Shown here: piece by piece, positions 1-64,000 of the stretch
How positions within the stretch are numbered: position 1 is the stretch's first letter
How the letters are laid out: each line of letters starts with the position of its first letter
From: an uncultured Actinomycetes bacterium
GTDB taxonomy: Bacteria > Actinomycetota > Actinomycetes > S36-B12
Assembly (NCBI GenBank): GCA_963755335.1
Contig: CAVWJW010000004.1
Span: 396,473-460,472, forward strand
Direction of reading: 5' to 3'
DNA length: 64,000 nucleotides
Position numbers and translations under genes: made by a program
The notes under the pieces: generated by a model
The model's input: the letters and a program-made list of their open reading frames with translations, nothing else
What the model was told of the DNA's origin: nothing
The model's database searches: none

Positions 1-471
1 CCGCCCGCGGTCGCCGACGCGCTCGCGGCCCCACTGGTTCGCCTCACGATCGGCGACATCACGAAAGTCGGATTGCGGAAGCTCCCATACGGCCCCAACG
101 CACAGATCGCGCACGATCGGCACATCCCGCTGCTCGACATCGGGACCATCGACCACATCAAGTCCGGCCGGATCACCGTGCACGGGGCCATCGCCCGGTT
201 CACCGAGACGGGTGTCGTCTTCGAGGACGGAACCAGTCTTGACGTCGACGCCGTGGTACTCGGCACCGGCTACCGACCCGCGCTCGAGGACTTCCTTCCG
301 GAGTGGCAGGCGGTGTGCGACGAGGACGGGCGTCCTCTCGTGTCAGGCGGCGTCACGTCGCTGCCGAGCCTGTACTTCTGCGGGCAGTTCGTGTCACCGT
401 CAGGGATGCTGCGCGAGGCGGGCATCGAGTCGCGTCGCATCGCGGCATCCATCGCGACGCCGCAAGGATGA
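1..471 (+). CDS. flavin-containing monooxygenase / NAD(P)-FAD oxidoreductase, C-terminal part (5' truncated by window)
   Basis: VVFEDGTSLDVDAVVLGTGY and LYFCG motifs typical of FMO/YUCCA-like C-termini. Confidence 0.8.
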   Translation, partial: PPAVADALAAPLVRLTIGDITKVGLRKLPYGPNAQIAHDRHIPLLDIGTIDHIKSGRITVHGAIARFTETGVVFEDGTSLDVDAVVLGTGYRPALEDFLPEWQAVCDEDGRPLVSGGVTSLPSLYFCGQFVSPSGMLREAGIESRRIAASIATPQG

Positions 472-547
472 CGAGAGGCACCGTCTGTGCAGATTGCTGC
501 GAATTGGGCGGTGCTCGATGTCACGCTCGCCCAGAGGCTGGGTCGGT

Positions 548-720
548 TCAGCGGGCGATGAACTTCATGTAGACGCCGAGCCCGTCAGGGCGACAGCGAC
601 GTTGGCGAAGAATCGCCACACCGTCATGGCCGCCCCGCGGAAGAACAGCAGATCCATTCCGACGATCACGGCGATCATGCACACGACGAGCAGTACCGCC
701 GCAAGCGTGCTCTGCGGCAT
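548..720 (-). CDS. small membrane protein (probable 1-nt frameshift near 575)
   Basis: MPQSTLAAVLLVVCMIAVIVGMDLLFFRG...WRFFANVAV; two hydrophobic segments. Confidence 0.4.
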
Positions 721-840
721 CGGTTTGCGGCGGCCCTGGTCATCGCCCATTCGGCCATGCTGTCACGGTCGGCCCGCTTCGGCGTGCTGAGGCCTCCGAG
801 GGAACTGGGGGTGGGCTGCATCCGCCAATGGCGTTCACCA

Positions 841-897
841 GGATCGAAGCCCGACGTCCGATCCTCGTCGCGCCAGACCGCTTCTCGTCTCGCACAA
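841..897 (+). repeat. highly degenerate copy of tRNA-Phe-derived att-like repeat
   Basis: ggatcgaagcccgacgtccgatcctc...ttctcgtctcgcacaa aligns by eye with gggtcgaaccgccggcccttccgatcttc...ttctcggccctcacaa at 42202-42262. Confidence 0.45.
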
Positions 898-936
898 TCG
901 GGGACTCGAAGCCGTGGTGCTATCTACGATGGGGCC

Positions 937-1269
937 ATGGGAATCGACGATCGTGAAGCGCTTCGCCGACTGGTCGAGGAGGAAGGCGACGAAGAGGCAA
1001 CCGTCCTGCTGGTTGAGCTCGCTGTCGCGGAGGAAGACCAGGACTTGCTGCGGTCACTCGTCGATGCCGGCGTTGACAAGGCAGGAGGTGCCCTTGCCCA
1101 GCTGGCAGCGGACGAGGGCGACATCGCGACACTGAAGTGGCTCATCGATGCGGGTAACGACGAAGCGGCGGTCCTGCTCGGGGAGCTCGCTGAGGCCTCC
1201 GGGGACGAGGAACTTCGTCAGTACTTGATCGACTGCGGATACGACCCTCAGGTGGATCGCAGTTCGTGA
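937..1269 (+). CDS. small acidic alpha-helical repeat protein, hypothetical
   Basis: MGIDDREALRRLVEEEGDEEA...; internal repeats of L..LA...GD...L..L.D.G; decayed paralogues at ~47350 and ~47970. Confidence 0.65.
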   Translation: MGIDDREALRRLVEEEGDEEATVLLVELAVAEEDQDLLRSLVDAGVDKAGGALAQLAADEGDIATLKWLIDAGNDEAAVLLGELAEASGDEELRQYLIDCGYDPQVDRSS

Positions 1270-1403
1270 GTTCACACGGATCGACCCCCGCACAGGCAGG
1301 GGCCGATCCTCTTAGGAAATCTGAAGTCGTTCTCTCATGGGCATCACCTCTGTTCCATGGTGCGCCTACTCGGGACCGCCAATCAACACCCTTCCGGCAC
1401 GGT

Positions 1404-1710
1404 CTACTGGGGACCTTCGTCGAAGGGGCGGCCTTCGGACCGGCGCGAAGTCGTGTGGTCGAGCCTGGAGCACGCAGGCTCCGCTAAGTGGCTGAACCGG
1501 TAGAGCAGGTCCTCGCCCAGGTACGCGAGCAGTTCGAGCAGCGTGACGCCGGGGTCACTCGCGTTGTAGTCGGTCCAGTCGGGGTTGTGGACGGGGATGC
1601 GGCGGAGCAACTCGTCCCGGAGCTCGGCAAAGACGCCGGAGTCCACGAGGATGCGGATGGACTGCGATGCAGCGTCCCAAGCGACGATGCGAACGGCGGC
1701 ACCGAGCGTG
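1404..1710 (-). pseudogene. fragment resembling N-terminus of eCIS/phage baseplate J-like protein
   Basis: LLRRIPVHNPDWTDYNASDPGVTLLELLAYLGEDLLYR matches the WTD.N.SDPG.TLLEL motif of Afp11-type baseplate proteins; the rest of the protein is missing. Confidence 0.7.
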
Positions 1711-1970
1711 CTACGGCGTTCGGGTACCGGAGTGGGGGCGGGCAGGCACGTCCTGACGGTAGCGGGAGCGACCCGTATGCGCTAGGAGCGCAGCCCCTCC
1801 TCACGGTTCAGCGAATGCACTCGCGCGCTGACAGGACTCGCTCGGCACCGCAAAGGTGGCGCATGATGTTCGGCAGCGGCGGGAGACATTCACGAGCGGA
1901 CGTTCGCCCCTAGGCAACCACCATCGCAGCGTGACACAGTTGTGAAGTTCGATCACTAAAGGGCGTCGAC

Positions 1971-2252
1971 ATGCAGTCACAGATGCACATGGACTGGCAC
2001 TCCAGGTTGGCCTGGGGGCTGCTGGCCTGGCCCGTCATGATCGCATTGGCAGTGGTGCTCTCAACTGCGGCGGATCCACGTACCGTGAGCAACCCGGTGG
2101 CGGTCACCCTTCTCAGCGCCGCAGAAGTGCTCGCTGCCACGATCGGAGTCCTGTTCCCTATCTGGTCCTTCGTCGCATGGGCAGAGCAAGACGACCGGCG
2201 CGGCACTCCCCACCCTCCTGAAGACGGCGCACGCGAATCTGGACAGTCTTGA
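1971..2252 (+). CDS. small two-TM hypothetical protein
   Basis: 93-aa ORF with two hydrophobic helices. Confidence 0.45.
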   Translation: MQSQMHMDWHSRLAWGLLAWPVMIALAVVLSTAADPRTVSNPVAVTLLSAAEVLAATIGVLFPIWSFVAWAEQDDRRGTPHPPEDGARESGQS

Positions 2253-2385
2253 GCGCCAGCGGTCGGCGCTGCTCAGGCGACCGCCGTCGGCGAGGCGGGA
2301 GCCAGCGTTCACTCGCCAACAACTAATCGACGCCAAGCGGAACGTGGGTCCTGGGAGGCAACTCTCGGCAGATCGGCAGACGCCG

Positions 2386-2565
2386 TCAGCCGGCATCAAC
2401 CTCAAAGAGGAAGATCGTCGTCCCAACTGATTCGGTGACGGTCTTAACGTCTTGGAAGGCTTCGGCGTGCAGGGTGGCCATCACATCATCAAGGCTGGCG
2501 AAGTCGGCCTCAAGGATCCAGCCGACCTCTCCGGCTTATCCGGTTCCAACTTCGTCGAATCCGTG
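2386..2565 (-). pseudogene. remnant of small EthD/Dabb-like protein
   Basis: Reverse strand reads EVGWILEADFASLDDVMATLHAEAFQDVKTVTESVGTTIFLFEV; homologous remnant at ~62150-62365 (+). Confidence 0.4.
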
Positions 2566-2643
2566 AAAGGGAAGTCGTCGCGTCACCGCGTGCCCGCTGC
2601 GCCGTACGAACACCGCCTGCAAGTCTCCTAGCACCTGTTGCGA

Positions 2644-4080
2644 TCAGCCGCCTAGGTGTGGACGCGCACCGCTCAGTACCTCCGCAGCCCCCGCCACAAT
2701 GCCATCGACGTATGGGTCACGCTCCAAGTCGACCGCGGCATCAATGTTCTGGGGAATAGCGCCGTCGTCCTTCAAGGCCGCCAACAACGTGTGGCTGGAG
2801 CCTAGGGCGAGAGCGGTCCAGTCGCTGGACTCCAGCGCCGCAACGTCGGTCAATTCGGGCAGGGTCGCTTGCTCCTGAGCCCAGGCTCGCCCGAGGTCGA
2901 CACCTTGGGCATACCGAGCAGGGGCCACCGATACATCCGCATCCTGGGTTGTGGTGGAGAGCAGTCGGCGGGCGACAAGTTCCGGAATGCCGGGGAGGGC
3001 TGCACCGGCGAGCACGTTCTCAACGGATGATCCCGCCGCGGTCGGAACTTGCAATCGGGCTGTTGCAAGGAGATCGACGGCATTGGCGACCAGCCGGGAG
3101 AGCTCCAACGTCGCGGCGACAGTCGTTGGCGCCGAGGTCCCCGCTGTGCTGGACGAACTGGCGGCCGGTTCACCGGTGGCGCCCTTCCCCGCGTTGAACG
3201 TCAAGCGTTCGCAGTAGAACTCGACCGCCACCCGTGCTATCGCCTGCGCGCCACGCTCCTGACGGTCGTCGGTGACACGGACGATCCCGAGATTCTCCAG
3301 TCCAATCGTGAAGAGCACCTCCTTGAAGTCGGGGGCCAGCACCTCCAACGTCCCCGAGCGCTCCATCGACTGCTGATTGTTCCCGTTGACGACGAAGTCC
3401 TGGAGGTAGTCGCGGTATCCCTGCGCGTCCTGGGCACTGACCGCACACTCGAGGTTCGTCACGGAGTACTCGACGCCGGCCGCAGGGAAGCGTTCCACTC
3501 CCACCGCATCCGCGCTGGGCACGGCAGATGTCACGGGCAGATGCACGGATGCGACGCGCATAGTTGGCAGGTTCGACAAGGTGAGCCGGAAGTTGCTACT
3601 CAATGCCCGCTTCTGCCGGCCGATGAGCTTCGACGTCGTGCCACCGGAGGTGGTCCGCCGTGTGGTGCGCTCCGGTTGGAGGGTGACGGAGATCAGCATC
3701 GGGTCACGGGACGAGCCGTCGAAAGTGGAGAAGGCGACCTTGGTGATCTGTGCATTCTGGAAGTCGAGTCGTCCCTGCTCCCGGAAGTTGTAGTCGACGA
3801 AGATCACGCTGCCGGACTTCGAGTCGGATTTCCCATCCAGCCACGAGGCCAGCCACGAGTACAGGGCCGCGTCCATACCGGCCCCGAACGACACCTCCAG
3901 CGGTGCGAACTCGCACTCGGCAATGTGCTTGCCAGGGGCGGCACCGGCCGCGGCACGCTCGACTGCGACCACGCCGTACGGCTCGCCGCCGTCACACGAG
4001 TGCAGTACTCCTACCGGGCTGCCTTCGATCTCAAGCACGAACAAGGCAGTCGTGTACTGAGTGGAACGGATGTCGGCCAT
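2644..4080 (-). CDS. tandem phage tail-tube (T4 gp19-like) domain protein with C-terminal extension
   Basis: RBS aggagg before MADIRS; F.LEIEG...LYSW...KSGSVIFVDYN...RLDFQNAQITK and a second NFRLTL...ERSGTLEVLAPD domain; S/T linker then ~120-aa tail. Confidence 0.7.
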   Translation of the reverse strand: MADIRSTQYTTALFVLEIEGSPVGVLHSCDGGEPYGVVAVERAAAGAAPGKHIAECEFAPLEVSFGAGMDAALYSWLASWLDGKSDSKSGSVIFVDYNFREQGRLDFQNAQITKVAFSTFDGSSRDPMLISVTLQPERTTRRTTSGGTTSKLIGRQKRALSSNFRLTLSNLPTMRVASVHLPVTSAVPSADAVGVERFPAAGVEYSVTNLECAVSAQDAQGYRDYLQDFVVNGNNQQSMERSGTLEVLAPDFKEVLFTIGLENLGIVRVTDDRQERGAQAIARVAVEFYCERLTFNAGKGATGEPAASSSSTAGTSAPTTVAATLELSRLVANAVDLLATARLQVPTAAGSSVENVLAGAALPGIPELVARRLLSTTTQDADVSVAPARYAQGVDLGRAWAQEQATLPELTDVAALESSDWTALALGSSHTLLAALKDDGAIPQNIDAAVDLERDPYVDGIVAGAAEVLSGARPHLGG

Positions 4081-4287
4081 GTCGCCTCCTTGCTTGCCAT
4101 GACCGAGTCGATTCCCGGCATCAGGCTCGCTGTTGGCGGTTGACGGTACTCGCGGAGGGCCACAGGTGGATAGCCCCAACAGGTCGCCGAACCCCAACGC
4201 CGTGGGCGACCACGACACTGCCAGGACGGGCAGCAGCTGATGCGTTGGGCCGCCGACGGGCACCCGGGTTCGTCACGCGACGAAGGA

Positions 4288-6351
4288 TCATGCAGACCGC
4301 GTAGGTCGCGGAACTGCGACGACGCGGTTGCGGCCCGTCTCCTTCGCCTGGTACATGGCACGGTCGGCGCGGGCGATCATCGTGTCGACCGGTTCTCCCG
4401 GCGCGCTGAGGGTCACCCCCAGGCTGAGCGTCGAAGGGTGGCCCCCGGGGACGGCGACGTCGGCCACGGTTGCTGCTGCTCGGATCTTCTCGGCGATCGC
4501 GGCGGCTTCGGCCAAGTCATGGACGCCGTCAAGGACGACGAGGAATTCGTCGCCTCCCATACGTGCGACCGTGTCACCGATGCGGACGGCGGATCGGATG
4601 CGCGCAGCGACGGTGCGCATCAGTTGATCGCCTGCGGCGTGCCCTCGGGTGTCGTTGACGGTCTTGAAGTCGTCGATGTCGCAGAACACCAGGGCGCACT
4701 CCTCGCCTGGCCTGCGTACCCGGCGTCCGAGGTTCGCCAGGCGGGTGATGACTTCTTCGCGCCGGAGCAGCCCGGTGAGGTCGTCATACGTCGCGCGCCG
4801 CGCCAGCTCCTGCTCGGCCTCGACAGCGTCGTCGACGACCCGCAAGGTGGACACGACGCCGTCGATCTGGTCATCGGCGTCGCGGTAGGGCTCGGCATGC
4901 GACTCCACCCAGTGGTAGCTGCCGTCCCGCGCCGTCACCCTGAACCGCAGCACGGTGCCGAGGCCGTCGTAGACGCTCGCCACATCACGTCGAACGGAGT
5001 CGACGTCGTCGGGGTGGATGAGGGTGAAGAAGTCCCGTCCCATCCACTCGGTCGGCGACCAGTCCAACGCTCGCTCGAGGGAGGGGGAGATCCACAGCAC
5101 CAGGCCGTGGCGGCTGCGCATGATCACGTCGGACGAATTCTCGGCCAGCAGCCGGTACTGCTCCTCGGATTCGGCGAGCCGGGCTGCCTCGCGGTACCGG
5201 CCGGTGACGTCGCGCCAGGTGAAGCTGAGCGCGTCGCCAACACGCACGGCACTGATGTCGTAGCGCCGTTCGCCGGCCAGGATCTCGTGCGGGTAGGCGA
5301 AATTATCGAGTCTGAGGGGAGTCCCGGATTCCACGGTTGCTGCGTACATCCCCAGCATCCCCGACCCGGCCTGCCCCGGGAGAAGGTCCAACAAGCGCGC
5401 GCCGACAAGCTCACGGCGGTCCAGTTGCATGTACGCGCAGGCGGCCTCGTTGGCCTCGGCATAGATGAAGTCGACGATGCTGCCGTCTTCGGCGCGCACC
5501 GCCTGAAGGAGCGCGTGGGGGTCCAGCAAGGAGTCCATCGTCGCCTGCAGCCGGGCCTGGCTGGCTGCCACCGCCGCGCGATCGTGGAACTGCTGGTCGA
5601 CGTCCCGCAGGCCGACGACCACCCGCCCCGGCTCGATCGCGTGACCCAACGCGGACATCCACACGAACGTGCCGTCCAGGCGCTTGACCCGTACCTCGAT
5701 GGCGGGCAGGACAACGCCGTCGACGGTCGATTCGGCCAGCGCGGTCATGGCCGGCACCTGGTCGTCGGGGTGGATCAGTTCCCACGGCTGGGTACCCAGC
5801 AGATCCGCGGGGTTCCAGCCGAGCGACCTCTCCACCGAGGGGGACACCCATTCCAGGGTTCCATCGCTTTGCACCAGAAGAACGACGTCGGAGGCGTTCT
5901 CGGCCATCAGGCGGTAGTTGTCGTGCGCCTGTCGCTGTTCCGTGACGTCGCGCGCGACCCCGCAGAGGACGACCGAACCGTCGTCGCGGCGATCCTTGCG
6001 CGAGCGATGCTGCGTCCAGATCGTGCGTCCGTCCGCGGTCACGTACCGCACCGTGAAATCGACGACTTCTCCGATCGCCGCATCGCGAACCCGCGCCGCG
6101 ATCGCCCGGTCCCGCGGATCGAGCATCGACCCCATCAGTCCGGTGTCGGCCGCGAACTCCTCCGCCGTACGACCGACAAATGCATGAATCGACGGGGACA
6201 GGAACTCCACCGCGTCGTCCGGCTCCAGCCGCAACACATAGACCACGTCGGACAACTCACCCACGAGACTTGCCACGCGCAAGGCGTCCTCGGGCAGCTG
6301 GTGCCACGCTGATTGCGATCCGCCCCGCATGAAGGCCCTCCCTGAAGCCAC
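4288..6351 (-). CDS. multi-PAS diguanylate cyclase
   Basis: Several PAS/PAC repeats (IHPDD), DIDDFK.VND..GH, intact GGDEF preceded by RxxD (RIGD) I-site. Confidence 0.93.
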   Translation of the reverse strand: MASGRAFMRGGSQSAWHQLPEDALRVASLVGELSDVVYVLRLEPDDAVEFLSPSIHAFVGRTAEEFAADTGLMGSMLDPRDRAIAARVRDAAIGEVVDFTVRYVTADGRTIWTQHRSRKDRRDDGSVVLCGVARDVTEQRQAHDNYRLMAENASDVVLLVQSDGTLEWVSPSVERSLGWNPADLLGTQPWELIHPDDQVPAMTALAESTVDGVVLPAIEVRVKRLDGTFVWMSALGHAIEPGRVVVGLRDVDQQFHDRAAVAASQARLQATMDSLLDPHALLQAVRAEDGSIVDFIYAEANEAACAYMQLDRRELVGARLLDLLPGQAGSGMLGMYAATVESGTPLRLDNFAYPHEILAGERRYDISAVRVGDALSFTWRDVTGRYREAARLAESEEQYRLLAENSSDVIMRSRHGLVLWISPSLERALDWSPTEWMGRDFFTLIHPDDVDSVRRDVASVYDGLGTVLRFRVTARDGSYHWVESHAEPYRDADDQIDGVVSTLRVVDDAVEAEQELARRATYDDLTGLLRREEVITRLANLGRRVRRPGEECALVFCDIDDFKTVNDTRGHAAGDQLMRTVAARIRSAVRIGDTVARMGGDEFLVVLDGVHDLAEAAAIAEKIRAAATVADVAVPGGHPSTLSLGVTLSAPGEPVDTMIARADRAMYQAKETGRNRVVAVPRPTRSA

Positions 6352-6511
6352 CAGAGTAGCGTCGCTCGCTCAGCCAGCTGCGGGTTCGGCCACTGGGACG
6401 GCGACCACGCTCACCGGGGTTCGATGGGTGACGGGTCCGTCACGGCACCATTCGGACCCGGTCCACGCCGTACCGTTATCGGCGACAAGGAACACTCTGC
6501 GAGGGGCCGTC

Positions 6512-6835
6512 ATGATCGCGATCGTGAAGGACGGGGTCACGCATTGCCCTGCCTGCTCGGGCGCGCGATTCCTCGGGTCCGTCGACATGTACTACCGGCA
6601 GCCGATGCCGCGCCTGCGCATGATCGCCAACTCGGCCATGAGCATCACCTTGAGCATCGCGCTCAACCCACCCACCCGGACATCGCTGGTCTCCCGCACC
6701 CCCGACGGCAGAGTGCATACTCAGTCGACGACCACGTCCGCCTACCTCGGGCCTCCCGAAAGCGTGGAACTGATCTGCCAGTCCTGCTCCCTTTCACTAC
6801 TACGCCCATCGGCCGTTCACCTCGACCTGAAGTAG
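6512..6835 (+). CDS. hypothetical Zn-ribbon-like protein
   Basis: CPAC near N-terminus and CQSC near C-terminus. Confidence 0.45.
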   Translation: MIAIVKDGVTHCPACSGARFLGSVDMYYRQPMPRLRMIANSAMSITLSIALNPPTRTSLVSRTPDGRVHTQSTTTSAYLGPPESVELICQSCSLSLLRPSAVHLDLK

Positions 6836-6946
6836 GCACAAGAATCTGCCTCAGCGCAGTCAGGTCGTGTGGGCGGCACCCAGACCGTGCCCGCTACCCA
6901 AACGTTCATGATGAGCATGCCCTGAGCCGCTGGGCGCGGAACACCG

Positions 6947-7332
6947 TCAGTCGAAGCCGGTGATGGAATCGTCGTTGAGCAGGCAAGACTCGTTGCCCTC
7001 CGGGTCCTGCATCACTGCCCACGAGTCCGGATTCGCCAACTCCGGCGGGTCCCGACGCATCTCGACCAGGGTGCCGCCGAGGGCGAGAAGTCGTGCCACT
7101 TCATCCTCGACGGAGTCGAGTGTCGTGATATCGATGTGCAGCCGGTTCTTGCCGGTCTTCGGTTCTGGCACGTTCATGAAATACAGCGGCGTTCCGACGC
7201 GAGACGGATCGGTGACCGCGAACTCGCCGGTGTTTCGCTCCGTCACGTGGTAGCCCGGGACCGTCGCCCACCAACGGCCTGAGACATGGCGTCGCGACAG
7301 TCCACGATGATGCTGTGCAGCCTCGTGGCCAT
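6947..7332 (-). pseudogene. VOC/glyoxalase family protein, frameshifted near 7270
   Basis: VPEPKTGKNRLHIDI...EVARLLALGG...VMQDPEGNE; N-terminus RLHSIIVDCRD lies in another frame. Confidence 0.8.
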
Positions 7333-8044
7333 GAGCCCTCCCGAGGATCGCAGTGTCTGATAGACGCCGGCGAACCTAAACGCTGAGCAGCCTGGGCGAC
7401 ATCTTCACGAATCACGTTTCGGGCGATTGCGGGATCGAAGTCCGGTGGGCGATCCCGGCCTCGGCCCCCGCCAGCGGATGGCGTCCTCTCGGTCCCTGGG
7501 TGCTCTCTCGCTCGCGCAGAAGCACGGGGTGAGGAGAGATGGGCTGGGATTGGCGCACAGCACATCGGTGCACGCTGCTGGGTGAGCCGGTCCGGGCCCT
7601 TTGCTTTGCCCAAACTTGGCCGATCCACTCCGTCGTCAGCGGCGACTCCCCGATAGCGTCGAGCGTGCGAAGGCGGCTGTGCGCGGCCCCGTCCGTTTAC
7701 TCCGAGCCGCCTTCGTCCAGCCCACATCATCGTCAGACGCCTCGCCATTGCTTCGCCGAAGGGGTCCGTCGTCTGGTGCTCGTCGGGCCCGTCCTTGAGC
7801 GCCCGCCCGCCGCGCCCTGGATCGGAGAGTTGCCTTCCCCGAGCGGGTCGACCCCGGGCCGGCGACGATGCTCGATCGGCAGTGGGTCGACAGTCACCCA
7901 TCGGCACTGACCAGGATTCCATTGATCGAACGACCGGGCAGAGACCCACCGCCGTTCGTTCCGCTTCATCAAGGGGTTTCGCGCGCTACAGGCCTCCAGT
8001 AGCCTCGGCGCAAACGTGAGACGCACTCACCGTGTGAGGACGCT

Positions 8045-9635
8045 ATGGCTGACCTGCCGAGCATTCCCCGAGAGTCGTTCGGCGCGCCGCCAAGACGCGA
8101 GCGGGGTCTGCCCGGCACGAGCAGGACGGTGCCGACAGCACCCGATCTCGTGGCTGACTCCGTCGTGACGCGCCCGCTCGCCCAGCTCATGGCCGAGTCC
8201 GCACCTCGATCCACGATCGGGGTCGTCATCGAATTGCGTTCGAGCCACCCGGAGGGCGTGGCCGGCGCAGCGGCCGATGTGCTTGGTTGGCTGTCGGAGA
8301 TCGCGCCGAGGGCACTCGTCCGACGAGGGCAGTCCTCCGTGTCCAACTACGTGTCGGCTGGTCTCACCGCGAGCCAGATCCGCCAGCTCGTGCAGGCGGA
8401 CGGCAAGGCCGACGTGCGAGCCAAGGATCTCGGTCTGGGCGCCCCACATGATCCCGCCAACGCGCCGACGGCAGCGGGATCGCGTCCCGCGCCTCGGTAC
8501 GCCATCGATCGCATGTGGCCGAACTTCGAGATCCACAATCTCATCCATCGGAGTGTCGTCACCACGAAGTCCGACGCGTCGCAGCGCGCCTTCGAGGCGA
8601 CCGGCGAGGGAATCGTCTGGGCCGTGCTCGACTCGGGAATCCAGGCGGACCACCCGCATTTCGCCACTCATCGCAACACCGACCTGCCGGGCCAGCTGAA
8701 GCATATGGACTTCACTGATGGCTCCAGCGATCCTCTGGTCGACGAAGCCGGTCATGGAACACATGTGGCCGGCATCCTGGCCGGCGAGCAAGTGGCAGCG
8801 CCGGGGACGAAGCTGGTGGCGGCGACGTGGTACCAGGAGGAGGGCTCGGGACTGTCCGGGGCGCGGGTGGAGCTGGATCATGTCCGGGGCATGGCCCCTC
8901 GCACCACGTTGCTGTCCTGCAAGGTCCTGCGTGGCGACGGATCCGGAGACGTCACGGCGCTGCTCGATGCACTCGAGTACATCTCGGACCTGAACAAGGG
9001 TGGCCGTGAGCTCAACGTGCACGGTGTCAACTTGTCGGTGGGCTACCCGTTCGACCCGTCATGGTTCGGGACGGGTCTCACCCCGGTCTGCCGAGAGGTC
9101 GATCGATTGGTGCGCACCGGCGTGCTCGTCGTCGTGGCGGCTGGCAACAGCGGTTACGGCATCGCCCTGGATGCTGTCCAGGGCGGGAACCCGCAGATGC
9201 ACCTCGGCTTTGCGATGACGATCAACGATCCGGGCAACGCCGAGCGAGCCTTGACAGTCGGTTCCACGTCGGTGCAGCCCGCATCTTTCGGGCGTTTCCT
9301 ACTTCTCCTCCAAGGGACCGACGGGAGACGGCCGAATGAAGCCGGACCTCGTGGCGCCGGGCGAGCGGATCGTGAGCGCCGGTGCGGGGGAGCTGCTTCA
9401 AAGGGCGTTGCAGCGCGACAAGGACGCGACGTACGTGGAAGACAGTGGGACGTCGATGGCCGCCCCGCACGTGTCGGGCGTCGCCGCCGGCCTGCTGTCC
9501 GTCAATCGGGAGTTCATCGGCCGCCCTGAGGAAGTGAAGCGGATCCTCATGGATACCGCCACCGACCTGGGTCGGGTTCCGACGTTCCAAGGCAAGGGTC
9601 TAGTCGATTCCATGCGCGCCATCCAATCCGTCTGA
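8045..9635 (+). CDS. S8 (subtilisin-family) serine peptidase, frameshift near 9280-9300
   Basis: Catalytic triad motifs [14 protein letters not shown] and [12 protein letters not shown], plus oxyanion motif AAGN; last motif lies in ORF 9336-9635; no signal peptide. Confidence 0.9.
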
Positions 9636-9645
9636 AGGAGCTGCG

Positions 9646-10935
9646 ATGAAGCACCCCTACGCCGAAGTCCAGATGCGGACCGACGGCACGGTCAACGACC
9701 CCAATGAGCTGGCCAAGGCGGTCGCGATGGTCAAGACGTCCGGCGCGACCGACGTCGTCCTGCTCACCCACGGCTGGAACAACGACATGGGTGCCGCGAG
9801 GGGCCTGTACGCAGCGCTGGACTCAAGCCTCAAGTCCGTCGAACCAGCCACGATGGGCACCGCCGGACGCAAGCTCGCGATCGTCGGCATCCTCTGGCCA
9901 TCGATCAAGTGGGCCGACGACGCCAACGTCGCCGGTGGCGGCGCGGGAATCGACGATGCTGCCAGCGATCTGGCGGCTGAGATCGCCGCGCGAATCGAGG
10001 ACCCCGCCGTGCGCGATCAACTCGTAGCCCTGATTCCGCAACTCGAGTCGTCAGCCGCTGCACGATCCTCGTACCTCGAACTGCTGCGAGGCTTGCTGCC
10101 CGGGCCCCTGCCGGTCGACGAGGATCCCCCGCCGTCGACCCTGCGCGAGGGTGACCCCGAGACGGTCTTTACCGAAGCGCAGGGTTCCGGCAACCTCGGC
10201 GGGCTGGAAGGGGCGGCCTCTGGCGGCGGCGCGACGGGAATCGGGGAGCCCGGCAACGTCGATGGAGTCCTCAGTGCAGGCGGCGGCGCCCAAGGCCTCA
10301 GCCTCGGTGGCGTGTTGACCGCTGCGCAGGAGCTGCTCAACACGACGACCTATTACACGATGAAGGAGCGCGCGGGCGCCGTCGGAAAGGTCGGCATCAA
10401 CCAGACCCTTCAAGCCATTCACGGCGCCGTACCGAAAGCGCGGCTGAATCTCGTGGGGCACTCATTCGGGGCCCGAGCTGTGACGGCCGCCGCCTTCGCC
10501 ACGCCCGTCCCGCTCCAGTCGGTGAGCCTCCTGCAGGGTGCGTTCAGCCACTATGGCATCGCCACCGACTACGACGGGCAAGGTCACAACGGCGCATTCC
10601 AAGGCGTCCCCGGCAAGCTCTCCGGTCCGATGATCATCACCCACACGCGCAACGACAAGGCGGTCGGCATCGCGTATGCACTCGCTTCTCGACTCGCACA
10701 CCAGACAGCCGCAGGCCTGGGCGATGAGAGCGACCCCTACGGCGGAATGGGCAGCAACGGGGCGCAGAAGACGCCCGAAACGCAGGCCGACACCGACCTC
10801 GTCGACGTGGGCGGCACCTATCACTTCGCCGCCAAGAAGGTCGCGAACCTGCACGCCGATCAGTTTGTCAAGGGTCACAGCGACATCACGAACCCTCAGG
10901 TCGCGCACGCCGTGTACACCGCACTCACCTCCTAG
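9646..10935 (+). CDS. alpha/beta hydrolase-fold (lipase-like) protein
   Basis: HGWNN oxyanion motif, GHSFG nucleophile elbow, ND.A and C-terminal GHSDI; RBS aaggag; 10 nt after protease. Confidence 0.8.
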   Translation: MKHPYAEVQMRTDGTVNDPNELAKAVAMVKTSGATDVVLLTHGWNNDMGAARGLYAALDSSLKSVEPATMGTAGRKLAIVGILWPSIKWADDANVAGGGAGIDDAASDLAAEIAARIEDPAVRDQLVALIPQLESSAAARSSYLELLRGLLPGPLPVDEDPPPSTLREGDPETVFTEAQGSGNLGGLEGAASGGGATGIGEPGNVDGVLSAGGGAQGLSLGGVLTAAQELLNTTTYYTMKERAGAVGKVGINQTLQAIHGAVPKARLNLVGHSFGARAVTAAAFATPVPLQSVSLLQGAFSHYGIATDYDGQGHNGAFQGVPGKLSGPMIITHTRNDKAVGIAYALASRLAHQTAAGLGDESDPYGGMGSNGAQKTPETQADTDLVDVGGTYHFAAKKVANLHADQFVKGHSDITNPQVAHAVYTALTS

Positions 10936-11044
10936 TGGCTAGCGCCGCCATCCGGAGTGCTGGGCTACAACAACTTTCGCGAGTGGCCAGGGGCGGGAGA
11001 TCCCCCATCTTCGGCAGCGAGACCCCAAGCGCGGGCCGGCCTCG

Positions 11045-14000
11045 TCAAGTCTTCCAGGTGACGAGGAGCCACACGTCGCGCTGCCCCGGGTCGAGCTGGA
11101 CGGTCCACTGCGTGCCGATCTTGGGCGTCGCGGGGATGGGGAGCAACTCCTCCAGCGGGTCGCCGGTGGCTGCCGGAGGCACGAACAGGGCCAAGGACTC
11201 CACCTTGACCTTCGGGCCGGCCCAGGAGGGGAAGTGCTCGGGTCGGAGTGTCAACGTCAGCGGCGCCTGCGCACCCCCCTGCGCGACGAAGGCGGCCCAC
11301 TCCGAGGGGAACTCGTGACGTAGCGAGAACATCCGCACGCGACCGGCCGCACCGGTGTCGCCCGTGCCCTTTGCCAGCTTCTGCACCCGCTTGACGGCTG
11401 CGTCTACGGCGCCGCCGTCGAAGCGGGCCGAGAGGCTCAGGTGCAGCACGACATCGCTGATGGTGTCGTAGTCGAAGACCCGGAAGCCGTCGGTGCCCTG
11501 GCCCGGCAGGGTCAGCGTCCATTCGCTGATCGCGCCGGCGAACTCGAAGGGGCGGACCCGGTCGTCCCTGCCGCCGGAGGCGTCACCGCCGGAGTCCTCG
11601 ACGCCGGTGCTGGCGACCATCTGTGTCACGGCGCCGTTGAGGTCGGTCAGTTCGCTGGCCGGCTCCATGCGCACCTGGCTCCTGGTCAGCGAAAGCACGC
11701 AGTTAAGGCTCGTGTAGGGGGCGGCCACACACGGGATGCTGAGCGAGGCCGACCGTATGCGACGCCGGTAGAAGCCCGGGGCCTCCAGGTCGAACCACTC
11801 CTCAGGCACGGAGAACGAGCAGGTGCCGGTGGCGCGCAGCGTGAGCAGTGCTAAGGGGTCGAGCTGGGCCAGGCTGATGTGCCGAGTCGGCTCGAGCTCG
11901 GGGCTGTTCGCCTCGTCGTACGCCGCCTGCATCCGCATGGAGGTCGAGCAGCAAGTTCTCGCCGCCGTATAGGCCTTCCATCCCGCCCTCGTAGCCGGGA
12001 CGGATGTACGTGGGCGCGTCCGCCGCGAGCAGCAGTTCGTGGCGCATCGCCGCCTCGGCCTTGCGGGCCAGTTCTTGGGCCAGGGCGAGGGTGCGGGTGT
12101 AGAGGCCGCGGGTTTCGCGCTTTGACCAGGCATAGAGGGCCTTGTTGCCCACCTTGCCCTTGGGGTCGGTCGCCTGGGCGTTGAGGAACGTCTCGATCTC
12201 GCCTGCCTGTTGAATCTGCACCCGCTGGTTGGCCAGCTCACGCTCGGAGATGGCCTCACGGATCTGTGCCGCGCGCAGCTGGCGGTAGAGATGGTTGATC
12301 TCGGTCGTGGCCAGGCTGCTCTGCTGTGCCCACTCTTGCTCGCGACGCCAGTAGTTGCCTACCTTCGCGGCGACGCCGGCCTGGTGGTTGAGTTGATCCG
12401 CGTAGGCGATCAGGTTGTCTGCGACGAAACGTGCTACTTGCCCCAGCTGGGAGCCTCCGAAGCCGAAGTCGCCACCGAGCCCCCAGAAGTGGAACTTGAC
12501 GCCAAAATCGGGGATGAGGGAGACGCCCTGACCGGAGAGTTGAGCCATCTTGATCAGATCGGTGATGGTGCGCGCGGTGCCGTTCTTGTCCAGCTCCTCG
12601 TTCTCGAAGCGGGAAAGCATTCGGCCGGCCGCCTCGGCGGCCACGTCGGTGACGATGTCTATCGGCACGTCGCGCTGGGCGAGAGTTGGCTCCTCGACGT
12701 TGAACTCGAACGACGTCAGTGACGACACGTCGATCTCGTCGAGCTCGGGAACCACGATGTCACCGAGGCTGCGCCCGAGCTGGCGCTCGTAGTAGGTGTA
12801 GCGACTGATCGCGCTGCGCATCGAGGCGGCGACGGCCTGGCGTGACTTCACCGACTCCTGGAGCTGGGCGTAGCGCACCTGCTCGCCGAGCTCGTAGAGC
12901 TGGCGCTCGTGGCGGGCCCGCATGAGGGTGAGCCGCTCGGCGTCGTCCTTCTCGGTGGCTCCGAGCAGGCTGGCGCCCAGGCTTGCCGCCGACTGGGCTG
13001 CCGCGGCCGCCTGCTGGTGCAGCACCGTGAACCGGACGTGCGACGGCGGCTGACCCAGCCCGGCGACGATCGCGTCCACGGAGAGTCCGGAGGCCGTGGC
13101 GCGGGCGAGCATGGCGGGGTCGATCGGCGGCTCGAACAAGGGGAGCTGGCGAAAGACGCCCTGCAAGTTGAGGCTGTTGCGGATCTTGAACAACCTGTCG
13201 GCCACGGCGTCCCAGTAGGCCAGCAGGTTGTCGTTGCGCGGTACGCCGAAGTAGAGGGTCCGGCCCAGGTTGCGCAAGGTCACGAGCCGCCCGTCCGACG
13301 CTGTGGCCCCGGGCTGCGGGGCGAGGTCCAGGAGCAGGGAGCTCTCGACGGGTCGCATGGCGTTGCCGAAGGCGTCGAGGTCCTTGCGCAGGTCAGCGTA
13401 GGTCTGGCTGCGGGTGGTGCCCTTTGACGGCACGGCCTGCGGACGCGGCCCAAGGATGTTGGCCGCCAGCACGTACAGCTGCATGGCTTCGTCGATTGAC
13501 TCGCCGGTGTCCTGGCGGAACAAGGAGTCGCCCCAGGCGATGAGGTTGTCGATGTACGCCATCACGGTCTTGACCATGTAGGCGGACTGACGGAAGCGTG
13601 CGACCACGTGCGGGCGGAAGGGGGCGTCCTTCCATGCACCGATGGCGTTAACCGTGTCGCGCTGGAGCACCGGGTCGTCGCCCGTGGACAGGTTGACCAG
13701 AATCTCCTCGATCCGTTGCACGTCTGTCGTCTGGAACGGCTTGACGCGCCAATAGCGCTCGGGGCTGACCTGCGCCGAGGTGTCGGTGGGGTCGAACATG
13801 AAGTGGAACCATCGCATCGCTTCCTCGTAGCGGCCGCTGCGCGACAGGTTGACCGCCACGAGCATCGGCACGTGGAAGAACAGTTCCCAGTTGTAGCCGG
13901 CGTAGGCGCCGCCCAGGCTGAAGTCGAGCTCGTCCACGGGGTGGGGGTTCTGCGCGGTTCCCGGCACGGACGCCCCTGGCAGATAGCCGGCGAAGAATGG

Positions 14001-14580
14001 CCGGTGTAGCACGGGTTGGGGCGCAGCGTCGACCAACGTCCCGGCAAGGTCACTCGACAACGTGACCCGGGAGCCGGCGCGGCGCACCACCTCGGCGCTG
14101 CTCGGGACGACCACCGGCGTGCCGGGCGCGCCCAGGATGACGTTGCCGTCGGGTGCCACGATGTGTCGCCCGGCCAGTCTCGCCGGACTGCCAGCGAGCG
14201 TCAGACCGATCCCGTCGGGCAGTTGGACGACTTCGCCCTTGGCGATCCTGACATTGCCGCTGTCCGCAGTGCCGTCGGCCGTGACGACAACGGACGTCGC
14301 ATACTCCGTGTCGACGGCCAGGAGACTGCGGGTCGAACCGGCAAGGAGCCGGCGGGTGAGCTCGCCGACGTAGGGGTGGTAGTGCGGGCTGAAGGCATAG
14401 GCCAGGTTGCGTTCCCGCACGACGATGTGGCGCGACTCGGTGTGCGACCCGGGCCTGTGCACGATCGGGCCGCTGGAGCGCCGGGCCAAACAGGTCGTCC
14501 TTGGCGATCGTGGAGACGACGGAATCGGCATAGCCGTGGAAGCTCGTGGCGGCGAGGGCCGCATCGGATGGCTTGGCCAT
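11045..14580 (-). CDS. Tc toxin complex A component, C-terminal subunit (pore-forming and TcB-binding domains); frameshifts near 14470 and 11940
   Basis: YNWELFFHVP, DRLFKIRNSLNLQG...LPLFEPPIDP, RRIRSASLSIPCV, PFEFAGAISEW, FDYDTISDVVLHL; own RBS aggag. Confidence 0.88.
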
Positions 14581-14587
14581 GGCGCTC

Positions 14588-17500
14588 CTAGCGGTTGAGC
14601 CGGGTGATCAGGCCGACGTTGGCCACGAGCCCGGGTCGTTCCTCGGTCAGGTCGAACGCGTGGTCGGCGAAACCGGAGGAGCCGACCACATTCACGCGAG
14701 TCACTTCAGTGGACAGTCCGGCCTGAGCGAGGGCTTCGGGGTGGACCACGGCCACGGCCGAAGGTTCAAGGCCCGAGGCGGCGGTGTCGCCGAAGTCGGT
14801 GAGTTGCGTGCGGTCGAAGAGCCCGGGTTGGTCCGCCACCAGGACGTGGTCGATGGCCGGGCCGGTCATGGCCGATGAGCTGGCCGCTGCGACGGTGATC
14901 GCGACCGAGCCGCGCGGACCCAGCAGGCGGTCGCCGAAGAGCACGCCGGTCGACGGACCCATGAGCACGTCTTGAGGCAGGCCCTGGAAGACCTTGGGCC
15001 AGGGGTTGCCCGACTCGGGGATCCCGAGATCGGGCTGCACCAGTTCCGGCACATAGGGCCGGAGGTTCAGGTGGTCGACGATCTCGGGTGGGAAGACCAC
15101 CACCGGGCCGGCGTCGGGCACGAGATAGGACTCGAACGTCTCGATCGTGGTCTCCACCAGGGTGGGCTCGACGAAGAAGGTGCGGCGCGTGTCGGCGAAG
15201 AAGAACGGACTGACGAGAGAGCCGATCTCGGACCCACCGACAGTGACGGCGTTGGACGACGGGGTGATCGTGAACGGTCCGACCGCGCCGAGCACCGGCA
15301 TGGTCACCGCAGTCGGCACCGCCGCTCGGTCGTTGGTGGTCGTCAGCTTCTGCGTGAAGGAGACGACGAACGTGCCACTGCCGTCGTAGTGGTTGAACCG
15401 AGCGGCTGTCGACTGGAAGGGCATCGGCGGACGCGGCTGATTGGTGCCCTGCTCCAGGGGGCTGTTGCGACCCCGCAGCAGGAGCGTGCGCGTCGTGTCG
15501 CCGGTGAGGTGCACCTGGACTCCGGCCTCGTTGCCGTCGACGTCGTAGACGAGGGAGGAGTGGACGAACACCCGCGAGGGGTCGAGGGCATAACGACTGG
15601 AGAACGAGGGGATCGACCCGAAGCCGCTGCCGGTCGGGGCGGACCACTTTCCGGCGACGTACTCGCTCCAGTGGAGTTGGATCTGCACCGAGCGGCTGAC
15701 TCCGTCGCCGCGTGTCGATTGCTTGACCTCCGAAAGCGAGGCGTCGATGAGCTTGGGGTCCTTCTTCGCCGGAATGGCGCCGATGGAGGTCGCATTCACG
15801 GACCCGGACCCGGATCCGGCAAGTACATTGACGAACACCTGAGTCGCCGCGTCGACCTTCATCTCCAGACCGCCGGATGGTGAGGCATCAGCCGAGTCGG
15901 GCTGCTCGAGGAAGGTCACCCAGAACACGTACAGGCGGTTGCGCCAGATCACGGGGACGATGTGGTCGCCCTCGATGTTGACCCCCATCGGCTCCCAGGG
16001 AGTCCAGGTGCCGTGGTGCTGACGCCGGTAGAAGTACTGGCGCGGCAGGCCGTGGGTGCGACCGATGACGTGCAGTTGGTTGCTGCCCGGGTCTAGGAGG
16101 TCCTGCTCCCAGAACATGCCGCAGACCTCGAGCCGGGCGATCTCGTCGAGCTTGCGGAGATACGTCAGGAAGGCGTCTTCTGCCAAGTCGTCGGTGACGT
16201 CGGCCTGGACCAGGGTGCTCTCCAGCTCCTGGAACAGGTGTGACTTGTCGTCACGGAACTCCGGCTCCAGCCAGTTCTCAGGGAACAGGAAGATCTTGCG
16301 GTTGGCCTCCCAGACCCGGTAGCGGCGCAGCCAGGACCAGTGGTCAGGGTCGAGGGTGCTGGGATGGACCAGGGGCTCGACGCCGAGCAGGCAGCGCTGA
16401 ATGAACAGCTGGGCCGACGAAATCGCCTGGCGCACGCGCGACGTCCGCAGCACCGGCTCCGAACCTGGGTCGAGCAGGAGGTACTGGTAGAGCTCCTCGA
16501 TCGTTCCGAGGTCGAGCCGGACGAGGGTCGCTGCGACCAGGGCGTCGCGACGGGCGGCACGGAGCCGGTCGTTGACGGGGGCGGCGACGCGCTTCCAGAC
16601 GGTCACGCCGGTGCGCGTGCGCAGGGCATCGCGTGACTCCTGTGCGATGCGGCGGCGGTCCTCCATCGTGGTTGCCTCGAGGGTGACGGCCGTCCACCCG
16701 GCCAGCGTTTTGGCCGGGACTCCGGAGCGGCTGACGAGACGGAGTCCCTTCCAGAGCCGCACCAGCCCCCTGACGGTGCCGAGGTCGTCGGCCTCGACCT
16801 TCAGTGAGGTGGCGACGTCTGCCGTCTCGTCCGTTGTTCTTCGGGTCAGCCGAGCGAGGATGTCCAGCGCGTTCGCCAACCGGTCCGCCGCCGAACCGGC
16901 GCCCCTCGCCGTGGTGAGGACGGTGACCAACTCCGAGGACCCGCCGGCCGCCTCGTCACGCACGGCCGCATAGTCCAGGAGATCAACGAGCGTGGACAGG
17001 AACGGAGCCGGGCCGGCGACCTCCTCGGCCGGGAGGTCGGCGAGCCCGAACTCGGCAACCTCGTGGGCGTCGAGCTGGAGCCTGTCGGTCAGCACGAGCA
17101 CTCGGCCCAGGAGCTCGTGGGTGCGTGCGGCGGCGGCCAGATCCGGCCCTGGTGACGCCAGGCCGAAGTAGCCGTCGGCCAGGGGCGGCAGCGCCAGGAG
17201 GTCGACGACCTGCGCCTGCGGTCGTCCGAGGGCCGCCGACACGGCCTTGACCAGAATCGGGCGGGCCGCGTCACGCTCCTCCGCCGTCTCGACCGCGACG
17301 CCGGCCAGAGCAGCCGTCACGGCTGCCAGTGCCTCGGCGGTCGCCGCGGCGTCGGGGCGGAGTTCACCCTCGGGGTCGAAGCTGCACGCCGCCAGCAGCG
17401 CCACTTCGTTGGCGGTCAATCCGGCCTCGGAGATCTTGCGGCACAGCTCGACCTGGCCCAGGACGTCGGCGTCAGCACTACCTACGTATGCCGCGACGCC

Positions 17501-20500
17501 ACTCAGCCGGCGGAGCGTCACCAGGTCGCTGGTATTCACGTCGTAGGCCGAGGCCACTGCCCCGCCCACGACGGCGTAGCGGACCAGCAACTCGACCGTC
17601 GGTCGGTCAAGAGCGCTCTCGGCACTGAGCCCCTCGGCCGCCAGGATCGCAACCAGGTCCGCGGAGGTGAGGCCGGTCGCCGATTGAAGGGCCACGAGGT
17701 GACGGCCGACCGGGGTGTCGGGTGGCACGTCCTCGAGCGGGACGCCGGAGGGTGAGACGAGGACGGAGTCGCGGTCGCGCAGCGGCCCGCTGCCGAACAT
17801 CGAGTCGAAGGTCGCGGGGTCCAGTGGTGACCACAACCCGGTCAGAATCGCCTGTGGGCCGTCGTGGGCCACGAGGTCGGCGAACTCGAGCTGACGGCCT
17901 ACGCGCCGGATCGCCGTGCGCAGTGGATCACCCCAAGGAGAGTCGCCGGGCGCATAGGCGCTCAAAGCCGAGTCGAGGTCCGAAGTGCTCCAGCCGAGGC
18001 GCCGCCGGAGTCGAAGGAAGGTGTCGATCCGGACCGCCAGGTCCGCCAGCAGCTTCGGGGTGAGCGCCTCGCCCGCGGCGGTCGCGAAGTACGTCGCGTC
18101 GAAATCGCAGGACGGGTCGGGGTCAGCGAGCAGTACGACATTGTTGAGGACCTCGCCGACGATGCGCGCCAGGCGCTCGGCCGCCGTATCCGGTGAGACG
18201 AGGGCGAAGCGCGTGTCGACGGCCGCAAGCCGGCGCCCAACGGACTGGACGGTCTGCCAGGCGATCGACTCAGTGGGACCGGCGGGGGCAGCGGCGACGG
18301 CGACGAGGTCCTGGCGCTCGCGCCAGACGATCGCATCGGCCACGCTGATGCCCGCGGTGGTCAGCAGCCCCAGCTTGTCCAGCCCAGGATTGAGCCATCG
18401 AGTGCCGAGCAGGTCGACCAGGTCCTGGTAGCCGATACGGCTGACGCGGCACATCCGCTTGGCGCTTCCCAGTGCGGCGACCGCGTCAGCCTCGCTGATG
18501 AAGCCGAAGCGGGTCCACCAGTCGCTGAGCGGATCGTCGACGGTGATGACGGCGTACTCGACTTGGGTCAGCCCGAGTCTCTCCGCGGCCAGGGCATCCG
18601 TCTCGCCGTCCGCGAAGACTTCGAGGACCTCGACGAGCGGCACCTTGAGGCGCTCGGCGTAGGCGCGGGTGGTCTCGTGCCACAGGTCGAACGGCAGCAC
18701 GCTGGGCGCCTTCGACGTGCGCAGCACGTCGTCATAGACCGAGGTCTGGATGAACTCCGGCTCGGCAACCACCTCCTCGGTCGGCAGCCGCCCGCTGTCG
18801 TTCACCGTCGAATCGTCGAGTGCCCCGTGGGCCAGCGTGAACTCGAGAATCTCGTTGACCAGGTCGATGGTCGGCATCACCGTATTGGTGTTCTCGCAGG
18901 TCAGCTGGAGATGCGCGAGGTCGGGTCGGCGCTTCATGAGTTCGTCGTAAGGCGTCCCGTTCGGGTAGTCGTCGCCCTGATGCCGGCGACGCCACACCTC
19001 CCGGAAGCCTTCCCACGCAGTGGTGTCGGGGTCGAGGAACTTCAGGAGGTCGACAAGGTAGGCGGCTGGACCGAGCACCGACCGGCAGTGGTCGCACTCG
19101 CAGTAGTCCATCGACCCGAAGAGGGTCTCAACGTTCGGCCACCCGAACGAGTCCTTGAGCCGCTCAACTCCGGCGGCCCGCGCCTCCGCGTCGCCTTGCA
19201 CCGCGGCCAGGAGCGGGGCGGCGATCGCCTGCTGGGTCATGGCGTGGAAGTTGTAGAGCACAGCGCCGACCTGCTCGGACTTGCGATAGACCAGGCGGGC
19301 CTGCTCGCGTCCGGCGAAGTACGAGGCGTAGCGGTCGAGGAAGTCGACCTCCGGCATCGCGATGACGTCGAGGGCCGAGCTGAGCCCCTGGTCGAGCAGA
19401 ACCTTCATGGCGCCGTTGCTGGGTGACATCTGATAGACGCGGTGGAGAGTGTCGAGTGCTGTGGTCGTCCTGAGCCTGCGGTCGTCGTCGCCCTCCAGCA
19501 AGTCAGCGTTCTTCGATAGGAACGCCGCCGGGGAGTCGCCTCCGATGCGGAACCCGCGGTCCGCCGCGCTGACGAGCACGTGGGCCACGTCGGCCGCCTC
19601 AGCGTCACCGACCGGCAGGTCCCCACGGGTGACCTGTGCAGCCACCACCTCGGTCGGGTACGACACGCGGACCCGTCGCGCCAACTCCTCGGCGTAGACG
19701 TCCACTGCCTCGTCGTCGGTGCCGTAGGCCGGAGGGACGACGGCGGCGCCGCCGAGGTCCCGGATCGCCTGCGACCACGTGGACGGCTGATCCCACGACT
19801 GCTCGGCGAGGGTGCCGCGCAGACCCGAGCCGCCGGCCTTGTCCTCGACGTGCCTCATCAGCGAGGGGTTGTTCGTGGTGAGGAACGCGAGCTGGCCCTT
19901 GGCCCGCAGCGTGGTGATGAGCTCGGGGTCGAGTCCCGCGTCCTTCATCCGGTCCCACAGCTGGTCGGTCGAGCTGTCGTCGAGGAGGGCCGCCTGCAGC
20001 CGGGCGCGGGGACCTTCCGGCTCGTCGGGCAGGCCACTCGCGTCGAGCATCTCGCGCACGCTGGCGAGGCCGCCGCCGGGTCGGGCGTCCAGTCGGCGAT
20101 TGGTGGCGAAGTCCTCGAACGCGCGGAGGGCGGCCGAGGTCTCCCGCCGGAGAGGTCAACGATGCCGCTGTCGACCGCTTTGGCGAGCACGGCCTTAACG
20201 GTCGCGCTCGGCACCCGGCTGAGGAGGTCGGGGTCGGAAGGCAGGCCCGCGCGGAGCAAGGCGTACGTCGCATCCGGACCCATGCCCAGGTCCAGCCTCT
20301 CGGCCATGGCCGAGACCGCGATCAGCCGCGCGTCCCACCCGGTCTCGCGGTGAGCCACGGTGATGTCGGATCGCGCGTCGTCCTCGACGGCGTCACCAAG
20401 TCGCACATCACCGAGCACCGGCGCGAGGGCATCGCGCAGTCGCGCGTACTCCGAACTGGTGGCGACCGCGGTGGCCGGCGCGATGAAGTGCAGTGAGGCC

Positions 20501-20739
20501 GAGTCCTGCCGGGCTCCCAGAGGGGCGAGCCACGAGTCTTCCTGGCCGGGAACCTTGGCGACGAGCGAGGTGCGCTCGTCGATGCCGGCGGCGTCGACCG
20601 CGTAGTGACCCTGCTCGTCGGTGGTCACCTCGGAGACCAGCACCGGATCGCCGCCGAACACCTCGCGATAGAGCTGGAACGTCAGCCCTGATGCTGCCAG
20701 CCCGTTGGCCAGCCGGACCTGTCCATTGACTTCCGGCAT
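14588..20739 (-). CDS. Tc toxin complex A component, N-terminal subunit (VRP1/SpvA-like and neuraminidase-like domains); frameshift near 20060-20160
   Basis: FGSMDYCECDHCRSVLGPAAYLVDLL, RRPDL..L.LTCENTNT, TSRVRQAISSAQLFIQRCLLG, YRVWEANRKIFLFPENWLEPE. Confidence 0.9.
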
Positions 20740-20777
20740 GGGTCCTGTCCCGTTCGAAGGAAGGGCGAGTCCGCCGA

Positions 20778-20812
20778 AAAGTATCCAAATCGGAACTTTG
20801 CGTCAATGACGC
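20778..20812 (-). promoter_or_regulatory. sigma70-type promoter for the Tc operon with palindrome overlapping -35
   Basis: Minus strand TTGACG-N17-TACTTT about 40 nt upstream of the ATG; GCGTCA-A-TGACGC at 20800-20812. Confidence 0.6.
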
Positions 20813-21043
20813 GTATGTCCCCCATTTCGACCTCGGCCGATCTGCCTTGGGGGTCTGTTCGGCGTGGTCGCGCGGTGCAGTTGCCGAGGGATCGCTTGTC
20901 CGGGGTGCGACGTATCGTTGGTAGTGATCAGGAGTCCTGGCGATAAGCCCTCCGGCTTGCCAGGCGCCAACCGCGCACCGCGCACGGTGGCCCCGGAGGA
21001 AGATCCGCCCCTCGAAACGGGGGGAAGAGCGTAAGGAATCCTC

Positions 21044-21668
21044 ATGCGATCGTTCAAGAACGTCACTCCTGCTGAGATCGAGGCCGCCTTTCAGGAGCAG
21101 AAGGAGCGGCTCCCTATCTACTCCGAGACAGCCGCCTTGGCAGCAGCCGTCGTGGTGCGCCCCGACCTGGCTCATTCGGCGCTGGTCGGGATGGCTGTGC
21201 AAGGTCTGCCGGCGCGTGCCGTTGCCGAGCGCCAGCCATGGTCGTGGCTCGGCTGCGAGACCTGTCGCGTCGTGGATGCGCGCGCGGCGTCACTGTTCGG
21301 CGGCAGACGGATCCTTCCGCTGGGCCAGCACTCGATCATGAACGGCGTCAGGCATCCGGCTGTCGACGCCTGATGGACCTGGGCTGGACGCCAAGTTCGA
21401 GCAGTTCGTCGCGCTCGGGCATGGCTGGAAGGACCTGTCACGGTGGGCCGCCGTCGAAGGAGATCGCCTCGCCGCGACGGTGCCTGTTGAGGACTGGGGG
21501 CCATCCGAGTCAGTTCCCCTTGCCACTTGGCGAGAGTGGTTCCCATCCGGTCGCGCCGCGTCGGCGTGCGCGTTCACCCGGCTGATCGCCGAGCAGCAGC
21601 CGTGGCTGGTGGAGATCGATCCGCGCGTCGGCGACGTGGACTGGCTGACGGTGGGTCGGTGTTCATGA
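21044..21668 (+). CDS. hypothetical protein, probably one gene with frameshift near 21350
   Basis: RBS aagga; ORF 21044-21373 continues in another frame as ...LDAKFEQFVALGHGWKDL... to 21668. Confidence 0.45.
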
Positions 21669-21841
21669 GTGGGGAACCGATCTGGTTGGACTGGGTGGAG
21701 TCCGAGGTGACGGACCTGACGGGCGAGCAACTGCGGGCCTTCGTCGACGAATGGCACGGCAAGGCGGAGCGGTATCTTCGCGAGCAGCAGCGTGGGCAGC
21801 TCGCACGCGGGAGCGAAGACCCGGCGCGTCGAGGGAAATGA
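21665..21841 (+). CDS. small hypothetical protein
   Basis: ATGA overlap with upstream stop; MSGEPIWLDWVESEVTDL... Confidence 0.4.
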   Translation: MSGEPIWLDWVESEVTDLTGEQLRAFVDEWHGKAERYLREQQRGQLARGSEDPARRGK

Positions 21842-22374
21842 CGCCGTCGGACCGAAGCTGCTACCGCGGCCCCATCGGCTCGTGCGGCCAACCGGTTGGC
21901 GGCATCAACCGTCACCAGTACGACCGGTCGGATCCCTACCTTTGGTTTGACGAGGCCATCCGTAGGGCGGCGGAGCACCTGGTCTCAGGACTTCATAGGA
22001 CCCATCCCCGCGACCCGGGCTTGGGGGCATTTCGCCCTGGCGCACACGTGTGATAGGAAAGACGAAGTCGGAAATGCATTGCGCTGCAGGCTCTTCAGAG
22101 ATGAGGGGCTGGTCGGCTGTGAAACGCCCTCATCTAAAGGGGCCAATGACACTCCCCGAGCAGTGATGGCGTTGCTGACAAGACTGACGCCATTCTGGCA
22201 GTCGAACGGCGTCACCAGGATCCGCGATTCCACGAGGCCTCTCCCCGCGTCCTTGGGTCCTATGGCGCTTATAGACCGCAAGGAGACGAATGACAACTCT
22301 TGTCCTTGTTTCCTCCCATTCATACCGTTGCGGCACGGGGCTCCGCGGGGAGCGCTCAGGAAACGGGAGGCTCA

Positions 22375-23094
22375 ATGTCCATGTCATCGCCGGGGCCGAC
22401 TCAAGGCTCATGGACCTTCATCAACAACACCGGTGTGGACATCAACATCGGCCTGTTCTGGGACGGGTTTCTCACTGAGGGCTATCGAAACAGCATCCCT
22501 ACGTACTCCCAGGACTCCTGCGGGGCACTTCCGACGGCAAGTCAGATGTTCGGCAGCGCACAGATCGCCAAGATGGTCAGGGACAACTGGATCACGATTC
22601 AGTCGACCATGAAGCTCCCGGTGTACAAGGCCAAGGATGGCTCGGTGCTCGGCCCGGGCAAGAGTCAGTGGGTTGTCTATCCCATGGCCGTCGCCTACGA
22701 CGTCGTGGCCACCTACTCGACCCCCGAGTCGATGCTCAACCCGGACGACAACTGGAGCCGTTGGTCGAATATCGGCTTGACTGTGGCTGGCATCGCCGAG
22801 ATGGCTATCGGGGCCGTGCTCGAGCCAGTAACTGGTGGGGCGAGCACTGCGCTGCTGGTGACGGGCGTCATCACGACGGTGGCGTCGGTGGGCCTCGATG
22901 TCGCTTCGTCCGTCGTCCCATGCACGTTCAAGGGCTGGTACGGCGCCAACCACTACCTGTGCGTCGTCAATGGTGGCATCCACGGCCGGGCCACCGGCAA
23001 GGGTGATGGAGTCGAAATCACGTCGATAGATCCACTCACGGTGAATTGGATGAACACGACCACTGGACAGCATGGCGTGGTGACCGCCACCTAG
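22375..23094 (+). CDS. hypothetical protein with Gly/Ala-rich hydrophobic hairpin
   Basis: RBS ggagg; GLTVAGIAEMAIGAVLEPVTGGASTALLVTGVITTVASVG segment inside a beta-rich protein. Confidence 0.65.
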   Translation: MSMSSPGPTQGSWTFINNTGVDINIGLFWDGFLTEGYRNSIPTYSQDSCGALPTASQMFGSAQIAKMVRDNWITIQSTMKLPVYKAKDGSVLGPGKSQWVVYPMAVAYDVVATYSTPESMLNPDDNWSRWSNIGLTVAGIAEMAIGAVLEPVTGGASTALLVTGVITTVASVGLDVASSVVPCTFKGWYGANHYLCVVNGGIHGRATGKGDGVEITSIDPLTVNWMNTTTGQHGVVTAT

Positions 23095-23279
23095 TGGATG
23101 CCCGCCCCCGTCGCCGCGCATCGCCTTGCGCCGTGACGACATGGAGGTCGATGCGCGCTCGCGGGTCCGCGTTGACGCCTAGTGCCCTGTCGTTAGTGCC
23201 CACGTGAAGTACCGGTCGGGGTAGTGGGCCATAAGAACGAACGGGATGGGCGAGCTCCTGTTCCCATGCCGTGTCGTGC

Positions 23280-23416
23280 TTGACCTTCGGATGTTTGCGT
23301 GGCCGATTCTCGCCTCTCACAGCGTCGTCGGTAGTAGACAACTATTGGTCTGCCGTCGCCTCACGGGAGCCAGCACGAACGGGCAAGTAGGGCAGAACTC
23401 AGGGCAGGTTGGTCGA
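23280..23416 (+). repeat. att-like repeat (core plus right arm)
   Basis: ttgaccttcggatgttt ... acaactattgg ... ctcacgggagccagc ... gggcagaactcagggcaggttggtcga. Confidence 0.8.
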
Positions 23417-23577
23417 CGGCAAATTTGCGGGGAAGGGCTCGGGGGACCCCGCTGTCCGGTCCTGCACCAGCGACGTCCAAGCCCCTCGCTGCTAGTCGAG
23501 CCAGCGCCAGTTCCGCCGCATGAGGATGCCCCGACTTCTCGTGACCTTCTCATTGACATAAGTGTGATGCTTGATGG

Positions 23578-25098
23578 GTGGCCACCTTTGAACTCACGGA
23601 CGTCGCAGGGGTGTGGGGGACGGGGACCCTCGAGCGTCCGCGGGGCCTGCTCGACGCCATTCCACTGGGGCTGCTTCTGTGCGACACGGCATTGGCGGTC
23701 GTCGACGTGAATGACAAGGCCTTGGATCTGCTCGGCGTCACGCGTGAGCAGGTGTTGGGTCGGGCACTGACGATGGAGCCGTGGGATGCGGTGCGGGAGG
23801 ACGGTTCGCCGCTTCCTCTGGAGGAGCAGGCCGCCGCGATCGCACTGGCCACAGGACAGGACTGCGCAAACGTCGTCATGGGCCTTCGCACCCCGGACAG
23901 GGGCTGGCGATGGCTGTCCGGCGACGCCCGCCTCCTTGTCGACGACGGCCACGTTGACGGCGTGGCGCTCTCGTTCACCGACATCACGACCCAGCGTGCC
24001 GAGCACCGGGCGCTGTTATGCCTGGGCCAGGCCAACAAGGTCCTGGTGACCGCGACCAGCGAGGCCGAACTCATCGACGGCGCGTGCGACACCATCGTGC
24101 AGGCCGGCCGCTATGCGCTGGCCTGGCTCGGGTTCGGAAACGATGACGAACGTCGCAGTATCTCGATTGCAGGCTACGCGGGGTATACGGAGAACCTCAT
24201 CGAAGAGGACCTGACCTGGTCCGAGGACGACAGCACGGGTCGAGGTCCGATTGGCGTGGCCATGCGCACGGGCATCGTTCAAGTCGACAACGACTTGGAG
24301 TTCAGGGCCAGCCACAGTGCTGAGCCCCAACCCGCATTGCGGTCCACGTTCGCGTCGATGATTTCCATCCCTTTGACCGACCACGTGCGGCCGCGGGCCG
24401 TGCTGACGATCCACAGCTGGGACCCTCTAGCCTTCGACGGTCCGGCGGTCTCCCTGTTGACTGAGATGGCCGGTGACCTCGGTTACGGCATCGCCAAGCA
24501 CCGAGATGCGGTGCGCCTCGAGGAAGCACTGAACGGCACGCTCGCGGTAATCGCCCGCATGACTGAGACGCGCGACCCCTACACGGCTGGCCATCAGAAG
24601 CGGGTGGGTGACCTCAGTGCGGCCATTGCCGAACGGCTCGGCCTAACGCCCGCGGAGGTCGAGGGGATACGGCGAGGCGCTGAGGTGCACGACGTGGGCA
24701 AGATAGGGGTCGCTGCCGAGATCCTGTCGCGCCCGGGCAGGCTTGACGACCTTGAGTTCGCTCTGGTCAAGCGTCACTGCGACCTGGGGGCGGACATCCT
24801 GCGACACGCTGACCTTCCTTGGCCTATCTCAGGCATCGCCAAACAGCACCACGAGCGACTCGATGGCTCTGGCTACCCAGCCGGCTTGATGGGCACGGAC
24901 ATCATCCTGCCGGCGCGCATCGTAGCCGTAGCCGACGTCGTCGAGGCGATGGCACACCATCGGCCCTACCGCCCCGCCCTGGGGATTGAGGCGGCCCTAT
25001 CGGAGGTCAAGGAGAACGCGGGGATTCAGTTCGACGCGGACGTCGTTGGCGCCTGCCTTGCAGAGTTCGAAGCAGGGTTCACATTCGACGACGACTGA
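23578..25098 (+). CDS. PAS-GAF-HD-GYP cyclic di-GMP phosphodiesterase
   Basis: RDPYTAGHQKRV, HDVGKIG, HHERLDGSGYP, RPYRPA. Confidence 0.92.
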   Translation: MATFELTDVAGVWGTGTLERPRGLLDAIPLGLLLCDTALAVVDVNDKALDLLGVTREQVLGRALTMEPWDAVREDGSPLPLEEQAAAIALATGQDCANVVMGLRTPDRGWRWLSGDARLLVDDGHVDGVALSFTDITTQRAEHRALLCLGQANKVLVTATSEAELIDGACDTIVQAGRYALAWLGFGNDDERRSISIAGYAGYTENLIEEDLTWSEDDSTGRGPIGVAMRTGIVQVDNDLEFRASHSAEPQPALRSTFASMISIPLTDHVRPRAVLTIHSWDPLAFDGPAVSLLTEMAGDLGYGIAKHRDAVRLEEALNGTLAVIARMTETRDPYTAGHQKRVGDLSAAIAERLGLTPAEVEGIRRGAEVHDVGKIGVAAEILSRPGRLDDLEFALVKRHCDLGADILRHADLPWPISGIAKQHHERLDGSGYPAGLMGTDIILPARIVAVADVVEAMAHHRPYRPALGIEAALSEVKENAGIQFDADVVGACLAEFEAGFTFDDD

Positions 25099-25233
25099 CG
25101 AGTAACCACGGGAGCACGGCCACGCAGGACACACGGATGGCAACGAGGGTTTCGGTGCCACCGGGGTTGCTTGACTGTGACCGGGGGGTTGAGAAGCTGC
25201 GCGCCACATCGTCGGCATCGAGAGCGATGCGGA

Positions 25234-25260
25234 CCAATCCGTCCGTATGTCTGCTCCGAA
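25234..25260 (+). promoter_or_regulatory. SigK-type ECF promoter upstream of sigK
   Basis: CCAATCC-N15-CCGAA; same motif at 26772; resembles the mycobacterial SigK consensus CCATCC/CCGAA. Confidence 0.7.
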
Positions 25261-25376
25261 CACCCATTGATCGCTCGATCACCAACGTGCCCATGGATCG
25301 CCTCGCAGCGGTAGTAGCCAAGGAGAACCCATGATCACGTGCCGCTCCCACAATCTCGCGAACGCGTGAAAGACTC

Positions 25377-25979
25377 ATGACGATGGATCCCTCGGTTGTA
25401 CCTCCGGTCGGCCTTGCGCCGGTCGCAACGGCACCCGATGACCTAGCGGCGCTGCTCTCCCGTGCAAGCCGGGGGGACGAGCAGGCGTTCGCTGAGCTTT
25501 ACGACGGCACCTGCTCGCGCATCTTTGGCCTCGTCCGGCGGGTAGTCCGAGATCCGGCACAGGCCGAGGAGGTCACACAGGAGGTCTACCTGACGGTGTG
25601 GCGCGAGAGTGCACGCTATGACCCCACACGTGGCTCGGCTCTGGCCTGGATCCTCACCATTGCTCATCGCCGCGCGGTGGACCGAGTTCGTGCGTCGGAG
25701 AGCGCCCGCGAGCGAGACAACCGCTTCGCGACCCTGGATGACGGTCCCGCCTTCGACGTCGTCGAGGAAGCCGTCACCGCATCCCTGGACTCTGCTCGCG
25801 TTCGTCACGCCTTGTCCACGCTGACAGATGTCCAGCGCGAAGCCATCACCCTGGCCTACTACGGCGGCTATACCTACAAGGAAGTCTCCGAACTGCTCGA
25901 TGTGCCGCTGGGCACAATCAAGACCCGTATGCGCGACGGACTGATCCGGTTGCGCGACACCCTGGGGGTAGACCGATGA
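25377..25979 (+). CDS. sigK: ECF RNA polymerase sigma factor SigK
   Basis: AFAELYD, AEEVTQEVYL..WR, AHRRAVDRVR, LAYYGGYTY.EV, PLGTIKTRMRDGLIRLRD. Confidence 0.92.
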   Translation: MTMDPSVVPPVGLAPVATAPDDLAALLSRASRGDEQAFAELYDGTCSRIFGLVRRVVRDPAQAEEVTQEVYLTVWRESARYDPTRGSALAWILTIAHRRAVDRVRASESARERDNRFATLDDGPAFDVVEEAVTASLDSARVRHALSTLTDVQREAITLAYYGGYTYKEVSELLDVPLGTIKTRMRDGLIRLRDTLGVDR

Positions 25980-26725
25980 CCGACGACGCTCCGGACATCC
26001 ACGCCCTGTCCGGCGCATATGCGCTGAATGCGCTCGAGCCACAGGACAAGGCCGACTTCGAGAGGCACCTTCAGTCCTGCACTGCCTGCGAGGAGGAGGT
26101 CTTGTCGCTCCGAGAGGCGGTCGCCGCCCTGGCGGACGGGGCATCCGAGGCGCCCCCGGAACGCCTGCGGTCCTCAGTCCTCGCCGGGATCTCCGAGGTG
26201 CGCCCGTTGCCCCCCATCGTGCGAGGCGAGCCAGTCGATGACCAGTCGGCCCGGCGGCGCAAAGGGCCGTCGGCGTGGCTGTTGCTGGCGGCGGCCGTTC
26301 TTGGCGTCATCGCGCTGGGAGCCGGGTGGCGAGCCATCTCCCTTCAGCAGCAGGTGACGCAGCTGACGGCCGCCGCCTCGGATCTGAACAGCTTGCTCAC
26401 GGCGCCGGATGCCACCACTGTCACCGGACCGGTCGCGTCGGGAGGACAGGCCACCGTGGTGATCTCACGCGAGCGAGGGATGGCCGCACTGGCGACCGCA
26501 GGTCTTGACCCAGCACCCGCTGGGCACGTCTATCAGGCGTGGTTCATCCCCAGCAGCGGCTCACCCGTGTCCGCTGGGTTCGTCAGCGAACGCGCCGCCT
26601 TGGCGTTGCTGACGGGGAGCCCGGCGAATGCCGCGGCTGTGGGCGTCACGGTTGAGCCCGAGGGAGGATCTGCAGCGCCGACCACGACGCCCTTGATCGC
26701 CATCCCTCTGCCGGCCAATGCCTAG
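25976..26725 (+). CDS. rskA: anti-sigma-K factor RskA
   Basis: ATGA-coupled to sigK; LSGAYALNAL, HxxxCxxC, TM helix, YQAW, VTVEPEGGS..PT. Confidence 0.9.
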   Translation: MTDDAPDIHALSGAYALNALEPQDKADFERHLQSCTACEEEVLSLREAVAALADGASEAPPERLRSSVLAGISEVRPLPPIVRGEPVDDQSARRRKGPSAWLLLAAAVLGVIALGAGWRAISLQQQVTQLTAAASDLNSLLTAPDATTVTGPVASGGQATVVISRERGMAALATAGLDPAPAGHVYQAWFIPSSGSPVSAGFVSERAALALLTGSPANAAAVGVTVEPEGGSAAPTTTPLIAIPLPANA

Positions 26726-26771
26726 AGAACCCGCCTAAGGAGTAGTGCGGGACAGAATTCGCCCCGGCATT

Positions 26772-26798
26772 CCAATCCGCAGTGGGTGCGGCTCCGAA
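26772..26798 (+). promoter_or_regulatory. SigK-type ECF promoter
   Basis: CCAATCC-N15-CCGAA immediately before GTG at 26807. Confidence 0.7.
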
Positions 26799-26806
26799 CA
26801 AGGTAT

Positions 26807-27247
26807 GTGACCGCAAACCTGACTCGATTCCCGGCAAGCGCAATGGCTTGTGCAAGCGCCATAGTCCTCGCATCCACTCTTGCCGCGTGCACCACGCAAA
26901 CAACCGCTGGAAGCTCGACAGCGGCCACCTCAACCATGAGCGCCGAGGCCACCCAGGTCAGCATCAGTTCGCTGATGTTCATGCCTTCCTCGGTCAGCAT
27001 CAAGGCAGGCTCGAGTGTCACCTGGCGCAACGACGAGCCGATCACCCACACGGTGACTTCGGGGACGTTCACCGGCGTGGATCCGACTTCGGGCTTACGT
27101 AGCGGACAACGACCCGACGGGCTCTTCAACTTCCGGCTCGAAGGCGAAGGCGACTCCTTCACGTACACGTTCACTAAGCCGGGCACGTACAGCTACTACT
27201 GCGACATCCATTACGGGATGAACGCCCACGTCGTAGTCACGCCCTGA
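26807..27247 (+). CDS. cupredoxin/plastocyanin-like lipoprotein
   Basis: LAAC lipobox; HTVT and YYCDIHYGM type-1 copper ligands. Confidence 0.88.
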   Translation: MTANLTRFPASAMACASAIVLASTLAACTTQTTAGSSTAATSTMSAEATQVSISSLMFMPSSVSIKAGSSVTWRNDEPITHTVTSGTFTGVDPTSGLRSGQRPDGLFNFRLEGEGDSFTYTFTKPGTYSYYCDIHYGMNAHVVVTP

Positions 27248-27294
27248 ACCGCAGGACCGCCACACCCACCACAACCCAACTGAAGGGCACTTCC

Positions 27295-28002
27295 ATGCAA
27301 CGTGGACGAAGCAAGATCACAATCACCGTCGTCGCAGCGACCGCGGCCGTTGGCCTATTCGTAGGCACCACCGTCACCAATGCGGCCACAGGCGCTCGAC
27401 ATTCGTCCGTGCCAATGTCGCACTCGACTCACATGGTCGCCGCCGTGACGCCTGGCGCCTCCACCGCGGCGACGGTGCGGGCGGTGTTGACGGCGCAGCT
27501 GGTGGACCACGTGTGGCTGGCGGGTAACGCGCTGGACACGGCGGTGCTCAAGGGCGGCAACCTGAAGGATCCGGCCGTCAAGGGAGCCGTCGCGGCACTG
27601 GATGCCAACAGCGTGGCCCTGGCCAAGACGGTGGGGTCGGTCTACCCGAAGGCGCAGGCGCCGTTCCTGGCCTCGTGGCGTCAGCACATCGGGTTCTTCG
27701 TCAACTACACCCTGGGCAAGGCCACCAAGAACGCGGCGATGGTCGCGAAGGCCAAGTCTGACCTGGACAGCTACCGCACCAGCTTCGGCCAGTTGATTCA
27801 CTCCGTCATCCCCGAGCTGCCCGCGGACGCCGTGGCCAAGGAACTCATCCCCCACGTGCAGACGCTGACCGCGGCCATCGACGCAGCAGTCGCCGGCAGC
27901 CCCAGCTACCAGGCCAAGCTCGCGGCAGCGGCAGCACACATGCCGATGACCGCACAGATCCTCACCAACGGCATCGTCACCAACAAGCACATCACCAGCT
28001 AG
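27295..28002 (+). CDS. secreted helical protein, likely SigK-regulated and metal-related
   Basis: Signal peptide, His/Met-rich segment, FL..WR.HIGFFV.Y motif. Confidence 0.7.
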   Translation: MQRGRSKITITVVAATAAVGLFVGTTVTNAATGARHSSVPMSHSTHMVAAVTPGASTAATVRAVLTAQLVDHVWLAGNALDTAVLKGGNLKDPAVKGAVAALDANSVALAKTVGSVYPKAQAPFLASWRQHIGFFVNYTLGKATKNAAMVAKAKSDLDSYRTSFGQLIHSVIPELPADAVAKELIPHVQTLTAAIDAAVAGSPSYQAKLAAAAAHMPMTAQILTNGIVTNKHITS

Positions 28003-28067
28003 CCCCGGCGGGGCTGGGCCATGCCACGTGCATCGGCCCAGCCCCAACGACCCCTTGGAGGCAGACG

Positions 28068-28514
28068 ATGATCTCGGCACAGTTCCTTCGCCGCTTGGCT
28101 TCACCGCAGCGTCACGTCGTTGCCGCCGCAGCGGGTCTTGCGGCCGTGGCCCACATCCCGGTCATCGGACCGCACCTGCAGGAGGCTCCCTACATGGGCG
28201 TCCTCTTCGTCATCTTCACCATTTCGTGCCTCGCCCTGGGCAGCGCCGCACTGGTGTGGGACGCCCCGGTGGTCTACCTGGCAGCTGCAGCCACATGCGG
28301 CCTGGCCATCCTCGGATACAGCGCAACCAGGCTCATTGCGTTTCCACTGCTGAGCGACGATGTCGGCAACTGGCTCGAACCACTAGGTGTGGTATCCGTC
28401 GTCACCGAGGCCGTGGTCGTAGCCGCGTGCACGAGTGCGCTGTTCGACAGCGTGAACCAGGTCCGTCGCGGTCGACCCTCGCTAGTTTCAAGCCTGGAAC
28501 CAGACGGGAGATGA
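28068..28514 (+). CDS. four-TM membrane protein
   Basis: RBS ggagg; H...HLQEAPYMGVLF, GNWLEPLGVVSV..E. Confidence 0.7.
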   Translation: MISAQFLRRLASPQRHVVAAAAGLAAVAHIPVIGPHLQEAPYMGVLFVIFTISCLALGSAALVWDAPVVYLAAAATCGLAILGYSATRLIAFPLLSDDVGNWLEPLGVVSVVTEAVVVAACTSALFDSVNQVRRGRPSLVSSLEPDGR

Positions 28515-28990
28515 CAGGAATCCCTGAGATCGCTCCCCTTGACTGGCGGGCCTGTGAGGTGCGCATCCACGTAGGTGAACTCCGACCGGCGAGGCACCTC
28601 ATCCAGCGCGCAGGTATCAACCAGCTCAGGATGGCGACGGAAGGCAGCACCGGCCGGCGAGACCTGCTCGATGTAGATCCGTCAGAACCGTGACGGAGGC
28701 GGGGAGGTCTGGCACATTCGCTTCCATGGAACCCGATGAGCACGGTCCCGTTGGAATCCCATCTGACGACGACGAGGGCTTGGAACGCGAGGCCGACACG
28801 ATGGGGGCGAAGGCTGTCACTGATAGCAAGTAGACGCCCAGCCTCCTGGCAGTCGCGGCTGCCTCGGGCAGGCACGCTAGATCCGGCTGGCCAAGTGGAA
28901 GTCCCCGGACCTTCCTGCGCTGTTCCGAGGTGGCTTGCCGGGATCTCCTTTCGGTGTGGCCCTCGGACGGCGCGACGATGAGGGGCCCGT

Positions 28991-29063
28991 CTCATTTCCG
29001 CGTTTGCGCCACTCACAAAGTCATTGGTAATCAGCAACTATTGGCTTGCCGTCGACTCATGAG
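28991..29063 (+). repeat. att-like repeat (degenerate core plus palindrome)
   Basis: ctcacaaagtcattggtaatcagcaactattgg...gactca nearly identical to 42256-42303. Confidence 0.8.
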
Positions 29064-29257
29064 TACGTGCGAGTGCGACCGAGGAGGTAAGTGAAACGAT
29101 CGCGTGGGGTGGCTTCTTGGGCAGGGCGTCCCGTTCGACATGGTTGCTAACCCTCGGGAACCACTCAACGGCTCGGTAGCATGGACTTGTCGTCGTGACC
29201 AAGGTTCCCGGGCGGCTAGGTCCGGACTTGCACAAGTTCACCGAGGAAAGAGCTGAG

Positions 29258-29626
29258 ATGTCGATGCGCGTTCGCTACGTCGTCCTCTACGTCAATGACG
29301 CGGACGCGTGCCGCCGGTTCTGGACCGAGCAGGTGGGCATGGTCGAGAAGGACCGCAAGGAGGTGGACGGCTTCTCAGTGGTCCAGGTTGGCTTCGCCGA
29401 TCAGCAGTTCGCCTTCGAACTCGTCCCGCTGGCGATGATGGCCGACAACCCGTACGGCCTCGATCTGGCGACTCCGTCCATCGCCCTGCAGGTCGATGAC
29501 CTTGACGCGGCGCGTGCGCAACTCGTCGACCGCGGTGTCTCGGCGATGGAGATCGGCGAGCACAGCGGCGTGCGGAGCTTCGCCTTCAGTGACCCGGAGG
29601 GTCGCTGGTTCGCCGTGACGGGCTGA
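29258..29626 (+). CDS. VOC/glyoxalase family protein
   Basis: VVLYVND...FWTEQVG, IALQVDDLDA, FAFSDPEG. Confidence 0.85.
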   Translation: MSMRVRYVVLYVNDADACRRFWTEQVGMVEKDRKEVDGFSVVQVGFADQQFAFELVPLAMMADNPYGLDLATPSIALQVDDLDAARAQLVDRGVSAMEIGEHSGVRSFAFSDPEGRWFAVTG

Positions 29627-29636
29627 TCGCCGGCGG

Positions 29637-30944
29637 CTATCTGCTGACTCGCATGGGATTGTCCAGTGCCATCGTCACGGGCGTGAGTGATGGAGGTCCG
29701 GGAGCCGTGTACGTCCAGTCGGGGTAGGGCGTGCGGCCGGGCCCCCCAGGGTTGTACAGCGAGGTGTAGCCGCCTTCGCGCCCAGGGATCTCCAGGTCGG
29801 TAATGCTGCGGGCTGCCGCTTCGTCGCCGGCGATCATGATGTCGATGTAGTTGTCGCGGTCTTCGGCGTAGCAGTCGTCATACGCGACACCTGCCGCGGC
29901 GTCGGCCTTCTGTCCGGTGTCGGCCAGACCCACGATCCTCAGCGTTCCCCCGTTGACCACGTATCGCTGGCCCACGGCACTGAGCACTACGTCGTGGCCG
30001 TCAGGCCCGGTCGCATGCAGTTGGAAGAACGTCCCGAAGTCGTCGGGGCGTATCCCGCGCACGCCATCGGGTGAGAAGCCACCGGTGGTGAGCATCCGCA
30101 GTCGGAAGTTCGGTCCATTCCCATACAGAGCGCCTTCGTCATTGGGGAGGGTCGTACCGCCGAGTCCCGTTACGCCGCCTTCGCCTTGCGGCGGAGCGTC
30201 GACCCGGTTGAGCTTGGCTCCTGCGAGGGTTGGTCCTACGTCGTAGGGGGTCTTGCTCGTGGTCCACGACAAGCCCGTGGCCGAGATATCGCCGTTCGGT
30301 CCAGCGAGAATCAGCGAGCGCCCGTCCGTCCTTTCGACGATGTCCAACCGGATCGGGTAACGAGCGTTCGGATCGCCAGCCATACCGCGGTTGCCCAGAT
30401 CGCTGAACATGACGACGGTATTGCGCTCGTTGAGCTCGAAGTTCGGCGTCATCGTGATCGCGTCGACTCCGACCACCTCGCCGGTGTTGAGGGTGAAGCG
30501 GAACTGACTGGGGTCCAGGGTGTTCGTGCGGATCGGCCAGCTGAACACGACGGGCGTGCCATCGACGTTGTGGATCGACGCGCCGGGAGCCTTCAGGAGC
30601 AGCGGATCGAGGCCACGCGATAGGGCGACGCTGCTGCGGTCGGCGTCCGTTGGCGCTTGGGCGCATTGCAGGGTGGTGTCGTAGGCGCCGCCGACGGCAT
30701 GCGTGGACGCTTCGTCGTCTCCGTCCACCGCGATGATGCCGTCGAAGCCAAAGCCTGCCGAGAGGATCTGGGGCTTGTCCGTCCAGTAGTCGGCGGACAC
30801 GAGTCGACCGTCATACATTGTGGCGTGCAGGTCGTCTTGCCTTTCCTGCAGGATTAAGACGAGCGCAGCGGCGGCCATGACGAGCACGGCACCTATGCCG
30901 ATCGCGACAGCGATGATCCTGCGTCCGCGAGATCGGGAGGCCAC
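29637..30944 (-). CDS. membrane-anchored/secreted hypothetical protein
   Basis: N-terminal TM helix; 435-aa GC-biased ORF; DG.PVVFSWP, EDRDNYIDI. Confidence 0.7.
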   Translation of the reverse strand: MASRSRGRRIIAVAIGIGAVLVMAAAALVLILQERQDDLHATMYDGRLVSADYWTDKPQILSAGFGFDGIIAVDGDDEASTHAVGGAYDTTLQCAQAPTDADRSSVALSRGLDPLLLKAPGASIHNVDGTPVVFSWPIRTNTLDPSQFRFTLNTGEVVGVDAITMTPNFELNERNTVVMFSDLGNRGMAGDPNARYPIRLDIVERTDGRSLILAGPNGDISATGLSWTTSKTPYDVGPTLAGAKLNRVDAPPQGEGGVTGLGGTTLPNDEGALYGNGPNFRLRMLTTGGFSPDGVRGIRPDDFGTFFQLHATGPDGHDVVLSAVGQRYVVNGGTLRIVGLADTGQKADAAAGVAYDDCYAEDRDNYIDIMIAGDEAAARSITDLEIPGREGGYTSLYNPGGPGRTPYPDWTYTAPGPPSLTPVTMALDNPMRVSR

Positions 30945-31012
30945 GGTTCACTATGGCACTTAGGGGCGCGTGAGTCGCTTGAGCAACCGCACCTGCTGCG
31001 CGGTCATTCACG

Positions 31013-31582
31013 TCAGCCGTGAACTCTGGTCGGCCTGTATCGCAGGGCCACCGCCCCCGATCGGAACTCGTGGCGAGCCACGAGCTCGAGCAGGGTGCGC
31101 TCGCGCAGGCCGGACAGCAACGTGGGCCCGTGCCCGGCGAGGACCGGCTGCACCAGGAACTCGTACTCATCGATCAGCCCCAGATCTGCCAACGCCAGGG
31201 GGAGTGTCACGCCACCCACCCACAGACTCTCGCCGGGCTCCTGCTTGAGCCGCTGAACCGCTGGCCCTAAGTCGCCTCGCACCAATTCGGCGTTCCATTC
31301 GGCGCCGCTCAGCGTGCTCGACACGACGTACTTCTTTGCCCGGTCGATGGCTTCGGCGAACGGGATCTGCCACTCATCCATCCATTCGGGCCATACTGCC
31401 GTGGCCGGCTTCCGCCACGCCGATTGCATCATTTCGTAGGTCACTCGGCCGAAGAGCAGGGCATCGGCTCGCTCCATCTCGGCGGTCCAGTAGCGCATCG
31501 ACTCCTCGTCCGGGGGCAGTCCCGCCTCGTGATGGCAGCAGCCGTCGAGTGTGACGTTGATCGAGTACCGAAGTTGTCTCAT
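31013..31582 (-). CDS. dihydrofolate reductase-like (RibD C-terminal) protein
   Basis: INVTLDGC, LLFGRVTYEMM, KYVVSSTL, GLIDEY...PVLAG.G. Confidence 0.9.
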   Translation of the reverse strand: MRQLRYSINVTLDGCCHHEAGLPPDEESMRYWTAEMERADALLFGRVTYEMMQSAWRKPATAVWPEWMDEWQIPFAEAIDRAKKYVVSSTLSGAEWNAELVRGDLGPAVQRLKQEPGESLWVGGVTLPLALADLGLIDEYEFLVQPVLAGHGPTLLSGLRERTLLELVARHEFRSGAVALRYRPTRVHG

Positions 31583-31916
31583 ACCCTTGACCTCACTGGC
31601 TGCGCCCCGCGTCCAGCGGACAGCCTTCAGCCTTCAGGCGCTGTGTCATGCCTGCGCCTTGATCTCTTCCACTGTAGAGCTGTCGTGGGTAGAGCAGACC
31701 GGAACGCAGTTGGTCTCTCTGCTCTGCCGAATCGGGACACTCAGGTACAGCTACACCGTCGCTGGACTGCTCATCGCTGGGCGACCAAGAACCGAGGGCT
31801 GCCCGAGGCCGTCGTGTGGGGCGCGGTCGCGGTCTGTCCACTACGGTTTCGACACTGGCGAGGCCGATGGGGGCTTTCGCCCGGGGGCGTGTACGCCGCA
31901 CGCGAGGGGAGCCAGC

Positions 31917-33626
31917 ATGGGCGCGGGGGCGGTACGAGGTAGGGGCACGCGGATTGCCGGGTTCGCCGTGGCGTCGGGCTTGTTGCTCGCTGCTTGCAGC
32001 TCGTCCGGGTCGGCAGGCAATTCGTCGCCGACGCCGCCGGGCACGGGTCCCTCAGCCAGCGGATTCGTACAGCCGTCCAGTGGCCTTCACATGGCAGTCG
32101 CTGCATCGCAATTGCCGAAGCCGGGGAAGGCACCGCACTTCTGGGCTGGCCTGCTCCATCAGGCGATCGCGTCTGACCCCACCTGGCAGGCTCTGTCCGG
32201 TACCGAGGTCGATGCGGACATCTACAAGGTGGAGGACCAGCTGTTCGCGAAACTGCCGCCTTCGACTCCAGTCTCGGGCAGCGCATCCACTGCTGCCAGT
32301 CCGGGAGCGTCCGCGCGCGGCACCGTGTCGAGTAGCGCCCGGACCTCCGGCTCCGCCCGCATCTCAAACGTGGCGTTCGTGCCGAGTGCTGACGCGCCGG
32401 CGCCTCCGGGGCTCGACGCCTTCATCGGCCTCGGCGCCGCGTTGGGCTATGTGGCGGATGTGTCCGCGCCGGGGATCCCGAAGGAGGGGGTGACCTCGAC
32501 GATCGCGGACACCGTCAACGGTGTCGACGTCTCGGGCCAGCTCACCATCACCCCCACCGGGACCGAGTCGACCATCACCATGAAGAAGGACGGGAAGACG
32601 TACTCGATGACCGTGAAGCAGTCGGTCTCTGGCGACCCATGTCCGGATGCCGATGGGAAGGTCTCGGCCGTCTTCGACGTGTTCGTGGACACAAGCGGAA
32701 GTTCAGGACCAAACTCCGGAGGGGGCTCGGTGGCGATCAAGGGAACCGTGACCGCCACCGTCGACGACAACGCCGAGATCACCAGCATCGTCGGCGACGG
32801 CAGCACGACCCGCAACCAGACCCTCAACGGCTCCGTGACGTCCAACCAGGTAGGACTCCACACCACTCTCGACGGAACCTTCCAGGGGCAGAACGTGGTG
32901 ACGACGTACCGAATGACCACGTCCGGTCAGGCTGCGGCCGATCAGGAAGCGGCGTTCGCTAGGGACGCGCTCGACGGCGTCGTCATCGGGCTCATGTCTC
33001 AACGGCGTATCGTGTGGCTGGGCGGCGCATGCGTCGCGGTGACTGCGGACCTACCGGAGAAAGTGAAGCGCAACTCGACCACCCCCTTCACCGTGAAGGT
33101 CACCCACAAGCCCGACGGCGCGGAGTTCAACGCACCGGTCACGGCCAAGCTCGACAACGGGGCCGTGTCGGTGTCACCCGACCACGTCGACAAGGCGCCC
33201 GGCCAGTTCGCCTACGTGGCGCCTGACGCGGCCGGCAAGAAGGCGTCGTTGACCTTCACTTCGAAGTCACGTCGCGGCTTCGGGACCGCGACCGTAACCG
33301 TGTCAACGATGCGCTACGTCGCCAGCGGCGGCAACGGCCAGGTGTCCATCACCGGAACGGTGGACGACCTCGACAAGCCCTTCGACCTGAAGGTCATCTC
33401 GCCTGGCGCTACGGGGTCCGTCACCTTGACGCCTACAGGGCCTACATCGGGGAAGATCCGGGGATCCTCCGACCTCGGATTCTCCAAGGAAGTCACCAAG
33501 GGGAGCTACACGCTCAAAGAGACCGCGACCGGGTACATCGCCACCGGCACCGTTTCCACCTGCCTGACCAAGGTCAGAACCTGCTCGCCGAGCGGCGGCT
33601 TCGAGGTGACCTTCACCGCCGAGTAG
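31917..33626 (+). CDS. large beta-rich lipoprotein, hypothetical
   Basis: LLAACSS lipobox; S/T/G-rich; Ig-like strands. Confidence 0.7.
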   Translation: MGAGAVRGRGTRIAGFAVASGLLLAACSSSGSAGNSSPTPPGTGPSASGFVQPSSGLHMAVAASQLPKPGKAPHFWAGLLHQAIASDPTWQALSGTEVDADIYKVEDQLFAKLPPSTPVSGSASTAASPGASARGTVSSSARTSGSARISNVAFVPSADAPAPPGLDAFIGLGAALGYVADVSAPGIPKEGVTSTIADTVNGVDVSGQLTITPTGTESTITMKKDGKTYSMTVKQSVSGDPCPDADGKVSAVFDVFVDTSGSSGPNSGGGSVAIKGTVTATVDDNAEITSIVGDGSTTRNQTLNGSVTSNQVGLHTTLDGTFQGQNVVTTYRMTTSGQAAADQEAAFARDALDGVVIGLMSQRRIVWLGGACVAVTADLPEKVKRNSTTPFTVKVTHKPDGAEFNAPVTAKLDNGAVSVSPDHVDKAPGQFAYVAPDAAGKKASLTFTSKSRRGFGTATVTVSTMRYVASGGNGQVSITGTVDDLDKPFDLKVISPGATGSVTLTPTGPTSGKIRGSSDLGFSKEVTKGSYTLKETATGYIATGTVSTCLTKVRTCSPSGGFEVTFTAE

Positions 33627-33694
33627 CAGCGCGGGCCCGCACCCGCGACGCCTGCGCCACCGACACGACTGCGTAGCTTGGCTCTCGGACCTCT

Positions 33695-33814
33695 CGCAGC
33701 AACGACTTGCGAGCGAGACCCCAGGCAGAGTCGAACGGCCGGCATTCCGAATCTCAATCACCTAGGACTCCTTGCCATCCCCTCGCAGAGTCCTTGCTAT
33801 TGAACAACTACTGA
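33695..33814 (+). repeat. degenerate att-like repeat with tRNA-Phe T-arm remnant
   Basis: gcaacgactt...ccaggcagagtcgaacggccggcattccga...cctcgcagagtccttgctattgaacaacta. Confidence 0.7.
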
Positions 33815-34001
33815 AGCCGCTGAGTAGCCACCTTCTTGTGAGAAGCGCCTTCGGGAACTTTGACGACGCTGCTCGGTGAGGCGGGCTGCTGACGTGATGG
33901 CCCGTCTAGTCCTGTCGGTGAAGACAGCACGGTACCGGTCTTCAGCTGGCTGAGGGTCGCGATGGGGACGATCATCTGCGGACGTGCTCGGCTTGCACGG
34001 A

Positions 34002-35018
34002 TCAGTGTCTGCGGGCCAATGCGACGACGAAGTCTTTCGTGAACTCGGCGTAATAGGTGGATGGGGCTCGCCAGATGCGTGGCTGGATTCGATGACCAGC
34101 TGGTAGGTGGTGAGCCGTTGGCTTGTCGTAGTAGAAGCCTGTTGGCCAGGACTTGTTCATGTCGAGGACGATCGCGGTGCGGACGCCTGCGTGCACGAGG
34201 GCGGCGGCGAGGGCGTCCGTGGTGATCTCGCTCCCGTAGGCGAAGACGAGGCTGCCGTCGGCGAGTTGTCCCAGCGCGGTGCGATTGGCCGTGGGAAGGC
34301 CGCCGTTGGCCTGCCCCCACTTGGCTCGGCTGTCGTGTGCGGTGGCGTGCGATCTGCCGCCTGAGACGAGAGGCGGCAGGTTCTGACGGATCACGCTGGT
34401 GCCGGGCGCGATGCGCGTGCCGGCCTTCCACACTCGCACGTCGAGGCGCCCGGCTGCATCGATAGTGAAGGCGGCAAGGCCTGGCTGCAGGGGTTTGACC
34501 TTGATGCCGTCGTAGTAGTAGCCGCCGGCCTGGTCCTTGAGATGGAAGGCCCCGTTGAAGGCGGCGATCATGCGGGGTACCCACGTTGATGCCTGACGAT
34601 CCTGTGGTCGCTTAGGACTGTTCTCGGGGTAGGCGGAGCCGGGGATGTAGCGGAATCGCAGGAGTTGCGGATTCATCCACATCAGGCCGATGCGTCCGTG
34701 GTCCGTCAGCGCGACCTCGACGGGGTGCTGTCCGAGCACCTTTCGCCCGCGTGGCCGCCAGAGGATCCCCGATGCTGGGGGAGGGCCTAGGGTCGGCGGC
34801 GGGGCCGGCGCAGGGACGCCCGCGACGGATGGCGCGGCCAAAGGCCCGGCCTTAGGGACAGGCGCGGCGCTGCCGCTCGGGGCCGAAGCGAGCGCTGATG
34901 GCGCAGACGCGGACGGCGCTGGTGGAGGGTTCGTCGTGGGGGCGACGACTGCGGGGCCGCAGGCGGCCAGCACGAGCGTGACCATCAGGAGGCATCCCGG
35001 GCGTGCCCATCGAGTCAT
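34002..35018 (-). CDS. phosphodiester glycosidase-like lipoprotein
   Basis: LAACG lipobox; AAFNGAF, RQNLPPLV, RTALG, A..LDMN. Confidence 0.7.
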   Translation of the reverse strand: MTRWARPGCLLMVTLVLAACGPAVVAPTTNPPPAPSASAPSALASAPSGSAAPVPKAGPLAAPSVAGVPAPAPPPTLGPPPASGILWRPRGRKVLGQHPVEVALTDHGRIGLMWMNPQLLRFRYIPGSAYPENSPKRPQDRQASTWVPRMIAAFNGAFHLKDQAGGYYYDGIKVKPLQPGLAAFTIDAAGRLDVRVWKAGTRIAPGTSVIRQNLPPLVSGGRSHATAHDSRAKWGQANGGLPTANRTALGQLADGSLVFAYGSEITTDALAAALVHAGVRTAIVLDMNKSWPTGFYYDKPTAHHLPAGHRIQPRIWRAPSTYYAEFTKDFVVALARRH

Positions 35019-35033
35019 GGCGATGGCCTGTTG

Positions 35034-36626
35034 TCAGCTCGACGGGCCGGGCGTCGGCTGCCCTGATGCTGCCGGCCCGTAGAGCTTGAGGCCGCGAACC
35101 TTCAGCAGCAGCGGTCGCGCTTTGAGGACGGCCCGTGTCTGGGGGCTCAAGCCGTCAGTCTTGCTGCGGTGCAGCATGATCATGTCGTTGGCCCGAATGT
35201 AGTCCTGAAGGGTCGCTTGGTAATCGGCGTTGGACAGCCGTCGCTTGGCGGCGCTCAGGTCACCGGGATTCTGGCCACCGTCGACGCTGTAGATGGCGCC
35301 GTCGAAGTCGAATTTGGACAGGCATCCGTTGTCGAGGTTGCGACTGAGGACGTTGCTCAGCACGAGCATTCCGGCGGAGTCCGATCCGACGCAGCGCGCG
35401 TCCTTGATCAGTGGCTTGGCGGCTGCGATGCCCGCGTGGTCGAGAGTCTCCTTGACGTCGGAGCGGTCGATGCTGACGACGACGGCGACGACGATGAGTG
35501 CCCAAAGTGCGGTGATGCCGACGGCTCGGGGCAGGTGACGGTGGCTGGCGAGTTGATGCCAGGCAAGGCCGGCGCCACTGCCCAGGACGAGAAGGAGGGC
35601 TGGGGCGATGAACGAGGAGTAGCCCTTGAAGTAGACGGGCGTGGAGAGCAGAACGAGTCCCTGGACCACGAGCAGGGAACTCCACAGTCGCGTGATGGGC
35701 AGCCACCGCCAGCAGGCGACGACGGCAGCGACCACGATGAGCGCTGAAACGACGGCGGCGATCTGCAGGAGTCGGGGATGGACGACGAGCTGGTGGATGT
35801 CGATGTTCAGCATGCGGCCGACTCGGGCCAGGCGGCTTGTTCCGCCGCCGCCGCGGTTGATCTGGCCGAGGATCGTCATCTCGATCATCCGGCGTGGAGC
35901 CAACGCGAAGAAAGGTCCGAGGATGACGAGGATCACCGATGCGGCTGACGCCGCGACCCAGCCGGCTGCCTTCCATGCCCGGCTGAGGAGCAGCCAGATG
36001 ACAATGACGGCCAGGGGGACAAGCCCCCAGAGTTTGACGCTGCTGGCCAGGCCAAGGAAGGCGCCGCCCAGCACCAGGCGGCGGGTGGTCTCGTGCGAGT
36101 CGCGGATCGCCCACAACGCCGTCAACGTGCCGAGCAGGATGAACGCCTCGAGCATCGTGGTCCTCTCGACCCACACTGCGGGCGACCACACCGCATACAG
36201 GGCGCCCGCGACGAGAGCTGCCACGAGACTGACGCGACGGGCGATGAAGTAGACCAGGATCGCGTTGACGGCACCGACCACCATGATCGCGAGCCTGGCC
36301 CCGGTCCAGCCAGTGGTGTCGGATGTGAAGTGGCTGAGGGCGGCAAGGGGGCTGAGCAGCACGAGAATGCCTGGCGGGTGGACGAAGACGAAGTCCCGGT
36401 ACGGCATGAGCCCGTGGACGAGACCGGTGGAGGCGCCAAAGTAGACCCCCTCGTCGTATCCCATCAGGTGGTGGAAGCCACCCATGTGCAGCAGCGACGT
36501 GAGTCGGGACCCGAAGGCGACTACGGCGATGATCGCGGGAATGGCGATTGCCCAGGCGCGGGAGAGGTGGAAGTCACTCGGGTCCAGAACGCCGCGCTGA
36601 CCGGACGGGCGTGGTGCCAGCACCAA
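35034..36626 (-). CDS. GT-C fold membrane glycosyltransferase (GT87/GT39-like)
   Basis: YDEGVY, PYRDFVFVHPPG, many TM helices. Confidence 0.8.
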   Translation of the reverse strand: MVLAPRPSGQRGVLDPSDFHLSRAWAIAIPAIIAVVAFGSRLTSLLHMGGFHHLMGYDEGVYFGASTGLVHGLMPYRDFVFVHPPGILVLLSPLAALSHFTSDTTGWTGARLAIMVVGAVNAILVYFIARRVSLVAALVAGALYAVWSPAVWVERTTMLEAFILLGTLTALWAIRDSHETTRRLVLGGAFLGLASSVKLWGLVPLAVIVIWLLLSRAWKAAGWVAASAASVILVILGPFFALAPRRMIEMTILGQINRGGGGTSRLARVGRMLNIDIHQLVVHPRLLQIAAVVSALIVVAAVVACWRWLPITRLWSSLLVVQGLVLLSTPVYFKGYSSFIAPALLLVLGSGAGLAWHQLASHRHLPRAVGITALWALIVVAVVVSIDRSDVKETLDHAGIAAAKPLIKDARCVGSDSAGMLVLSNVLSRNLDNGCLSKFDFDGAIYSVDGGQNPGDLSAAKRRLSNADYQATLQDYIRANDMIMLHRSKTDGLSPQTRAVLKARPLLLKVRGLKLYGPAASGQPTPGPSS

Positions 36627-37510
36627 GAACTCCGATTCCTCGAGGACGAGCGACGACCGTGCCGTGCTGTCAACGCTACGGTGACGTTCCTAAGGCTCCG
36701 CTGAGAGACGGGTGCGGCGATGCTCAGGTTGCCGCGCAGGTTCCGTTCGTCACTCTGAAGGCCTGAGGCGATAAGTGCGGGTAGTGGGGGTGAGCGCGCA
36801 GGTATTGATCGTCGATGACGAAGTGCCTCTCGCGGGTCGATTCGTATGAGGCTCGTTGCCACGGGCTTCGATGTTGATGTCGTTCATGGCCTCGAACCAC
36901 GAGCGGAGCGGCGACCAAAGTTCTGTCAAATTGCCGAAGGTGCACCAGGGCCCAGCCAATTTGAACCCGACCACATCGCATTGGTTGCAGAGCTCGCAGG
37001 AGTCTGGGGAGCCACCCGCGCATGGACCCGGGTGCCCACCGGAATACTCAGATCTGCGACTGCACTCGGCGAGCGCCGTCGGCGCCGGGGCCATAGGCGG
37101 CGCTGACGTGGAGCAATGACTTATCCCAAATATTGATGCGACGACGCGCTGGGGCAATGAGTGCTCGTTTGGGGGCCGCCGACGCCTGCGAGGTGTGCAC
37201 TTCCCAGTAACCGCGCAACTCATCGGGAAGCGGCCAGAACTCGTAGTCGAGGCGCTCGAGACCGGCTTCCATCGTCAAGGCTCGCGAGCAGGACGGTGAT
37301 GGCCACCGTGCGGCTCCCGAACGGAGCTACTCCACCGCCCGGACCCGTGCCTGTGGTCAAACAGCGTGACGTTCACTCCGCACAAGTAGACGTACCCGGT
37401 CGGCTTCACCAAGTGTTCTTGTGAAGGGCCGTCGCACCCAGGCAGGCACCCACGGATGACTCTTCAATTTCGGCCCGATTTGCCTGACCATCCCATGCTG
37501 GCCCCGCTGG

Positions 37511-37530
37511 TTGACCTTCCGATCTTTGCG
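37511..37530 (+). repeat. isolated att-like core
   Basis: ttgaccttccgatctttgc identical to 63367-63385. Confidence 0.7.
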
Positions 37531-37661
37531 ATCCGGATCCTCCATCTTCGTACGTTGACGAACCCTCGGGGTTGGGGAATCCTTCATCGAGGGACCGAAC
37601 ACACGTCGACATGCCACCGAAGACCTCGTCACCTTTGGTAGATCCAAGGGGGGATGCCTGC

Positions 37662-39383
37662 ATGGTCGAGATTCTCTACGACATTGTCGGTTGGCGGGCA
37701 TTTCTCCCCGCCTTTGCGCTGGTCCTGACGGCGGTGTTGACGTGGCCGGCCTGTTGGCTTGTGTTGGCGAGGTACCGAACGCACGTTTCTCGCGGTATGC
37801 GGGCACGCTCGACTTCCATCGTTGCCACCGTTGGCCCTAGTTCCAGCCGGTCCACGACCGGTCGAACAACATCCCTAGCCATTCCACCGTGGCCACTTCG
37901 TGAGCAAGGCACTCCCTTCAGGTCGCTGCACCCGGTTGTTCGGGCCACCGGGAGCTCGGAAACGCGCACCGTCCTCGCGCACCGCGCTCGTGCACAGGTC
38001 CGTCGAGCGCAGTTCGCCTACTTGGCCGCTGGCATCGGTTTCGCGGTTTGCGGCGCAGTTGTCCTCGTCTGGACGTCCGACGTCTATTTCCCAGATTGGG
38101 GGACCTTCCTCACGTTGGCCCTTACCGCGGGATGGGTGGCCATCCCGATTTCCGCCGCGGTCGGAATCACGAATCCATGGTGGCGCGTCGGTGTTGCGGT
38201 GGCGTGGGCGGCAGCGATCGTGGCGGCGTCAAGTGCGACGTACTACGGAGCCCTCGTCGGCCGGAGCGCGGCGCTCTGGGGCGTCGCCGCGATCGTGTAT
38301 TGGGTCTTCCCTCAGGTGATACTGATCGCGACCACGTCGGCGACTCGGATCCGTGGAGCGTCCTGGTTCGTGGCTCCGTCACTCCTCGCACTCGTCCTTG
38401 CGACTGGTTATGCGTGGTTTGCCGTGCGCGAGTGGGGCTCTCCGGGCAGTCCTCTCCGCAACGCTGCTCTCGACCTTGGGGTCAGCGTTTCGCTGCTTGT
38501 CGGTTTGATCTGCTATGTGGTCGTCATGGTGTGGCTGTACGAACGTAAGGCCGTCAGCGACCAGGGACTCCTGATCAGGCAGTGGTGGGTCATGTGCGCC
38601 GTCTACATGGCATTCGGTCTGCAGCTCGACAAGTCCGCGTGGAGCGAAGGGGGCTGGATTTGGTATCTGGCGTTCGTACCACCGATCACCGCGGCGTTCT
38701 TGCTGGCGTGGCTCTTGATGCTGCCCCTCCGCAGCCGTGCTCGGACTCATCGTCCGGTGCGGCTGTTGCTGTTGCGCACGTTCGGTCATCGAGGGCGCTC
38801 CACTCGCCTGCTACGCGATCTGACGAAGTTCTGGCGTTGGGTCGGGTCGGTGGAACTGATTACCGCCTCGGATCTGGCGACGGAGACGTTGGAGCCCACA
38901 GAGTTCCTTGACTTCCTGAGGCGTCGGACGAACGACCGCTTCGTCCGTGACCAAGCCGACTTGAAGCAGCGATTGGAGGCACTCGACCTACAGCCTGACG
39001 GAGACGGACGCTTTCGAGTAAACGAATTCCTATGCCGCGACGACACGTGGCGGCCAACGGTGATGGCTCTCGCCACCCAGGCAGACGTCGTGCTCATCGA
39101 TCTTCGCAACTTCACCGTCGCCAACGACGGCGTACGTTTCGAACTCGACGCACTGGTGGCCACTGTCCCGCTGCGAATGGTGGTCGGGATCGTGGACAGG
39201 ACCACGGATACCGAGCACCTTCGTCACTGCCTCACCGTGGCGACCGCGAGCGCACGAGAATCGACTCCGGCCATGGACATGCAGGATTCCGGACTGACGC
39301 TGTTGCATGTCGGATTCAGGCATCGCTCCAGAGACGCTTCTCGACTTCTTGATGCCCTCGCTGGCGCCGCGACGCCTCCATGA
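37662..39383 (+). CDS. multi-TM protein with C-terminal cytoplasmic Rossmannoid domain
   Basis: About 9 TM helices then LLLLRTFG...WRWVGSV.LI...C.DDTWR..V...ADVVLIDLR.F...N.GV.FEL. Confidence 0.7.
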   Translation: MVEILYDIVGWRAFLPAFALVLTAVLTWPACWLVLARYRTHVSRGMRARSTSIVATVGPSSSRSTTGRTTSLAIPPWPLREQGTPFRSLHPVVRATGSSETRTVLAHRARAQVRRAQFAYLAAGIGFAVCGAVVLVWTSDVYFPDWGTFLTLALTAGWVAIPISAAVGITNPWWRVGVAVAWAAAIVAASSATYYGALVGRSAALWGVAAIVYWVFPQVILIATTSATRIRGASWFVAPSLLALVLATGYAWFAVREWGSPGSPLRNAALDLGVSVSLLVGLICYVVVMVWLYERKAVSDQGLLIRQWWVMCAVYMAFGLQLDKSAWSEGGWIWYLAFVPPITAAFLLAWLLMLPLRSRARTHRPVRLLLLRTFGHRGRSTRLLRDLTKFWRWVGSVELITASDLATETLEPTEFLDFLRRRTNDRFVRDQADLKQRLEALDLQPDGDGRFRVNEFLCRDDTWRPTVMALATQADVVLIDLRNFTVANDGVRFELDALVATVPLRMVVGIVDRTTDTEHLRHCLTVATASARESTPAMDMQDSGLTLLHVGFRHRSRDASRLLDALAGAATPP

Positions 39384-39499
39384 GCGATCGTCAGGTTGGT
39401 GGGATCTGTCTAGGACGGCCATGTGCGCACCGGCCAGTGCGCGCACGCGTACCCACGGGTTCGCATCGGATATGGCATCCGATACAGGCCTCGACCCGT

Positions 39500-39728
39500 G
39501 AGGCGCATTCACGTCCGCCTCACGCGCCCGATGCTCCCCTCACGCCAGCTGATCCGCTCCACAGTGGAGAACCTCAGTTCCTGGGATCGAGTGGTCATCT
39601 ACTACGACAACGGCCAGAGAGAACTCACGAACCTCGTCCACGGCGTCTTCAACGCGCACCTAACGACCGTCGAGGTCCGCAAAGTTGTCCCGGCACGCTA
39701 CAGCCTGTTCCAAGTCACCGACCTGTGA
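39500..39728 (+). pseudogene. DUF3800-like protein fragment
   Basis: VIYYDNGQRELTN...RKV.P..YSLFQVTDL. Confidence 0.55.
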
Positions 39729-39997
39729 TGTCCTGGCAGTCGGTGAACGCACGCGCCCACTAGGCACGGATCGCTGGCTAAACGGCGCTTCGGGTGGCCT
39801 GAATCCATTACGGTGCCAGCAGCACGCCCGCGACGTCGGCGGCGTGCTTAGCGCGGGCCACCGCTGCCTCCTGCCGAATCCTCCCGCCCGGACCCGGCCG
39901 CGGCAATGGCGATCACCCCGGTGATTCCGACACCGGTCGTATTCATGCGCTCTTCGCGCTCATCGACCCCGTCGGTCGGCCTCATTCGCAAGGACGC

Positions 39998-40810
39998 TCA
40001 CCCCCCCGCGCCCGGCGACCGGGCAAACTCCAGCAGGCCGGCGACGTCGAGGATTGAGACCGCCTGGCTCGTGGTCGCGATCAGCCCGAGGGCACGGAGA
40101 CTCGAGAGCGCGCGCACCATCGAATTGCGGGAGACTCCGATCAAGCTGGCAAGCTCATGCTGGGCCAGGGGAACGCCGACCTCGACGCCGTTGGGATCGG
40201 CGGAGCGGCCGCGTTCGATCAGCTCGACCAGGAACTTGGCCAGCGCGTGCGGGGCATCCACGGCCGTTCGCCCGACGCGTCGCCGATCGGCGGCGCCAAG
40301 CCGCCGGATCGTCGTGCGGACGAGAGCGAGAGAGGCCGCCGGATGGGCCAGCAGGAAGTCCACGAACGCCATCCCGCTGACCGCGAGGACGACCATCGAT
40401 TCGAGGGCGACGATGCTTGCTGAGCGCGACGGAAGGTCGACGAGAGCCTCCAACTCGCCGATCAGGTCCCCGGGCCCGAGGATCCCGAGGACGACAGTCC
40501 GGCCATCCACGGTGTCGACGGTGACCTTGGCCCTGCCTTCGAGCACCACGCAGACCGTGTCGCTCGAATCGCCTTGCCGCATCATCCACTCCCCGCGCTC
40601 GTACTGCTGGATGCGACAAAGCCTGCGAAACGCCGCTCGATCGCCTTCGTCCAGCAATTCCAGGAACCGGGATGCCGCTACATCGGACGGGGACACGTCC
40701 GACAATACTGCCCCGTTCTCAGCCGGACTTGACTCCATTGACCCATCTGGGGCTGCGCGCTCCCGATTGGCCAGGCTTGGATTTGGTTCGTTCGATGGAT
40801 CACCAGCCAC
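39998..40810 (-). CDS. Crp/Fnr family transcriptional regulator (start uncertain)
   Basis: QGD, LGPGDLIGE, RSAS cNMP domain; QHELASLIGVSR HTH. Confidence 0.88.
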   Translation of the reverse strand: MAGDPSNEPNPSLANRERAAPDGSMESSPAENGAVLSDVSPSDVAASRFLELLDEGDRAAFRRLCRIQQYERGEWMMRQGDSSDTVCVVLEGRAKVTVDTVDGRTVVLGILGPGDLIGELEALVDLPSRSASIVALESMVVLAVSGMAFVDFLLAHPAASLALVRTTIRRLGAADRRRVGRTAVDAPHALAKFLVELIERGRSADPNGVEVGVPLAQHELASLIGVSRNSMVRALSSLRALGLIATTSQAVSILDVAGLLEFARSPGAGG

Positions 40811-40818
40811 AGGAGAGG

Positions 40819-41262
40819 ATGACCATGCACTCGATCAGGCGATCGCTAGCCGCCATCGGCGCCATCATCGCGCTGCTCGCCCTGACGCCAAGCGCGATGG
40901 CGGCCGACCACCGCCCGTTCCACCTTGAGAAGACCTGCGCCGCTGACGCCTCCGAGCCCCTCGGCTACATCTGCACGATCCAGAACTCCAACTTCAGGTT
41001 GTTCGCGCCCGGTACCCACGTCCGCTACCTGAGCCAGAATCCGACTGGGGACGTCGTCCAGGCTCGAATCGAGATCAAGGGTGGCAGTACCGATGGCACC
41101 TGCACGTGGAGCGACGGCACCCACGCCGTCTGCATCTTCGGCGGCGGAACCGGCCGCCTGGCGAGATTCCACCTCGACGTCGCCGTCACCGCCAACGCGG
41201 ACCAGTCCGTTTGGTATTGGGACGGCAAGTACTGGTTCGGGGAGGGTCCCGACCGCTCGTGA
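40819..41262 (+). CDS. small secreted beta-barrel-like protein
   Basis: RBS aggag; signal peptide; GGTGRL motif; divergent from Crp gene. Confidence 0.65.
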   Translation: MTMHSIRRSLAAIGAIIALLALTPSAMAADHRPFHLEKTCAADASEPLGYICTIQNSNFRLFAPGTHVRYLSQNPTGDVVQARIEIKGGSTDGTCTWSDGTHAVCIFGGGTGRLARFHLDVAVTANADQSVWYWDGKYWFGEGPDRS

Positions 41263-41716
41263 CGCGTGGGCCGGCGCCTGCGATCGGCGCATCCCTGAAC
41301 GCGCGCGACCGACACTGCACCCAGAGGCATCACAGTCACCTGGCACTGGGTCACGACACCGGGCACCGTGGGGCGAATCCTGTCATGTCAGGTCATCGCT
41401 CCGGGCACGATCGCCAGCTGTACCCGCCGCAAGGCGTCCTGCACGCTTTACGGACTGATTCCGGGCCGCTAGGGCCACATCACGTCGAACGTTAGCCGAG
41501 CCCTTCTCGAGGTGATAGCTGGGCGCAACGCCACGCATGATCGCCGTCGTAGAACGGTCTTCTGGGTGGAGCCCGGTGCCTATGACCGAGTCGTCCACGG
41601 ACGCGCACAAGCAAAGTGTCTGCCCAACGGGCACGCAGAGGCGACCGGTGCCGGTGGCCGTCGTAGGTGGCGCCCACTGGGTCTCCCGTCAGATTCCGGC
41701 ACCCGTTTCTGTGGCG

Positions 41717-41884
41717 TCAGATCGCGATACGTGGTCCCGCAGAGTCGGGGATGTTGTCCTCCTTGCCGCACCGCGAGCACTCGAGGTAGCGGCCACCTTC
41801 GTCGTTGGTCTTCTTGACCCACTTGTGCACGCCGACTTTGCATCGCCACGAGGTTCCCGTGGCTACTTCGACTGGTTCATCCAT
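41717..41884 (-). CDS. 55-aa Zn-binding small protein (C.xG.H.W ... C.RC; DUF1660-like)
   Basis: RBS aaggag; MDEPVEVATGTSWRCKVGVHKWVKKTNDEGGRYLECSRCGKE...; too short for the ORF track. Confidence 0.65.
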   Translation of the reverse strand: MDEPVEVATGTSWRCKVGVHKWVKKTNDEGGRYLECSRCGKEDNIPDSAGPRIAI

Positions 41885-42148
41885 GTGGGTCTCCTTGGGG
41901 CATCAGCGATGCCGCCGCCCCCCGGCAGCCTGACCGCTTTGGACTGTACGCCGACATAGACGTTCGGGGTAGGCCCACGAGGCGGTCCATCTCGACTGGC
42001 GTGACTCCGCAAGGGCTGGCGCAAGCACGACGCCCGAAACCGCAACACCGCGACGAATCGGCAGGCTAGCACCCGGAAGGAAGACCCCAATGGCGTCGTC
42101 GTTCGAAGGTTGCAGCGCGTTCAGGCCATGAAGTGTGTCGTGCCGCCC

Positions 42149-42350
42149 GGGTTGCGGAGCTTCCACTTGTTGCGCTGCAACGACTTTGGTGGCCAGGGGC
42201 GGGGTCGAACCGCCGGCCCTTCCGATCTTCAGCCGACCCCGATCGATTCTCGGCCCTCACAAAGTCATTGGTAATCAACAACTATTGGCGTGCCGGCGAC
42301 TCACAGGAGCCAGCGAGAGCCAGCAAGTCAGGGCAGACATCAGGGCAGAT
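42149..42350 (+). repeat. best-preserved att-like repeat
   Basis: tgcgctgcaacgactt + tRNA-Phe 3' half + aagtcattggtaatcaacaact + gggcagacatcagggcaga. Confidence 0.85.
42187..42232 (-). pseudogene. 3' half of tRNA-Phe (anticodon loop to CCA), att-site duplicate
   Basis: Minus strand CTGAAGATCGGAAGGGCCGGCGGTTCGACCCCGCCCCTGGCCACCA; T-arm and CCA present, 5' half absent. Confidence 0.85.
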
Positions 42351-42453
42351 ATGTTGCACCGTCGCTCTCACGGCGTCCCGCATCCGGAGCAGGTTGAACT
42401 CCATCCGTACGTACGGGGTGCGCCGCGACGGCGAGAGATCGACAATCGACGCC

Positions 42454-43095
42454 TCATACGGACCCGCGACGGCGCTTGCCGGACTTGCCGGCGACGAGGC
42501 GGGCGTTGACCGCGCTTCGGACGATATCGATGATCTGGGGGTCATCGTGAAGGAGATACGCGATGTCGGCTCCCGTCAGCATCGTGCCCAGCTCGACGGC
42601 GAGGCGGACCGGATCAGACCCGGCGGGCAGTTCAGCACCGTCCGCGGCCCTGCGTGCTTGGTCCGTGAGCAGCGCGATCCACGCATCGTGTTCGGCAGCG
42701 ATCAGGTCACGCACGAGCCCGGGGCGGCTGCCGACCTCGGCCGCGACGCTCGCGAAGAAGCAGCCTCCCGGATAGTCGCGTCGTTCGACGTGGTCCAGGT
42801 AGGCCAGGCAGAGGGTACGCAGTTGGGGGAGCCCGGGAGGGGCCGTCAACGCGGGCTGCACCACCTGTTGCACGAACACTGATCGGGCGTGCCCGATGAC
42901 GGCGCGCTGCAGTTCCTCTTTCGACCCGAAGAGGCCGAAGACCCCGCTCTTGCTCATCCCCGTGGCGGTGGCGAGCCCGGCCATCGAGAGGCCGTCGATT
43001 CCTTCCACCGTGGCGAGGGCGGCCGCAGCCTCAAGGATCGCCTCGCGCGACCGATCCCCATCCGTGCGAGATGGTCGTCCGGGAGTGTTCGGCAC
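42454..43095 (-). CDS. TetR/AcrR family regulator
   Basis: ILEAAAAL...G.SKSGVFGLFGSKEEL; GGCFF. Confidence 0.9.
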   Translation of the reverse strand: MPNTPGRPSRTDGDRSREAILEAAAALATVEGIDGLSMAGLATATGMSKSGVFGLFGSKEELQRAVIGHARSVFVQQVVQPALTAPPGLPQLRTLCLAYLDHVERRDYPGGCFFASVAAEVGSRPGLVRDLIAAEHDAWIALLTDQARRAADGAELPAGSDPVRLAVELGTMLTGADIAYLLHDDPQIIDIVRSAVNARLVAGKSGKRRRGSV

Positions 43096-43103
43096 CTAGA
43101 CAA

Positions 43104-43156
43104 ATTAGCACGCACGAGCGTACGGTCTACTTGTCCGCACGATCGTGCCAACTAAT
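43104..43156. promoter_or_regulatory. probable TetR operators in divergent intergenic region
   Basis: Perfect palindrome GCACGATCGTGC (43137-43148) and imperfect CGCACGAGCGTACG (43111-43124). Confidence 0.6.
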
Positions 43157-43168
43157 GAAGGGCGTTCG

Positions 43169-43708
43169 ATGTCCCCCTCGACTGCGCCAGCCCGTGAAAG
43201 ACAAGCCCCTCTCCGCAAGGCCTACGTGAACGATCCCTCGTTGGCCATCACCACCAAGCACGTGGTGTCTCGGCAGACGGACGACACCGACACCTGGCAC
43301 GGCGTCGTCGGCTCGCCGCAGTTTCCTGGCACGACCTGGAACTACGGGATCGATGCCAAGGTCGGCGGTGACGACGATCTGCCCAACCCTGGCCACCTGC
43401 TGTGCGCCGCACTCGCCGCGTGTCTGGAGAGCACCACGCGGGCGATGGCCGAGCACCTCGACATCGCCATCGCTGAGCTCGATGTCGAGGTCGTCGGCGA
43501 CGTCGACGCACGCGGCTGCCTGGCCATCGACCCAGCCGTCCGATCCGGCTTCCGCCACATCGACGTGGACGTACGCCTCCGAGCCGCCCCGGGCACCGAT
43601 CCCACCAGGCTGCGAAAGCTATTCGTCCTCGTGGAGGAACTCTGCGTCACCTTGGATACCCTCCGCACGGGAGTGCCTATAGACGTGCTCACCAAAGCGA
43701 GCACGTAG
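43169..43708 (+). CDS. OsmC family protein
   Basis: PNPG.LL.AALAAC, V.GD.D.RG, C.TLDTL. Confidence 0.85.
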   Translation: MSPSTAPARERQAPLRKAYVNDPSLAITTKHVVSRQTDDTDTWHGVVGSPQFPGTTWNYGIDAKVGGDDDLPNPGHLLCAALAACLESTTRAMAEHLDIAIAELDVEVVGDVDARGCLAIDPAVRSGFRHIDVDVRLRAAPGTDPTRLRKLFVLVEELCVTLDTLRTGVPIDVLTKAST

Positions 43709-43883
43709 CCAGCCGAGGTCAAGGTGTCGGCACCGTGAACGAGGTCCCCGGAGCGATGGCCCGTCCGCCAGTCGGTGTCGCCGCGATGCACGCGGATCAG
43801 TTCGCGAACGCTGAGGGGGTCGTCGAGCCCGGGATGCGAAGGACCTCAAGCGAGTTCAGGGTGCTCGCACGCAAGGAATTCAG

Positions 43884-45270
43884 CTAGGACGTCGTCTTTG
43901 CGGCGCTGGTCAGCGAGATGAGAATCGATTCGAGCTTGCTCGGATCCTTGACCAGGGCCAGCATTCCCGCCCACCAGTCTTGCTGCAATGAGGCGGGCAT
44001 CATGTCCCCGGCGGCAAAGCGAACGATGGGTGCGTCCGTGACTTCCGCGGCGACTGCTTGCCCGACAGGATCCATATAGGTATCCGATGGAACGCTCCGG
44101 TTCACGGACGTGAACCCGCCGAGCTTGATCGAAGCTTCCTGTGACGGGGCGCCCGCAAGGTAGGTCATGAACGACCGCGCAGGTGGCGTATCCCTCAGCA
44201 TGACCACCACGTCGGCGCCAATGGTGATCGCGCCGCTGTACTCGGGGTTGATCGTCGGAAAGGGGAAGTAGTTGTAGTCATGGCCCGCGACCAGATTCGG
44301 GTACTGGGACGCGATGAATCCCTGTGCGATCGAGGAGAGGTAGTACATGTAGGCCTGGGTGGCTTGGTGTACAAAGGGGTTCCCCCGTCGCCGTCGCCCG
44401 TCGCGAGTATGCCTGCAGTACCTCCGAGCACATAGCGCTTCGTCTGCACGACGCTGGCGAACATCTCGAACGACTGTTTGATGCAGGGTCGGTCCAGGGA
44501 ATCTCGGCCGCGATCCACTTGTCGTAGAGATCCGGGCCGCAGTTGTTGAGCACGATCTCCGAGATCCAGTCGGTGAGGGGCCAGCCGCTGGCCGGGCCAC
44601 TCGCAGACACCACAGAGAACGGCGTGCGACCGTCTGCGACCATCGTGTCGGCCAACGTCATCATTTCATCCCAGGTCTGGGGGACCGTGTAGCCGTCCGC
44701 CGCGAACGCTGCCGGGCTGTACCAGACCGTCGCCTTGTTCGAGGTCTTGTAGAAGATTCCGTACAACGTGCCGTTGTCGCTACCGAGTTCAGTCCATGCA
44801 GGCGCGTAATCCTTCGTGACGTGAGTCATGTCCAGCACGGAGTCGAGCGGGATCAACTTGCCGTCCTTGGGCCAGTCGTTGCATCACGGCCAGATTCGGC
44901 AACACCGCGATATCGGCTGGAGTCCCGGCCCGGTCGTCGGCGTCGAGCGCGTCGGTAGGTCCTGGGTCCCTTGCCAGTCGACCGTGTACCCGGTGGACCT
45001 CTCCCATACGGACTTGACGGTGTCAAAGTTGTCGTATTCAGGGCCGCTCCACAAGCCGAGAACACGGACGTGTCCCGCGGGGCCTTCGGTGGTGGTGGCG
45101 CTTATGGGAGTGGCACTCGAAGGGGCGTTCATCAGCGCCGTGCTTGGGAGGCGCCGGCTCGTCCCTGCCGTGCTGCCCGCTGGCGAACAGGCAACAGCAC
45201 AGCTGGCGAGGATGAGCAGACTTGCGGTCCGCACAATTCTCTGAAAAGGGATCACCGTGATTGCCTCCAT
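43884..45270 (-). pseudogene. carbohydrate ABC transporter substrate-binding protein, several frameshifts, no permease nearby
   Basis: Lipobox; GLWSGPE, K..VWY, P.TWDE, SGWPLTDW, FFPFP-like segments spread over 3-4 frames. Confidence 0.75.
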
Positions 45271-45374
45271 GACCCCTCCACCAAATACCACGATCTGCAA
45301 CCATCCCCGGGAAGCCCGCAGAACTCCTGGACTGAGGATACGTCGGTCGCGGCTAGCGGATCGATCGTGATGAG

Positions 45375-45453
45375 TGGACCATCCGTGCTCCTCGAAGGAG
45401 TCATGATCGACTCACGGAGCCAGCGTCCGGCGGCAAGTAAGGGCAGAGTTCAG
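45375..45453 (+). repeat. internally deleted att-like repeat
   Basis: gactcacggagccagcg...ggcaagtaagggcagagttcag. Confidence 0.65.
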
Positions 45454-45689
45454 AACGGAAACGGCGGGCGAACGACCAGTTGCGCGCTGTACGCCTGATG
45501 TCCGGCGGTGCCACGCCGTGCGTAGCGCTGAGCGTCCACTACGCCGCCCTCAGGAATACGTTCAGCCCAGACCTTCTGGGCAGGGGGCGTATGCGGCGGA
45601 CGATGACGCGGACATCTCCGGAGACGACAGCGATTCGCGCATGAAGGCGATCAACTTAGGTGCGGAGAACGACGTCACCGACGAGATGG

Positions 45690-45845
45690 CTGAACGCGGG
45701 CGCGGCGCCGCTCGCATCGTCTGTTGGGACTCCGCATTGAAGTCCGTCCGCATCCTCGTGGACTCTGTTTCTTTGGCCAACTGCGAGAGGAGTCTGCTCC
45801 GCCGCATCCGCGTCCGCAACCCCGAGTGGACTCAGAAGAATGGGC
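45690..45845 (+). pseudogene. decayed paralogue of the baseplate-like fragment at 1404-1710
   Basis: AARIVCWDSALKSVRILVDS...LLRRIRVRNPEWT vs AVRIVAWDAASQSIRILVDS...LLRRIPVHNPDWT. Confidence 0.7.
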
Positions 45846-45967
45846 TATCCACTCATCATCGGGGGGTGAGGATCCTTGACTCATCGGGTTTCCGGATCCT
45901 GTCGTGTGGCAGCCTCCGTCACCCTGCTCCGGACAGTTAACCCCGACACGAACCGCGTAATGGCAGC

Positions 45968-46525
45968 ATGACAGGCATGCGCGCAGTCGAGCTGCTCTTC
46001 GCGGTTGGCTGGGCGGCGTTTTGGCTCTACTGGCTCCTCTCAGCGTTCACGGCGAAGCGCAGCAAGGTCGCGTGGTCGGATGAGCTGCTCATCCGCCTCG
46101 CGATCGTGGTCTGCGCCATCGTCCTGCTGCGACTTGGCGTGCTCCGCGGGGGTGACCTCACCACGGACCCGGTGCGAGCCGCGTGCGGGCTGGTCCTCTT
46201 CGTGCTCGGGTTGGGCTGCGCTCTGTGGGCGCGGGTGAACATGGGGCGCAACTGGGGTGGGCCGATGTCTCGCAAGGACGACACAGAGCTGGTTACCGGT
46301 GGCCCGTACCGACTCGTTCGGCATCCCATCTACGGGGGGATCCTGGTCGCGGGTATCGGAACAGCGATCGCGCTGAACTGGGCATGGCTGGCCGCGGTGG
46401 CCCTGTTCGGGGCCTACTTCGTCTACAGCGCCGTCGTCGAGGAGCGCCACCTGAGCGGGGTATTCCCCGAAAGTTACCTTTCCTACCAGCGATCGACCAA
46501 GATGTTCGTCCCGTTCATCCTCTGA
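45968..46525 (+). CDS. isoprenylcysteine carboxyl methyltransferase family protein
   Basis: LVTGGPYRLVRHPIY, EE..L, Y..Y. Confidence 0.9.
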   Translation: MTGMRAVELLFAVGWAAFWLYWLLSAFTAKRSKVAWSDELLIRLAIVVCAIVLLRLGVLRGGDLTTDPVRAACGLVLFVLGLGCALWARVNMGRNWGGPMSRKDDTELVTGGPYRLVRHPIYGGILVAGIGTAIALNWAWLAAVALFGAYFVYSAVVEERHLSGVFPESYLSYQRSTKMFVPFIL

Positions 46526-46761
46526 CGGGGAGTGGCCGTATCGGTCATCGCTCGGCGAGCGTGACGGCGCGCGCGGCCAGTCCCTACCCATTCTCGACCT
46601 CGACACAACGTGTCCTTCCCGCCGTAGTTGTATGGATAGCCCATTGCGACGATTCAGCGGCGACGCCTGTGGGCAGCCCCGGATGAGCCGGTTTTCGCGG
46701 GGACCACCTGGATCGATTGCCGAGATCTCCATCCTTCGTTGAGTGGTGGCGCGGGCTCACC

Positions 46762-47271
46762 TCACCGGAAATAGAGAGCGAGACGGTCGGTGCGACCTGA
46801 CCACTTCAGGATGACAGTCCAGCAACCGGCTGCAGGCACGTCCACGATGGACGGCCCCGGTCCCCCTGAGATCACGCGATCGATTGCGACGTCGGAGCCG
46901 TTGAGGGTCGAGTGGATCCTCAGGTCTGGATCACTGGGCGACGGGGCCGACTCGGATAGGGGGCTGGATACCCACAAGATCTTCTTGGCATGCCCCTTCG
47001 CGCTCGGGTCGTCAGAGGGACCTTCAAAAGCGACGCCGAGGATCGAGCCATCGACTCCGCGCACCTGGTACACGGGTTGGTCCGGCGGGGTGAAGCCTCC
47101 TTGGGCCCAAGTCGGCAAGGGACCGCGAGTCAGCGTGCTGGTGCAGGGCAGTTCGTCGGCATTCTTCCCACGGGGCGGGTTTGCCTCCGCTGCGGATTGG
47201 CCGGCCGACGAGCACGCACAGGCCGTCATCAGCGTCACTATCGCGGTCGCGGCCATCATCATCTTCCGCAC
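46762..47271 (-). CDS. hypothetical lipoprotein
   Basis: Lipobox; LP.WA..GF, KILWV, GPGPSIVDVP.AGCW. Confidence 0.7.
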   Translation of the reverse strand: MRKMMMAATAIVTLMTACACSSAGQSAAEANPPRGKNADELPCTSTLTRGPLPTWAQGGFTPPDQPVYQVRGVDGSILGVAFEGPSDDPSAKGHAKKILWVSSPLSESAPSPSDPDLRIHSTLNGSDVAIDRVISGGPGPSIVDVPAAGCWTVILKWSGRTDRLALYFR

Positions 47272-47349
47272 GTCGCCATGCTATTCCGACCCCGACGCAC
47301 GACTTGTCTCGCTTGGACACGCGGCTTATGCCAGACCGGGCGGATGTCA

Positions 47350-47472
47350 TTGGGGCCACGGGACTGGACGATCGTGAAGCCATGCGCCGACTGTTCGAGG
47401 AGGAAGGCGACGACGGGGCCGCCGTCCAGCTTGTTGAGCTCGCAGTTGAAGTAGGAAGCGGACTTGCCGCGG
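47350..47472 (+). pseudogene. truncated paralogue of acidic protein 937-1269
   Basis: GLDDREAMRRLFEEEGDDGAAVQLVELAV. Confidence 0.7.
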
Positions 47473-47621
47473 GTAGCACGACCGCATCGTTCCGGTACTG
47501 ATCGTTTCCGACGTTCGCGCCGGCCTTGGTGAAGACGGACGCGACGCGGACGGTGAACGTGGTCAACCCCGCGAGCAGCTGACACCGATCCCAAGTGCCA
47601 CCTCTCCACAGAGTCCACGTC

Positions 47622-47950
47622 TTGACCTTCCGTTCTTGCCGCCAAAGCGAGATTCTTCGTACCGACCGTGATGCCAGCGCACGATCCGGTGTTCGACCTC
47701 CAACAACGAAAGGGCAGCGATCACTTGCCTAGTGAATCAGTCCGGATTGCGAGGGCAGAAAGCGCTGGGCTGCAACGACTTTCCAGGACTACCGATTGCG
47801 GGGCCGAACGCCATTGACCTCCCGGCTCTTCAGCCGTCCCGGACCAATTCCCGACCTCACAGAGTCATTGGCATTAAGCAACTACTTGACACTGTCGGCG
47901 ACTCACGAGAGAGCGTGAACCGGCAAGTAGGGGCAGAGTTTGGGGTAGAG
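47622..47950 (+). repeat. double att-like repeat (core, ~193-bp unit, core, right arm)
   Basis: Cores at 47622 and 47814; colinear with 53344-53680 and 63367-63696. Confidence 0.8.
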
Positions 47951-47967
47951 ATGACGAACCATCAAGG

Positions 47968-48266
47968 CCCTGGGACTTGACCATCTTGAAGCGCTGCGTC
48001 GGCTGGTGGAGGAGGACGAACTCGACGAGGAGACCGCGGTCTTGCTGATTGAGAAGGCCGTCGCGGAGGAGGACCTCGATCTGATGTGGTCACTCGTCGA
48101 CTCTGCCGTTGATCAGGCGGGTGGCGCCCTTGCCCACATGGTGCCGAAACCAACTGACGTCGCGACCCCGAAGTGGCTCATCAAAACGATCATGTCGATC
48201 CGGTGGCCACGCTCGCTGAGATCCCGGACGTATCCGGGGACGAGGCACTTCGACAGTGGTGACTGA
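47968..48266 (+). pseudogene. decayed paralogue of acidic protein 937-1269
   Basis: EALRRLVEED...VLLIEKAVAEEDLDLMWSLVDSAVDQAGGALA...KWLI. Confidence 0.75.
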
Positions 48267-48464
48267 TGGGGAAGACGACCCTCGGGTGGATCGCGCTTCG
48301 TGAGCCACCATCACGGCTCGGGCCGGCCTCCGCTATCTCGGACGATGCCCTGGGGGATTCTCGAAGTCGGGAATTGGCGCCCTCACGCTTCAGCGGCACG
48401 TCGGGCCGCGGCAACTTCCGGCAACATTGCGACGCGACGCGACGACGCGGTCGAGGATTGCGGC

Positions 48465-49885
48465 ATGCAGACTCCGCGGCCGTTCTCGCCACATCCCGAC
48501 CGGCTGCTTCCGGCCGATCCCCAGGGGAGGGCCGTCGCGCGCCGGATCTACGAGGGCGTGCGCGACCTGCCCATCATCAGTCCGCACGGACATGTCCCGG
48601 CGAAGCTGGCTGTCCGTAGACCGGCCGTTCACGGACCCGACGTCGCTCCTGATCTCGCCAGATCACTACATCACGCGACTTCTCCACGCCTCAGGCGTGC
48701 CCGCGAAGCTGGGCGTCGGCCGAGCTCGTCTGACCGATGACGAGGCGCGCGAGGCATGGCGGATCTTCTGCGCGCACTGGTCCGGTCTTCGCGGCTACGC
48801 CGTCGCGCTACTGGATGGAGAGCAGCTGGCGGATATCTTCGAGGTCGAGCTACGACCGAGCGAGCAGAACGCCGACGCGCTTGTACGACGAGATCTCGGC
48901 CAGGCTGGCGTCCGCCGAGTTCCGGCCACGCGCCCTGCTTCGTCGCTTCGGGATCGATGTCCTGGCGACGACGGACGATCCGTGCGACGACCTGGAGGCT
49001 CACGCCACCGTCCGCCGAGCCGGCGACGTGTCGGCCCGCGTCGTCCCGACCTTCCGATCCGGATCGTTACCTCGAGCCCGGTCGCGCACGACTGGCCGGC
49101 GCTGGTGGACGCTCTGGGGTCAGCCGCAGACGTCGACACGGACTCCTATGACGGCTTCATCCACGCCCTGGAGATCCGTCGAGCGCACTTCATCGATCAC
49201 GGCGCCGTCTCGACCGACCACAGCCATGCGGACCTCGTCACGCTGACACTGGACGCAGGCGAATCTCGACGCATCTTCTCCGCCGGCGCGTCTCCGCCGC
49301 GACCGACGCCGAGAGTACGGCACTGCGTCGGCACCTACTCGTCGAGATGGCCCGAATGTCCGTGGAGGACGGGCTGGTCATGACACTCCACCCGGGCGTC
49401 GCGCGCGACCATCACGCACCGACGGCGGCCCAGGTACGGCGCGGATGTCGGGTGCGACATCCCGATCGCGGTCGAGTACACGCGCAGCCTGCAGCACCTG
49501 CTCGAGCGGTTCGGGACGGCCGGACGGCTTCCACCTGGTCCTGTTCTCGTTGGACGAGACGACCTTCTCGCGGGAGATCGCGCCGCTGGCCGGCTTCTAC
49601 CCCAGTGTCTACGCAGGGGCGCCGTGGTGGTTCCTGGACGCGCCCGACGCGATCCGGCGCTTCCAGGGAGCCGTCACCGAGACCACCGGATTCACCCGCC
49701 TGTCGGGCTTCATCGACGACACCCGCGCCTTCTGCTCCATCCCGGCCCGACATGACATGTCGCGTCGGCTGGACAGCTCCTACCTCGCCGAGCTCGTCGC
49801 GCGGCACCGGCTGGACGAGGACGAGGCGGTGTCGATCGCGCGCGACCTGGTCCTGGTCAACCCGAGACGGACGTTCAAGCTCTGA
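48465..49885 (+). CDS. uxaC: glucuronate isomerase, multiply frameshifted
   Basis: LPIISPHGHV, PDHYITRLL, LATTDDP, STDHSH, GAPWWFLD, GFIDDTRAFCSIPARHDMSRR. Confidence 0.88.
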
Positions 49886-49965
49886 CGGCGCCGAGGTGGG
49901 CCGGCGTGGCGACGTAGGCGGACGTGCCCGACGGGATCGCACGCAGGCGCCGTCATCGGATCCGG

Positions 49966-51380
49966 TCAGAGACCAGCATCGGCGCGTCGGAGGGCGTCCA
50001 GCTCGCGGACCTGGTCCAGCACCACCTGGCGCACGACCGCATTGTCGGAGAGCGACGACGCGTACCCCTCGGCCAGTGGGCGGCCGACCCGCGGAGCGCA
50101 GCGAGTCAGCCTGAGGGTCGTTCACCGGGGTCCCTGCCCCGCAGGTGCAGGACCCAGGCCGCCAGGGCGCGCGTCGCCCCAGTCGCGACCGCTCCCTGGT
50201 CGAGCCGCGCTCGAAGCACCGGGAGGATCCGCGCCGGCAGCTTCTGCGAGCCGTCGGCCGCGATCTGCGCGAGCAGATGCCGGATGCGCGGGTTGGCGTA
50301 CCGGCGCCAGCAGTGCCGCGCGGTACGCGTCGACCTCAGCGCGGGGAGGGGCAGCACCCCGGCAGCGTCGTCCCACCACTCCTCCACCCAGCCGCGGACC
50401 GACGCGTTGCCGATCGCGTCCGCGACGGTCTCCGAGCCGAGCAGCGGCGCTGCGTACGCCATGAGGGAGTGGGATCCGTTGAGGAGCCAGAGCTTGCGGT
50501 GCTCCCACGGCACCAGGTTCTCGACGAAGCGCGCCGCTGAGGTCTCCCACGCGGGACGGCCCGCCACGAAATCCCCCGACAGCACCCACTCCGAGTAGCG
50601 CTCGGTGACGACGCAGGCGAGGTCGTCGACCCCGGTCCGCCGGAGGAGGTCCGCGCGGTCCTCTCCGGTCGTGCGCGGGGTGATGCGGTCCACCATCGTC
50701 GTGACGAAGGTGCAGTAGTCGGCGACCCAGGTCGAGAGTGACGGGTCGACGACTTCTGCCAGGTCGAGGACGACCTGCCGGACCACCTGACCGTTCCCCG
50801 GCAGGTTGTCGCACGGCACGAACGTCATGCCGCCGAGCCCTGCGGCCCGTCGGGCGAGGAGTCCCGCGACGAGCTTGCCCGGTGCAGTCACCGTGTCGGC
50901 GGCAGCGGGACCCTGCCGCAACGAGGCCACGTCGGAGGCCACGCGCGGATCATCGACGTCCAGGGCACCGGTGCCGCTGCGGCAGTAGCCGGCCTCGGTC
51001 ACGGTCGAGGTGACGATCGAGAGATCGGCGAGGCGGAACGTAGCCCTCCAGCGGTCCAGGTCGACGGAGCCGTGGACCTCGGAGATCGACGACATCACGA
51101 ACGGCTCATCGTCTGAGGCGTCCCGCAGCAGGAGCGTGTAGAGGCCTTGCTGCGCGACGAGGCCCGCGGGGGGCTCGGTCCGGCCGGCGAACGCGGCGAT
51201 GCCCCACTGATGGCGTCGGTTGCCCGGTCGGTGTACCACGCCTGGTGTGCGCGGAAGAAGTTGCCGAGACCGAGATGCGCGATGCGCACGGGGGCCGCGG
51301 CCCTGCCATCGTGATCGCGCGAGAGGCGCCGCGCGATCGTCGGTCGTCCGCCGGATGCGTCCACGGCTGAGACCCTACGG
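49966..51380 (-). CDS. mannitol dehydrogenase family (D-mannonate oxidoreductase, UxuB-like), frameshifted
   Basis: [55 protein letters not shown]. Confidence 0.88.
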
Positions 51381-51544
51381 CGGCCCGACGAACCGCACAG
51401 CGGCTCGTGCAGCGCGGGGCGACGGTTGCTCCCGTGCGGGAACCGGGAAGCATGCCGACCAGCAGGCATCCATCGGCCACCGGCCCGAGCCGGACGCAGT
51501 CCCGAACCGGAGTCCGCGCGGCAGCGAGCTGGAGGAGCCCGACC

Positions 51545-52780
51545 ATGAAGATCGTCTCCGCCGACGTCATCGTCACCAGCCCCGACCGCAACTTCGTCAC
51601 GCTGACGGCTGACGACCGACGACGGCCTGGTCGGCATCGGCGACGCCACCCTCAACGGGCGCGAGCTGGCGGTCGTCGCCTACCTGCGCGACCACGTCGT
51701 CCCGCTGCTGATCGGCCGGGACGCGCAGTCGCATCGAGGACACCTGGCAGTTCCTCTATCGCTGCGGCGTACTGGCGGCGCGGGCCGGTCACGATGGCGG
51801 CGATCGCCGCCGTCGACATGGCTCTGTGGGACATCAAGGGCAAGGCGGCCGGGATGCCGGTCTACCAGCTGCTCGGCAGGCGCCAGCCGCACCGGCCTGC
51901 ATGGCCTACGGTCACGCGTCGGGCAAGACGCTGCCCGAGCTGTTCGACTCGTGCGCGACCACCAGCAGCAGGGCTACAAGTCGATCCGCATCCAGACCGG
52001 CGTGCCCGGGCTCAAGTCGATCTACGGGATCGCCGCGCAGTCGAGCGAGCGGCGAGCGGTACGACCACGAGCCGGCGCAGCGTGGTGCCTACCCGGCCGA
52101 GGAGGACTGGGACACCCGCGCCTACCTGCGCCACGTGCCCGACGCGTGTTCGAGGCCGTGCGCAACGAGTTCGGCCCGGAACTGCCTCTGCTGCACGACG
52201 GCCACCACCGGATGACGCCGATCCAGGCCGCCAAGCTGGGCAAGTCCCTGGAGCCGTACGACCTGTTCTGGCTGGAGGACTGCACCCCCGCCGAGAACCA
52301 GGAGGCGCTGCGCCTGGTGCGACAGCACACCACGACTCCGCTGGCGATCGGCGAGGTCTTCAACACGGTCTGGGACTACCAGCGATCATCCGGGAGCAGC
52401 TGATCGACTACGTCCGCAGCGCCGTCGACGCACATCGGCGGCATCACCCGCTTCGCAAGAAGCTGCTCGACTACGCGGCCCAGTACCAGATCAAGTCGGG
52501 CATGCACGGGCCGACCGACATCTCGCCGGTCGGCTGGCCGCCGCGATGCACCTGGGGCTGTCGATCCACAACTTCGGCATCCAGGAGTACATGCAGCACG
52601 GCGCCAAGACGGACAGCGTCTTCCGGCAGTCGTTCACGTGGACGGACGGCTACCTGCACCCTGGCGACGAGCCGGGGCTCGGCGTCACCCTCGACGTCGA
52701 CGAGGCCGGTAAGTATCCGTACGAGCAGGCTTACCTACCTTCCCAACCGGCTGGCCGACGGCACGGTGCATGACTGGTAG
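51545..52780 (+). CDS. manD: D-mannonate dehydratase (enolase superfamily, ManD/RspA), frameshifted
   Basis: [57 protein letters not shown]. Confidence 0.88.
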
Positions 52781-53271
52781 ACCCCCTCATCGTCGTCATG
52801 GGCGTCTCGGCTGCGGCAAGTCGAGCGTCGGCCGCGGACTGGCCGACCGCCTCCACCTCCCGTTCGAGGACGCCGACGACCTGCATCCGGCCAGCAACGT
52901 GCACAAGATGGAGGCGGGCATTCCGCTGACCGACGAGGACCGGTGGCCGTGGCTGACGCTCGTCGGTGCACGACTCCAGCGCCTCCGATTCCGGCCTGGT
53001 GATCGCCTGCTCGGCGCTGCGGTACGCGTACCGCGACCTGCTCCGCTCCCTCGCGCCTGACCTGCTCTTCGTTCATCTCAAAGGATCCCGCGAGGAGTTG
53101 GCGTCGCGCCTGAGCGACCGAGTCGACCACTTCATGCCGCTCACCCTCCTCGACTCCCAGCTCGCGACACTCGAGCCCCTCCGACCGGACGAACGGGGCA
53201 TCACCCTGGACTGCGCCCTCCCCGAAAGCGACCTAGTACTGAAGGTTACGGAATCGCTGAACAGTCGCTGA
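52770..53271 (+). CDS. gntK: gluconokinase, frameshifted
   Basis: G.GKS P-loop, [29 protein letters not shown]...YRD, HFMP..LLDSQL.TLE. Confidence 0.88.
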
Positions 53272-53285
53272 CGGCCGCATGAGCG

Positions 53286-53680
53286 GCGGGTTGCGGAACT
53301 CGGCTGGAGGGACTTCGGCTGCCACGGTGCACGCCCGGAGCCGCCCACCTTCCGATCTTTGCCGCCAGATCACGACGCGTCGCGGCGACCGTCGTGGCAG
53401 CGTGCGATCCGGAAATTCGTGCTCCGACGCGAAAGGGCAGCGCCCCTTTCCAAGTGATTGAGTCTGGATTCGCCACAAGCGAAAGTTAATGCGCTGCAAT
53501 AACTTTCTCTTGTCGGCGTTTCGGGGCAGAGTGTCGTTGACCTCCCGATCTTCTGCCGTCCCAAACTGATTCTGGCTCCTCGCAAAGTCATTGGTATTAA
53601 ACAACTATTGGACTTGCCTCGACTCACGAGAACCAGCGTGAACCGGCAGGTAAGGGCAGAATTCAGGGCAGGTTGGTCGA
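53286..53680 (+). repeat. double att-like repeat preceded by decayed tRNA-Phe 3' half
   Basis: gggttgcgga...gacttcggctgccacgg...ccgcccaccttccgatcttt; second core at 53537; aagtcattggtattaaacaactattgg; gggcagaattcagggcag. Confidence 0.85.
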
Positions 53681-53933
53681 GCGCCCGCGAGCATGAATCG
53701 GTTGTGGCATCCCACATCTGTTCGTCGCCAGCTCATGGCCGCTCGGCGCGAAGGACCATGGGGACTGGTGCCCGGCTCGCCCGACCGTCGCGTCCTGCGC
53801 ACCCCGTGGGTGTTCCCGCCCGCGACAACCCGCTTCAGCTGGCCGATGGTGGTTGCGCGAACGCGTCTTCACACCTCGACGCCGAAAGCACTGCCTGGTC
53901 CCGTCGCAAGCGGCGCTGCCAAGCCGTCGCTCC

Positions 53934-55004
53934 TCATGGACGGCGGCTGTCGGACCCTGGACTCCTCGTCACCGCGGAGTCGACGATGGCCAGCAGATCG
54001 TCGAGTTGGGTGGCGAACGGAACGACCAGGGCGAGCTGGTCGGTGTGGCGCTGCCAGCGGGCAAGGACCTCGTGTGCGTCGTCGTGGGTTCCGAAGACGA
54101 GCACGTCGGTTGCTAGCCGTTCCGCGGCGGCAGGCAGCACGGGCTGGCGAGGATCACTATTCGCCTCGAGCAGTGCGTCGATCTCGGAGCCGTAGCCGTG
54201 TTCACGCAGGACGCGGGGATATACCGGGCCCATGCGGGTGCAGTACGTCACGAGCCATCGAGCGGCGAGGGTGGATGCGGTTGGCTCGTTCTGCGCGAGC
54301 GCGACGGGGATCGCGGCCGTCACCGTCGGCACGGTGGATCGCTCATGCTCCGTGGCCGAGATGTTCAGCAGTTCTCGGCCTCGATCGAGTGCCGACGGCG
54401 GTAGCAGGAAGGGCAACCACTGGTCGGCAAGTTCACCGGCGAGCCGAATGCTGGGATCGGTGATGGCCGCGATCGCAAGCGGCACTTTCGTGTCGGGGGG
54501 CTTCCCGAGCCCCAGCGGGCGCGCATGGCCCGAGGGGTCAGGAAGGCGCTCGCCGCGCAGGAGCGCTGTGACGGCGGCGCACGTGGATCGCAGGCGCCGC
54601 AGGGGGGACTCCCATCGCGCCCCGTGGAAGCCCTCGGCGATGGGGGCTGTCCCGGCTCCCAGCCCGAGGACGAAGCGTCCGTGTGACTGTCGCTGCAACT
54701 CCGCTGCGGTCATGGCCAAGGTGGCCGGCGTTCGCCCCCACACCGACAGCACTCCCGTCGTCAGCCCGATGTGGCTCGTGACGGCCGCGAGCCGGGCGAG
54801 CACGAGCGGCGCCGCCAGACTCATGGCCTCCGCCACCGACACGAATGCCAGGCCACGCTTCTCCGCGTGCTGCGCGACGCGCTCGATGACATCGAGTCGG
54901 TCTTCGAACGGCGTGAAACCAATTCCGATCGGAATGACGGTGGAGGGTGGCTCCGCCACGGGCATGCACCTCCAGACCGTCACGGTTGGCCAGCATCGTT
55001 CCAC
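53934..55004 (-). CDS. LLM-class flavin-dependent oxidoreductase
   Basis: T..I.L.TGVL....RTPA.LAM.A..L...S.GRFVLGLG, LAGELAD. Confidence 0.88.
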   Translation of the reverse strand: MERCWPTVTVWRCMPVAEPPSTVIPIGIGFTPFEDRLDVIERVAQHAEKRGLAFVSVAEAMSLAAPLVLARLAAVTSHIGLTTGVLSVWGRTPATLAMTAAELQRQSHGRFVLGLGAGTAPIAEGFHGARWESPLRRLRSTCAAVTALLRGERLPDPSGHARPLGLGKPPDTKVPLAIAAITDPSIRLAGELADQWLPFLLPPSALDRGRELLNISATEHERSTVPTVTAAIPVALAQNEPTASTLAARWLVTYCTRMGPVYPRVLREHGYGSEIDALLEANSDPRQPVLPAAAERLATDVLVFGTHDDAHEVLARWQRHTDQLALVVPFATQLDDLLAIVDSAVTRSPGSDSRRP

Positions 55005-55462
55005 ATCATCGAGGCACCCGGAAGCCGATCAGGCCAGCCCTTCGCGCCTGCGTGCGGGTCTCGCTCGCCATCACCGAACAGAGTCAGGATGCCGGATATT
55101 GCTCGGGAGTGTCCGCATTTCGCCGCTCGTCACGCGGTTGGCCTGACACGCTCGCCATTGTCGTAAGTCAGGACCGGAACCAAACGGAGCAGGTCCACAG
55201 CTCGTGTCCGGGGTCGTCGGGGTCGAGGTCGCGGACAGACCTAGGGCAACGGCGAGGTCCGCCAGTGATCGGAGAACACATCCGATACGAGGGCCACGAC
55301 GTGAGGAGCACGGCGGCTCGTCTCACGTCCCCCGCGTTGGTCTCACGCAAGACGCCGCTGGCCTTGCGGGCGGCGGTGGCCCGCCGACTCCACGGAAGCG
55401 CTCTACTGAGGCGAGGCGATCCCGCGCTGAAGTCTTGGCGAGACCCTTACGTTGACCTCCGC

Positions 55463-55933
55463 GTGGATGTCAGTGGGTCGAGGCATCCTGAACAGGTGAA
55501 CATCGAACGAACCGACACCGTGACCTGGGTGCAGGCCGCCCTGGACAGCATTACCCCTGGGCAGTTCCTGCTGCTGGAGTATGTGACGGGCGATGACCTG
55601 CCCGTGGAGCCGTGCGCCCAGGCCGCCTTGGACCCGGAGGGCTGGTGCTGCGAGGTGGTGTCCGCTCGGTACTTGCCTGGGCAGCGGTGGCCGATCGACG
55701 ATGCCGCCCTCGCGCAGCGCGGCTGGCGAGCTCCCGATGCCGGAACCAACAACTGGTGGCAGACCCAGGTGCCGCTGGACGCCGCCGCGCAGCTGCTCGT
55801 GGACGCACTGTGGTTCGGCCGTTGCCTTACCGATCCGGACCGTTACGCCATCCGCGTCGGAAGCTTCCCCTGCGCTCGGCGAGCTGGCGAGCACGTGCCG
55901 GATCAGACGGGCCTCTTGATCACCGCTTCATAG
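55463..55933 (+). CDS. hypothetical protein, TY-Chap/YbjN-like chaperone domain (start uncertain)
   Basis: FLLLE..., AQA....G...EVVS..YLP, L...GW..P....NWW. Confidence 0.5.
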   Translation: MDVSGSRHPEQVNIERTDTVTWVQAALDSITPGQFLLLEYVTGDDLPVEPCAQAALDPEGWCCEVVSARYLPGQRWPIDDAALAQRGWRAPDAGTNNWWQTQVPLDAAAQLLVDALWFGRCLTDPDRYAIRVGSFPCARRAGEHVPDQTGLLITAS

Positions 55934-56492
55934 CCCGAACGCCGCTACGGTCGGGCCTTGTGGCGGCTGTGCTGTCAGCCTCGATCGCCTTGGTGGGCCT
56001 GTCGGCGTGCAGCGGTTCACCTTCCTCCCAGACGCCAAGCATCGTCGGCAGCGCCCACGTCGGCGCTGCCCGGAGGGACCACGGCACCGGCTGAACCGGC
56101 CCGAATCATCTCCCCTTCCGCGTTTAGCCCTCCGACACGACGGAGGAGGACCGGCATAGTCAGTTCCTCGGCTGCAGCAGGTGTGAATCCCAGCGACACG
56201 AGTGCACCGGTTTCCCCTGGCAGGAGTTGGGGCTGTTGCCTTGACCCGTCTCGAAGGCCGCGCTGGTTTCCCGGGACTTCGGTCGCATCTCGCTTGCGGC
56301 CTTCGCCCGGCGCCCGGCGGTGTCGGGCTCGTGCGACCGTGACTTTGCCGCGGCTCTAGCGCGACCACTTGACCGGGCGAAGCCGTGTCGGATCCTTGGT
56401 GTGCGGCGTGTAGCTCACGCTCTCTCCAAACGTTCACCTAACCAACGGCACGTGGCAATGTCCGGCGCGCGGTGTCAGGCTGAACTTTCGTC

Positions 56493-56888
56493 GTGAGAGG
56501 GGCGTCAGTGACGTTGTCTTGTTCGGTGGCCACGTGCCGCCTTCCCCTGTTCAACGCGCTGTTCTGCGAGGCGCATGCGCAAAGGCAAAGAGCATTCGGT
56601 GTCGCCTTGATGACGCCTCTGCGCGCGCACCACGATCAAGGCTGCGTCATTAACGGATGCCGGCGTCGTGCTCGACGCGGACTGTGCGTTGAGCATCGAA
56701 GGCTGCTCAGCGCGGGGGATCACACGATCCTGGCGGCCCTTGTGGTGGCGTGCCTCGGCAGCGCGTCTGGGCACCGCTGCGGCTGCGGCCAGATCGCATC
56801 GGTATGGGCATGGGACGGGACCGGCCGCAAGGAGGACGTCCACCGGTGGGGTGCAGTCTGCTCCAAGTGCGCGAGATTCGGGCGCTGA
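56493..56888 (+). CDS. Cys/His-rich putative Zn-finger protein
   Basis: CSVATC...FCEAH, CVINGC...LCVEH, CGCG, CSKC. Confidence 0.4.
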   Translation: MRGASVTLSCSVATCRLPLFNALFCEAHAQRQRAFGVALMTPLRAHHDQGCVINGCRRRARRGLCVEHRRLLSAGDHTILAALVVACLGSASGHRCGCGQIASVWAWDGTGRKEDVHRWGAVCSKCARFGR

Positions 56889-57147
56889 CCAAGCGATCGT
56901 CTGTTGGTAACACTGACGAGTCATTCGTCGTGACGAGTGGACGTCCGATCGCCGGCGACCTGGTCGTCCCGTGGGTCGCCCGCGCGAGACTCAGTGGCCG
57001 GGGGCAGCGAGTGCACTTTCGCCAGAAGCTCCGTGGCGCGGCTTCAGAGGGTTCACCGCAAGCGCCTCGGACAGCGGGCATCCTCACTAGTTCCGCTGAA
57101 CAATGCCGGTTGGGCGGTGACGGGGTCAAGGCCTGGAGGTGGGCGTC

Positions 57148-57693
57148 GTGCGGGTGCTGGTCGTCGTGGAGAGCATGTTCGGCAACACCTACCGTGTCGG
57201 CGCGTCGGTCGTCGAAGGCCTGCGTGACGTCCACCCTTCGGTGACCGCCTACGTTGTCCGCGTCAACGACGTCCTGGCCGCCGATGTCGCCGACGCCGAC
57301 CTGCTGGTCGTCGGAGCGCCGACGCATTGGCGCGGCATACCCTCTCAGCGGACGCAGCACGAGTACCTCAGCGAGGCCGGCTTGGCGGCAGGCGTGACCC
57401 GAATTGGGACACCGATCGACCCCTCAGCCGCCCCGACGCGGATGCGTGACTGGCTGGGGACCCTTCCCCCGGTGGAGGCCGACCGCGCCGCGGCGTTCGA
57501 CACCCGCCTGGCGCGGCCGTTCGCGGGCGGCGCGGCGCCTCGGCTGGCGGGTCGGCTCGCCCGTCTGGGCTACACCCTGACCGGGGAGCCCACTGGATTC
57601 TTCGTGATCGGGATGGAAGGACCGCTGCGTCCAGGTGAACTGGATCGAGCGCAGGACTGGGGCTATGAACTGCTCTCGCCCCTGCTCGCCTGA
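57148..57693 (+). CDS. flavodoxin family protein
   Basis: ESMFGNT, DLLVVGAPTH, AAAFDTR, GPL..GELDRA..WG. Confidence 0.88.
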   Translation: MRVLVVVESMFGNTYRVGASVVEGLRDVHPSVTAYVVRVNDVLAADVADADLLVVGAPTHWRGIPSQRTQHEYLSEAGLAAGVTRIGTPIDPSAAPTRMRDWLGTLPPVEADRAAAFDTRLARPFAGGAAPRLAGRLARLGYTLTGEPTGFFVIGMEGPLRPGELDRAQDWGYELLSPLLA

Positions 57694-58022
57694 CCGCGCC
57701 CGCTCGAGTCCTCCTTCGACCCAAAAGGCGTCCCCTCGGCGCATCCCAAAATCGAGGTGAATGTCCAGACGCGATGTCGACCCTTCATGGAGCCGGGCCA
57801 ATAGAGATCGTGTAGATCGACCGTGCTGGAGTGTTACCGACGCACGGGTTCTCGGATTCGGTGCGTGGAGTATGTGTGGGTCTCAATCAGGAGCCCGATG
57901 TCAGGGCTTCGCGCACCGCGAAGGAACTCCCGGTGAGCGGCGGGGAGGTGACACTTCGCATGTGATCCTGTGCGTCCCCGTCAGGCAGGTCGACGACTTC
58001 TTGAGCGGCGGTCGTCCTCGGT

Positions 58023-58616
58023 TCAGTCGTGTGCGGCTGCCGCGCTGAAGAAGAAGTCGAGCATGTCTCGCAGTGGCGCCGGGTCGCGTGATAACCGGCT
58101 GCGCAGTGCCGCGCCTTCCCAGCAGTCGACGAGGCGCCGAGCGAGGGCTTGGGGGTCGGTGCCGTCGGGCAGCTGTCCGTCGGCAACCGCGTCGGTCAAC
58201 GCCTCGGCGAGCCGTCGGCCGATGAGGGTGAAGCACTCGTCGATCCGTTCGGCGAACAAGGGGTTGACGCCGGAGAGTTCCTGTCCGAGGCCGCCGATAA
58301 GGCAGCCCAGGTAGCCTTCGTGTGCGTAACCGTCGATGACCAGGGTGAAGAAGCCACGCACGCGATCGACTGGGCCGCGGCTCGTGTCTGCGAGGCTGGC
58401 ATCGAGCGCAGCATGAACTCCCGTCATGTACGAGTCGAGGACCTGAAGCGCGAAGTCTTCCTTGTCTCGGAAGTGATGGTAGAACGAGCCTTTCGGCGCC
58501 TTCGCGGCATCTAGGACGGCTTGAACTCCGACACCGTGGTAGCCCCGCTCCAGGAAGAGGAGCAGCCCGGCATCGATCAGTCGTTGCCGCGTTGCCGGCC
58601 CAGGGTCCTTATCCAC
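58023..58616 (-). CDS. TetR family regulator, NemR-like
   Basis: PKGSFYHHF..KEDF, GCLIG.LGQEL, WEGA.LR. Confidence 0.9.
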   Translation of the reverse strand: MDKDPGPATRQRLIDAGLLLFLERGYHGVGVQAVLDAAKAPKGSFYHHFRDKEDFALQVLDSYMTGVHAALDASLADTSRGPVDRVRGFFTLVIDGYAHEGYLGCLIGGLGQELSGVNPLFAERIDECFTLIGRRLAEALTDAVADGQLPDGTDPQALARRLVDCWEGAALRSRLSRDPAPLRDMLDFFFSAAAAHD

Positions 58617-58995
58617 TCACCTTGTTTAGCATGTGCGCGATCACGGCACTGTGCTCCTCCTGCGGGGAGAACATCACGATCTCGGCGTTCTCGACGACTC
58701 GCACATTGTGACCGGCTGGCCAGTAGAACAAGTCGCCCTCGCGAACCGTCTCCTCAACGCCCGCGGTGTTCGTGGTGGTCAGGGCACCTGCGAGCACGTA
58801 GCCCCAGTGGGGGCACTGGCAGGAATCTCCATCCAGTCCGGCGAACAGCGGCGTGGTGTCGACACCTGCGTCCAGGCTGAAGTACTCGCAGCTGATGCCG
58901 CCCAGGTCCCCCGCGGTTCCAAAGTCCTTGTGCTGGCGCACAGTCGCGCCCGGGATCGCCATCTGCACCTCGACATCCGTCTTGCTGATCCGCAT
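58609..58995 (-). CDS. cupin domain protein
   Basis: CQCPHWGYVL.G, GDLFYWP.GH. Confidence 0.85.
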   Translation of the reverse strand: MRISKTDVEVQMAIPGATVRQHKDFGTAGDLGGISCEYFSLDAGVDTTPLFAGLDGDSCQCPHWGYVLAGALTTTNTAGVEETVREGDLFYWPAGHNVRVVENAEIVMFSPQEEHSAVIAHMLNKVSG

Positions 58996-59013
58996 CGCAT
59001 CTCCCCACGCCAG

Positions 59014-59048
59014 GGTCTAGACCATATGGTCTAGACCGAAAGGTCTAG
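59014..59048. promoter_or_regulatory. two adjacent NemR-type operator boxes
   Basis: TAGACC-atat-GGTCTA and TAGACC-gaaa-GGTCTA; the 24-bp stretch 59014-59037 is a perfect palindrome. Confidence 0.85.
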
Positions 59049-59545
59049 TGAAACGTTGCCAGAGAGTGTTGTCAAGACATGCCTGCCTTCCGGCCTCGGC
59101 GACGGGCAGCGCCGACCGCGTGATCCGCGCGCGCCACATCGAAGGCGGCGCGCGCTATCCAGCAGCCCAGCTGTTCGGCATCATGTATCGGTGCCAACCG
59201 ATGTGGAGGTGACCGAATGGCGATCGTCGTCGGTGGATTCAGGAGAGCCCACGGAGCCGTCAACTTCGTCGACATCGTGACGCCCACGCAGATCACCGCG
59301 GACTACTTCGGGGAGATCGAGCTGGCTTCCCGGTAGGTAGTTCCTGCGCGGAGCGTACGACCACCGCACGTGGCGATCCGTCATGCCCGCTTCGCCTTCA
59401 CCGTGCCGAGAAGTCGTTGCAATCGAACAGGTTTCGGGCCTATCGGCCTATTGACAAAGGGGTCTAACTTCGGACCATTGACGGAGGCGCCGACTTGATT
59501 GGGCCCGTCGAGCGGCGTCGCCACTCCTCCTTGAATGGAGTCGAC

Positions 59546-60556
59546 ATGCGTCGAACACGAAGAATCGTGTTGGTGGCCGGGCTGTTCGCGATGACCACAC
59601 CGGCGGTTGCGAACGCGACACCGGACACGAGCCCGACGCCGGTCCTCCTCGCCTCGGGACTGACCGGGGCGACGGGAAGCACCATCGGGCCGGACGAGGC
59701 CCTGTACGTGCCGGCCGGCCGGCTCGGCACCATCACCCGCGTCGACCCCGAGACCGGCGCGACGTCGACGTACCTGAGCGGGCTCCCCATCCCGAATCCG
59801 GCGGCCCCGACCGGCGGTGCAATGGACGTGGCGTTCATCGGCAACACCGCCTACGTGCTGGTGACGCTGATCGGCGCCGACACCGCGAGCCCGTCACCGG
59901 TGGGCCTGTACCGACGTGACAGCGCCACGACGTTCACCGAGATCGCCGACATCGGGACGTACTCGCGGACCCATCCCCCCACCGGCCAGCCTCCCTTCGC
60001 CTATGGACGGCTGACAGGAGTGCAGTTCGCGCTGCAGCCCGTGGCCGGGGGATTCCTGGTCACCGACGGGCACCTCAACCGGGTCCTGCGAGTGGGCCTG
60101 GACGGCACCATCGGCGACGTCATCAGTTTCGGGAACATCGTCCCCACCGGCCTTGCCATGTCCCGCAACACCGTCTACATGGCACAAGCAGGACCCGTCC
60201 CGCACGACCCATCCACGGGCAAGGTGGTCTCGTTCAACGTGAACGGTGGCCCCGCGAAGGACGTGGCGTCGGGGTTCAGCCTCATCGTCGACGTGGAAGT
60301 AGGCCCCGAGGGCCAGCTGTTCGCACTGTCCCAAGGGGACTCCCCGGGCAACGTCCCGGCAGCCTCCCCCGCCCTGCCCGACAGCGGGGAACTGCTGCGG
60401 GTCAACAAGGACGGCACCTTCACGACCGTCGTCGGAACGCTCGACCTGCCGACGTCGCTGGAGTTCATCGGCGAGACCGCGTTCGTGACCACCCTCAACG
60501 GCGACGTCCTGAGGATCGAACACGTACGGGGCGGGCAGCAAGGCCACGACCACTGA
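59546..60556 (+). CDS. ScyD/ScyE-like secreted beta-propeller protein
   Basis: Signal peptide; GSTIGPD.ALYV, VTDGH.NRVLRV, VPTGLA, LD.PTSLEF. Confidence 0.75.
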   Translation: MRRTRRIVLVAGLFAMTTPAVANATPDTSPTPVLLASGLTGATGSTIGPDEALYVPAGRLGTITRVDPETGATSTYLSGLPIPNPAAPTGGAMDVAFIGNTAYVLVTLIGADTASPSPVGLYRRDSATTFTEIADIGTYSRTHPPTGQPPFAYGRLTGVQFALQPVAGGFLVTDGHLNRVLRVGLDGTIGDVISFGNIVPTGLAMSRNTVYMAQAGPVPHDPSTGKVVSFNVNGGPAKDVASGFSLIVDVEVGPEGQLFALSQGDSPGNVPAASPALPDSGELLRVNKDGTFTTVVGTLDLPTSLEFIGETAFVTTLNGDVLRIEHVRGGQQGHDH

Positions 60557-60610
60557 CCCCCCCGGGCGGCGCAGACTGCCGTGCCCGAGATGGGAACCCC
60601 TAGTTGGGCT

Positions 60611-60675
60611 GGTCGAGTCACCGGGCGGCAAGGAACGGGATTCAGCCCGTCCTTGCCCGCTCGGTGACTCGGACC
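60611..60675. terminator. long hairpin between convergent genes
   Basis: gagtcaccgggcggcaaggaacggg-attcag-cccgtccttgcccgctcggtgactc; ~28-bp imperfect stem. Confidence 0.55.
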
Positions 60676-60883
60676 GACAGAGACCGGATCAGTTGGTTGT
60701 GCAGGCGCCAAGGACGTCAGTCACGGGACGTCCTGGGGTTAATGACTAAGAGAGGACACCTGATGGCAACTTGACGAAAGCCAACATGGCGGCGCCCCAC
60801 GAGACGCGATACCCCGAGCACACACTTACGCGAGGATGGTTGCCGCCGCTTGCCGCAACCTATGAGGCGCGGCCAGCCCATGT

Positions 60884-61381
60884 CTATCGTGGACGTGGTC
60901 GCTTGGGGATCCATCGCGGGACCTCAGCCGCGTACCGCTCATAGGCGGAGCCGTATCGGGACCGAAGGGTTGGCTCCTCATACCTTCTGACAAACGCAGC
61001 CGTGATCGCGGCGACGACCACCGCATATAGAAGAAGCCACAGGCTTGCGAACAGAAGCGACTGGCCAATGATGATCGCGACGACCGCGACGTACATGGGA
61101 TTGCGCACCCACCGATACGACCCCGTGCAGACAAGGGTGTCCGTAGGGGCGACAGGAGCCGGCGTGCCCTGCCCTTGTTCCGCGAATCGGGCGAACTCGA
61201 CGATCAGTAGCCCGACGCCGCCGGCGACCACCATCATCCCCAGGGCGGTGAGGACTGCCCCGGGGATGGCCGTAGGCGTCCGGTGCCATCCGGTGATGAG
61301 CCACGGCCCGATCCCGGCCACGGTTCCGGGGGCGAGCACGAGAAAGGTGGCAGAGCCAAGGGCCGCACTTGTTCGGCGCAT
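60884..61381 (-). CDS. isoprenylcysteine carboxyl methyltransferase family protein
   Basis: GTPAP..P...LV.TG.YR.VRNPMY, YEEP.L, VPRW.P. Confidence 0.9.
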   Translation of the reverse strand: MRRTSAALGSATFLVLAPGTVAGIGPWLITGWHRTPTAIPGAVLTALGMMVVAGGVGLLIVEFARFAEQGQGTPAPVAPTDTLVCTGSYRWVRNPMYVAVVAIIIGQSLLFASLWLLLYAVVVAAITAAFVRRYEEPTLRSRYGSAYERYAAEVPRWIPKRPRPR

Positions 61382-61398
61382 CGGACCTCCACCTCCGA

Positions 61399-61435
61399 CG
61401 TACGCTACCGTATGTTATCCATACGGTAGCGTACG
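61399..61435. promoter_or_regulatory. probable TetR operator
   Basis: Perfect 16-bp inverted repeat CGTACGCTACCGTATG-ttatc-CATACGGTAGCGTACG between divergent genes. Confidence 0.75.
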
Positions 61436-61438
61436 GTC

Positions 61439-62074
61439 GTGGTGTCGACAAGGGGTTCTCAGCCGGTGCGGCTCGATCGCGCGGCCTGGACGGAAGCGGC
61501 CCTGGAAGCTCTCTCGCGGGGCGGAGTTCCGGACGTGGCGGTGGAGCCGATCGCCGCACGCCTAGGCGCCACGAAAGGGAGCTTTTACCACCACTTCCGC
61601 AACCGTCGCGAGCTGCTCCAGGCGGCGCTGGAACTCTGGGAGAGCCGCCACACCCTTCAGGTGAACGCGATGGTCGGGCAGGTAGCGGACACCCCACGGG
61701 CACAACTGGCCGTCCTGGCCAGGACAGCGGTGCGCATGGCGGAGGACGACCCGATCGGCTTCCGACTGCTCCCCAGCGCTGCCGATCCACTCGTCGCGCC
61801 CGTGGTGACTCGGGTCACCGGTCAGCGCCTTGACTTCCTCACGGAGTTGTACCGGCGTAGCGGGCACGGCGCGCACCGGGCTCGCCAACTGGCGCAGCTC
61901 ACGTACAGCCTCTACCTGGGACACATGCAAATGATCTACACGACGCCGGATGTCCTTCCGCAATCGTCCGTCGCTCGGCGTGAATACCTTGAACTAGTCC
62001 TCGACACCCTGGCCAACGCAGCGCCCGCCCGGGCAGCTGATTCAAAGAGGCCTGCCCGGCGGAAGACCCGTTGA
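61439..62074 (+). CDS. TetR family regulator
   Basis: W..AAL..L..GG...VAVEPIA..LGATKGSFYHHF. Confidence 0.9.
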   Translation: MVSTRGSQPVRLDRAAWTEAALEALSRGGVPDVAVEPIAARLGATKGSFYHHFRNRRELLQAALELWESRHTLQVNAMVGQVADTPRAQLAVLARTAVRMAEDDPIGFRLLPSAADPLVAPVVTRVTGQRLDFLTELYRRSGHGAHRARQLAQLTYSLYLGHMQMIYTTPDVLPQSSVARREYLELVLDTLANAAPARAADSKRPARRKTR

Positions 62075-62605
62075 GCTTTCGAATGGGACTAGCGCAGGAG
62101 TTTGCGCCGAAGCGACGACCTGCGGATCGCCGGACCTACCCAGTCGGGTCAAGGTCGGCTGGAAATGCGGTCATCTGAGGCCGCTCAGAAGACGGCGTTG
62201 GAAGTGCGCTCATGCGGTCATCGCTTCAGCGCCCCGAGGATGACCCAAGCGGGCCGGAGCCTTTGGTGTCTATCTGGCCAACAAAGACGACCCGACCAAC
62301 GGTTCACGCCGAAGCCTTCCAGGATGCCAAAGGCCGTCACTGAGTCGGTGGGTTCGACGATCTGTAATGCGGAGCACCGTTGCCTCGCGTCACGTCGTAC
62401 CAGTCGTGCACGCCGATACGACAACGAATGGACTTGCGCGCCGGGAACGGGTCAGCCACGTCGCATCCTCGTACTTGCATTTGAACTCGACCGGTGGTCC
62501 CTGAAGGCCGTTGACGACGAAACTCCGGCTCTTCTGGACTCCCCTCGCGGACGCCGCAGTCGAGAATGCCACGGCTCCCAGGGACGTCGGGTGAATGGGG
62601 CGCCG

Positions 62606-62989
62606 TCATGTGAGGGCTGCGGCCATTCCCGCCTGATCGGCATGGATAGACCAGCACTCGACGGCCCGACCGTCACGGAAGTGAAACACCAGGACCTCGC
62701 CACTGGCGAAAGGCGTGGGCTTGTCCCAGCGATCGGTGAGCAGAACGACGACGTGATCGTCGTCGGCGAGGATGGCATGGACGTCCTGCTGGAAGGTGCC
62801 CTCGGTCACCTCAGCCACCTTGCCGAAGAAGCCGTAAACGGCCTCCCGGCCGCGGTATTCACCCGACAGGGCGCTTGTGCCGGCTACCCGCCAGACGATG
62901 TCCTCGCCCAGGATCCCACCCACGGTCTCCAGGTCGCCGGCGGCGAATGCCTGGAAGGCGGTCACAATCAGTTCAGCATCACGGTGCAT
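62606..62989 (-). CDS. SnoaL-like / NTF2 family protein
   Basis: AF..GDL, WRVAG...LSG.Y.GRE, DDDHVV, FHFRDGR. Confidence 0.85.
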   Translation of the reverse strand: MHRDAELIVTAFQAFAAGDLETVGGILGEDIVWRVAGTSALSGEYRGREAVYGFFGKVAEVTEGTFQQDVHAILADDDHVVVLLTDRWDKPTPFASGEVLVFHFRDGRAVECWSIHADQAGMAAALT

Positions 62990-63366
62990 GGCGGTCTCCT
63001 CGAGTGATCGATGCGAGCGGCAGTGAGGTCTTAGTCCTCGTCGCCCGGTGGTGAAGGGCGCGGCTGGGGGCCGCAGCCGCGGCGAACACGGCATCGGCAA
63101 CCAATACCCGGGCTTGGGCAATTAAGTCATGCCTTCGTCAAAGGTTCCCGAAGAATCCTGGGTGTGGCCGGTGGATCACTCATCGCGATACCGATTCACG
63201 GATCGATCGCACCGGCGCGTGCCGCGGAAACGCCGGGCCGACAAGTTGAGGACAAGCCATGTCGTCCCCCTCTCAATTGGGACAAAAGGTACGCTTCTGA
63301 TGCAGAGATTTCTAGGCGCCAGGCTGCCTGGATTCGGCCACACGCACCCGCTGAGAACGCTGGCCC

Positions 63367-63696
63367 TTGACCTTCCGATCTTTGCCGCCAAAGCACGATT
63401 GTTCGTGCCGACTGTGATGCCAGTACACGATCCCGGAATTCGACCTCAAACACGAAAGGGCAGCGCTCCTTTCCGAGTATATGAGTCTGGATTGGGAACG
63501 CGCGAAAGTGATTGCGCTGCAACAACTTTCGAACGTCGGCGTATGTGAGCAGAGTGCCGTTGACCTGCCGATCTTCAGCCGACCCCGATCGATTCTCGGC
63601 CCTCACAAAGTCATTGGTAATCAACAACTATTGGCGTGCCGGCGACTCACAGGAGCCAGCGAGAGCCAGCAAGTCAGGGCAGACATCAGGGCAGAT
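63367..63696 (+). repeat. double att-like repeat
   Basis: Cores at 63367 and 63560; gaaagtgattgcgctgcaacaactttc palindrome; right arm identical to 42222-42350. Confidence 0.85.
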
Positions 63697-63799
63697 ATGT
63701 TGCACCGTCGCTCTCACGGCGTCCCGCATCCGGAGCAGGTTGAACTCCATCCGTACGTACGGGGTGCGCCGCGACGGCGAGAGATCGACAATCGACGCC

Positions 63800-64000
63800 T
63801 CATACGGACCCGCGACGGCGCTTGCCGGACTTGCCGGCGACGAGGCGGGCGTTGACCGCGCTTCGGACGATATCGATGATCTGGGGGTCATCGTGAAGGA
63901 GATACGCGATGTCAGCTCCCGTCAGCATCGTGCCCAGCTCGACGGCGAGGCGGACCGGATCAGACCCGGCGGGCAGTTCAGCACCGTCCGCGGCCCTGCG
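63800..64000 (-). CDS. 3' end of duplicate copy of the TetR gene at 42454-43095 (truncated by window)
   Basis: 63568-64000 matches 42222-42654 apart from one substitution seen. Confidence 0.85.
   Translation of the reverse strand, partial: RRAADGAELPAGSDPVRLAVELGTMLTGADIAYLLHDDPQIIDIVRSAVNARLVAGKSGKRRRGSV

Follow-up and report, generated by a model that had tools for sequence, protein, structure and literature searches.

A tRNA-Phe-anchored genomic island of an uncultured actinobacterium with serial attP-like junctions and without an integrase gene

The 64,000-nt stretch of DNA analysed here (the window, starting at C4:396473) covers most of a tRNA-Phe-anchored genomic island, poor in mobility genes and rich in cargo, in which small cassettes (2-10 kb) are separated by at least ten repeat junctions in one genome. 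The repeat family runs 28 kb beyond the end of the window and stops in the 5' half of a tRNA-Phe gene; the repeat-bearing part of the island corresponds to window positions 23280 to 92239, and the entire variable region probably comprises ~118 kb. The island was probably built as integrase-less elements sharing one family of att sites accreted in tandem, by site-specific integration, at tRNA-Phe. For a high-GC lineage of uncultured actinobacteria, the locus presents a clean multi-junction case of tRNA-anchored flexible island assembly; four more species have this junction family with different cargo.

Repeat units and their link to tRNA-Phe

The initial annotation listed ten loci of a non-coding, tRNA-Phe-derived repeat. 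Nine of them are real and lie on one strand in one region, whereas the copy proposed near position 841 had to be dropped (no profile match, more than three mismatches to the core). Among the nine, 37511 is an isolated core, and the copies at 33695 and 45375 are weak. The 12-mer core CCTTCCGATCTT occurs seven times in the window with at most one mismatch, always on the plus strand (0.18 expected), and the 16-mer TTGACCTTCCGATCTT eight times with at most three mismatches (0.21 expected). A profile made from three full copies and run with nhmmer --max on the entire assembly (3.82 Mb) gave 12 matches at E<=1e-3, 11 of them on the minus strand of contig C4 and one on contig C7 (33 kb); the remaining 14 rows had E>=0.077, and there was no significant match in the 3.82 Mb outside a 69-kb stretch of C4 and contig C7. 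The family is single-locus and single-orientation, unlike MITE or REP sequences, and a dispersed repeat of this kind was ruled out, since all significant copies except that on C7 lie within 69 kb on one strand.

In tRNA orientation (minus strand), a full unit of 300-380 nt looks like a complete attP-type junction. Its P arm (~140 nt) bears CTGCCCT twice, as a direct repeat. The 17-nt core, CTGAA(G/A)ATCGGAAGGTC, corresponds to the anticodon loop, the 3' anticodon stem and the variable loop of tRNA-Phe. The P' arm (~200 nt) combines a pseudo 3' half with the palindrome GTTGCAGCGCAAC, a further CTGCCCT (the third of the unit) and another copy of the core. The CTGCCCT-N5-TCTGCCC pair is almost confined to P arms. 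The copy of the tRNA 3' half in the P' arm is conserved and non-functional, the same common variant being retained in four species. The copies had been described as progressively decayed; they do not form one decay series and instead fall into two conserved classes, with a true-type or a pseudo-type 3' half. Clearly decayed or internally deleted are U23, U29, U33, U45, the copies at 37511 and 49048, and U88.

Table 1. Features of the repeat array (window coordinates; a dot marks features without an assigned strand)
Feature	Position	Strand	Evidence
U23: decayed unit, P arm with paired CTGCCCT and degenerate core	23280..23416	-	nhmmer E=1.2e-23; motif pair at 23407
U29: coreless P-arm fragment	29006..29093	-	nhmmer E=5.1e-13; 94% identity over 48 nt to U42/U63 P arm
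U33: weak unit with P-arm remnant, core, decayed true-type tRNA 3' half and palindrome remnant	33696..33815	-	nhmmer E=4.1e-4; alignment
Isolated second-type core GCAAAGATCGGAAGGTCAA, the end of a mostly deleted P' arm	37511..37526	-	exact 16-mer match
U42: attR-type junction with P arm, core, tRNA-Phe 3' part (42187-42232; T arm, acceptor, CCA) and palindrome (42170-42187)	42166..42373	-	nhmmer; tRNA comparison
TetR-OsmC cassette head, copy A	42218..43745	.	Pfam TetR and OsmC; 99.7% identity to 63564-65091
U45: distal P-arm fragment	45407..45471	-	nhmmer E=2.6e-5
U47: full unit with P arm, core, P' arm with pseudo 3' half (B module) and second core	47597..47976	-	nhmmer E=1.3e-109 (copy is a model seed); alignments
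Remnant second core CCGGATCGGAAGGTC; fits a P' arm whose interior would have been lost between two GATCG repeats	49048..49059	-	exact 12-mer, array strand
U53: full unit	53328..53699	-	nhmmer E=1.1e-116 (copy is a model seed); alignments
U63: full unit, P arm identical to that of U42, 3' side a pseudo-type B module	63342..63719	-	nhmmer; alignments
TetR-OsmC cassette head, copy B	63564..64000, continuing to 65091 past the window	.	sequence identity
Further matches beyond the window	88593-88855 (two) and 91989-92210	-	nhmmer E<=1e-3

Conservation of the unit between species and the strong palindrome following the tRNA-like part would also suit a functional non-coding RNA or regulatory module (a tRNA-like sRNA, terminator or promoter block) that had multiplied. 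However, RNAalifold applied to nine P' arms returned a covariation term of +1.71 kcal/mol, with compensatory changes in 2 of 37 predicted pairs; an Rfam scan of the window detected no family on the units, its sole match being an unrelated SAM-IV riboswitch, and the units stand at cargo boundaries irrespective of the orientation of the neighbouring genes. Such an origin is exceedingly improbable.

The suspected link of the array to tRNA-Phe is real. At C4:488647-488711, downstream of tRNA-Glu/Asp, the array ends with a perfect tRNA-Phe 5' half followed by the core and a P' arm. Of the intact tRNA-Phe and the tyrosine integrase anticipated beyond position 64000, only the 5' half of the former was found, and no tyrosine integrase is present up to C4:488711. 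Likewise, 42187-42232 is the reverse complement of the 3' part of tRNA-Phe, as annotated: it matches the relatives' tRNA-Phe exactly in the T arm and acceptor and differs from it in the variable loop (GGGCC vs GGTC). As U42 holds the only T-arm/acceptor copy of tRNA-Phe across the assembly, the sole tRNA-Phe is split, with its halves ~50 kb apart, apparently by the island. A point against the accretion reading is that the P' arm leaves the tRNA unrestored, unlike in usual tRNA-targeting elements. Note that with its only tRNA-Phe broken, the assembly cannot be the complete picture for a living cell.

Cargo and recombination traces at the core

Pfam recovered the cargo that had been named from the sequence, i.e. 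HD-GYP, SigK/RskA, VOC, RibD_C, GT87, TetR/OsmC and fragments of hexuronate genes. The cassettes are multi-gene, with ORFs on both strands within and between them, and several bring their own regulators (TetR, HxlR, Crp or sigma/anti-sigma). Two gene fragments are present, the C-terminal part of UxaC and an enolase-superfamily piece (MR_MLE_C). Among the 60 ORFs scanned, mobility genes were limited to two, an IS481-type transposase gene and a fragment of a Mutator-family one, which lie past the window, and hallmark domains of replication, helicase or primase proteins were absent. The GC content of the inter-unit segments (window 23417-91988) is 0.645-0.694, with eight of the nine within 0.645-0.663, as compared to 0.670 for window 1-23279 and 0.70-0.72 for the flanks, which suggests that the island is of foreign composition.

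Units were found in five of the 33 species genomes of the genus (the host and four other species) and on the metagenome contigs L023 and L024. Conserved blocks can be aligned between species, and the arms share 73-88% identity, whereas the DNA between units is unrelated. Gene content does change at these sites among relatives, as predicted: the units are kept and the cargo is exchanged.

Furthermore, homology breaks exactly at the core. The two TetR-OsmC heads differ by five mismatches in 1528 nt (99.7% identity), their similarity starting inside the core; to the left of it, U42 has the true and U63 the pseudo 3' half. The similarities of the arms are discordant across the core: U63 and U42 have identical P arms (100%) and P' arms of 63% similarity; between U63 and G008a, similarity rises from 58% for the P arms to 87% for the P' arms, and between G008a and G002 it falls from 89% to 71%. 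The arms have thus been reassorted; like the homology breaks, this is an indirect trace of recombination between the att repeats.

In the order of events that we infer, a new element would integrate beside a resident one, with strand exchange within ATCGGAAGG, presumably by a tyrosine integrase. The P-core-P' structure of the units would then follow, because each internal junction becomes P(new)-core-P'(old). The end junction, U42, is P-core-tRNA 3' half, and the start junction beyond the window tRNA 5' half-core-P'.

A quite different history, in which homologous recombination and segmental duplication acted on a local dispersed repeat, a single ancient integration left the likeness to tRNA-Phe by accident and no cassette was ever mobile as a unit, would account for the paralogous cargo within the island. 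Besides the 1.5-kb block at 99.7% identity, 56318-57700 resembles 76643-78021 (94%) and 62370-63323 resembles 85861-86817 (87%), the flanks of U47 and U45 have paralogues near 757-1700, and repeats of 300-380 nt would suit RecA as substrates. These blocks indicate that homologous recombination and duplication also shaped the array. As the main process they are highly improbable: the homology of duplicated cassettes ends within the 17-nt core and not randomly in the 380-nt unit, arm similarity changes exactly there, other species have the same units around unrelated cargo, and the start and end junctions are exactly reciprocal, as expected for integration into a tRNA gene.

Fragments of other tRNA genes were counted as support for accretion, as the same process elsewhere in the genome. 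Four tRNA-Thr 3' fragments are present on contig C2, on the strand of the gene, and five more on C7. One of the nine abuts an integrase, and at tRNA-His there is a 28-kb element with an integrase.

The search for a recombinase

As annotated, the window lacks an integrase. Indeed, no tyrosine or serine recombinase (PF00589, PF00239, PF07508) was detected in the ~92 kb from window position 1 to the tRNA-Phe half. The assembly has nine PF00589 matches; C7 and the stretch from C4:396473 to C4:488711 have none, and the closest to the island (C4:523611-524192) adjoins tRNA-Lys. No integrase was found within the 20-60 kb downstream of tRNA-Phe in G010, G021, G018 and G048, around the units in G002, G008 and G013, or on L023. 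An autonomous element with a matching integrase was likewise not found in G000, G002, G008, G013 and G048 (MAG-type genomes, 83-98% complete), and phage, plasmid and viral collections contained no free element bearing the attP of the unit. The failure to find a cognate integrase or free element counts against the accretion reading. As the island encodes no integrase, its cassettes now lack one and are similar to cis-mobilizable elements. Either their integrases were lost, or the elements would always have relied on an integrase from elsewhere; no integrase pseudogene fragments were found, which argues against simple decay of many autonomous elements, as this should leave such fragments.

A putative recombinase may still act in trans. 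It could be the integrase of another island, be encoded on an unbinned plasmid or ICE, or be a housekeeping recombinase, and it would still capture, excise and shuffle integrase-less cassettes at any core, making the array an active integron-like platform. The arms conserved across species around unrelated cargo and reassorted at the core, the near-identical cassette head beside two different cores and the lack of a cis integrase in all five genomes would fit such activity, as would the pseudo 3' half shared by four species, with which integration would be safe only at array cores, not at the tRNA. However, no trans recombinase was found: orthologues of the tRNA-Thr integrase do not follow the distribution of genomes with Phe-type units, and in G002 and G048 there were just Xer-like recombinases and a single integrase, unrelated or partial. 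Moreover, neither circles nor alternative junctions were observed, several units are decayed or internally deleted, there is neither a common promoter nor a shared cassette orientation, and the UxaC and MR_MLE_C fragments suggest relics rather than a working system. We hold present activity of this kind to be unlikely.

Alternatively, the array itself and not the tRNA may be the target of a working gene-capture platform whose recombinase is encoded by none of its members, which appears quite doubtful. The attP would carry a decoy 3' half in its P' arm; as this cannot rebuild tRNA-Phe, cassettes would insert safely only at cores of the existing array. The recombinase would be supplied by another island, an unbinned plasmid or ICE, or the host. 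A single event would have struck the tRNA's own core and separated the halves of the sole detectable tRNA-Phe by ~50 kb, requiring a second, element-borne tRNA-Phe or frequent reversible excision.

Comparison with known systems

Three features set the island apart from routine ones. Complete attP-like junctions have been retained, with no cognate integrase found in any of the five genomes; the tRNA 3' half carried by the elements is conserved in a non-functional form; and the assembly has a single tRNA-Phe, which the island apparently splits. Should a trans-acting recombinase be found, the locus would become a tractable model of integrase-less cassette exchange; otherwise, it would be an ordinary fossil record of accretion.

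Integrons consist of a platform with IntI, attI and the promoter Pc, and of attC cassettes. The island shares with them arrays of promiscuous cargo segments bounded by recombination sites, with cargo varying between relatives. The initial proposal of an integron-like system was nevertheless abandoned: there is no IntI/attI/Pc platform, PF00589 being absent beside the array (C4:396473 to C4:488711), and instead of promoterless, co-oriented cassettes behind a platform promoter there are multi-gene cassettes in both orientations, often with their own regulators. Sites of the attC type, imperfect palindromes that fold as single strands, were rejected on anatomy (attP-like junctions of 300-380 nt with a tRNA-derived core and no conserved fold).

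In AICEs of the pSAM2 type and in actinophage attP sites, att identity extends from the anticodon loop in the direction of the 3' end of the tRNA, as in the present high-GC actinobacterium. These elements carry int and xis along with genes for replication and transfer, and they rebuild the tRNA, whereas the cassettes here possess none of these genes and their P' arm leaves tRNA-Phe unrestored.

Accretion as a mode of island building is already known from CIMEs and tycheposon-seeded islands; the present island is unusually long, lacks an integrase and apparently splits its tRNA gene. For the ICESt1-related elements of Streptococcus thermophilus, the literature describes segments flanked by direct repeats from the 3' end of the target gene, CIMEs that have att sites without integration and transfer genes, and tandem accretion, in which newcomers integrate beside residents by site-specific recombination (PMC5704250). 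The island similarly has segments without integrase or transfer genes, bounded by direct repeats derived from a tRNA 3' end in one orientation, the array abutting tRNA-Phe. In contrast to CIMEs, at least ten junctions follow in series around cassettes of 2-10 kb, a cognate integrase or autonomous partner was seen in none of five genomes, and the target is tRNA-Phe of an uncultured actinobacterium, with a non-functional element-borne 3' half.

Tycheposon-seeded islands of Prochlorococcus lie beside tRNA genes and contain scattered partial tRNAs and small adaptive gene sets; a tyrosine recombinase and hallmark replication genes are encoded by the tycheposons themselves, and their islands contain fragmented integrases (10.1101/2020.12.28.424599). 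The location beside a tRNA gene, the dispersed partial tRNAs and the small adaptive cargo are common to both. Unlike there, the island described here, from another phylum, has no recombinase, replication genes or fragmented integrases, and long conserved P and P' arms remain at its junctions.

Repeat units and their distribution

The assembly (8 contigs, 3.82 Mb, 68-69% GC, marker completeness 86%) was searched with nhmmer --max using a profile seeded with the three longest copies of the repeat (window 47595-47980, 53320-53700 and 63340-63720), which fit it by construction. There were 12 matches at E≤1e-3, and the other 14 rows had E≥0.077. All significant matches but one lie on the minus strand of contig C4, where the window occupies positions 396473-460472; the remaining one, on contig C7 (8859-8979), is a Phe-type P arm without core. 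Within the window, the 12-mer core occurs seven times with ≤1 mismatch, always on the + strand (0.18 expected), and the 16-mer core eight times with ≤3 mismatches (0.21 expected). The initial annotation had named scattering in both orientations as the mark of MITE or REP elements; this genome-wide scan finds a local, one-stranded family and therefore rules out MITE/REP-like dispersal. Nine of the ten loci listed in that annotation are real. The copy at ~841, recovered by neither profile nor core search, is not supported; the neighbouring similarity at 930-1700 is paralogous coding-like sequence common to the U45 and U47 flanks. These segments (930-1698 versus 45706-45831 and 47351-48304; 72-83% identity, one inverted) tie the window's left end to those flanks; weak similarity to ankyrin repeats is seen in the ORF at 757-1269.

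Repeat units and cores of the array on contig C4 (units are named by window kb; coordinates above 64000 lie past the window end)
Feature	Window coordinates	Strand	Recovered by	Composition
U23	23280-23416	-	nhmmer	decayed P arm
U29	29006-29093	-	nhmmer	decayed P arm
U33	33696-33815	-	nhmmer	decayed P arm
Lone core	37511-37526			core without arms
U42	42166-42373	-	nhmmer	P arm, core and true-type 3' half with palindrome
U45	45407-45471	-	nhmmer	decayed P arm
U47	47597-47976	-	nhmmer seed	full unit
Core remnant	49048			additional to the initially listed loci
U53	53328-53699	-	nhmmer seed	full unit
U63	63342-63719	-	nhmmer seed	full unit
U88	88593-88855	-	nhmmer (two matches)	P' arm
U92	91989-92210	-	nhmmer	P' arm starting within the real tRNA

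A full unit (U47, U53, U63), read in tRNA orientation, consists of a P arm, a core and a P' arm. The P arm (~140 nt) carries two direct CTGCCCT motifs with 12-nt spacing, a pairing almost restricted genome-wide to these units, and blocks such as CCAATAGTTG..TACCAATGACTTTGTGAG. The core, CTGAA(G/A)ATCGGAAGGTC, corresponds to the tRNA-Phe anticodon loop, 3' anticodon stem and variable loop. The P' arm (~200 nt) opens with a pseudo 3' half, a tRNA 3'-half copy that has diverged and is non-functional (AACGGCACTCTGCCC..CGCCGAC). Next come the palindrome AAAGTTGTTGCAGCGCAA(T)AACTTT and, containing a third CTGCCCT, the block GCGCTGCCCTTTCG; the arm terminates in a second core, GGCGGCAAAGATCGGAAGGTCA. 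Immediately past this second core conservation ceases and cargo starts. The CTGCCCT repeats are putative arm-type integrase sites.

The copies had been described as progressively decayed. This holds for U23, U29, U33 and U45, in some of which the core is present and in others absent. However, it does not hold for the pseudo 3' half: the identical derived variant is found in the assembly and in three related species (G002, G008 and G048), and it is therefore a feature of the element under conservation rather than the product of random decay in place. A structured-RNA reading of the units is unsupported, as no covariation was found in them and the Rfam search of the window matched no family except SAM-IV. 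The latter is a riboswitch at 20926-21035 (+; 78.8 bits, gathering score 38), directly upstream of a 109-aa ORF (21044-21373); the surrounding 20897-21792 has 87% identity to a G008 contig.

A tRNA-Phe gene split in the assembly and evidence for exchange at the core

ARAGORN reported 45 tRNA genes in the assembly, tRNA-Phe not among them. The Rfam tRNA model gave one weak additional match (33.5 bits; C4:488647-488711, minus strand, window coordinate 92175-92239), which is a perfect tRNA-Phe 5' half with acceptor, D arm, anticodon stem and CTGAAAA loop, with tRNA-Glu and tRNA-Asp 1.65 kb upstream. Past ATCGGAAGGTC, it runs into the pseudo 3' half and the downstream sequence of the internal repeats. 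Six relatives and a metagenome contig have an intact tRNA-Phe at the equivalent position, 27 nt to ~4.8 kb after tRNA-Asp. With the 5' half at its end, the array therefore extends back from tRNA-Phe, which is 28 kb past the window end, and across the window. The predicted linkage to a minus-strand tRNA-Phe beyond 64000 is thus borne out for the 5' half, but not for an intact gene. Similarly, the copy at 42187-42232, initially read as a tRNA-Phe 3' part, does carry the sole tRNA-Phe T arm and acceptor in the assembly, both intact, but its variable loop is altered.

Comparisons of junctions indicate exchange at the core. Between window 42218-43745 and 63564-65091 there are 5 differences in 1528 positions. 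This near-identity sets in within the core; left of it the copies part, one carrying a true-type and the other a pseudo-type 3' half. Pairwise identities are discordant across the core: U63 and a unit of G008 (G008a) share 58% in the P arm and 87% on the P' side, G008a and the G002 unit 89% and 71%, and U63 and U42 100% and 63%. Loop position 37 is A in the real tRNA and G in the units, which would confine the crossover that produced U42 and U92 to ATCGGAAGG.

As assembled, integration at the core of tRNA-Phe itself has split the gene. The only 5' half (C4:488685-488711) and the only 3' part are ~50 kb apart, and neither ARAGORN nor Rfam found an intact copy in this 86%-complete assembly. tRNA-targeting elements usually rebuild their target gene upon integration, and tRNA-Phe is essential for cell life. 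Here, the 3' half offered by the P' arm is a conserved decoy, so that insertion into the core of the tRNA itself cannot restore the gene, an oddity contrary to the usual design of such elements. A second tRNA-Phe copy may lie in the unassembled 10-14% of the genome, perhaps on an element that also supplies the integrase; the contig path may represent a minority or chimeric form; or the island may frequently be excised. In a read-set search no run contained more than a 0.20 share of the words sampled; the matches were all Logan contigs of related organisms. Those on locus L002, from relatives only, have the tRNA-Phe 5' half followed by an intact 3' half from the core boundary, and further relatives' contigs connect tRNA-Asp straight to tRNA-Phe. 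The spacer between these two genes differs among genomes (27 nt in G010, G021 and G048, 0.9 kb in G018, 2.5 kb in G013, ~4.8 kb in the metagenome contig L023; in the assembly 1.65 kb with small ORFs, C4:488712-490354), so variability extends to the upstream side of tRNA-Phe as well.

Cargo and its turnover among relatives

With the U63 DNA as query, five of the 33 species genomes in the genus gave matches at E≤1e-6: the assembly studied here (G000), G002, G008, G013 and G048. Outside the genus, 16 genomes covering 12 further genera of the order gave no match at E≤1e-3. G048 has an intact tRNA-Phe, a P arm and core 3 kb on, a core and P' arm 1.6 kb later, and then more tRNA fragments. G008 and the metagenome contig L024 each carry a pair of full units at a distance of 8.6 kb. 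In G008, G013 and L023 P'-arm-like sequence directly follows the intact tRNA-Phe (loci L009 and L008 in the first two, where it ends in a second core in the alignment). BLAST of the relatives' loci against the assembly recovered the units, at 73-88% identity, but hardly any of the intervening DNA; cargo thus differs while units are retained, as expected if gene content changes at these sites. Within the genus, the stretch that follows tRNA-Phe is hypervariable. By blastn, sequence located 9-50 kb beyond tRNA-Phe in G018 and G048, as well as ~16 kb past the G002 unit, has a match in the assembly only at window coordinate ~-23500 to -28900, which suggests a variable region of ~118 kb.

Pfam scans of 60 ORFs show the cargo to consist of small accessory modules, with genes on both strands. 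Window 23-64 kb encodes a PAS-GAF-HD-GYP protein, SigK/RskA, VOC, RibD_C, NAGPA, GT87 and Crp proteins, a TetR and OsmC pair twice, PEMT-like methyltransferases, a luciferase-like monooxygenase, two further TetR regulators, a cupin, a SnoaL protein and pieces of hexuronate genes. The latter (49445-52403) are a 146-aa ORF that aligns to the UxaC profile (464 positions) at 347-464 only, its C-terminal part, and a 150-aa ORF matching part of the enolase-superfamily C-terminal domain; being fragments, they indicate that cargo there is decaying. At 64-92 kb there are HxlR, methyltransferases, PAS-GGDEF-EAL proteins, RHH, PKD, SnoaL and RibD_C proteins and a sigma-SnoaL fusion, together with an IS481-type transposase (L001:6712-7725, window coordinate 70240-71253) between two PAS-domain ORFs, one of them PAS-GGDEF, and a Mutator-family transposase fragment (75549-76400). 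The GC content of eight of the nine inter-unit segments (23417-91988) is 0.645-0.663, and that of the hexuronate segment (47977-53327) 0.694. The corresponding values are 0.670 in window 1-23279, 0.70-0.72 in the flanks and 0.687 genome-wide.

Recombinases and comparison with known systems

No integrase is present in the 64-kb window (PF00589, PF00239, PF07508), as initially noted. Assembly-wide, PF00239 and PF07508 gave no matches and PF00589 gave nine, none inside the island or on C7; the closest is 35 kb past tRNA-Phe, beside tRNA-Lys. The non-Xer integrases of the assembly comprise six open frames. PF00589 was also not found near the units of G002, G008, G013 and G048, nor did Pfam reveal an integrase among 10 ORFs downstream of tRNA-Phe in L023. 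Eight integrase frames of the assembly had no tblastn match at 1e-5 in 16 loci from the assembly and its relatives (L001-L016), or at 1e-3 in the metagenome loci. The recombinases of G002 and G048 are Xer-like only, plus one partial or unrelated integrase. A free element bearing this attP was not matched in phages, plasmids or viral contigs. A first degenerate P-arm pattern had no match in a genome contig collection; a second matched only three assemblies, apparently those of G002, G008 and G048, and, likely by chance, an Acetobacteraceae MAG. An integrase may have escaped these searches, as these are 83-98% complete MAG-type assemblies from which mobile elements are readily lost. The oddity is that integrase remnants number zero across at least ten junctions here and near the arrays of four other species.

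Comparable loci occur elsewhere in the assembly. A second array exists at tRNA-Thr(CGT), with four same-strand 3' fragments over 61 kb of contig C2 (556398-617947), one of them abutted by an integrase (583846-585135), and five more on C7. A phylogenetic profile of this one integrase speaks against it as the enzyme of the Phe units, as its orthologues (G003, G008, G009, G043, G046) do not follow the Phe-unit genomes. The tRNA-His locus (C3:10714-38776) is probably an intact integrative element, with the palindrome GTTGCGCTGCAAC, a 417-aa integrase frame after it and a 23-nt tRNA 3'-end repeat 28 kb away. Behind Phe, Thr and His tRNA 3' ends or fragments, and ahead of a Met fragment, lies the palindrome GTTGCAGCGCAAC, which from this placement looks like a shared att-site part of one element lineage. 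At C8:1965990-1967340, an integrase frame, whose second, weaker PF00589 piece suggests a frameshift, is followed by this palindrome and by a 3' fragment resembling tRNA-Met, whose loop reads CTCATAA.

The initial observation is mostly confirmed, and extended. The array is best read as a tRNA-Phe island built through tandem site-specific accretion, its present segments being CIME-like (cis-mobilizable elements) and free of integrase. Successive integrations of elements from one attP family would yield the observed junctions, namely tRNA 5' half-core-P' at the start, P-core-P' internally and P-core-tRNA 3' half at the end. The integron-like analogy stands only in part: this is no integron, for the island lacks IntI, attI, Pc and attC-type sites, and its cassettes do not share one orientation. 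According to a review of IMEs, an integrated element decays to a CIME keeping attL and attR, and incoming elements integrate alongside (PMC5704250); the segments here keep att-type junctions without an integrase. Tycheposon islands are described as growing by successive integrations that push older elements inward and leave scattered partial tRNAs (10.1101/2020.12.28.424599), and the present island resembles them in its partial tRNAs and, on the reading preferred here, in successive integrations at a tRNA. The kind of system is thus already known, and this island is a long, clean, integrase-free example of it with the oddity of a split tRNA.

Follow-up and report, generated by a model that had tools for sequence, protein, structure and literature searches.

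Architecture and probable role of a two-armed site family arrayed at the tRNA-Phe gene of an uncultured actinomycete

The window analyzed, a 64,000-nt stretch of contig C4 (G000:C4:396473-460472) of an uncultured Actinomycetes bacterium (genome G000, assembly 86% complete), carries at positions 42149-42350 a group of motifs around a tRNA-derived core. These motifs are conserved blocks in a site with diverged spacers and flanks, and their spacing is fixed across organisms with unrelated cargo. We consider it probable that this is an attP-type site of tRNA-Phe integrative mobilizable elements (IMEs), in which the short boxes are integrase arm sites and the palindromes are accessory-protein sites, and at which modules were stacked.

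Architecture and conservation of the site

The original prediction described a core flanked on each side by an imperfect palindrome of the form AAGTnnTTG-N5-CAAnnACT, with GGGCAGA-N5-GGGCAG direct repeats at the end of the site. All the coordinates given for these motifs were correct, including that of the left palindrome near 63504, and the core was flanked by a palindrome on each side in the copies designated c42 and c63. The alignment of extended copies gave a site of about 330 nt, longer than 42149-42350, which corresponds to its right two thirds. In plus-strand order, the left half consists of core1, the GGGCAG box CGAAAGGGCAGCG, GAGTCTGGATT, the left palindrome and a decayed tRNA-Phe 3′ half, and the right half of core2 (anticodon stem-loop), a spacer, the right palindrome, the CGACTCAC box and GGGCAGA-N5-GGGCAG (Table 1). 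The second core about 190 nt leftward, the third GGGCAG box, the CGACTCAC box and the rigid spacing of the landmarks were absent from the earlier description. The stretch from core1 to the box is variable and shows dyad symmetry.

The frequency of the motifs was compared with chance expectation. The exact GGGCAGA-N5-GGGCAG pattern occurred four times in the window (23390, 42331, 53654 and 63677) versus 0.01 expected from shuffles, and the two variants predicted were also found, with one mismatch at 47931 and three at 45441. The palindrome pattern, with at most one mismatch, gave 11 strand-matches corresponding to seven sites in the window (29018, 42165, 42262, 53483, 53585, 63506 and 63608) versus 0.00 in shuffles, and a 14-nt core pattern gave seven matches versus 0.06 expected. 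Genome-wide, the exact palindrome pattern occurred five times, four of them in the array and one directly 3′ of tRNA-His beside an integrase.

Table 1. Coordinates of the sites in the window and conservation of their blocks
Feature	Position in window	Strand	Mean pairwise identity	Remarks
c11 remnant	10959-11015	+		Outermost array trace found; half palindrome, 14 nt of tRNA-Phe 3′ end, core-like stretch
c23 right arm	23279-23415	+		Core and palindrome degenerate, direct repeats exact
c29 right-arm fragment	29003-29091	+		Palindrome kept, direct repeats lost
c33 weak decayed copy	33695-33819	+		E 8e-6
c37 lone core1-type remnant	37513-37526	+
c42 left palindrome variant	42164-42186	.		Two mismatches to AAGTnnTTG-N5-CAAnnACT; abuts tRNA 3′ end
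c42 tRNA-Phe 3′ half, anticodon loop to CCA	42187-42232	-		Sole tRNA-like 3′ half in assembly
c42 core, anticodon stem-loop and variable region of tRNA-Phe	42216-42236	.		Left end of c42/c63 duplicate
c42 right palindrome	42260-42287	.
c42 CGACTCAC box	42297-42304	+
c42 direct repeats GGGCAGA-N5-GGGCAGA	42331-42349	+		GGGCAGA 42331-42337, GGGCAG 42343-42348
c45 fragment	45406-45458	+		CGACTCAC box and degenerate direct repeats
c47 complete site, more diverged	47615-47955	+		Second repeat GGGTAG; T-arm-like remains in tRNA part
c53 complete site	53344-53672	+		c63 landmarks at same spacing
c63 complete site	63367-63695	+
c63 core1, second tRNA-derived core copy	63367-63389
c63 GGGCAG box CGAAAGGGCAGCG	63453-63466
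c63 GAGTCTGGATT	63483-63493
c63 left palindrome	63504-63530
c63 decayed tRNA 3′ half	63531-63559
c63 core2	63560-63582
c63 right palindrome	63606-63632
c63 CGACTCAC box	63643-63650
c63 two direct repeats	63677-63695
Block: GGGCAG box CGAAAGGGCAGCG			0.89	Best-conserved block
Block: left palindrome 3′ arm			0.88
Block: core1			0.86
Block: first direct repeat			0.86
Block: left palindrome centre			0.79
Block: second direct repeat			0.75
Block: core2			0.73
Block: CGACTCAC box			0.73
Block: right palindrome arms			0.63-0.68
Block: tRNA-derived part			0.56
Block: spacers			0.44-0.59
Block: flanks			0.29-0.32

Concerning c42, its tRNA-Phe 3′ half has one extra variable-loop base compared with congeners, and contigs of other runs omit one letter at 42216. 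A 27-nt spacer separates this half from the right palindrome. Since ARAGORN found no tRNA gene in the window, the tRNA-Phe stretch at 42187-42232 is a fragment.

Three other identities for parts of the site were tried and rejected. As a severed integrase or other gene, the left arm offered a 78-codon frame that is open in one copy and contains stops in others, and the peptide had no relative among longer or similar-length proteins; no frame is open through all copies, and the left arm was treated as non-coding. As a structured RNA, no site matched any Rfam family at gathering score, the best match on 63300-63760 having an E value of 0.31. As the 3′ end of another tRNA, the spacer before the right palindrome scored at most 11 when four copies were locally aligned with the last 40 nt of each of the 45 tRNAs.

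Conservation was estimated with 9-12 copies per block, coming from G000, G013, the contig and metagenome of the ELA605 MAG (L038/L040) and a second metagenome contig (L039). The right arm of c42 was left out because it is a duplicate of that of c63. The claim that the motifs are better conserved than the tRNA-derived part was borne out, with mean pairwise identities of 0.75 and 0.56, respectively (Mann-Whitney p 8e-5, overstated since copies and columns are non-independent). The motif columns also exceeded the other in-site columns (0.64; p 7e-4, a generous value given linked columns and shared ancestry) and, in the per-column comparison that had been proposed as a check, the flanking bases (0.31). 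As the copies are related by descent, these statistics overstate constraint.

The spacing of the landmarks is a stronger signal than block identity. The distance from the box to the left palindrome was 47-49 nt in 9/9 left arms, that from core2 to the right palindrome 45-46 nt in 9/9, that from the right palindrome to the first repeat 68-69 nt in 11/12 (73 in the decayed c29), and that from repeat to repeat 12 nt in 13/13. The distance from core1 to the box, on the other hand, varied from 67 to 91 nt. Each palindrome lies about halfway between core and boxes: measured centre to centre, the core is about 52 and 50 bp away, and the boxes are about 56 and 62 bp away.

Another possibility is that old tandem insertions left these sites behind as inert relics, which resemble each other by recent common descent and uneven mutation rather than by present function. 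The truncated or decayed copies c11, c29, c33, c37, c45, k477 and k485 agree with this, as do an array devoid of integrase and the IS fragments and frameshifted genes of the island. However, alignments of G000 with two other sources are confined to the sites (72-88% nucleotide identity) and do not extend to the cargo or the tRNA-Phe upstream flank; the spacing is invariant although one neighbouring spacer varies by 24 nt; and a 99.7% identical cargo duplicate begins exactly at the core. This makes the relic interpretation very unlikely. Concerning the flanks, that upstream of tRNA-Phe in G008 gave no alignment with G000, and the synteny of the G013 flank with G000 was mosaic and uninformative. 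To judge from their block-wise conservation, to which shared descent of the copies contributes, the motifs may be kept under selection, as originally proposed.

The tRNA-Phe junctions and the array of modules

The junctions of the array with tRNA-Phe locate the point of recombination. At C4:488663-488712 (minus strand), a tRNA-Phe 5′ half meets the last copy of the contig, a left arm, at the core, and at 42216-42236 the true tRNA-Phe 3′ half meets a right arm at the core. Both junctions share CTGAA(A/G)ATCGGAAGG with tRNA-Phe, and the attL and attR of a related element in genome G003 agree with them. The G000 and G003 junctions show that strand exchange takes place in the core, a stretch of about 17 nt in common with the tRNA. 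As in an attP, there is a core segment identical to the target, with the crossover inside it.

As assembled, the sole tRNA-Phe gene is split, with its 5′ half on a decayed left arm and the sole intact-looking 3′ half 50 kb off. ARAGORN found 45 tRNAs in G000, covering the other 19 amino acids, with tRNA-Phe absent from the 86%-complete assembly; most congeners have one copy of it. There may be a second tRNA-Phe copy or a variant arrangement in the genome. The assembled tRNA-proximal junction counts against the attP reading, since it breaks tRNA-Phe, which an active tRNA-restoring system should not do.

The tRNA-Phe loci of 20 congeners were also compared. Ten had an intact tRNA followed by palindrome-like sequence, eight were empty, and two were unclear or cut. 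The ten occupied loci carried two boxes of the same motif at a similar place, most of them with a second core about 210 nt downstream, while the eight empty loci had no palindrome, boxes or second core.

The array comprises about 13 sites, whole or partial, in a single orientation. It begins at 10959 in the window and ends some 81 kb further on, at the truncated tRNA-Phe. The G+C content of the window is 66%, compared to 68-69.5% in large contigs. The sites of C4 were found with a profile built from six full copies, and the lone core at 37513 was added by pattern match. The profile recovered three complete sites (c47, c53 and c63), c42, the right-arm copies or fragments c23, c29, c45 and k477, and, as weak matches, c33 and c11. 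Two left-arm copies lie outside the window, at C4:485073-485317 (with an internal deletion) and C4:488464-488682, and contig C7 holds one further right arm.

According to Pfam scans, the array cargo includes regulators (TetR, HxlR, sigma/anti-sigma, Crp), small enzymes and PAS-GGDEF-EAL proteins, besides TcA-like toxin genes, IS fragments and some frameshifted genes. The module between the c11 remnant and c23 (11048-20059, minus strand) has large ORFs with TcA_TcB_BD, ABC_toxin_N, neuraminidase-like and VRP1 domains, the TcA_TcB_BD domain being divided between two overlapping ORFs. A SAM-IV riboswitch is present at 20926-21035 (plus strand; 78.8 bits, gathering score 38). At 48427-50111 and 51407-52777, genes of the glucuronate isomerase and mandelate-racemase types are each divided between frames; these may not be true pseudogenes.

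The duplicate that begins exactly at the core of both c42 and c63 comprises 1528 nt with TetR and OsmC genes and is located at window 42218-43745 and at G000:C4:460036-461563. Two more cargo duplicates inside the array are 94% and 87% identical.

Pfam scans of the ORFs across the array detected no integrase gene between its sites, and a six-frame search for PF00589 gave no match in C4:407-489 kb (9 matches genome-wide). No serine/resolvase-type recombinase was found anywhere in the assembly. The modules of the window carry no integrase, so any movement of them would need one in trans. As in cis-mobilizable elements and accretion arrays, the att sites flank modules that lack recombination and transfer genes of their own.

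A scan of a genome collection with the left-arm pattern returned one record, and a metagenome scan returned four loci on three contigs. The site family occurs on integrase-less modules with other cargo in at least two organisms besides G000. A contig of the MAG Actinomycetes bacterium ELA605 (L038, 1190-8777) shows one 8.6-kb module between two sites, with three large ORFs (1232, 799 and 492 aa) essentially without Pfam match. Twenty public runs were available as Logan contigs, with a best word share of 0.41; in the four examined the matching pieces were of about 150 nt, none of them across the core.

A different situation was observed in G004 (G004:C4:1818500-1848620; L074, L075), where a classical tandem array occupies the same tRNA-Phe core. 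There the true 3′ half is present three times, the arm motif is another one, the palindrome is missing, and an integrase and an AbiE pair lie inside.

Candidate integrase and nature of the palindromes

An intact tRNA-Phe element was found in G003 with a sequence model of the right arm. Its complete right arm (L088:3108-3243) is preceded by the displaced tRNA-Phe 3′ half and the core (L088:3085-3243 for all three together), its other boundary is formed by tRNA-Phe and a left arm (L073:17946-18165), and the native flank beyond the displaced 3′ half is without palindrome. The spacings are those of G000 (69 nt from palindrome to repeat, 12 nt from repeat to repeat). The 24-kb element between these arms encodes a divergent tyrosine recombinase of 481 aa (PF00589, 24 bits; L073:12593-14035) and TrwC, as well as Fic proteins, a PD-(D/E)XK nuclease and a restriction-modification set.

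Recombinases of this divergent type occur 2-7 kb downstream of tRNA-Phe in G003, G007, G011 and G020, all with a left-arm unit, and a paralogue in G000 (47-49% identical; C4:523494-524807) sits at tRNA-Lys. This type is the leading candidate for the family of the cognate integrase; a cognate tyrosine integrase is absent from the array modules, and the candidate is found only in those four relatives. A point against the attP reading is that the recombinase gene of G003 lies about 18 kb from the right-arm repeats instead of adjacent to them. No integrase was found beside the right-arm repeats in L086, L087 and L089.

In the proposed mechanism, a lineage-specific family of integrative mobilizable elements, which encode a TrwC relaxase besides a tyrosine recombinase, would have the anticodon loop of tRNA-Phe as its insertion target. 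The three GGGCAG boxes (one in the left arm and two in the right, in the same orientation) are the putative arm-type sites of the cognate integrase. By sequence they behave as attP arm repeats, being present on both arms, distinct from the core and conserved with identities of 0.75-0.89; other tRNA-linked elements of the genus have their own short direct repeats at the equivalent place. The palindromes, judging from the geometry of the site, would be bound by a dimeric accessory or architectural protein that bends the arms and brings the arm-bound integrase to the core. Repeated insertions would have piled modules up at the tRNA, as expected from the internal junctions, which carry both arms, and the tRNA-derived halves at these junctions would have decayed once they no longer completed a tRNA.

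The palindrome is not exclusive to the tRNA-Phe sites, and in G000 it was found at mobile-element ends only. Directly after tRNA-His on C3 come the palindrome, two TTGGGGACA repeats and an integrase of 415 aa, in a 28-kb element whose far end has the same repeat inverted at C3:10714. Directly after tRNA-Lys (C4:522 kb), the palindrome precedes two TTAGCCCTC repeats and a recombinase of 481 aa. It also stands directly after tRNA-Thr on C2, and at C8:1966 kb it adjoins a tRNA-Met 3′ half, with repeats and an integrase coming next. Congeners repeat the pattern at tRNA-Lys, -His, -Thr and -Met. The order core, palindrome and short direct repeats is thus a general syntax in this genus. Across element types, the repeats and the core change with the integrase, while the palindrome stays.

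A second array was observed at G000:C2:556390-579650, with at least four sites made of the palindrome and a tRNA-Thr-like 3′ half, 5-11 kb apart, near an integrase at C2:584.5 kb.

The expectation that the motifs are integrase arm sites and sites for Xis or host factors is supported in part. The GGGCAG boxes fit arm sites well, but the palindromes do not co-vary with the integrase, so that Xis or a host factor is one option for them beside an oriT-type repeat or a hairpin. Their sequence tracks the conserved relaxase backbone instead, which is a point against the attP reading. Since it is shared across integrase types, the palindrome would bind a factor that is family-wide, or be oriT-like.

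According to the second possibility, the palindromes are oriT-type inverted repeats for the TrwC of the family, the modules are mobilizable in trans, and the boxes and the core alone serve recombination. The TrwC relaxases of three integrase-bearing G000 elements (at tRNA-His, -Lys and -Met) are 72-92% identical, while the integrases across these types (the Met one taken from G008) are only 24-26% identical. TrwC is present also in the tRNA-Phe element of G003. The confinement of the palindrome to element ends points in the same direction, as does a near-identical palindrome in an iteron-rich region of an unrelated viral contig. The stretch concerned (L085, 1700-1950) is rich in A+T, has about eight GTTCCGCA-type iterons around the palindrome and adjoins a DUF927/Cch-type protein and a helicase. 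On the other hand, the tRNA-Phe site has two palindromes, symmetric about the core and in fixed register with core and boxes, which an oriT does not need. No shared nick-like sequence was seen, by inspection without a formal motif search, beside the palindromes of different element types, and the relaxase gene is 2.6-3.5 kb off, with the integrase gene between. The oriT interpretation is considered unlikely.

A third interpretation, markedly less probable than the preceding one, would dispense with protein recognition. The palindromes would be RNA hairpins, the left one stopping or insulating transcription from the restored tRNA and the right one shielding the neighbours. The left palindrome always starts 0-10 nt after the tRNA 3′ end and folds well in the tRNA sense (-16.8 kcal/mol, z -3.3), similarly to the tRNA-Thr example (-16.3 kcal/mol, z -4.8), and a U run follows the tRNA-His example. 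In contrast, nothing terminator-like was found by a consensus scan of 63300-63760, folding of the right palindrome is weak (-7.2 kcal/mol, z -1.0), and the element types have the sequence itself in common, beyond its pairing. At stem positions 7-8, bases are paired in only about 26-30% of 27 instances, with no compensating changes; seven of these alignment rows were one base off register and were set aside, 20 rows being relied on. The G+C-rich hairpin plus T run of an intrinsic terminator was thus not found, and a hairpin is possible for the left palindrome only.

Returning to the accessory-protein interpretation of the palindromes, the bending protein would be common to the whole element family and not tied to one integrase. 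Because the palindrome is absent from host contexts, this protein would more probably be a conserved one of the elements than one of the host.

Comparison with known systems and biological meaning

Heterobivalent tyrosine integrases act on attP sites in lambda, mycobacteriophage L5 and pSAM2-type actinomycete elements, and in lambda attP the IHF sites lie between the core and the arm sites. The site described here resembles these in its tRNA-shared core, non-core arm repeats on both sides, intermediate sites and span of about 250-350 bp. It differs in its sites between core and arms, which are sequence-specific palindromes found alike in elements whose integrases are unrelated and whose tRNA targets differ, and in the second core copy of its left arm.

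There is also some likeness to integron attC sites and cassette arrays, in which integrase-less units, each with an imperfect-dyad recombination site, are stacked at a fixed anchor. Here, however, there is no IntI, attI or promoter platform, the sites reach about 330 nt and combine a tRNA-derived core with arm repeats, and the units are operon-sized with their own regulators. No integrase was found at either array end, and the right palindrome folds weakly. It is doubtful that the array is a working, integron-like gene-capture platform, in which modules would be moved in trans by a tRNA-Phe recombinase, docking at core1 would spare the tRNA and the palindromes would allow TrwC transfer.

Cis-mobilizable elements and accretion at ICE/IME attachment sites are treated in ICEberg 2.0 (PMC6323972) and in a review on IMEs (PMC5704250), and tandem AICEs of Streptomyces avermitilis, with a 44-bp att remnant for an AICE pair, by te Poele 2008 (PMC2440964). 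As far as those accounts go, the present array is similar in having att-flanked modules without recombination or transfer genes, in one orientation, at a tRNA. It is different in its size (about 13 sites over about 81 kb), in that its internal junctions keep a two-armed site of about 330 nt versus 44 bp, and in that at least two further organisms have this site family with different cargo.

In the tycheposon islands of Prochlorococcus (Hackl et al., bioRxiv 10.1101/2020.12.28.424599), according to the parts of that study considered here, the elements carry integrases, and the remnants are partial tRNAs and fragmented integrases. Both systems share successive tRNA insertions that push older elements inward and leave partial tRNAs and remnants, as well as metabolic cargo. 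Unlike what is described there, the modules of the present array have no integrase trace and keep long structured sites, and the host is a high-GC actinomycete with an integrase plus TrwC backbone. A precedent for tRNA insertion that does not restore the tRNA is the tRNA-dependent lysogeny of mycobacteriophages (Guerrero-Bustamante and Hatfull 2024, PMC10865867). In the account given there the phages bring a replacement tRNA, while here the 86%-complete assembly has no other tRNA-Phe.

The stacking of elements at a tRNA is in itself well known. Less usual are the long, two-armed, phase-conserved sites that modules without integrase retain in at least three organisms, the core duplicate of the left arm and the palindrome common to elements with unrelated integrases. 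No description of this site family was found in the literature searched, the searches not having been aimed at it.

The base-by-base map of an undescribed attachment-site family, together with a candidate integrase and an intact reference element, makes the assignments of arm and accessory sites directly testable. The shared palindrome may point to one factor used throughout a set of tRNA-targeting elements. Should the modules without integrase still be mobile, high-GC actinomycetes would have here a way of gathering operons of regulators plus enzymes, together with genes for toxins and defence, at a single tRNA.

Follow-up and report, generated by a model that had tools for sequence, protein, structure and literature searches.

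The 64,000-nucleotide stretch analysed here, called the window (G000:C4:396473-460472), belongs to a contig of an uncultured Actinomycetes bacterium and contains two near-identical copies, about 21 kb apart, of a segment encoding a TetR-family regulator and an OsmC-like protein. The contig continues past the window, and we extended the comparison beyond its end. Judging from the sequence comparison, we think it probable that the copies stand at the head of two old paralogous islands in tandem, and that gene conversion recently homogenised their first 1.5 kb. The original prediction was that a tetR-osmC cassette had recently been re-inserted at an att core. The duplication is real, its left edge does coincide with a true att core and the near-identity is of recent date, but a fresh site-specific re-insertion of a cassette was not supported. 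With extension past the window end, a seeming fresh cassette insertion came to look like an ordinary homogenisation patch between old tandem islands.

By blastn, copy A (42218-43745) matched copy B (63564-64000 in the window and on to 65091 outside it) over 1528 bp at 99.67% identity. The five differences lie at copy-A positions 42221, 42568, 42889, 43483 and 43652. This match cannot be due to chance. The blastn start at 42218/63564 takes in three further matching bases left of a T/G mismatch at 42221/63567; counted from the core, the same duplicate is 1524 bp long with four differences. Each copy comprises a 130-nt att arm, a TetR gene and an OsmC gene. In copy A these genes are at 42454-43095 on the minus strand (213 aa; Pfam TetR_N 8.9e-10, TetR_C_13 9.9e-24) and 43145-43708 on the plus strand (187 aa; Pfam OsmC 6.7e-19), and in copy B at 63800-64441 (minus) and 64491-65054 (plus). 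Three of the four in-tract differences are synonymous and one is conservative (D113E), with none in the 318 non-coding nucleotides. Both TetR differences are synonymous, leaving an identical protein, and the OsmC copies differ by D113E and one synonymous change. The agreement of 63568-64000 with 42222-42654 was just as first described, the sole difference (42568 G, 63914 A) falling at coding nucleotide 528 of the minus-strand TetR reading frame and leaving the residue unchanged. Polarised by the 77%-identical tetR-osmC pair of the relative G002, two of the four differing sites were derived in copy B and one in copy A, the other being uninformative; thus, both copies have mutated since the event.

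Identity begins at CCGATCTTCAG, in an att core as the original prediction had it; this core is derived from tRNA-Phe. In copy A this is the core of att unit c42 (42215-42232, minus strand), an imperfect copy of tRNA-Phe nt 32-49 made up of the anticodon loop GAA, the 3' anticodon stem and the variable loop, and the duplicate begins here. To its left stands an exact tRNA-Phe nt 50-77 (T-arm, acceptor 3' strand and CCA; 42187-42214, minus strand), the B' side of an attR-type junction, whose 28 nt are identical to the 77-nt tRNA-Phe of G021, G004 and G018. With the relatives' tRNA-Phe as blastn query, the match spanned 42187-42232. The Rfam tRNA model scored 18.9 bits over 42190-42255, under its cut-off of 29. 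To the right, the P arm of copy A (42233-42353) carries a decayed stretch resembling a tRNA 5' half, and repeated short motifs (repeat families D3 and D5). The left flanks of the two copies differ, as had also been seen: copy A has the exact tRNA-Phe 3' end and copy B a decayed one. Over the 200 nt left of the core, the copies were 27% identical ungapped and matched at 121/200 positions with gaps. Because c42 is of attR type and the corresponding unit in copy B, c63, is of attP type, homology starts only at the core, and the left edge is therefore uninformative about mechanism. We note as a caution that a repeat edge on an att core, where attR-type and attP-type copies are compared, is no proof of recent integrase activity.

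A recombinase might nonetheless have recently cut at the att core and re-inserted the tetR-osmC cassette, or a longer island, 21 kb away, later trimming by deletion having left a right end outside any att site. The left edge lies exactly on the core, and the c63 junction reads P'-core-P, as tandem accretion predicts. Such recombination does occur in the lineage: G004, of the same genus, carries at G004:C4:1818773-1848616 an intact tRNA-Phe and four extra 3' halves over 30 kb, with a PF00589 integrase adjoining one of them, so integrase-driven accretion at tRNA-Phe takes place in this genus. The right end argues against it. Identity had been expected to run to the next att core, near the equivalent of 45375, but it stops about 1.6 kb short, at 43745/65091, which is 37 nt beyond the OsmC stop codon. 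This end is unrelated to any att repeat, an outcome that the original prediction itself had named as telling against it, and no core-like 19-mer was found there at up to four substitutions. A core-like 9-nt word, AGGTCAAGG, does occur at 43716, 21 nt inside the right end, and would favour re-insertion, but it is inverted relative to the array cores and lies 21 nt from the breakpoint. It matched five times in the window against 0.35 expected, at least one match being a Glu-Val-Lys codon run, and we rejected the word at 43716 as an att site. Together with the older paralogy and the recombinase searches described below, these results lead us to regard re-insertion as distinctly unlikely.

What adjoins the right end also bears on the mechanism. 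Copy B alone has 107 extra nucleotides (65092-65198), after which homology resumes: a 63-nt relic of an HxlR-family gene at 43746-43808 (minus strand) is homologous to 65199-65261. An intact hxlR reading frame adjoining copy B (65107-65778, Pfam HxlR 1.2e-19) contains 65199-65261; since the relic is a piece of it, copy A once had hxlR and has since lost it. The relic is 92% identical to its counterpart, not 99.7%, which also speaks against re-insertion, with 5 mismatches in 63 nt against 4 in the 1524 nt of the tract (Fisher P = 9e-6). Four of the five relic mismatches are clustered within 6 nt, and P rises to 0.002-0.004 when the clustered mismatches are counted so as to give three mutational events. 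This weakens the case for conversion, because with so short a relic the clustered mismatches could stem from one messy deletion, which would leave room for a larger, recent duplication that then decayed rapidly. In a 282-nt contig of sequencing run X3, with about 93% similarity to the window, the 107 nt are lacking: the osmC end is joined directly to the relic (joint 5091 to 5199), and a copy-A-like flank follows. This single low-depth contig gives a weak hint that a diverged relative has a right junction of the copy-A type, which would then be older than the patch.

We compared segment A, from the core at 42222 to the core at 63567, with segment B, from 63568 to about 88800. They share five colinear blocks in the same orientation, of which only block 1, the duplicate itself (99.7%, 1524 nt), is near-identical. 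Block 2 is the hxlR relic (92%, 63 nt), and block 3 pairs 56318-57700 with 76643-78021 (93.8%, 1383 nt). Block 4 pairs 62370-63323 with 85861-86817 (86.8%, 959 nt) and includes a SnoaL-like gene at 62606-63121 on the minus strand. Block 5 consists of the P' arms of units c63 and c88 (82.3%, 192 nt). Each segment opens with a core, a P arm, tetR, osmC and hxlR, and closes with a SnoaL gene followed by a P' arm. The block-3 gene, intact in segment B, is frameshifted in segment A and carries a TGA there. The best reading of this layout is that both segments represent the same type of island and are old paralogues in tandem. With four colinear blocks at 82-94% identity, both loci were paralogous before the recent event, which also counts against a fresh re-insertion; as blocks 2-5 span 82 to 94%, a single age for the older paralogy is unsupported.

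The block-3 family, which has no Pfam match (open reading frames of 172 and 274 aa), is intact at 76693-78014 in segment B, beyond the window, and frameshifted with a TGA at 56867-57690; several broken copies lie at contig C7:4445-8697. Homologues at 35-43% identity were present in 11 of 32 other genomes of the genus. The 274-aa protein was considered as an island-specific recombinase and rejected, its 35-43% homologues lying elsewhere in the genus, away from tRNA-Phe. Further paralogy links the first 2 kb of the window (930-1270 and 1573-1698) with the 45.7-48.3 kb part of the array (47351-48304 and 45706-45831), the direct repeats being 72-82% identical and the inverted ones 83-92%.

The sequence itself shows the anatomy, the identities and the lack of recombinase genes; the order of events and the kind of recombination are what we infer from it. 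Tandem accretion of two related islands, or an old tandem duplication, would have produced segments A and B, which would then have diverged by 6-18% with many indels. Recent homologous recombination, either non-allelic gene conversion or a double crossover, would have homogenised the first uninterrupted 1.5 kb of homology. The patch would be limited on the left by the core, beyond which the true tRNA 3' end follows in copy A and a P' arm in copy B, and on the right by the 107-nt indel. Two features of a conversion patch are present: a near-identical tract inside colinear paralogy of lower identity, and two ends at breaks in homology. Conversion is weakened by the fact that a tract normally needs flanking homology to resolve, since its left end reaches the limit of detectable homology. 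The older tandem placement of the islands may well have used the att cores, which fits the architecture, but that placement is not recent.

The two related islands could instead have reached tRNA-Phe separately, already sharing a near-identical tetR-osmC end module through recombinational exchange among elements of this family in the donor pool, in which case the patch would predate integration. The c63 unit matched in 7 of 33 genomes of the genus, G000 included (E 1e-5 or better), and the matches were at least 130 nt long in 5 of 33 (G000, G008, G048, G002 and G013). Across species of the genus the units are 73-88% conserved and keep the same two-core architecture, with unrelated cargo between them, which speaks for separate arrival. 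The tetR-osmC pair also behaves as a portable two-gene module: it occurs once in G002 (77% nucleotide identity) and in an Acidobacteriota metagenome-assembled genome (58% at the amino-acid level), with unrelated flanks. A near-identical module was, however, not found outside G000: no close sister genome carried both modules, only G002, at 77%, matched over more than 1 kb among 40 relatives, and scans of genomes and metagenome contigs yielded only proteins 56-58% identical. Moreover, the patch is bounded just where homology between the two resident loci breaks off, as conversion in situ predicts. We consider separate arrival unlikely, and retain homogenisation of resident paralogues as the preferred reading.

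The contig is metagenome-assembled, and two strain variants of one island could have been strung together, or a repeat expanded. The assembly comprises 8 contigs and is 86% complete, segments A and B show the colinearity expected of alleles, and the only tRNA-Phe gene appears split, which is odd for a viable cell. On the other side, 4-5 positions distinguish the copies, each of which is flanked left and right by unique sequence, and contig C4 (572481 bp) runs 112 kb past copy B. The sequence shared at the c63 junction should also fall well short of the length at which a long-read or large-k assembly would make a false join. Among 14 public sequencing runs, the best held 0.19 of the sampled words and none held half or more. 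Short zero-difference contigs from X1, X3 and X4 covered the unique sequence on either side of copy B but not the junction, and among the contigs of runs X1-X4 no piece bridged the left junction at 63564. We judge an assembly artefact highly improbable.

The duplicate sits in an array of island modules of about 50 kb that is inserted in a tRNA-Phe gene, its modules being parted by att units derived from tRNA-Phe; the window falls within it. The only tRNA-Phe detectable in the assembly is split across this distance, with nt 50-77 at 42187-42214 and nt 1-49 at 92191-92239, both on the minus strand and 100% identical. The 45 tRNAs that ARAGORN found in G000 serve every amino acid but Phe (19 of 20); a second copy may lie outside the assembly, the genome being 86% complete. 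G021, G004, G018 and G048 each have one identical 77-nt tRNA-Phe(GAA) beside tRNA-Asp and tRNA-Glu; G000, with a G+C content of 68-69%, likewise has a Glu-Asp-Phe tRNA cluster. The gap between tRNA-Asp and tRNA-Phe is 26-44 nt in G021, G004 and G048 and 895 nt in G018. In G000, 1643 nt (92240-93882, beyond the window) separate tRNA-Asp from the tRNA-Phe 5' part and hold two open reading frames, one for a polyketide-cyclase/START-like protein and one with no Pfam match. Past tRNA nt 49, the junction at c92 continues into a decayed part that has no T-arm (Rfam tRNA model, 33.5 bits over 65 nt). At the attL side, then, the target tRNA-Phe is not restored by the att site of the element.

In tRNA orientation, a full att unit is about 330 nt long and reads P arm, core, P' arm. 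The P arm (about 130 nt) holds a decayed part resembling the tRNA 5' end, the core runs from the anticodon loop to the variable loop, and the P' arm (about 200 nt) holds a decayed tRNA 3' part and a hairpin, with a second core copy at its end. Unit c92 forms an attL-type junction (tRNA nt 1-49 and a P' arm) and c42 an attR-type junction (a P arm and nt 50-77). Units c47 (47620-47953; left arm, core and right arm), c53 (53347-53671) and c63 (63366-63699) have both arms and form internal attP-like junctions, as expected between tandem elements. Between the tRNA-Phe pieces there are also a deleted unit, c88 (88604-88795), and partial units at about 45.4 kb. The left or P' arm of c63 (63366-63567; decayed tRNA 3' part and hairpin) is 82% identical to the left arms at 88604-88795 and 91993-92195, 78% identical to 53347-53671 and 88% identical to a unit in G008. 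Core-like matches in c63 lie at 63367 and 63560.

A second core copy closes every P' arm, about 195 nt from the first (63367-63385, 47622-47640, 88603 and 91994), and it is kept in the units of G008, G048 and G002. A lone word resembling it, with 6 matching flank bases, was seen at 37505-37530. Relics of P arms also occur on the far side of the genuine tRNA-Phe 3' end, left of 42187, at 23304-23416 and 29007-29083. A simple nest from attL to attR thus does not describe the array, whose variable region may reach still further left. We rejected two other roles for the arms. As structured RNA, five left arms analysed with RNAalifold on both strands gave positive, that is penalising, covariation terms (+4.48 and +1.48). 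As coding sequence, the left arm offered an open reading frame at 63129-63548 that had no Pfam match and was not selected by the GC3 filter. Rfam returned no family for the att arms; at the gathering threshold the only match in the window was a SAM-IV riboswitch, and at an E-value threshold regions L033 and L010 gave only tRNAs and sub-threshold noise. The riboswitch (RF00634; 20926-21035, plus strand; 78.8 bits, E 2.3e-12) lies just upstream of an open reading frame at 21044-21373.

Searches for recombinases weigh further against re-insertion. All nine PF00589 matches in the assembly lie outside the array, so that it has no tyrosine recombinase gene; the closest is at window coordinates 127139-127720 (C4:523611-524192), beside tRNA-Lys. 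The serine recombinase domains PF00239 and PF07508 had no match across the 86%-complete assembly. It is possible that a recombinase acts on the array in trans. Among 40 open reading frames selected between 23 and 94 kb for a Pfam scan, the cargo comprised regulators, methyltransferases, oxidoreductases, signalling proteins and one IS481-type transposase. That transposase (70240-71253; rve_3, LZ_Tnp_IS481), the only mobility gene among the 40, is in segment B between a PAS-GGDEF-EAL gene and a PAS-GGDEF gene. None of 10 open reading frames taken from relatives' islands encoded a recombinase.

Several known systems resemble parts of this array. In the account of cis-mobilisable accretion in PMC5704250, CIMEs are elements that have lost their integration genes and kept their att sites, and they accrete in a three-step model. 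The modules here, which have att sites and no integration genes, agree with that definition, and the array resembles CIME/ICESt1-related accretion in that its modules are parted by att repeats from the target tRNA and its internal junctions are attP-like. Unlike the CIME case, there is no integrase anywhere in the array, the attL side lacks a restored target tRNA, every P' arm has a second core copy, and the recent event is best explained as homologous rather than site-specific. In the tycheposon islands of Prochlorococcus, as outlined in bioRxiv 10.1101/2020.12.28.424599, successive integrations at one tRNA push older elements inward and leave degenerate elements and partial tRNAs scattered. 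The array is likewise a tRNA-linked island with scattered partial tRNAs, but its host is a different organism with a high-GC genome, its repeats include both arms in addition to the partial tRNA, and no integrase fragments were found.

The homogenisation itself has a counterpart in concerted evolution, described in PMC6053082 as paralogues being more alike within a genome than to homologues in other genomes. The copies here are 99.7% identical within the genome, against 77% to G002 and about 93% to a metagenome contig, and the patch is bounded by discontinuities in homology. It differs in being a single 1.5-kb patch in accessory island genes, rather than a long-lasting process in core genes, and the conversion is one that we infer. 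On the preferred reading, the duplicate is a routine patch of homogenisation within an array of islands.

Integrons combine an IntI tyrosine recombinase and an attI site with single-gene cassettes bounded by attC sites that form hairpins. The array shares with them cargo modules parted by a repeated element resembling a recombination site, and the original prediction likewise spoke of a cassette. In contrast, it has no PF00589 or IntI-type integrase, its repeats are tRNA-derived units of about 330 nt, and its modules are 2.5-25 kb long, multi-gene and on both strands. With no IntI and with multi-gene modules, we rejected the array as an integron. The double-core att units could still be sites of an integron-like capture platform whose recombinase is encoded elsewhere or is unrecognised. 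The 1.5-kb identity would then reflect a recent exchange by that recombinase, in which one crossover fell at the core and another near the inverted word at 43716, and the whole 50-kb array might excise reversibly, restoring the only tRNA-Phe; we regard this as very doubtful.

What is of note is the anatomy of the array: about 50 kb with no recombinase gene, built around a two-core att unit that recurs in other species of the genus. These surroundings are more interesting than the duplicate, and the split tRNA-Phe, if it is real and has no second copy, would need explaining.
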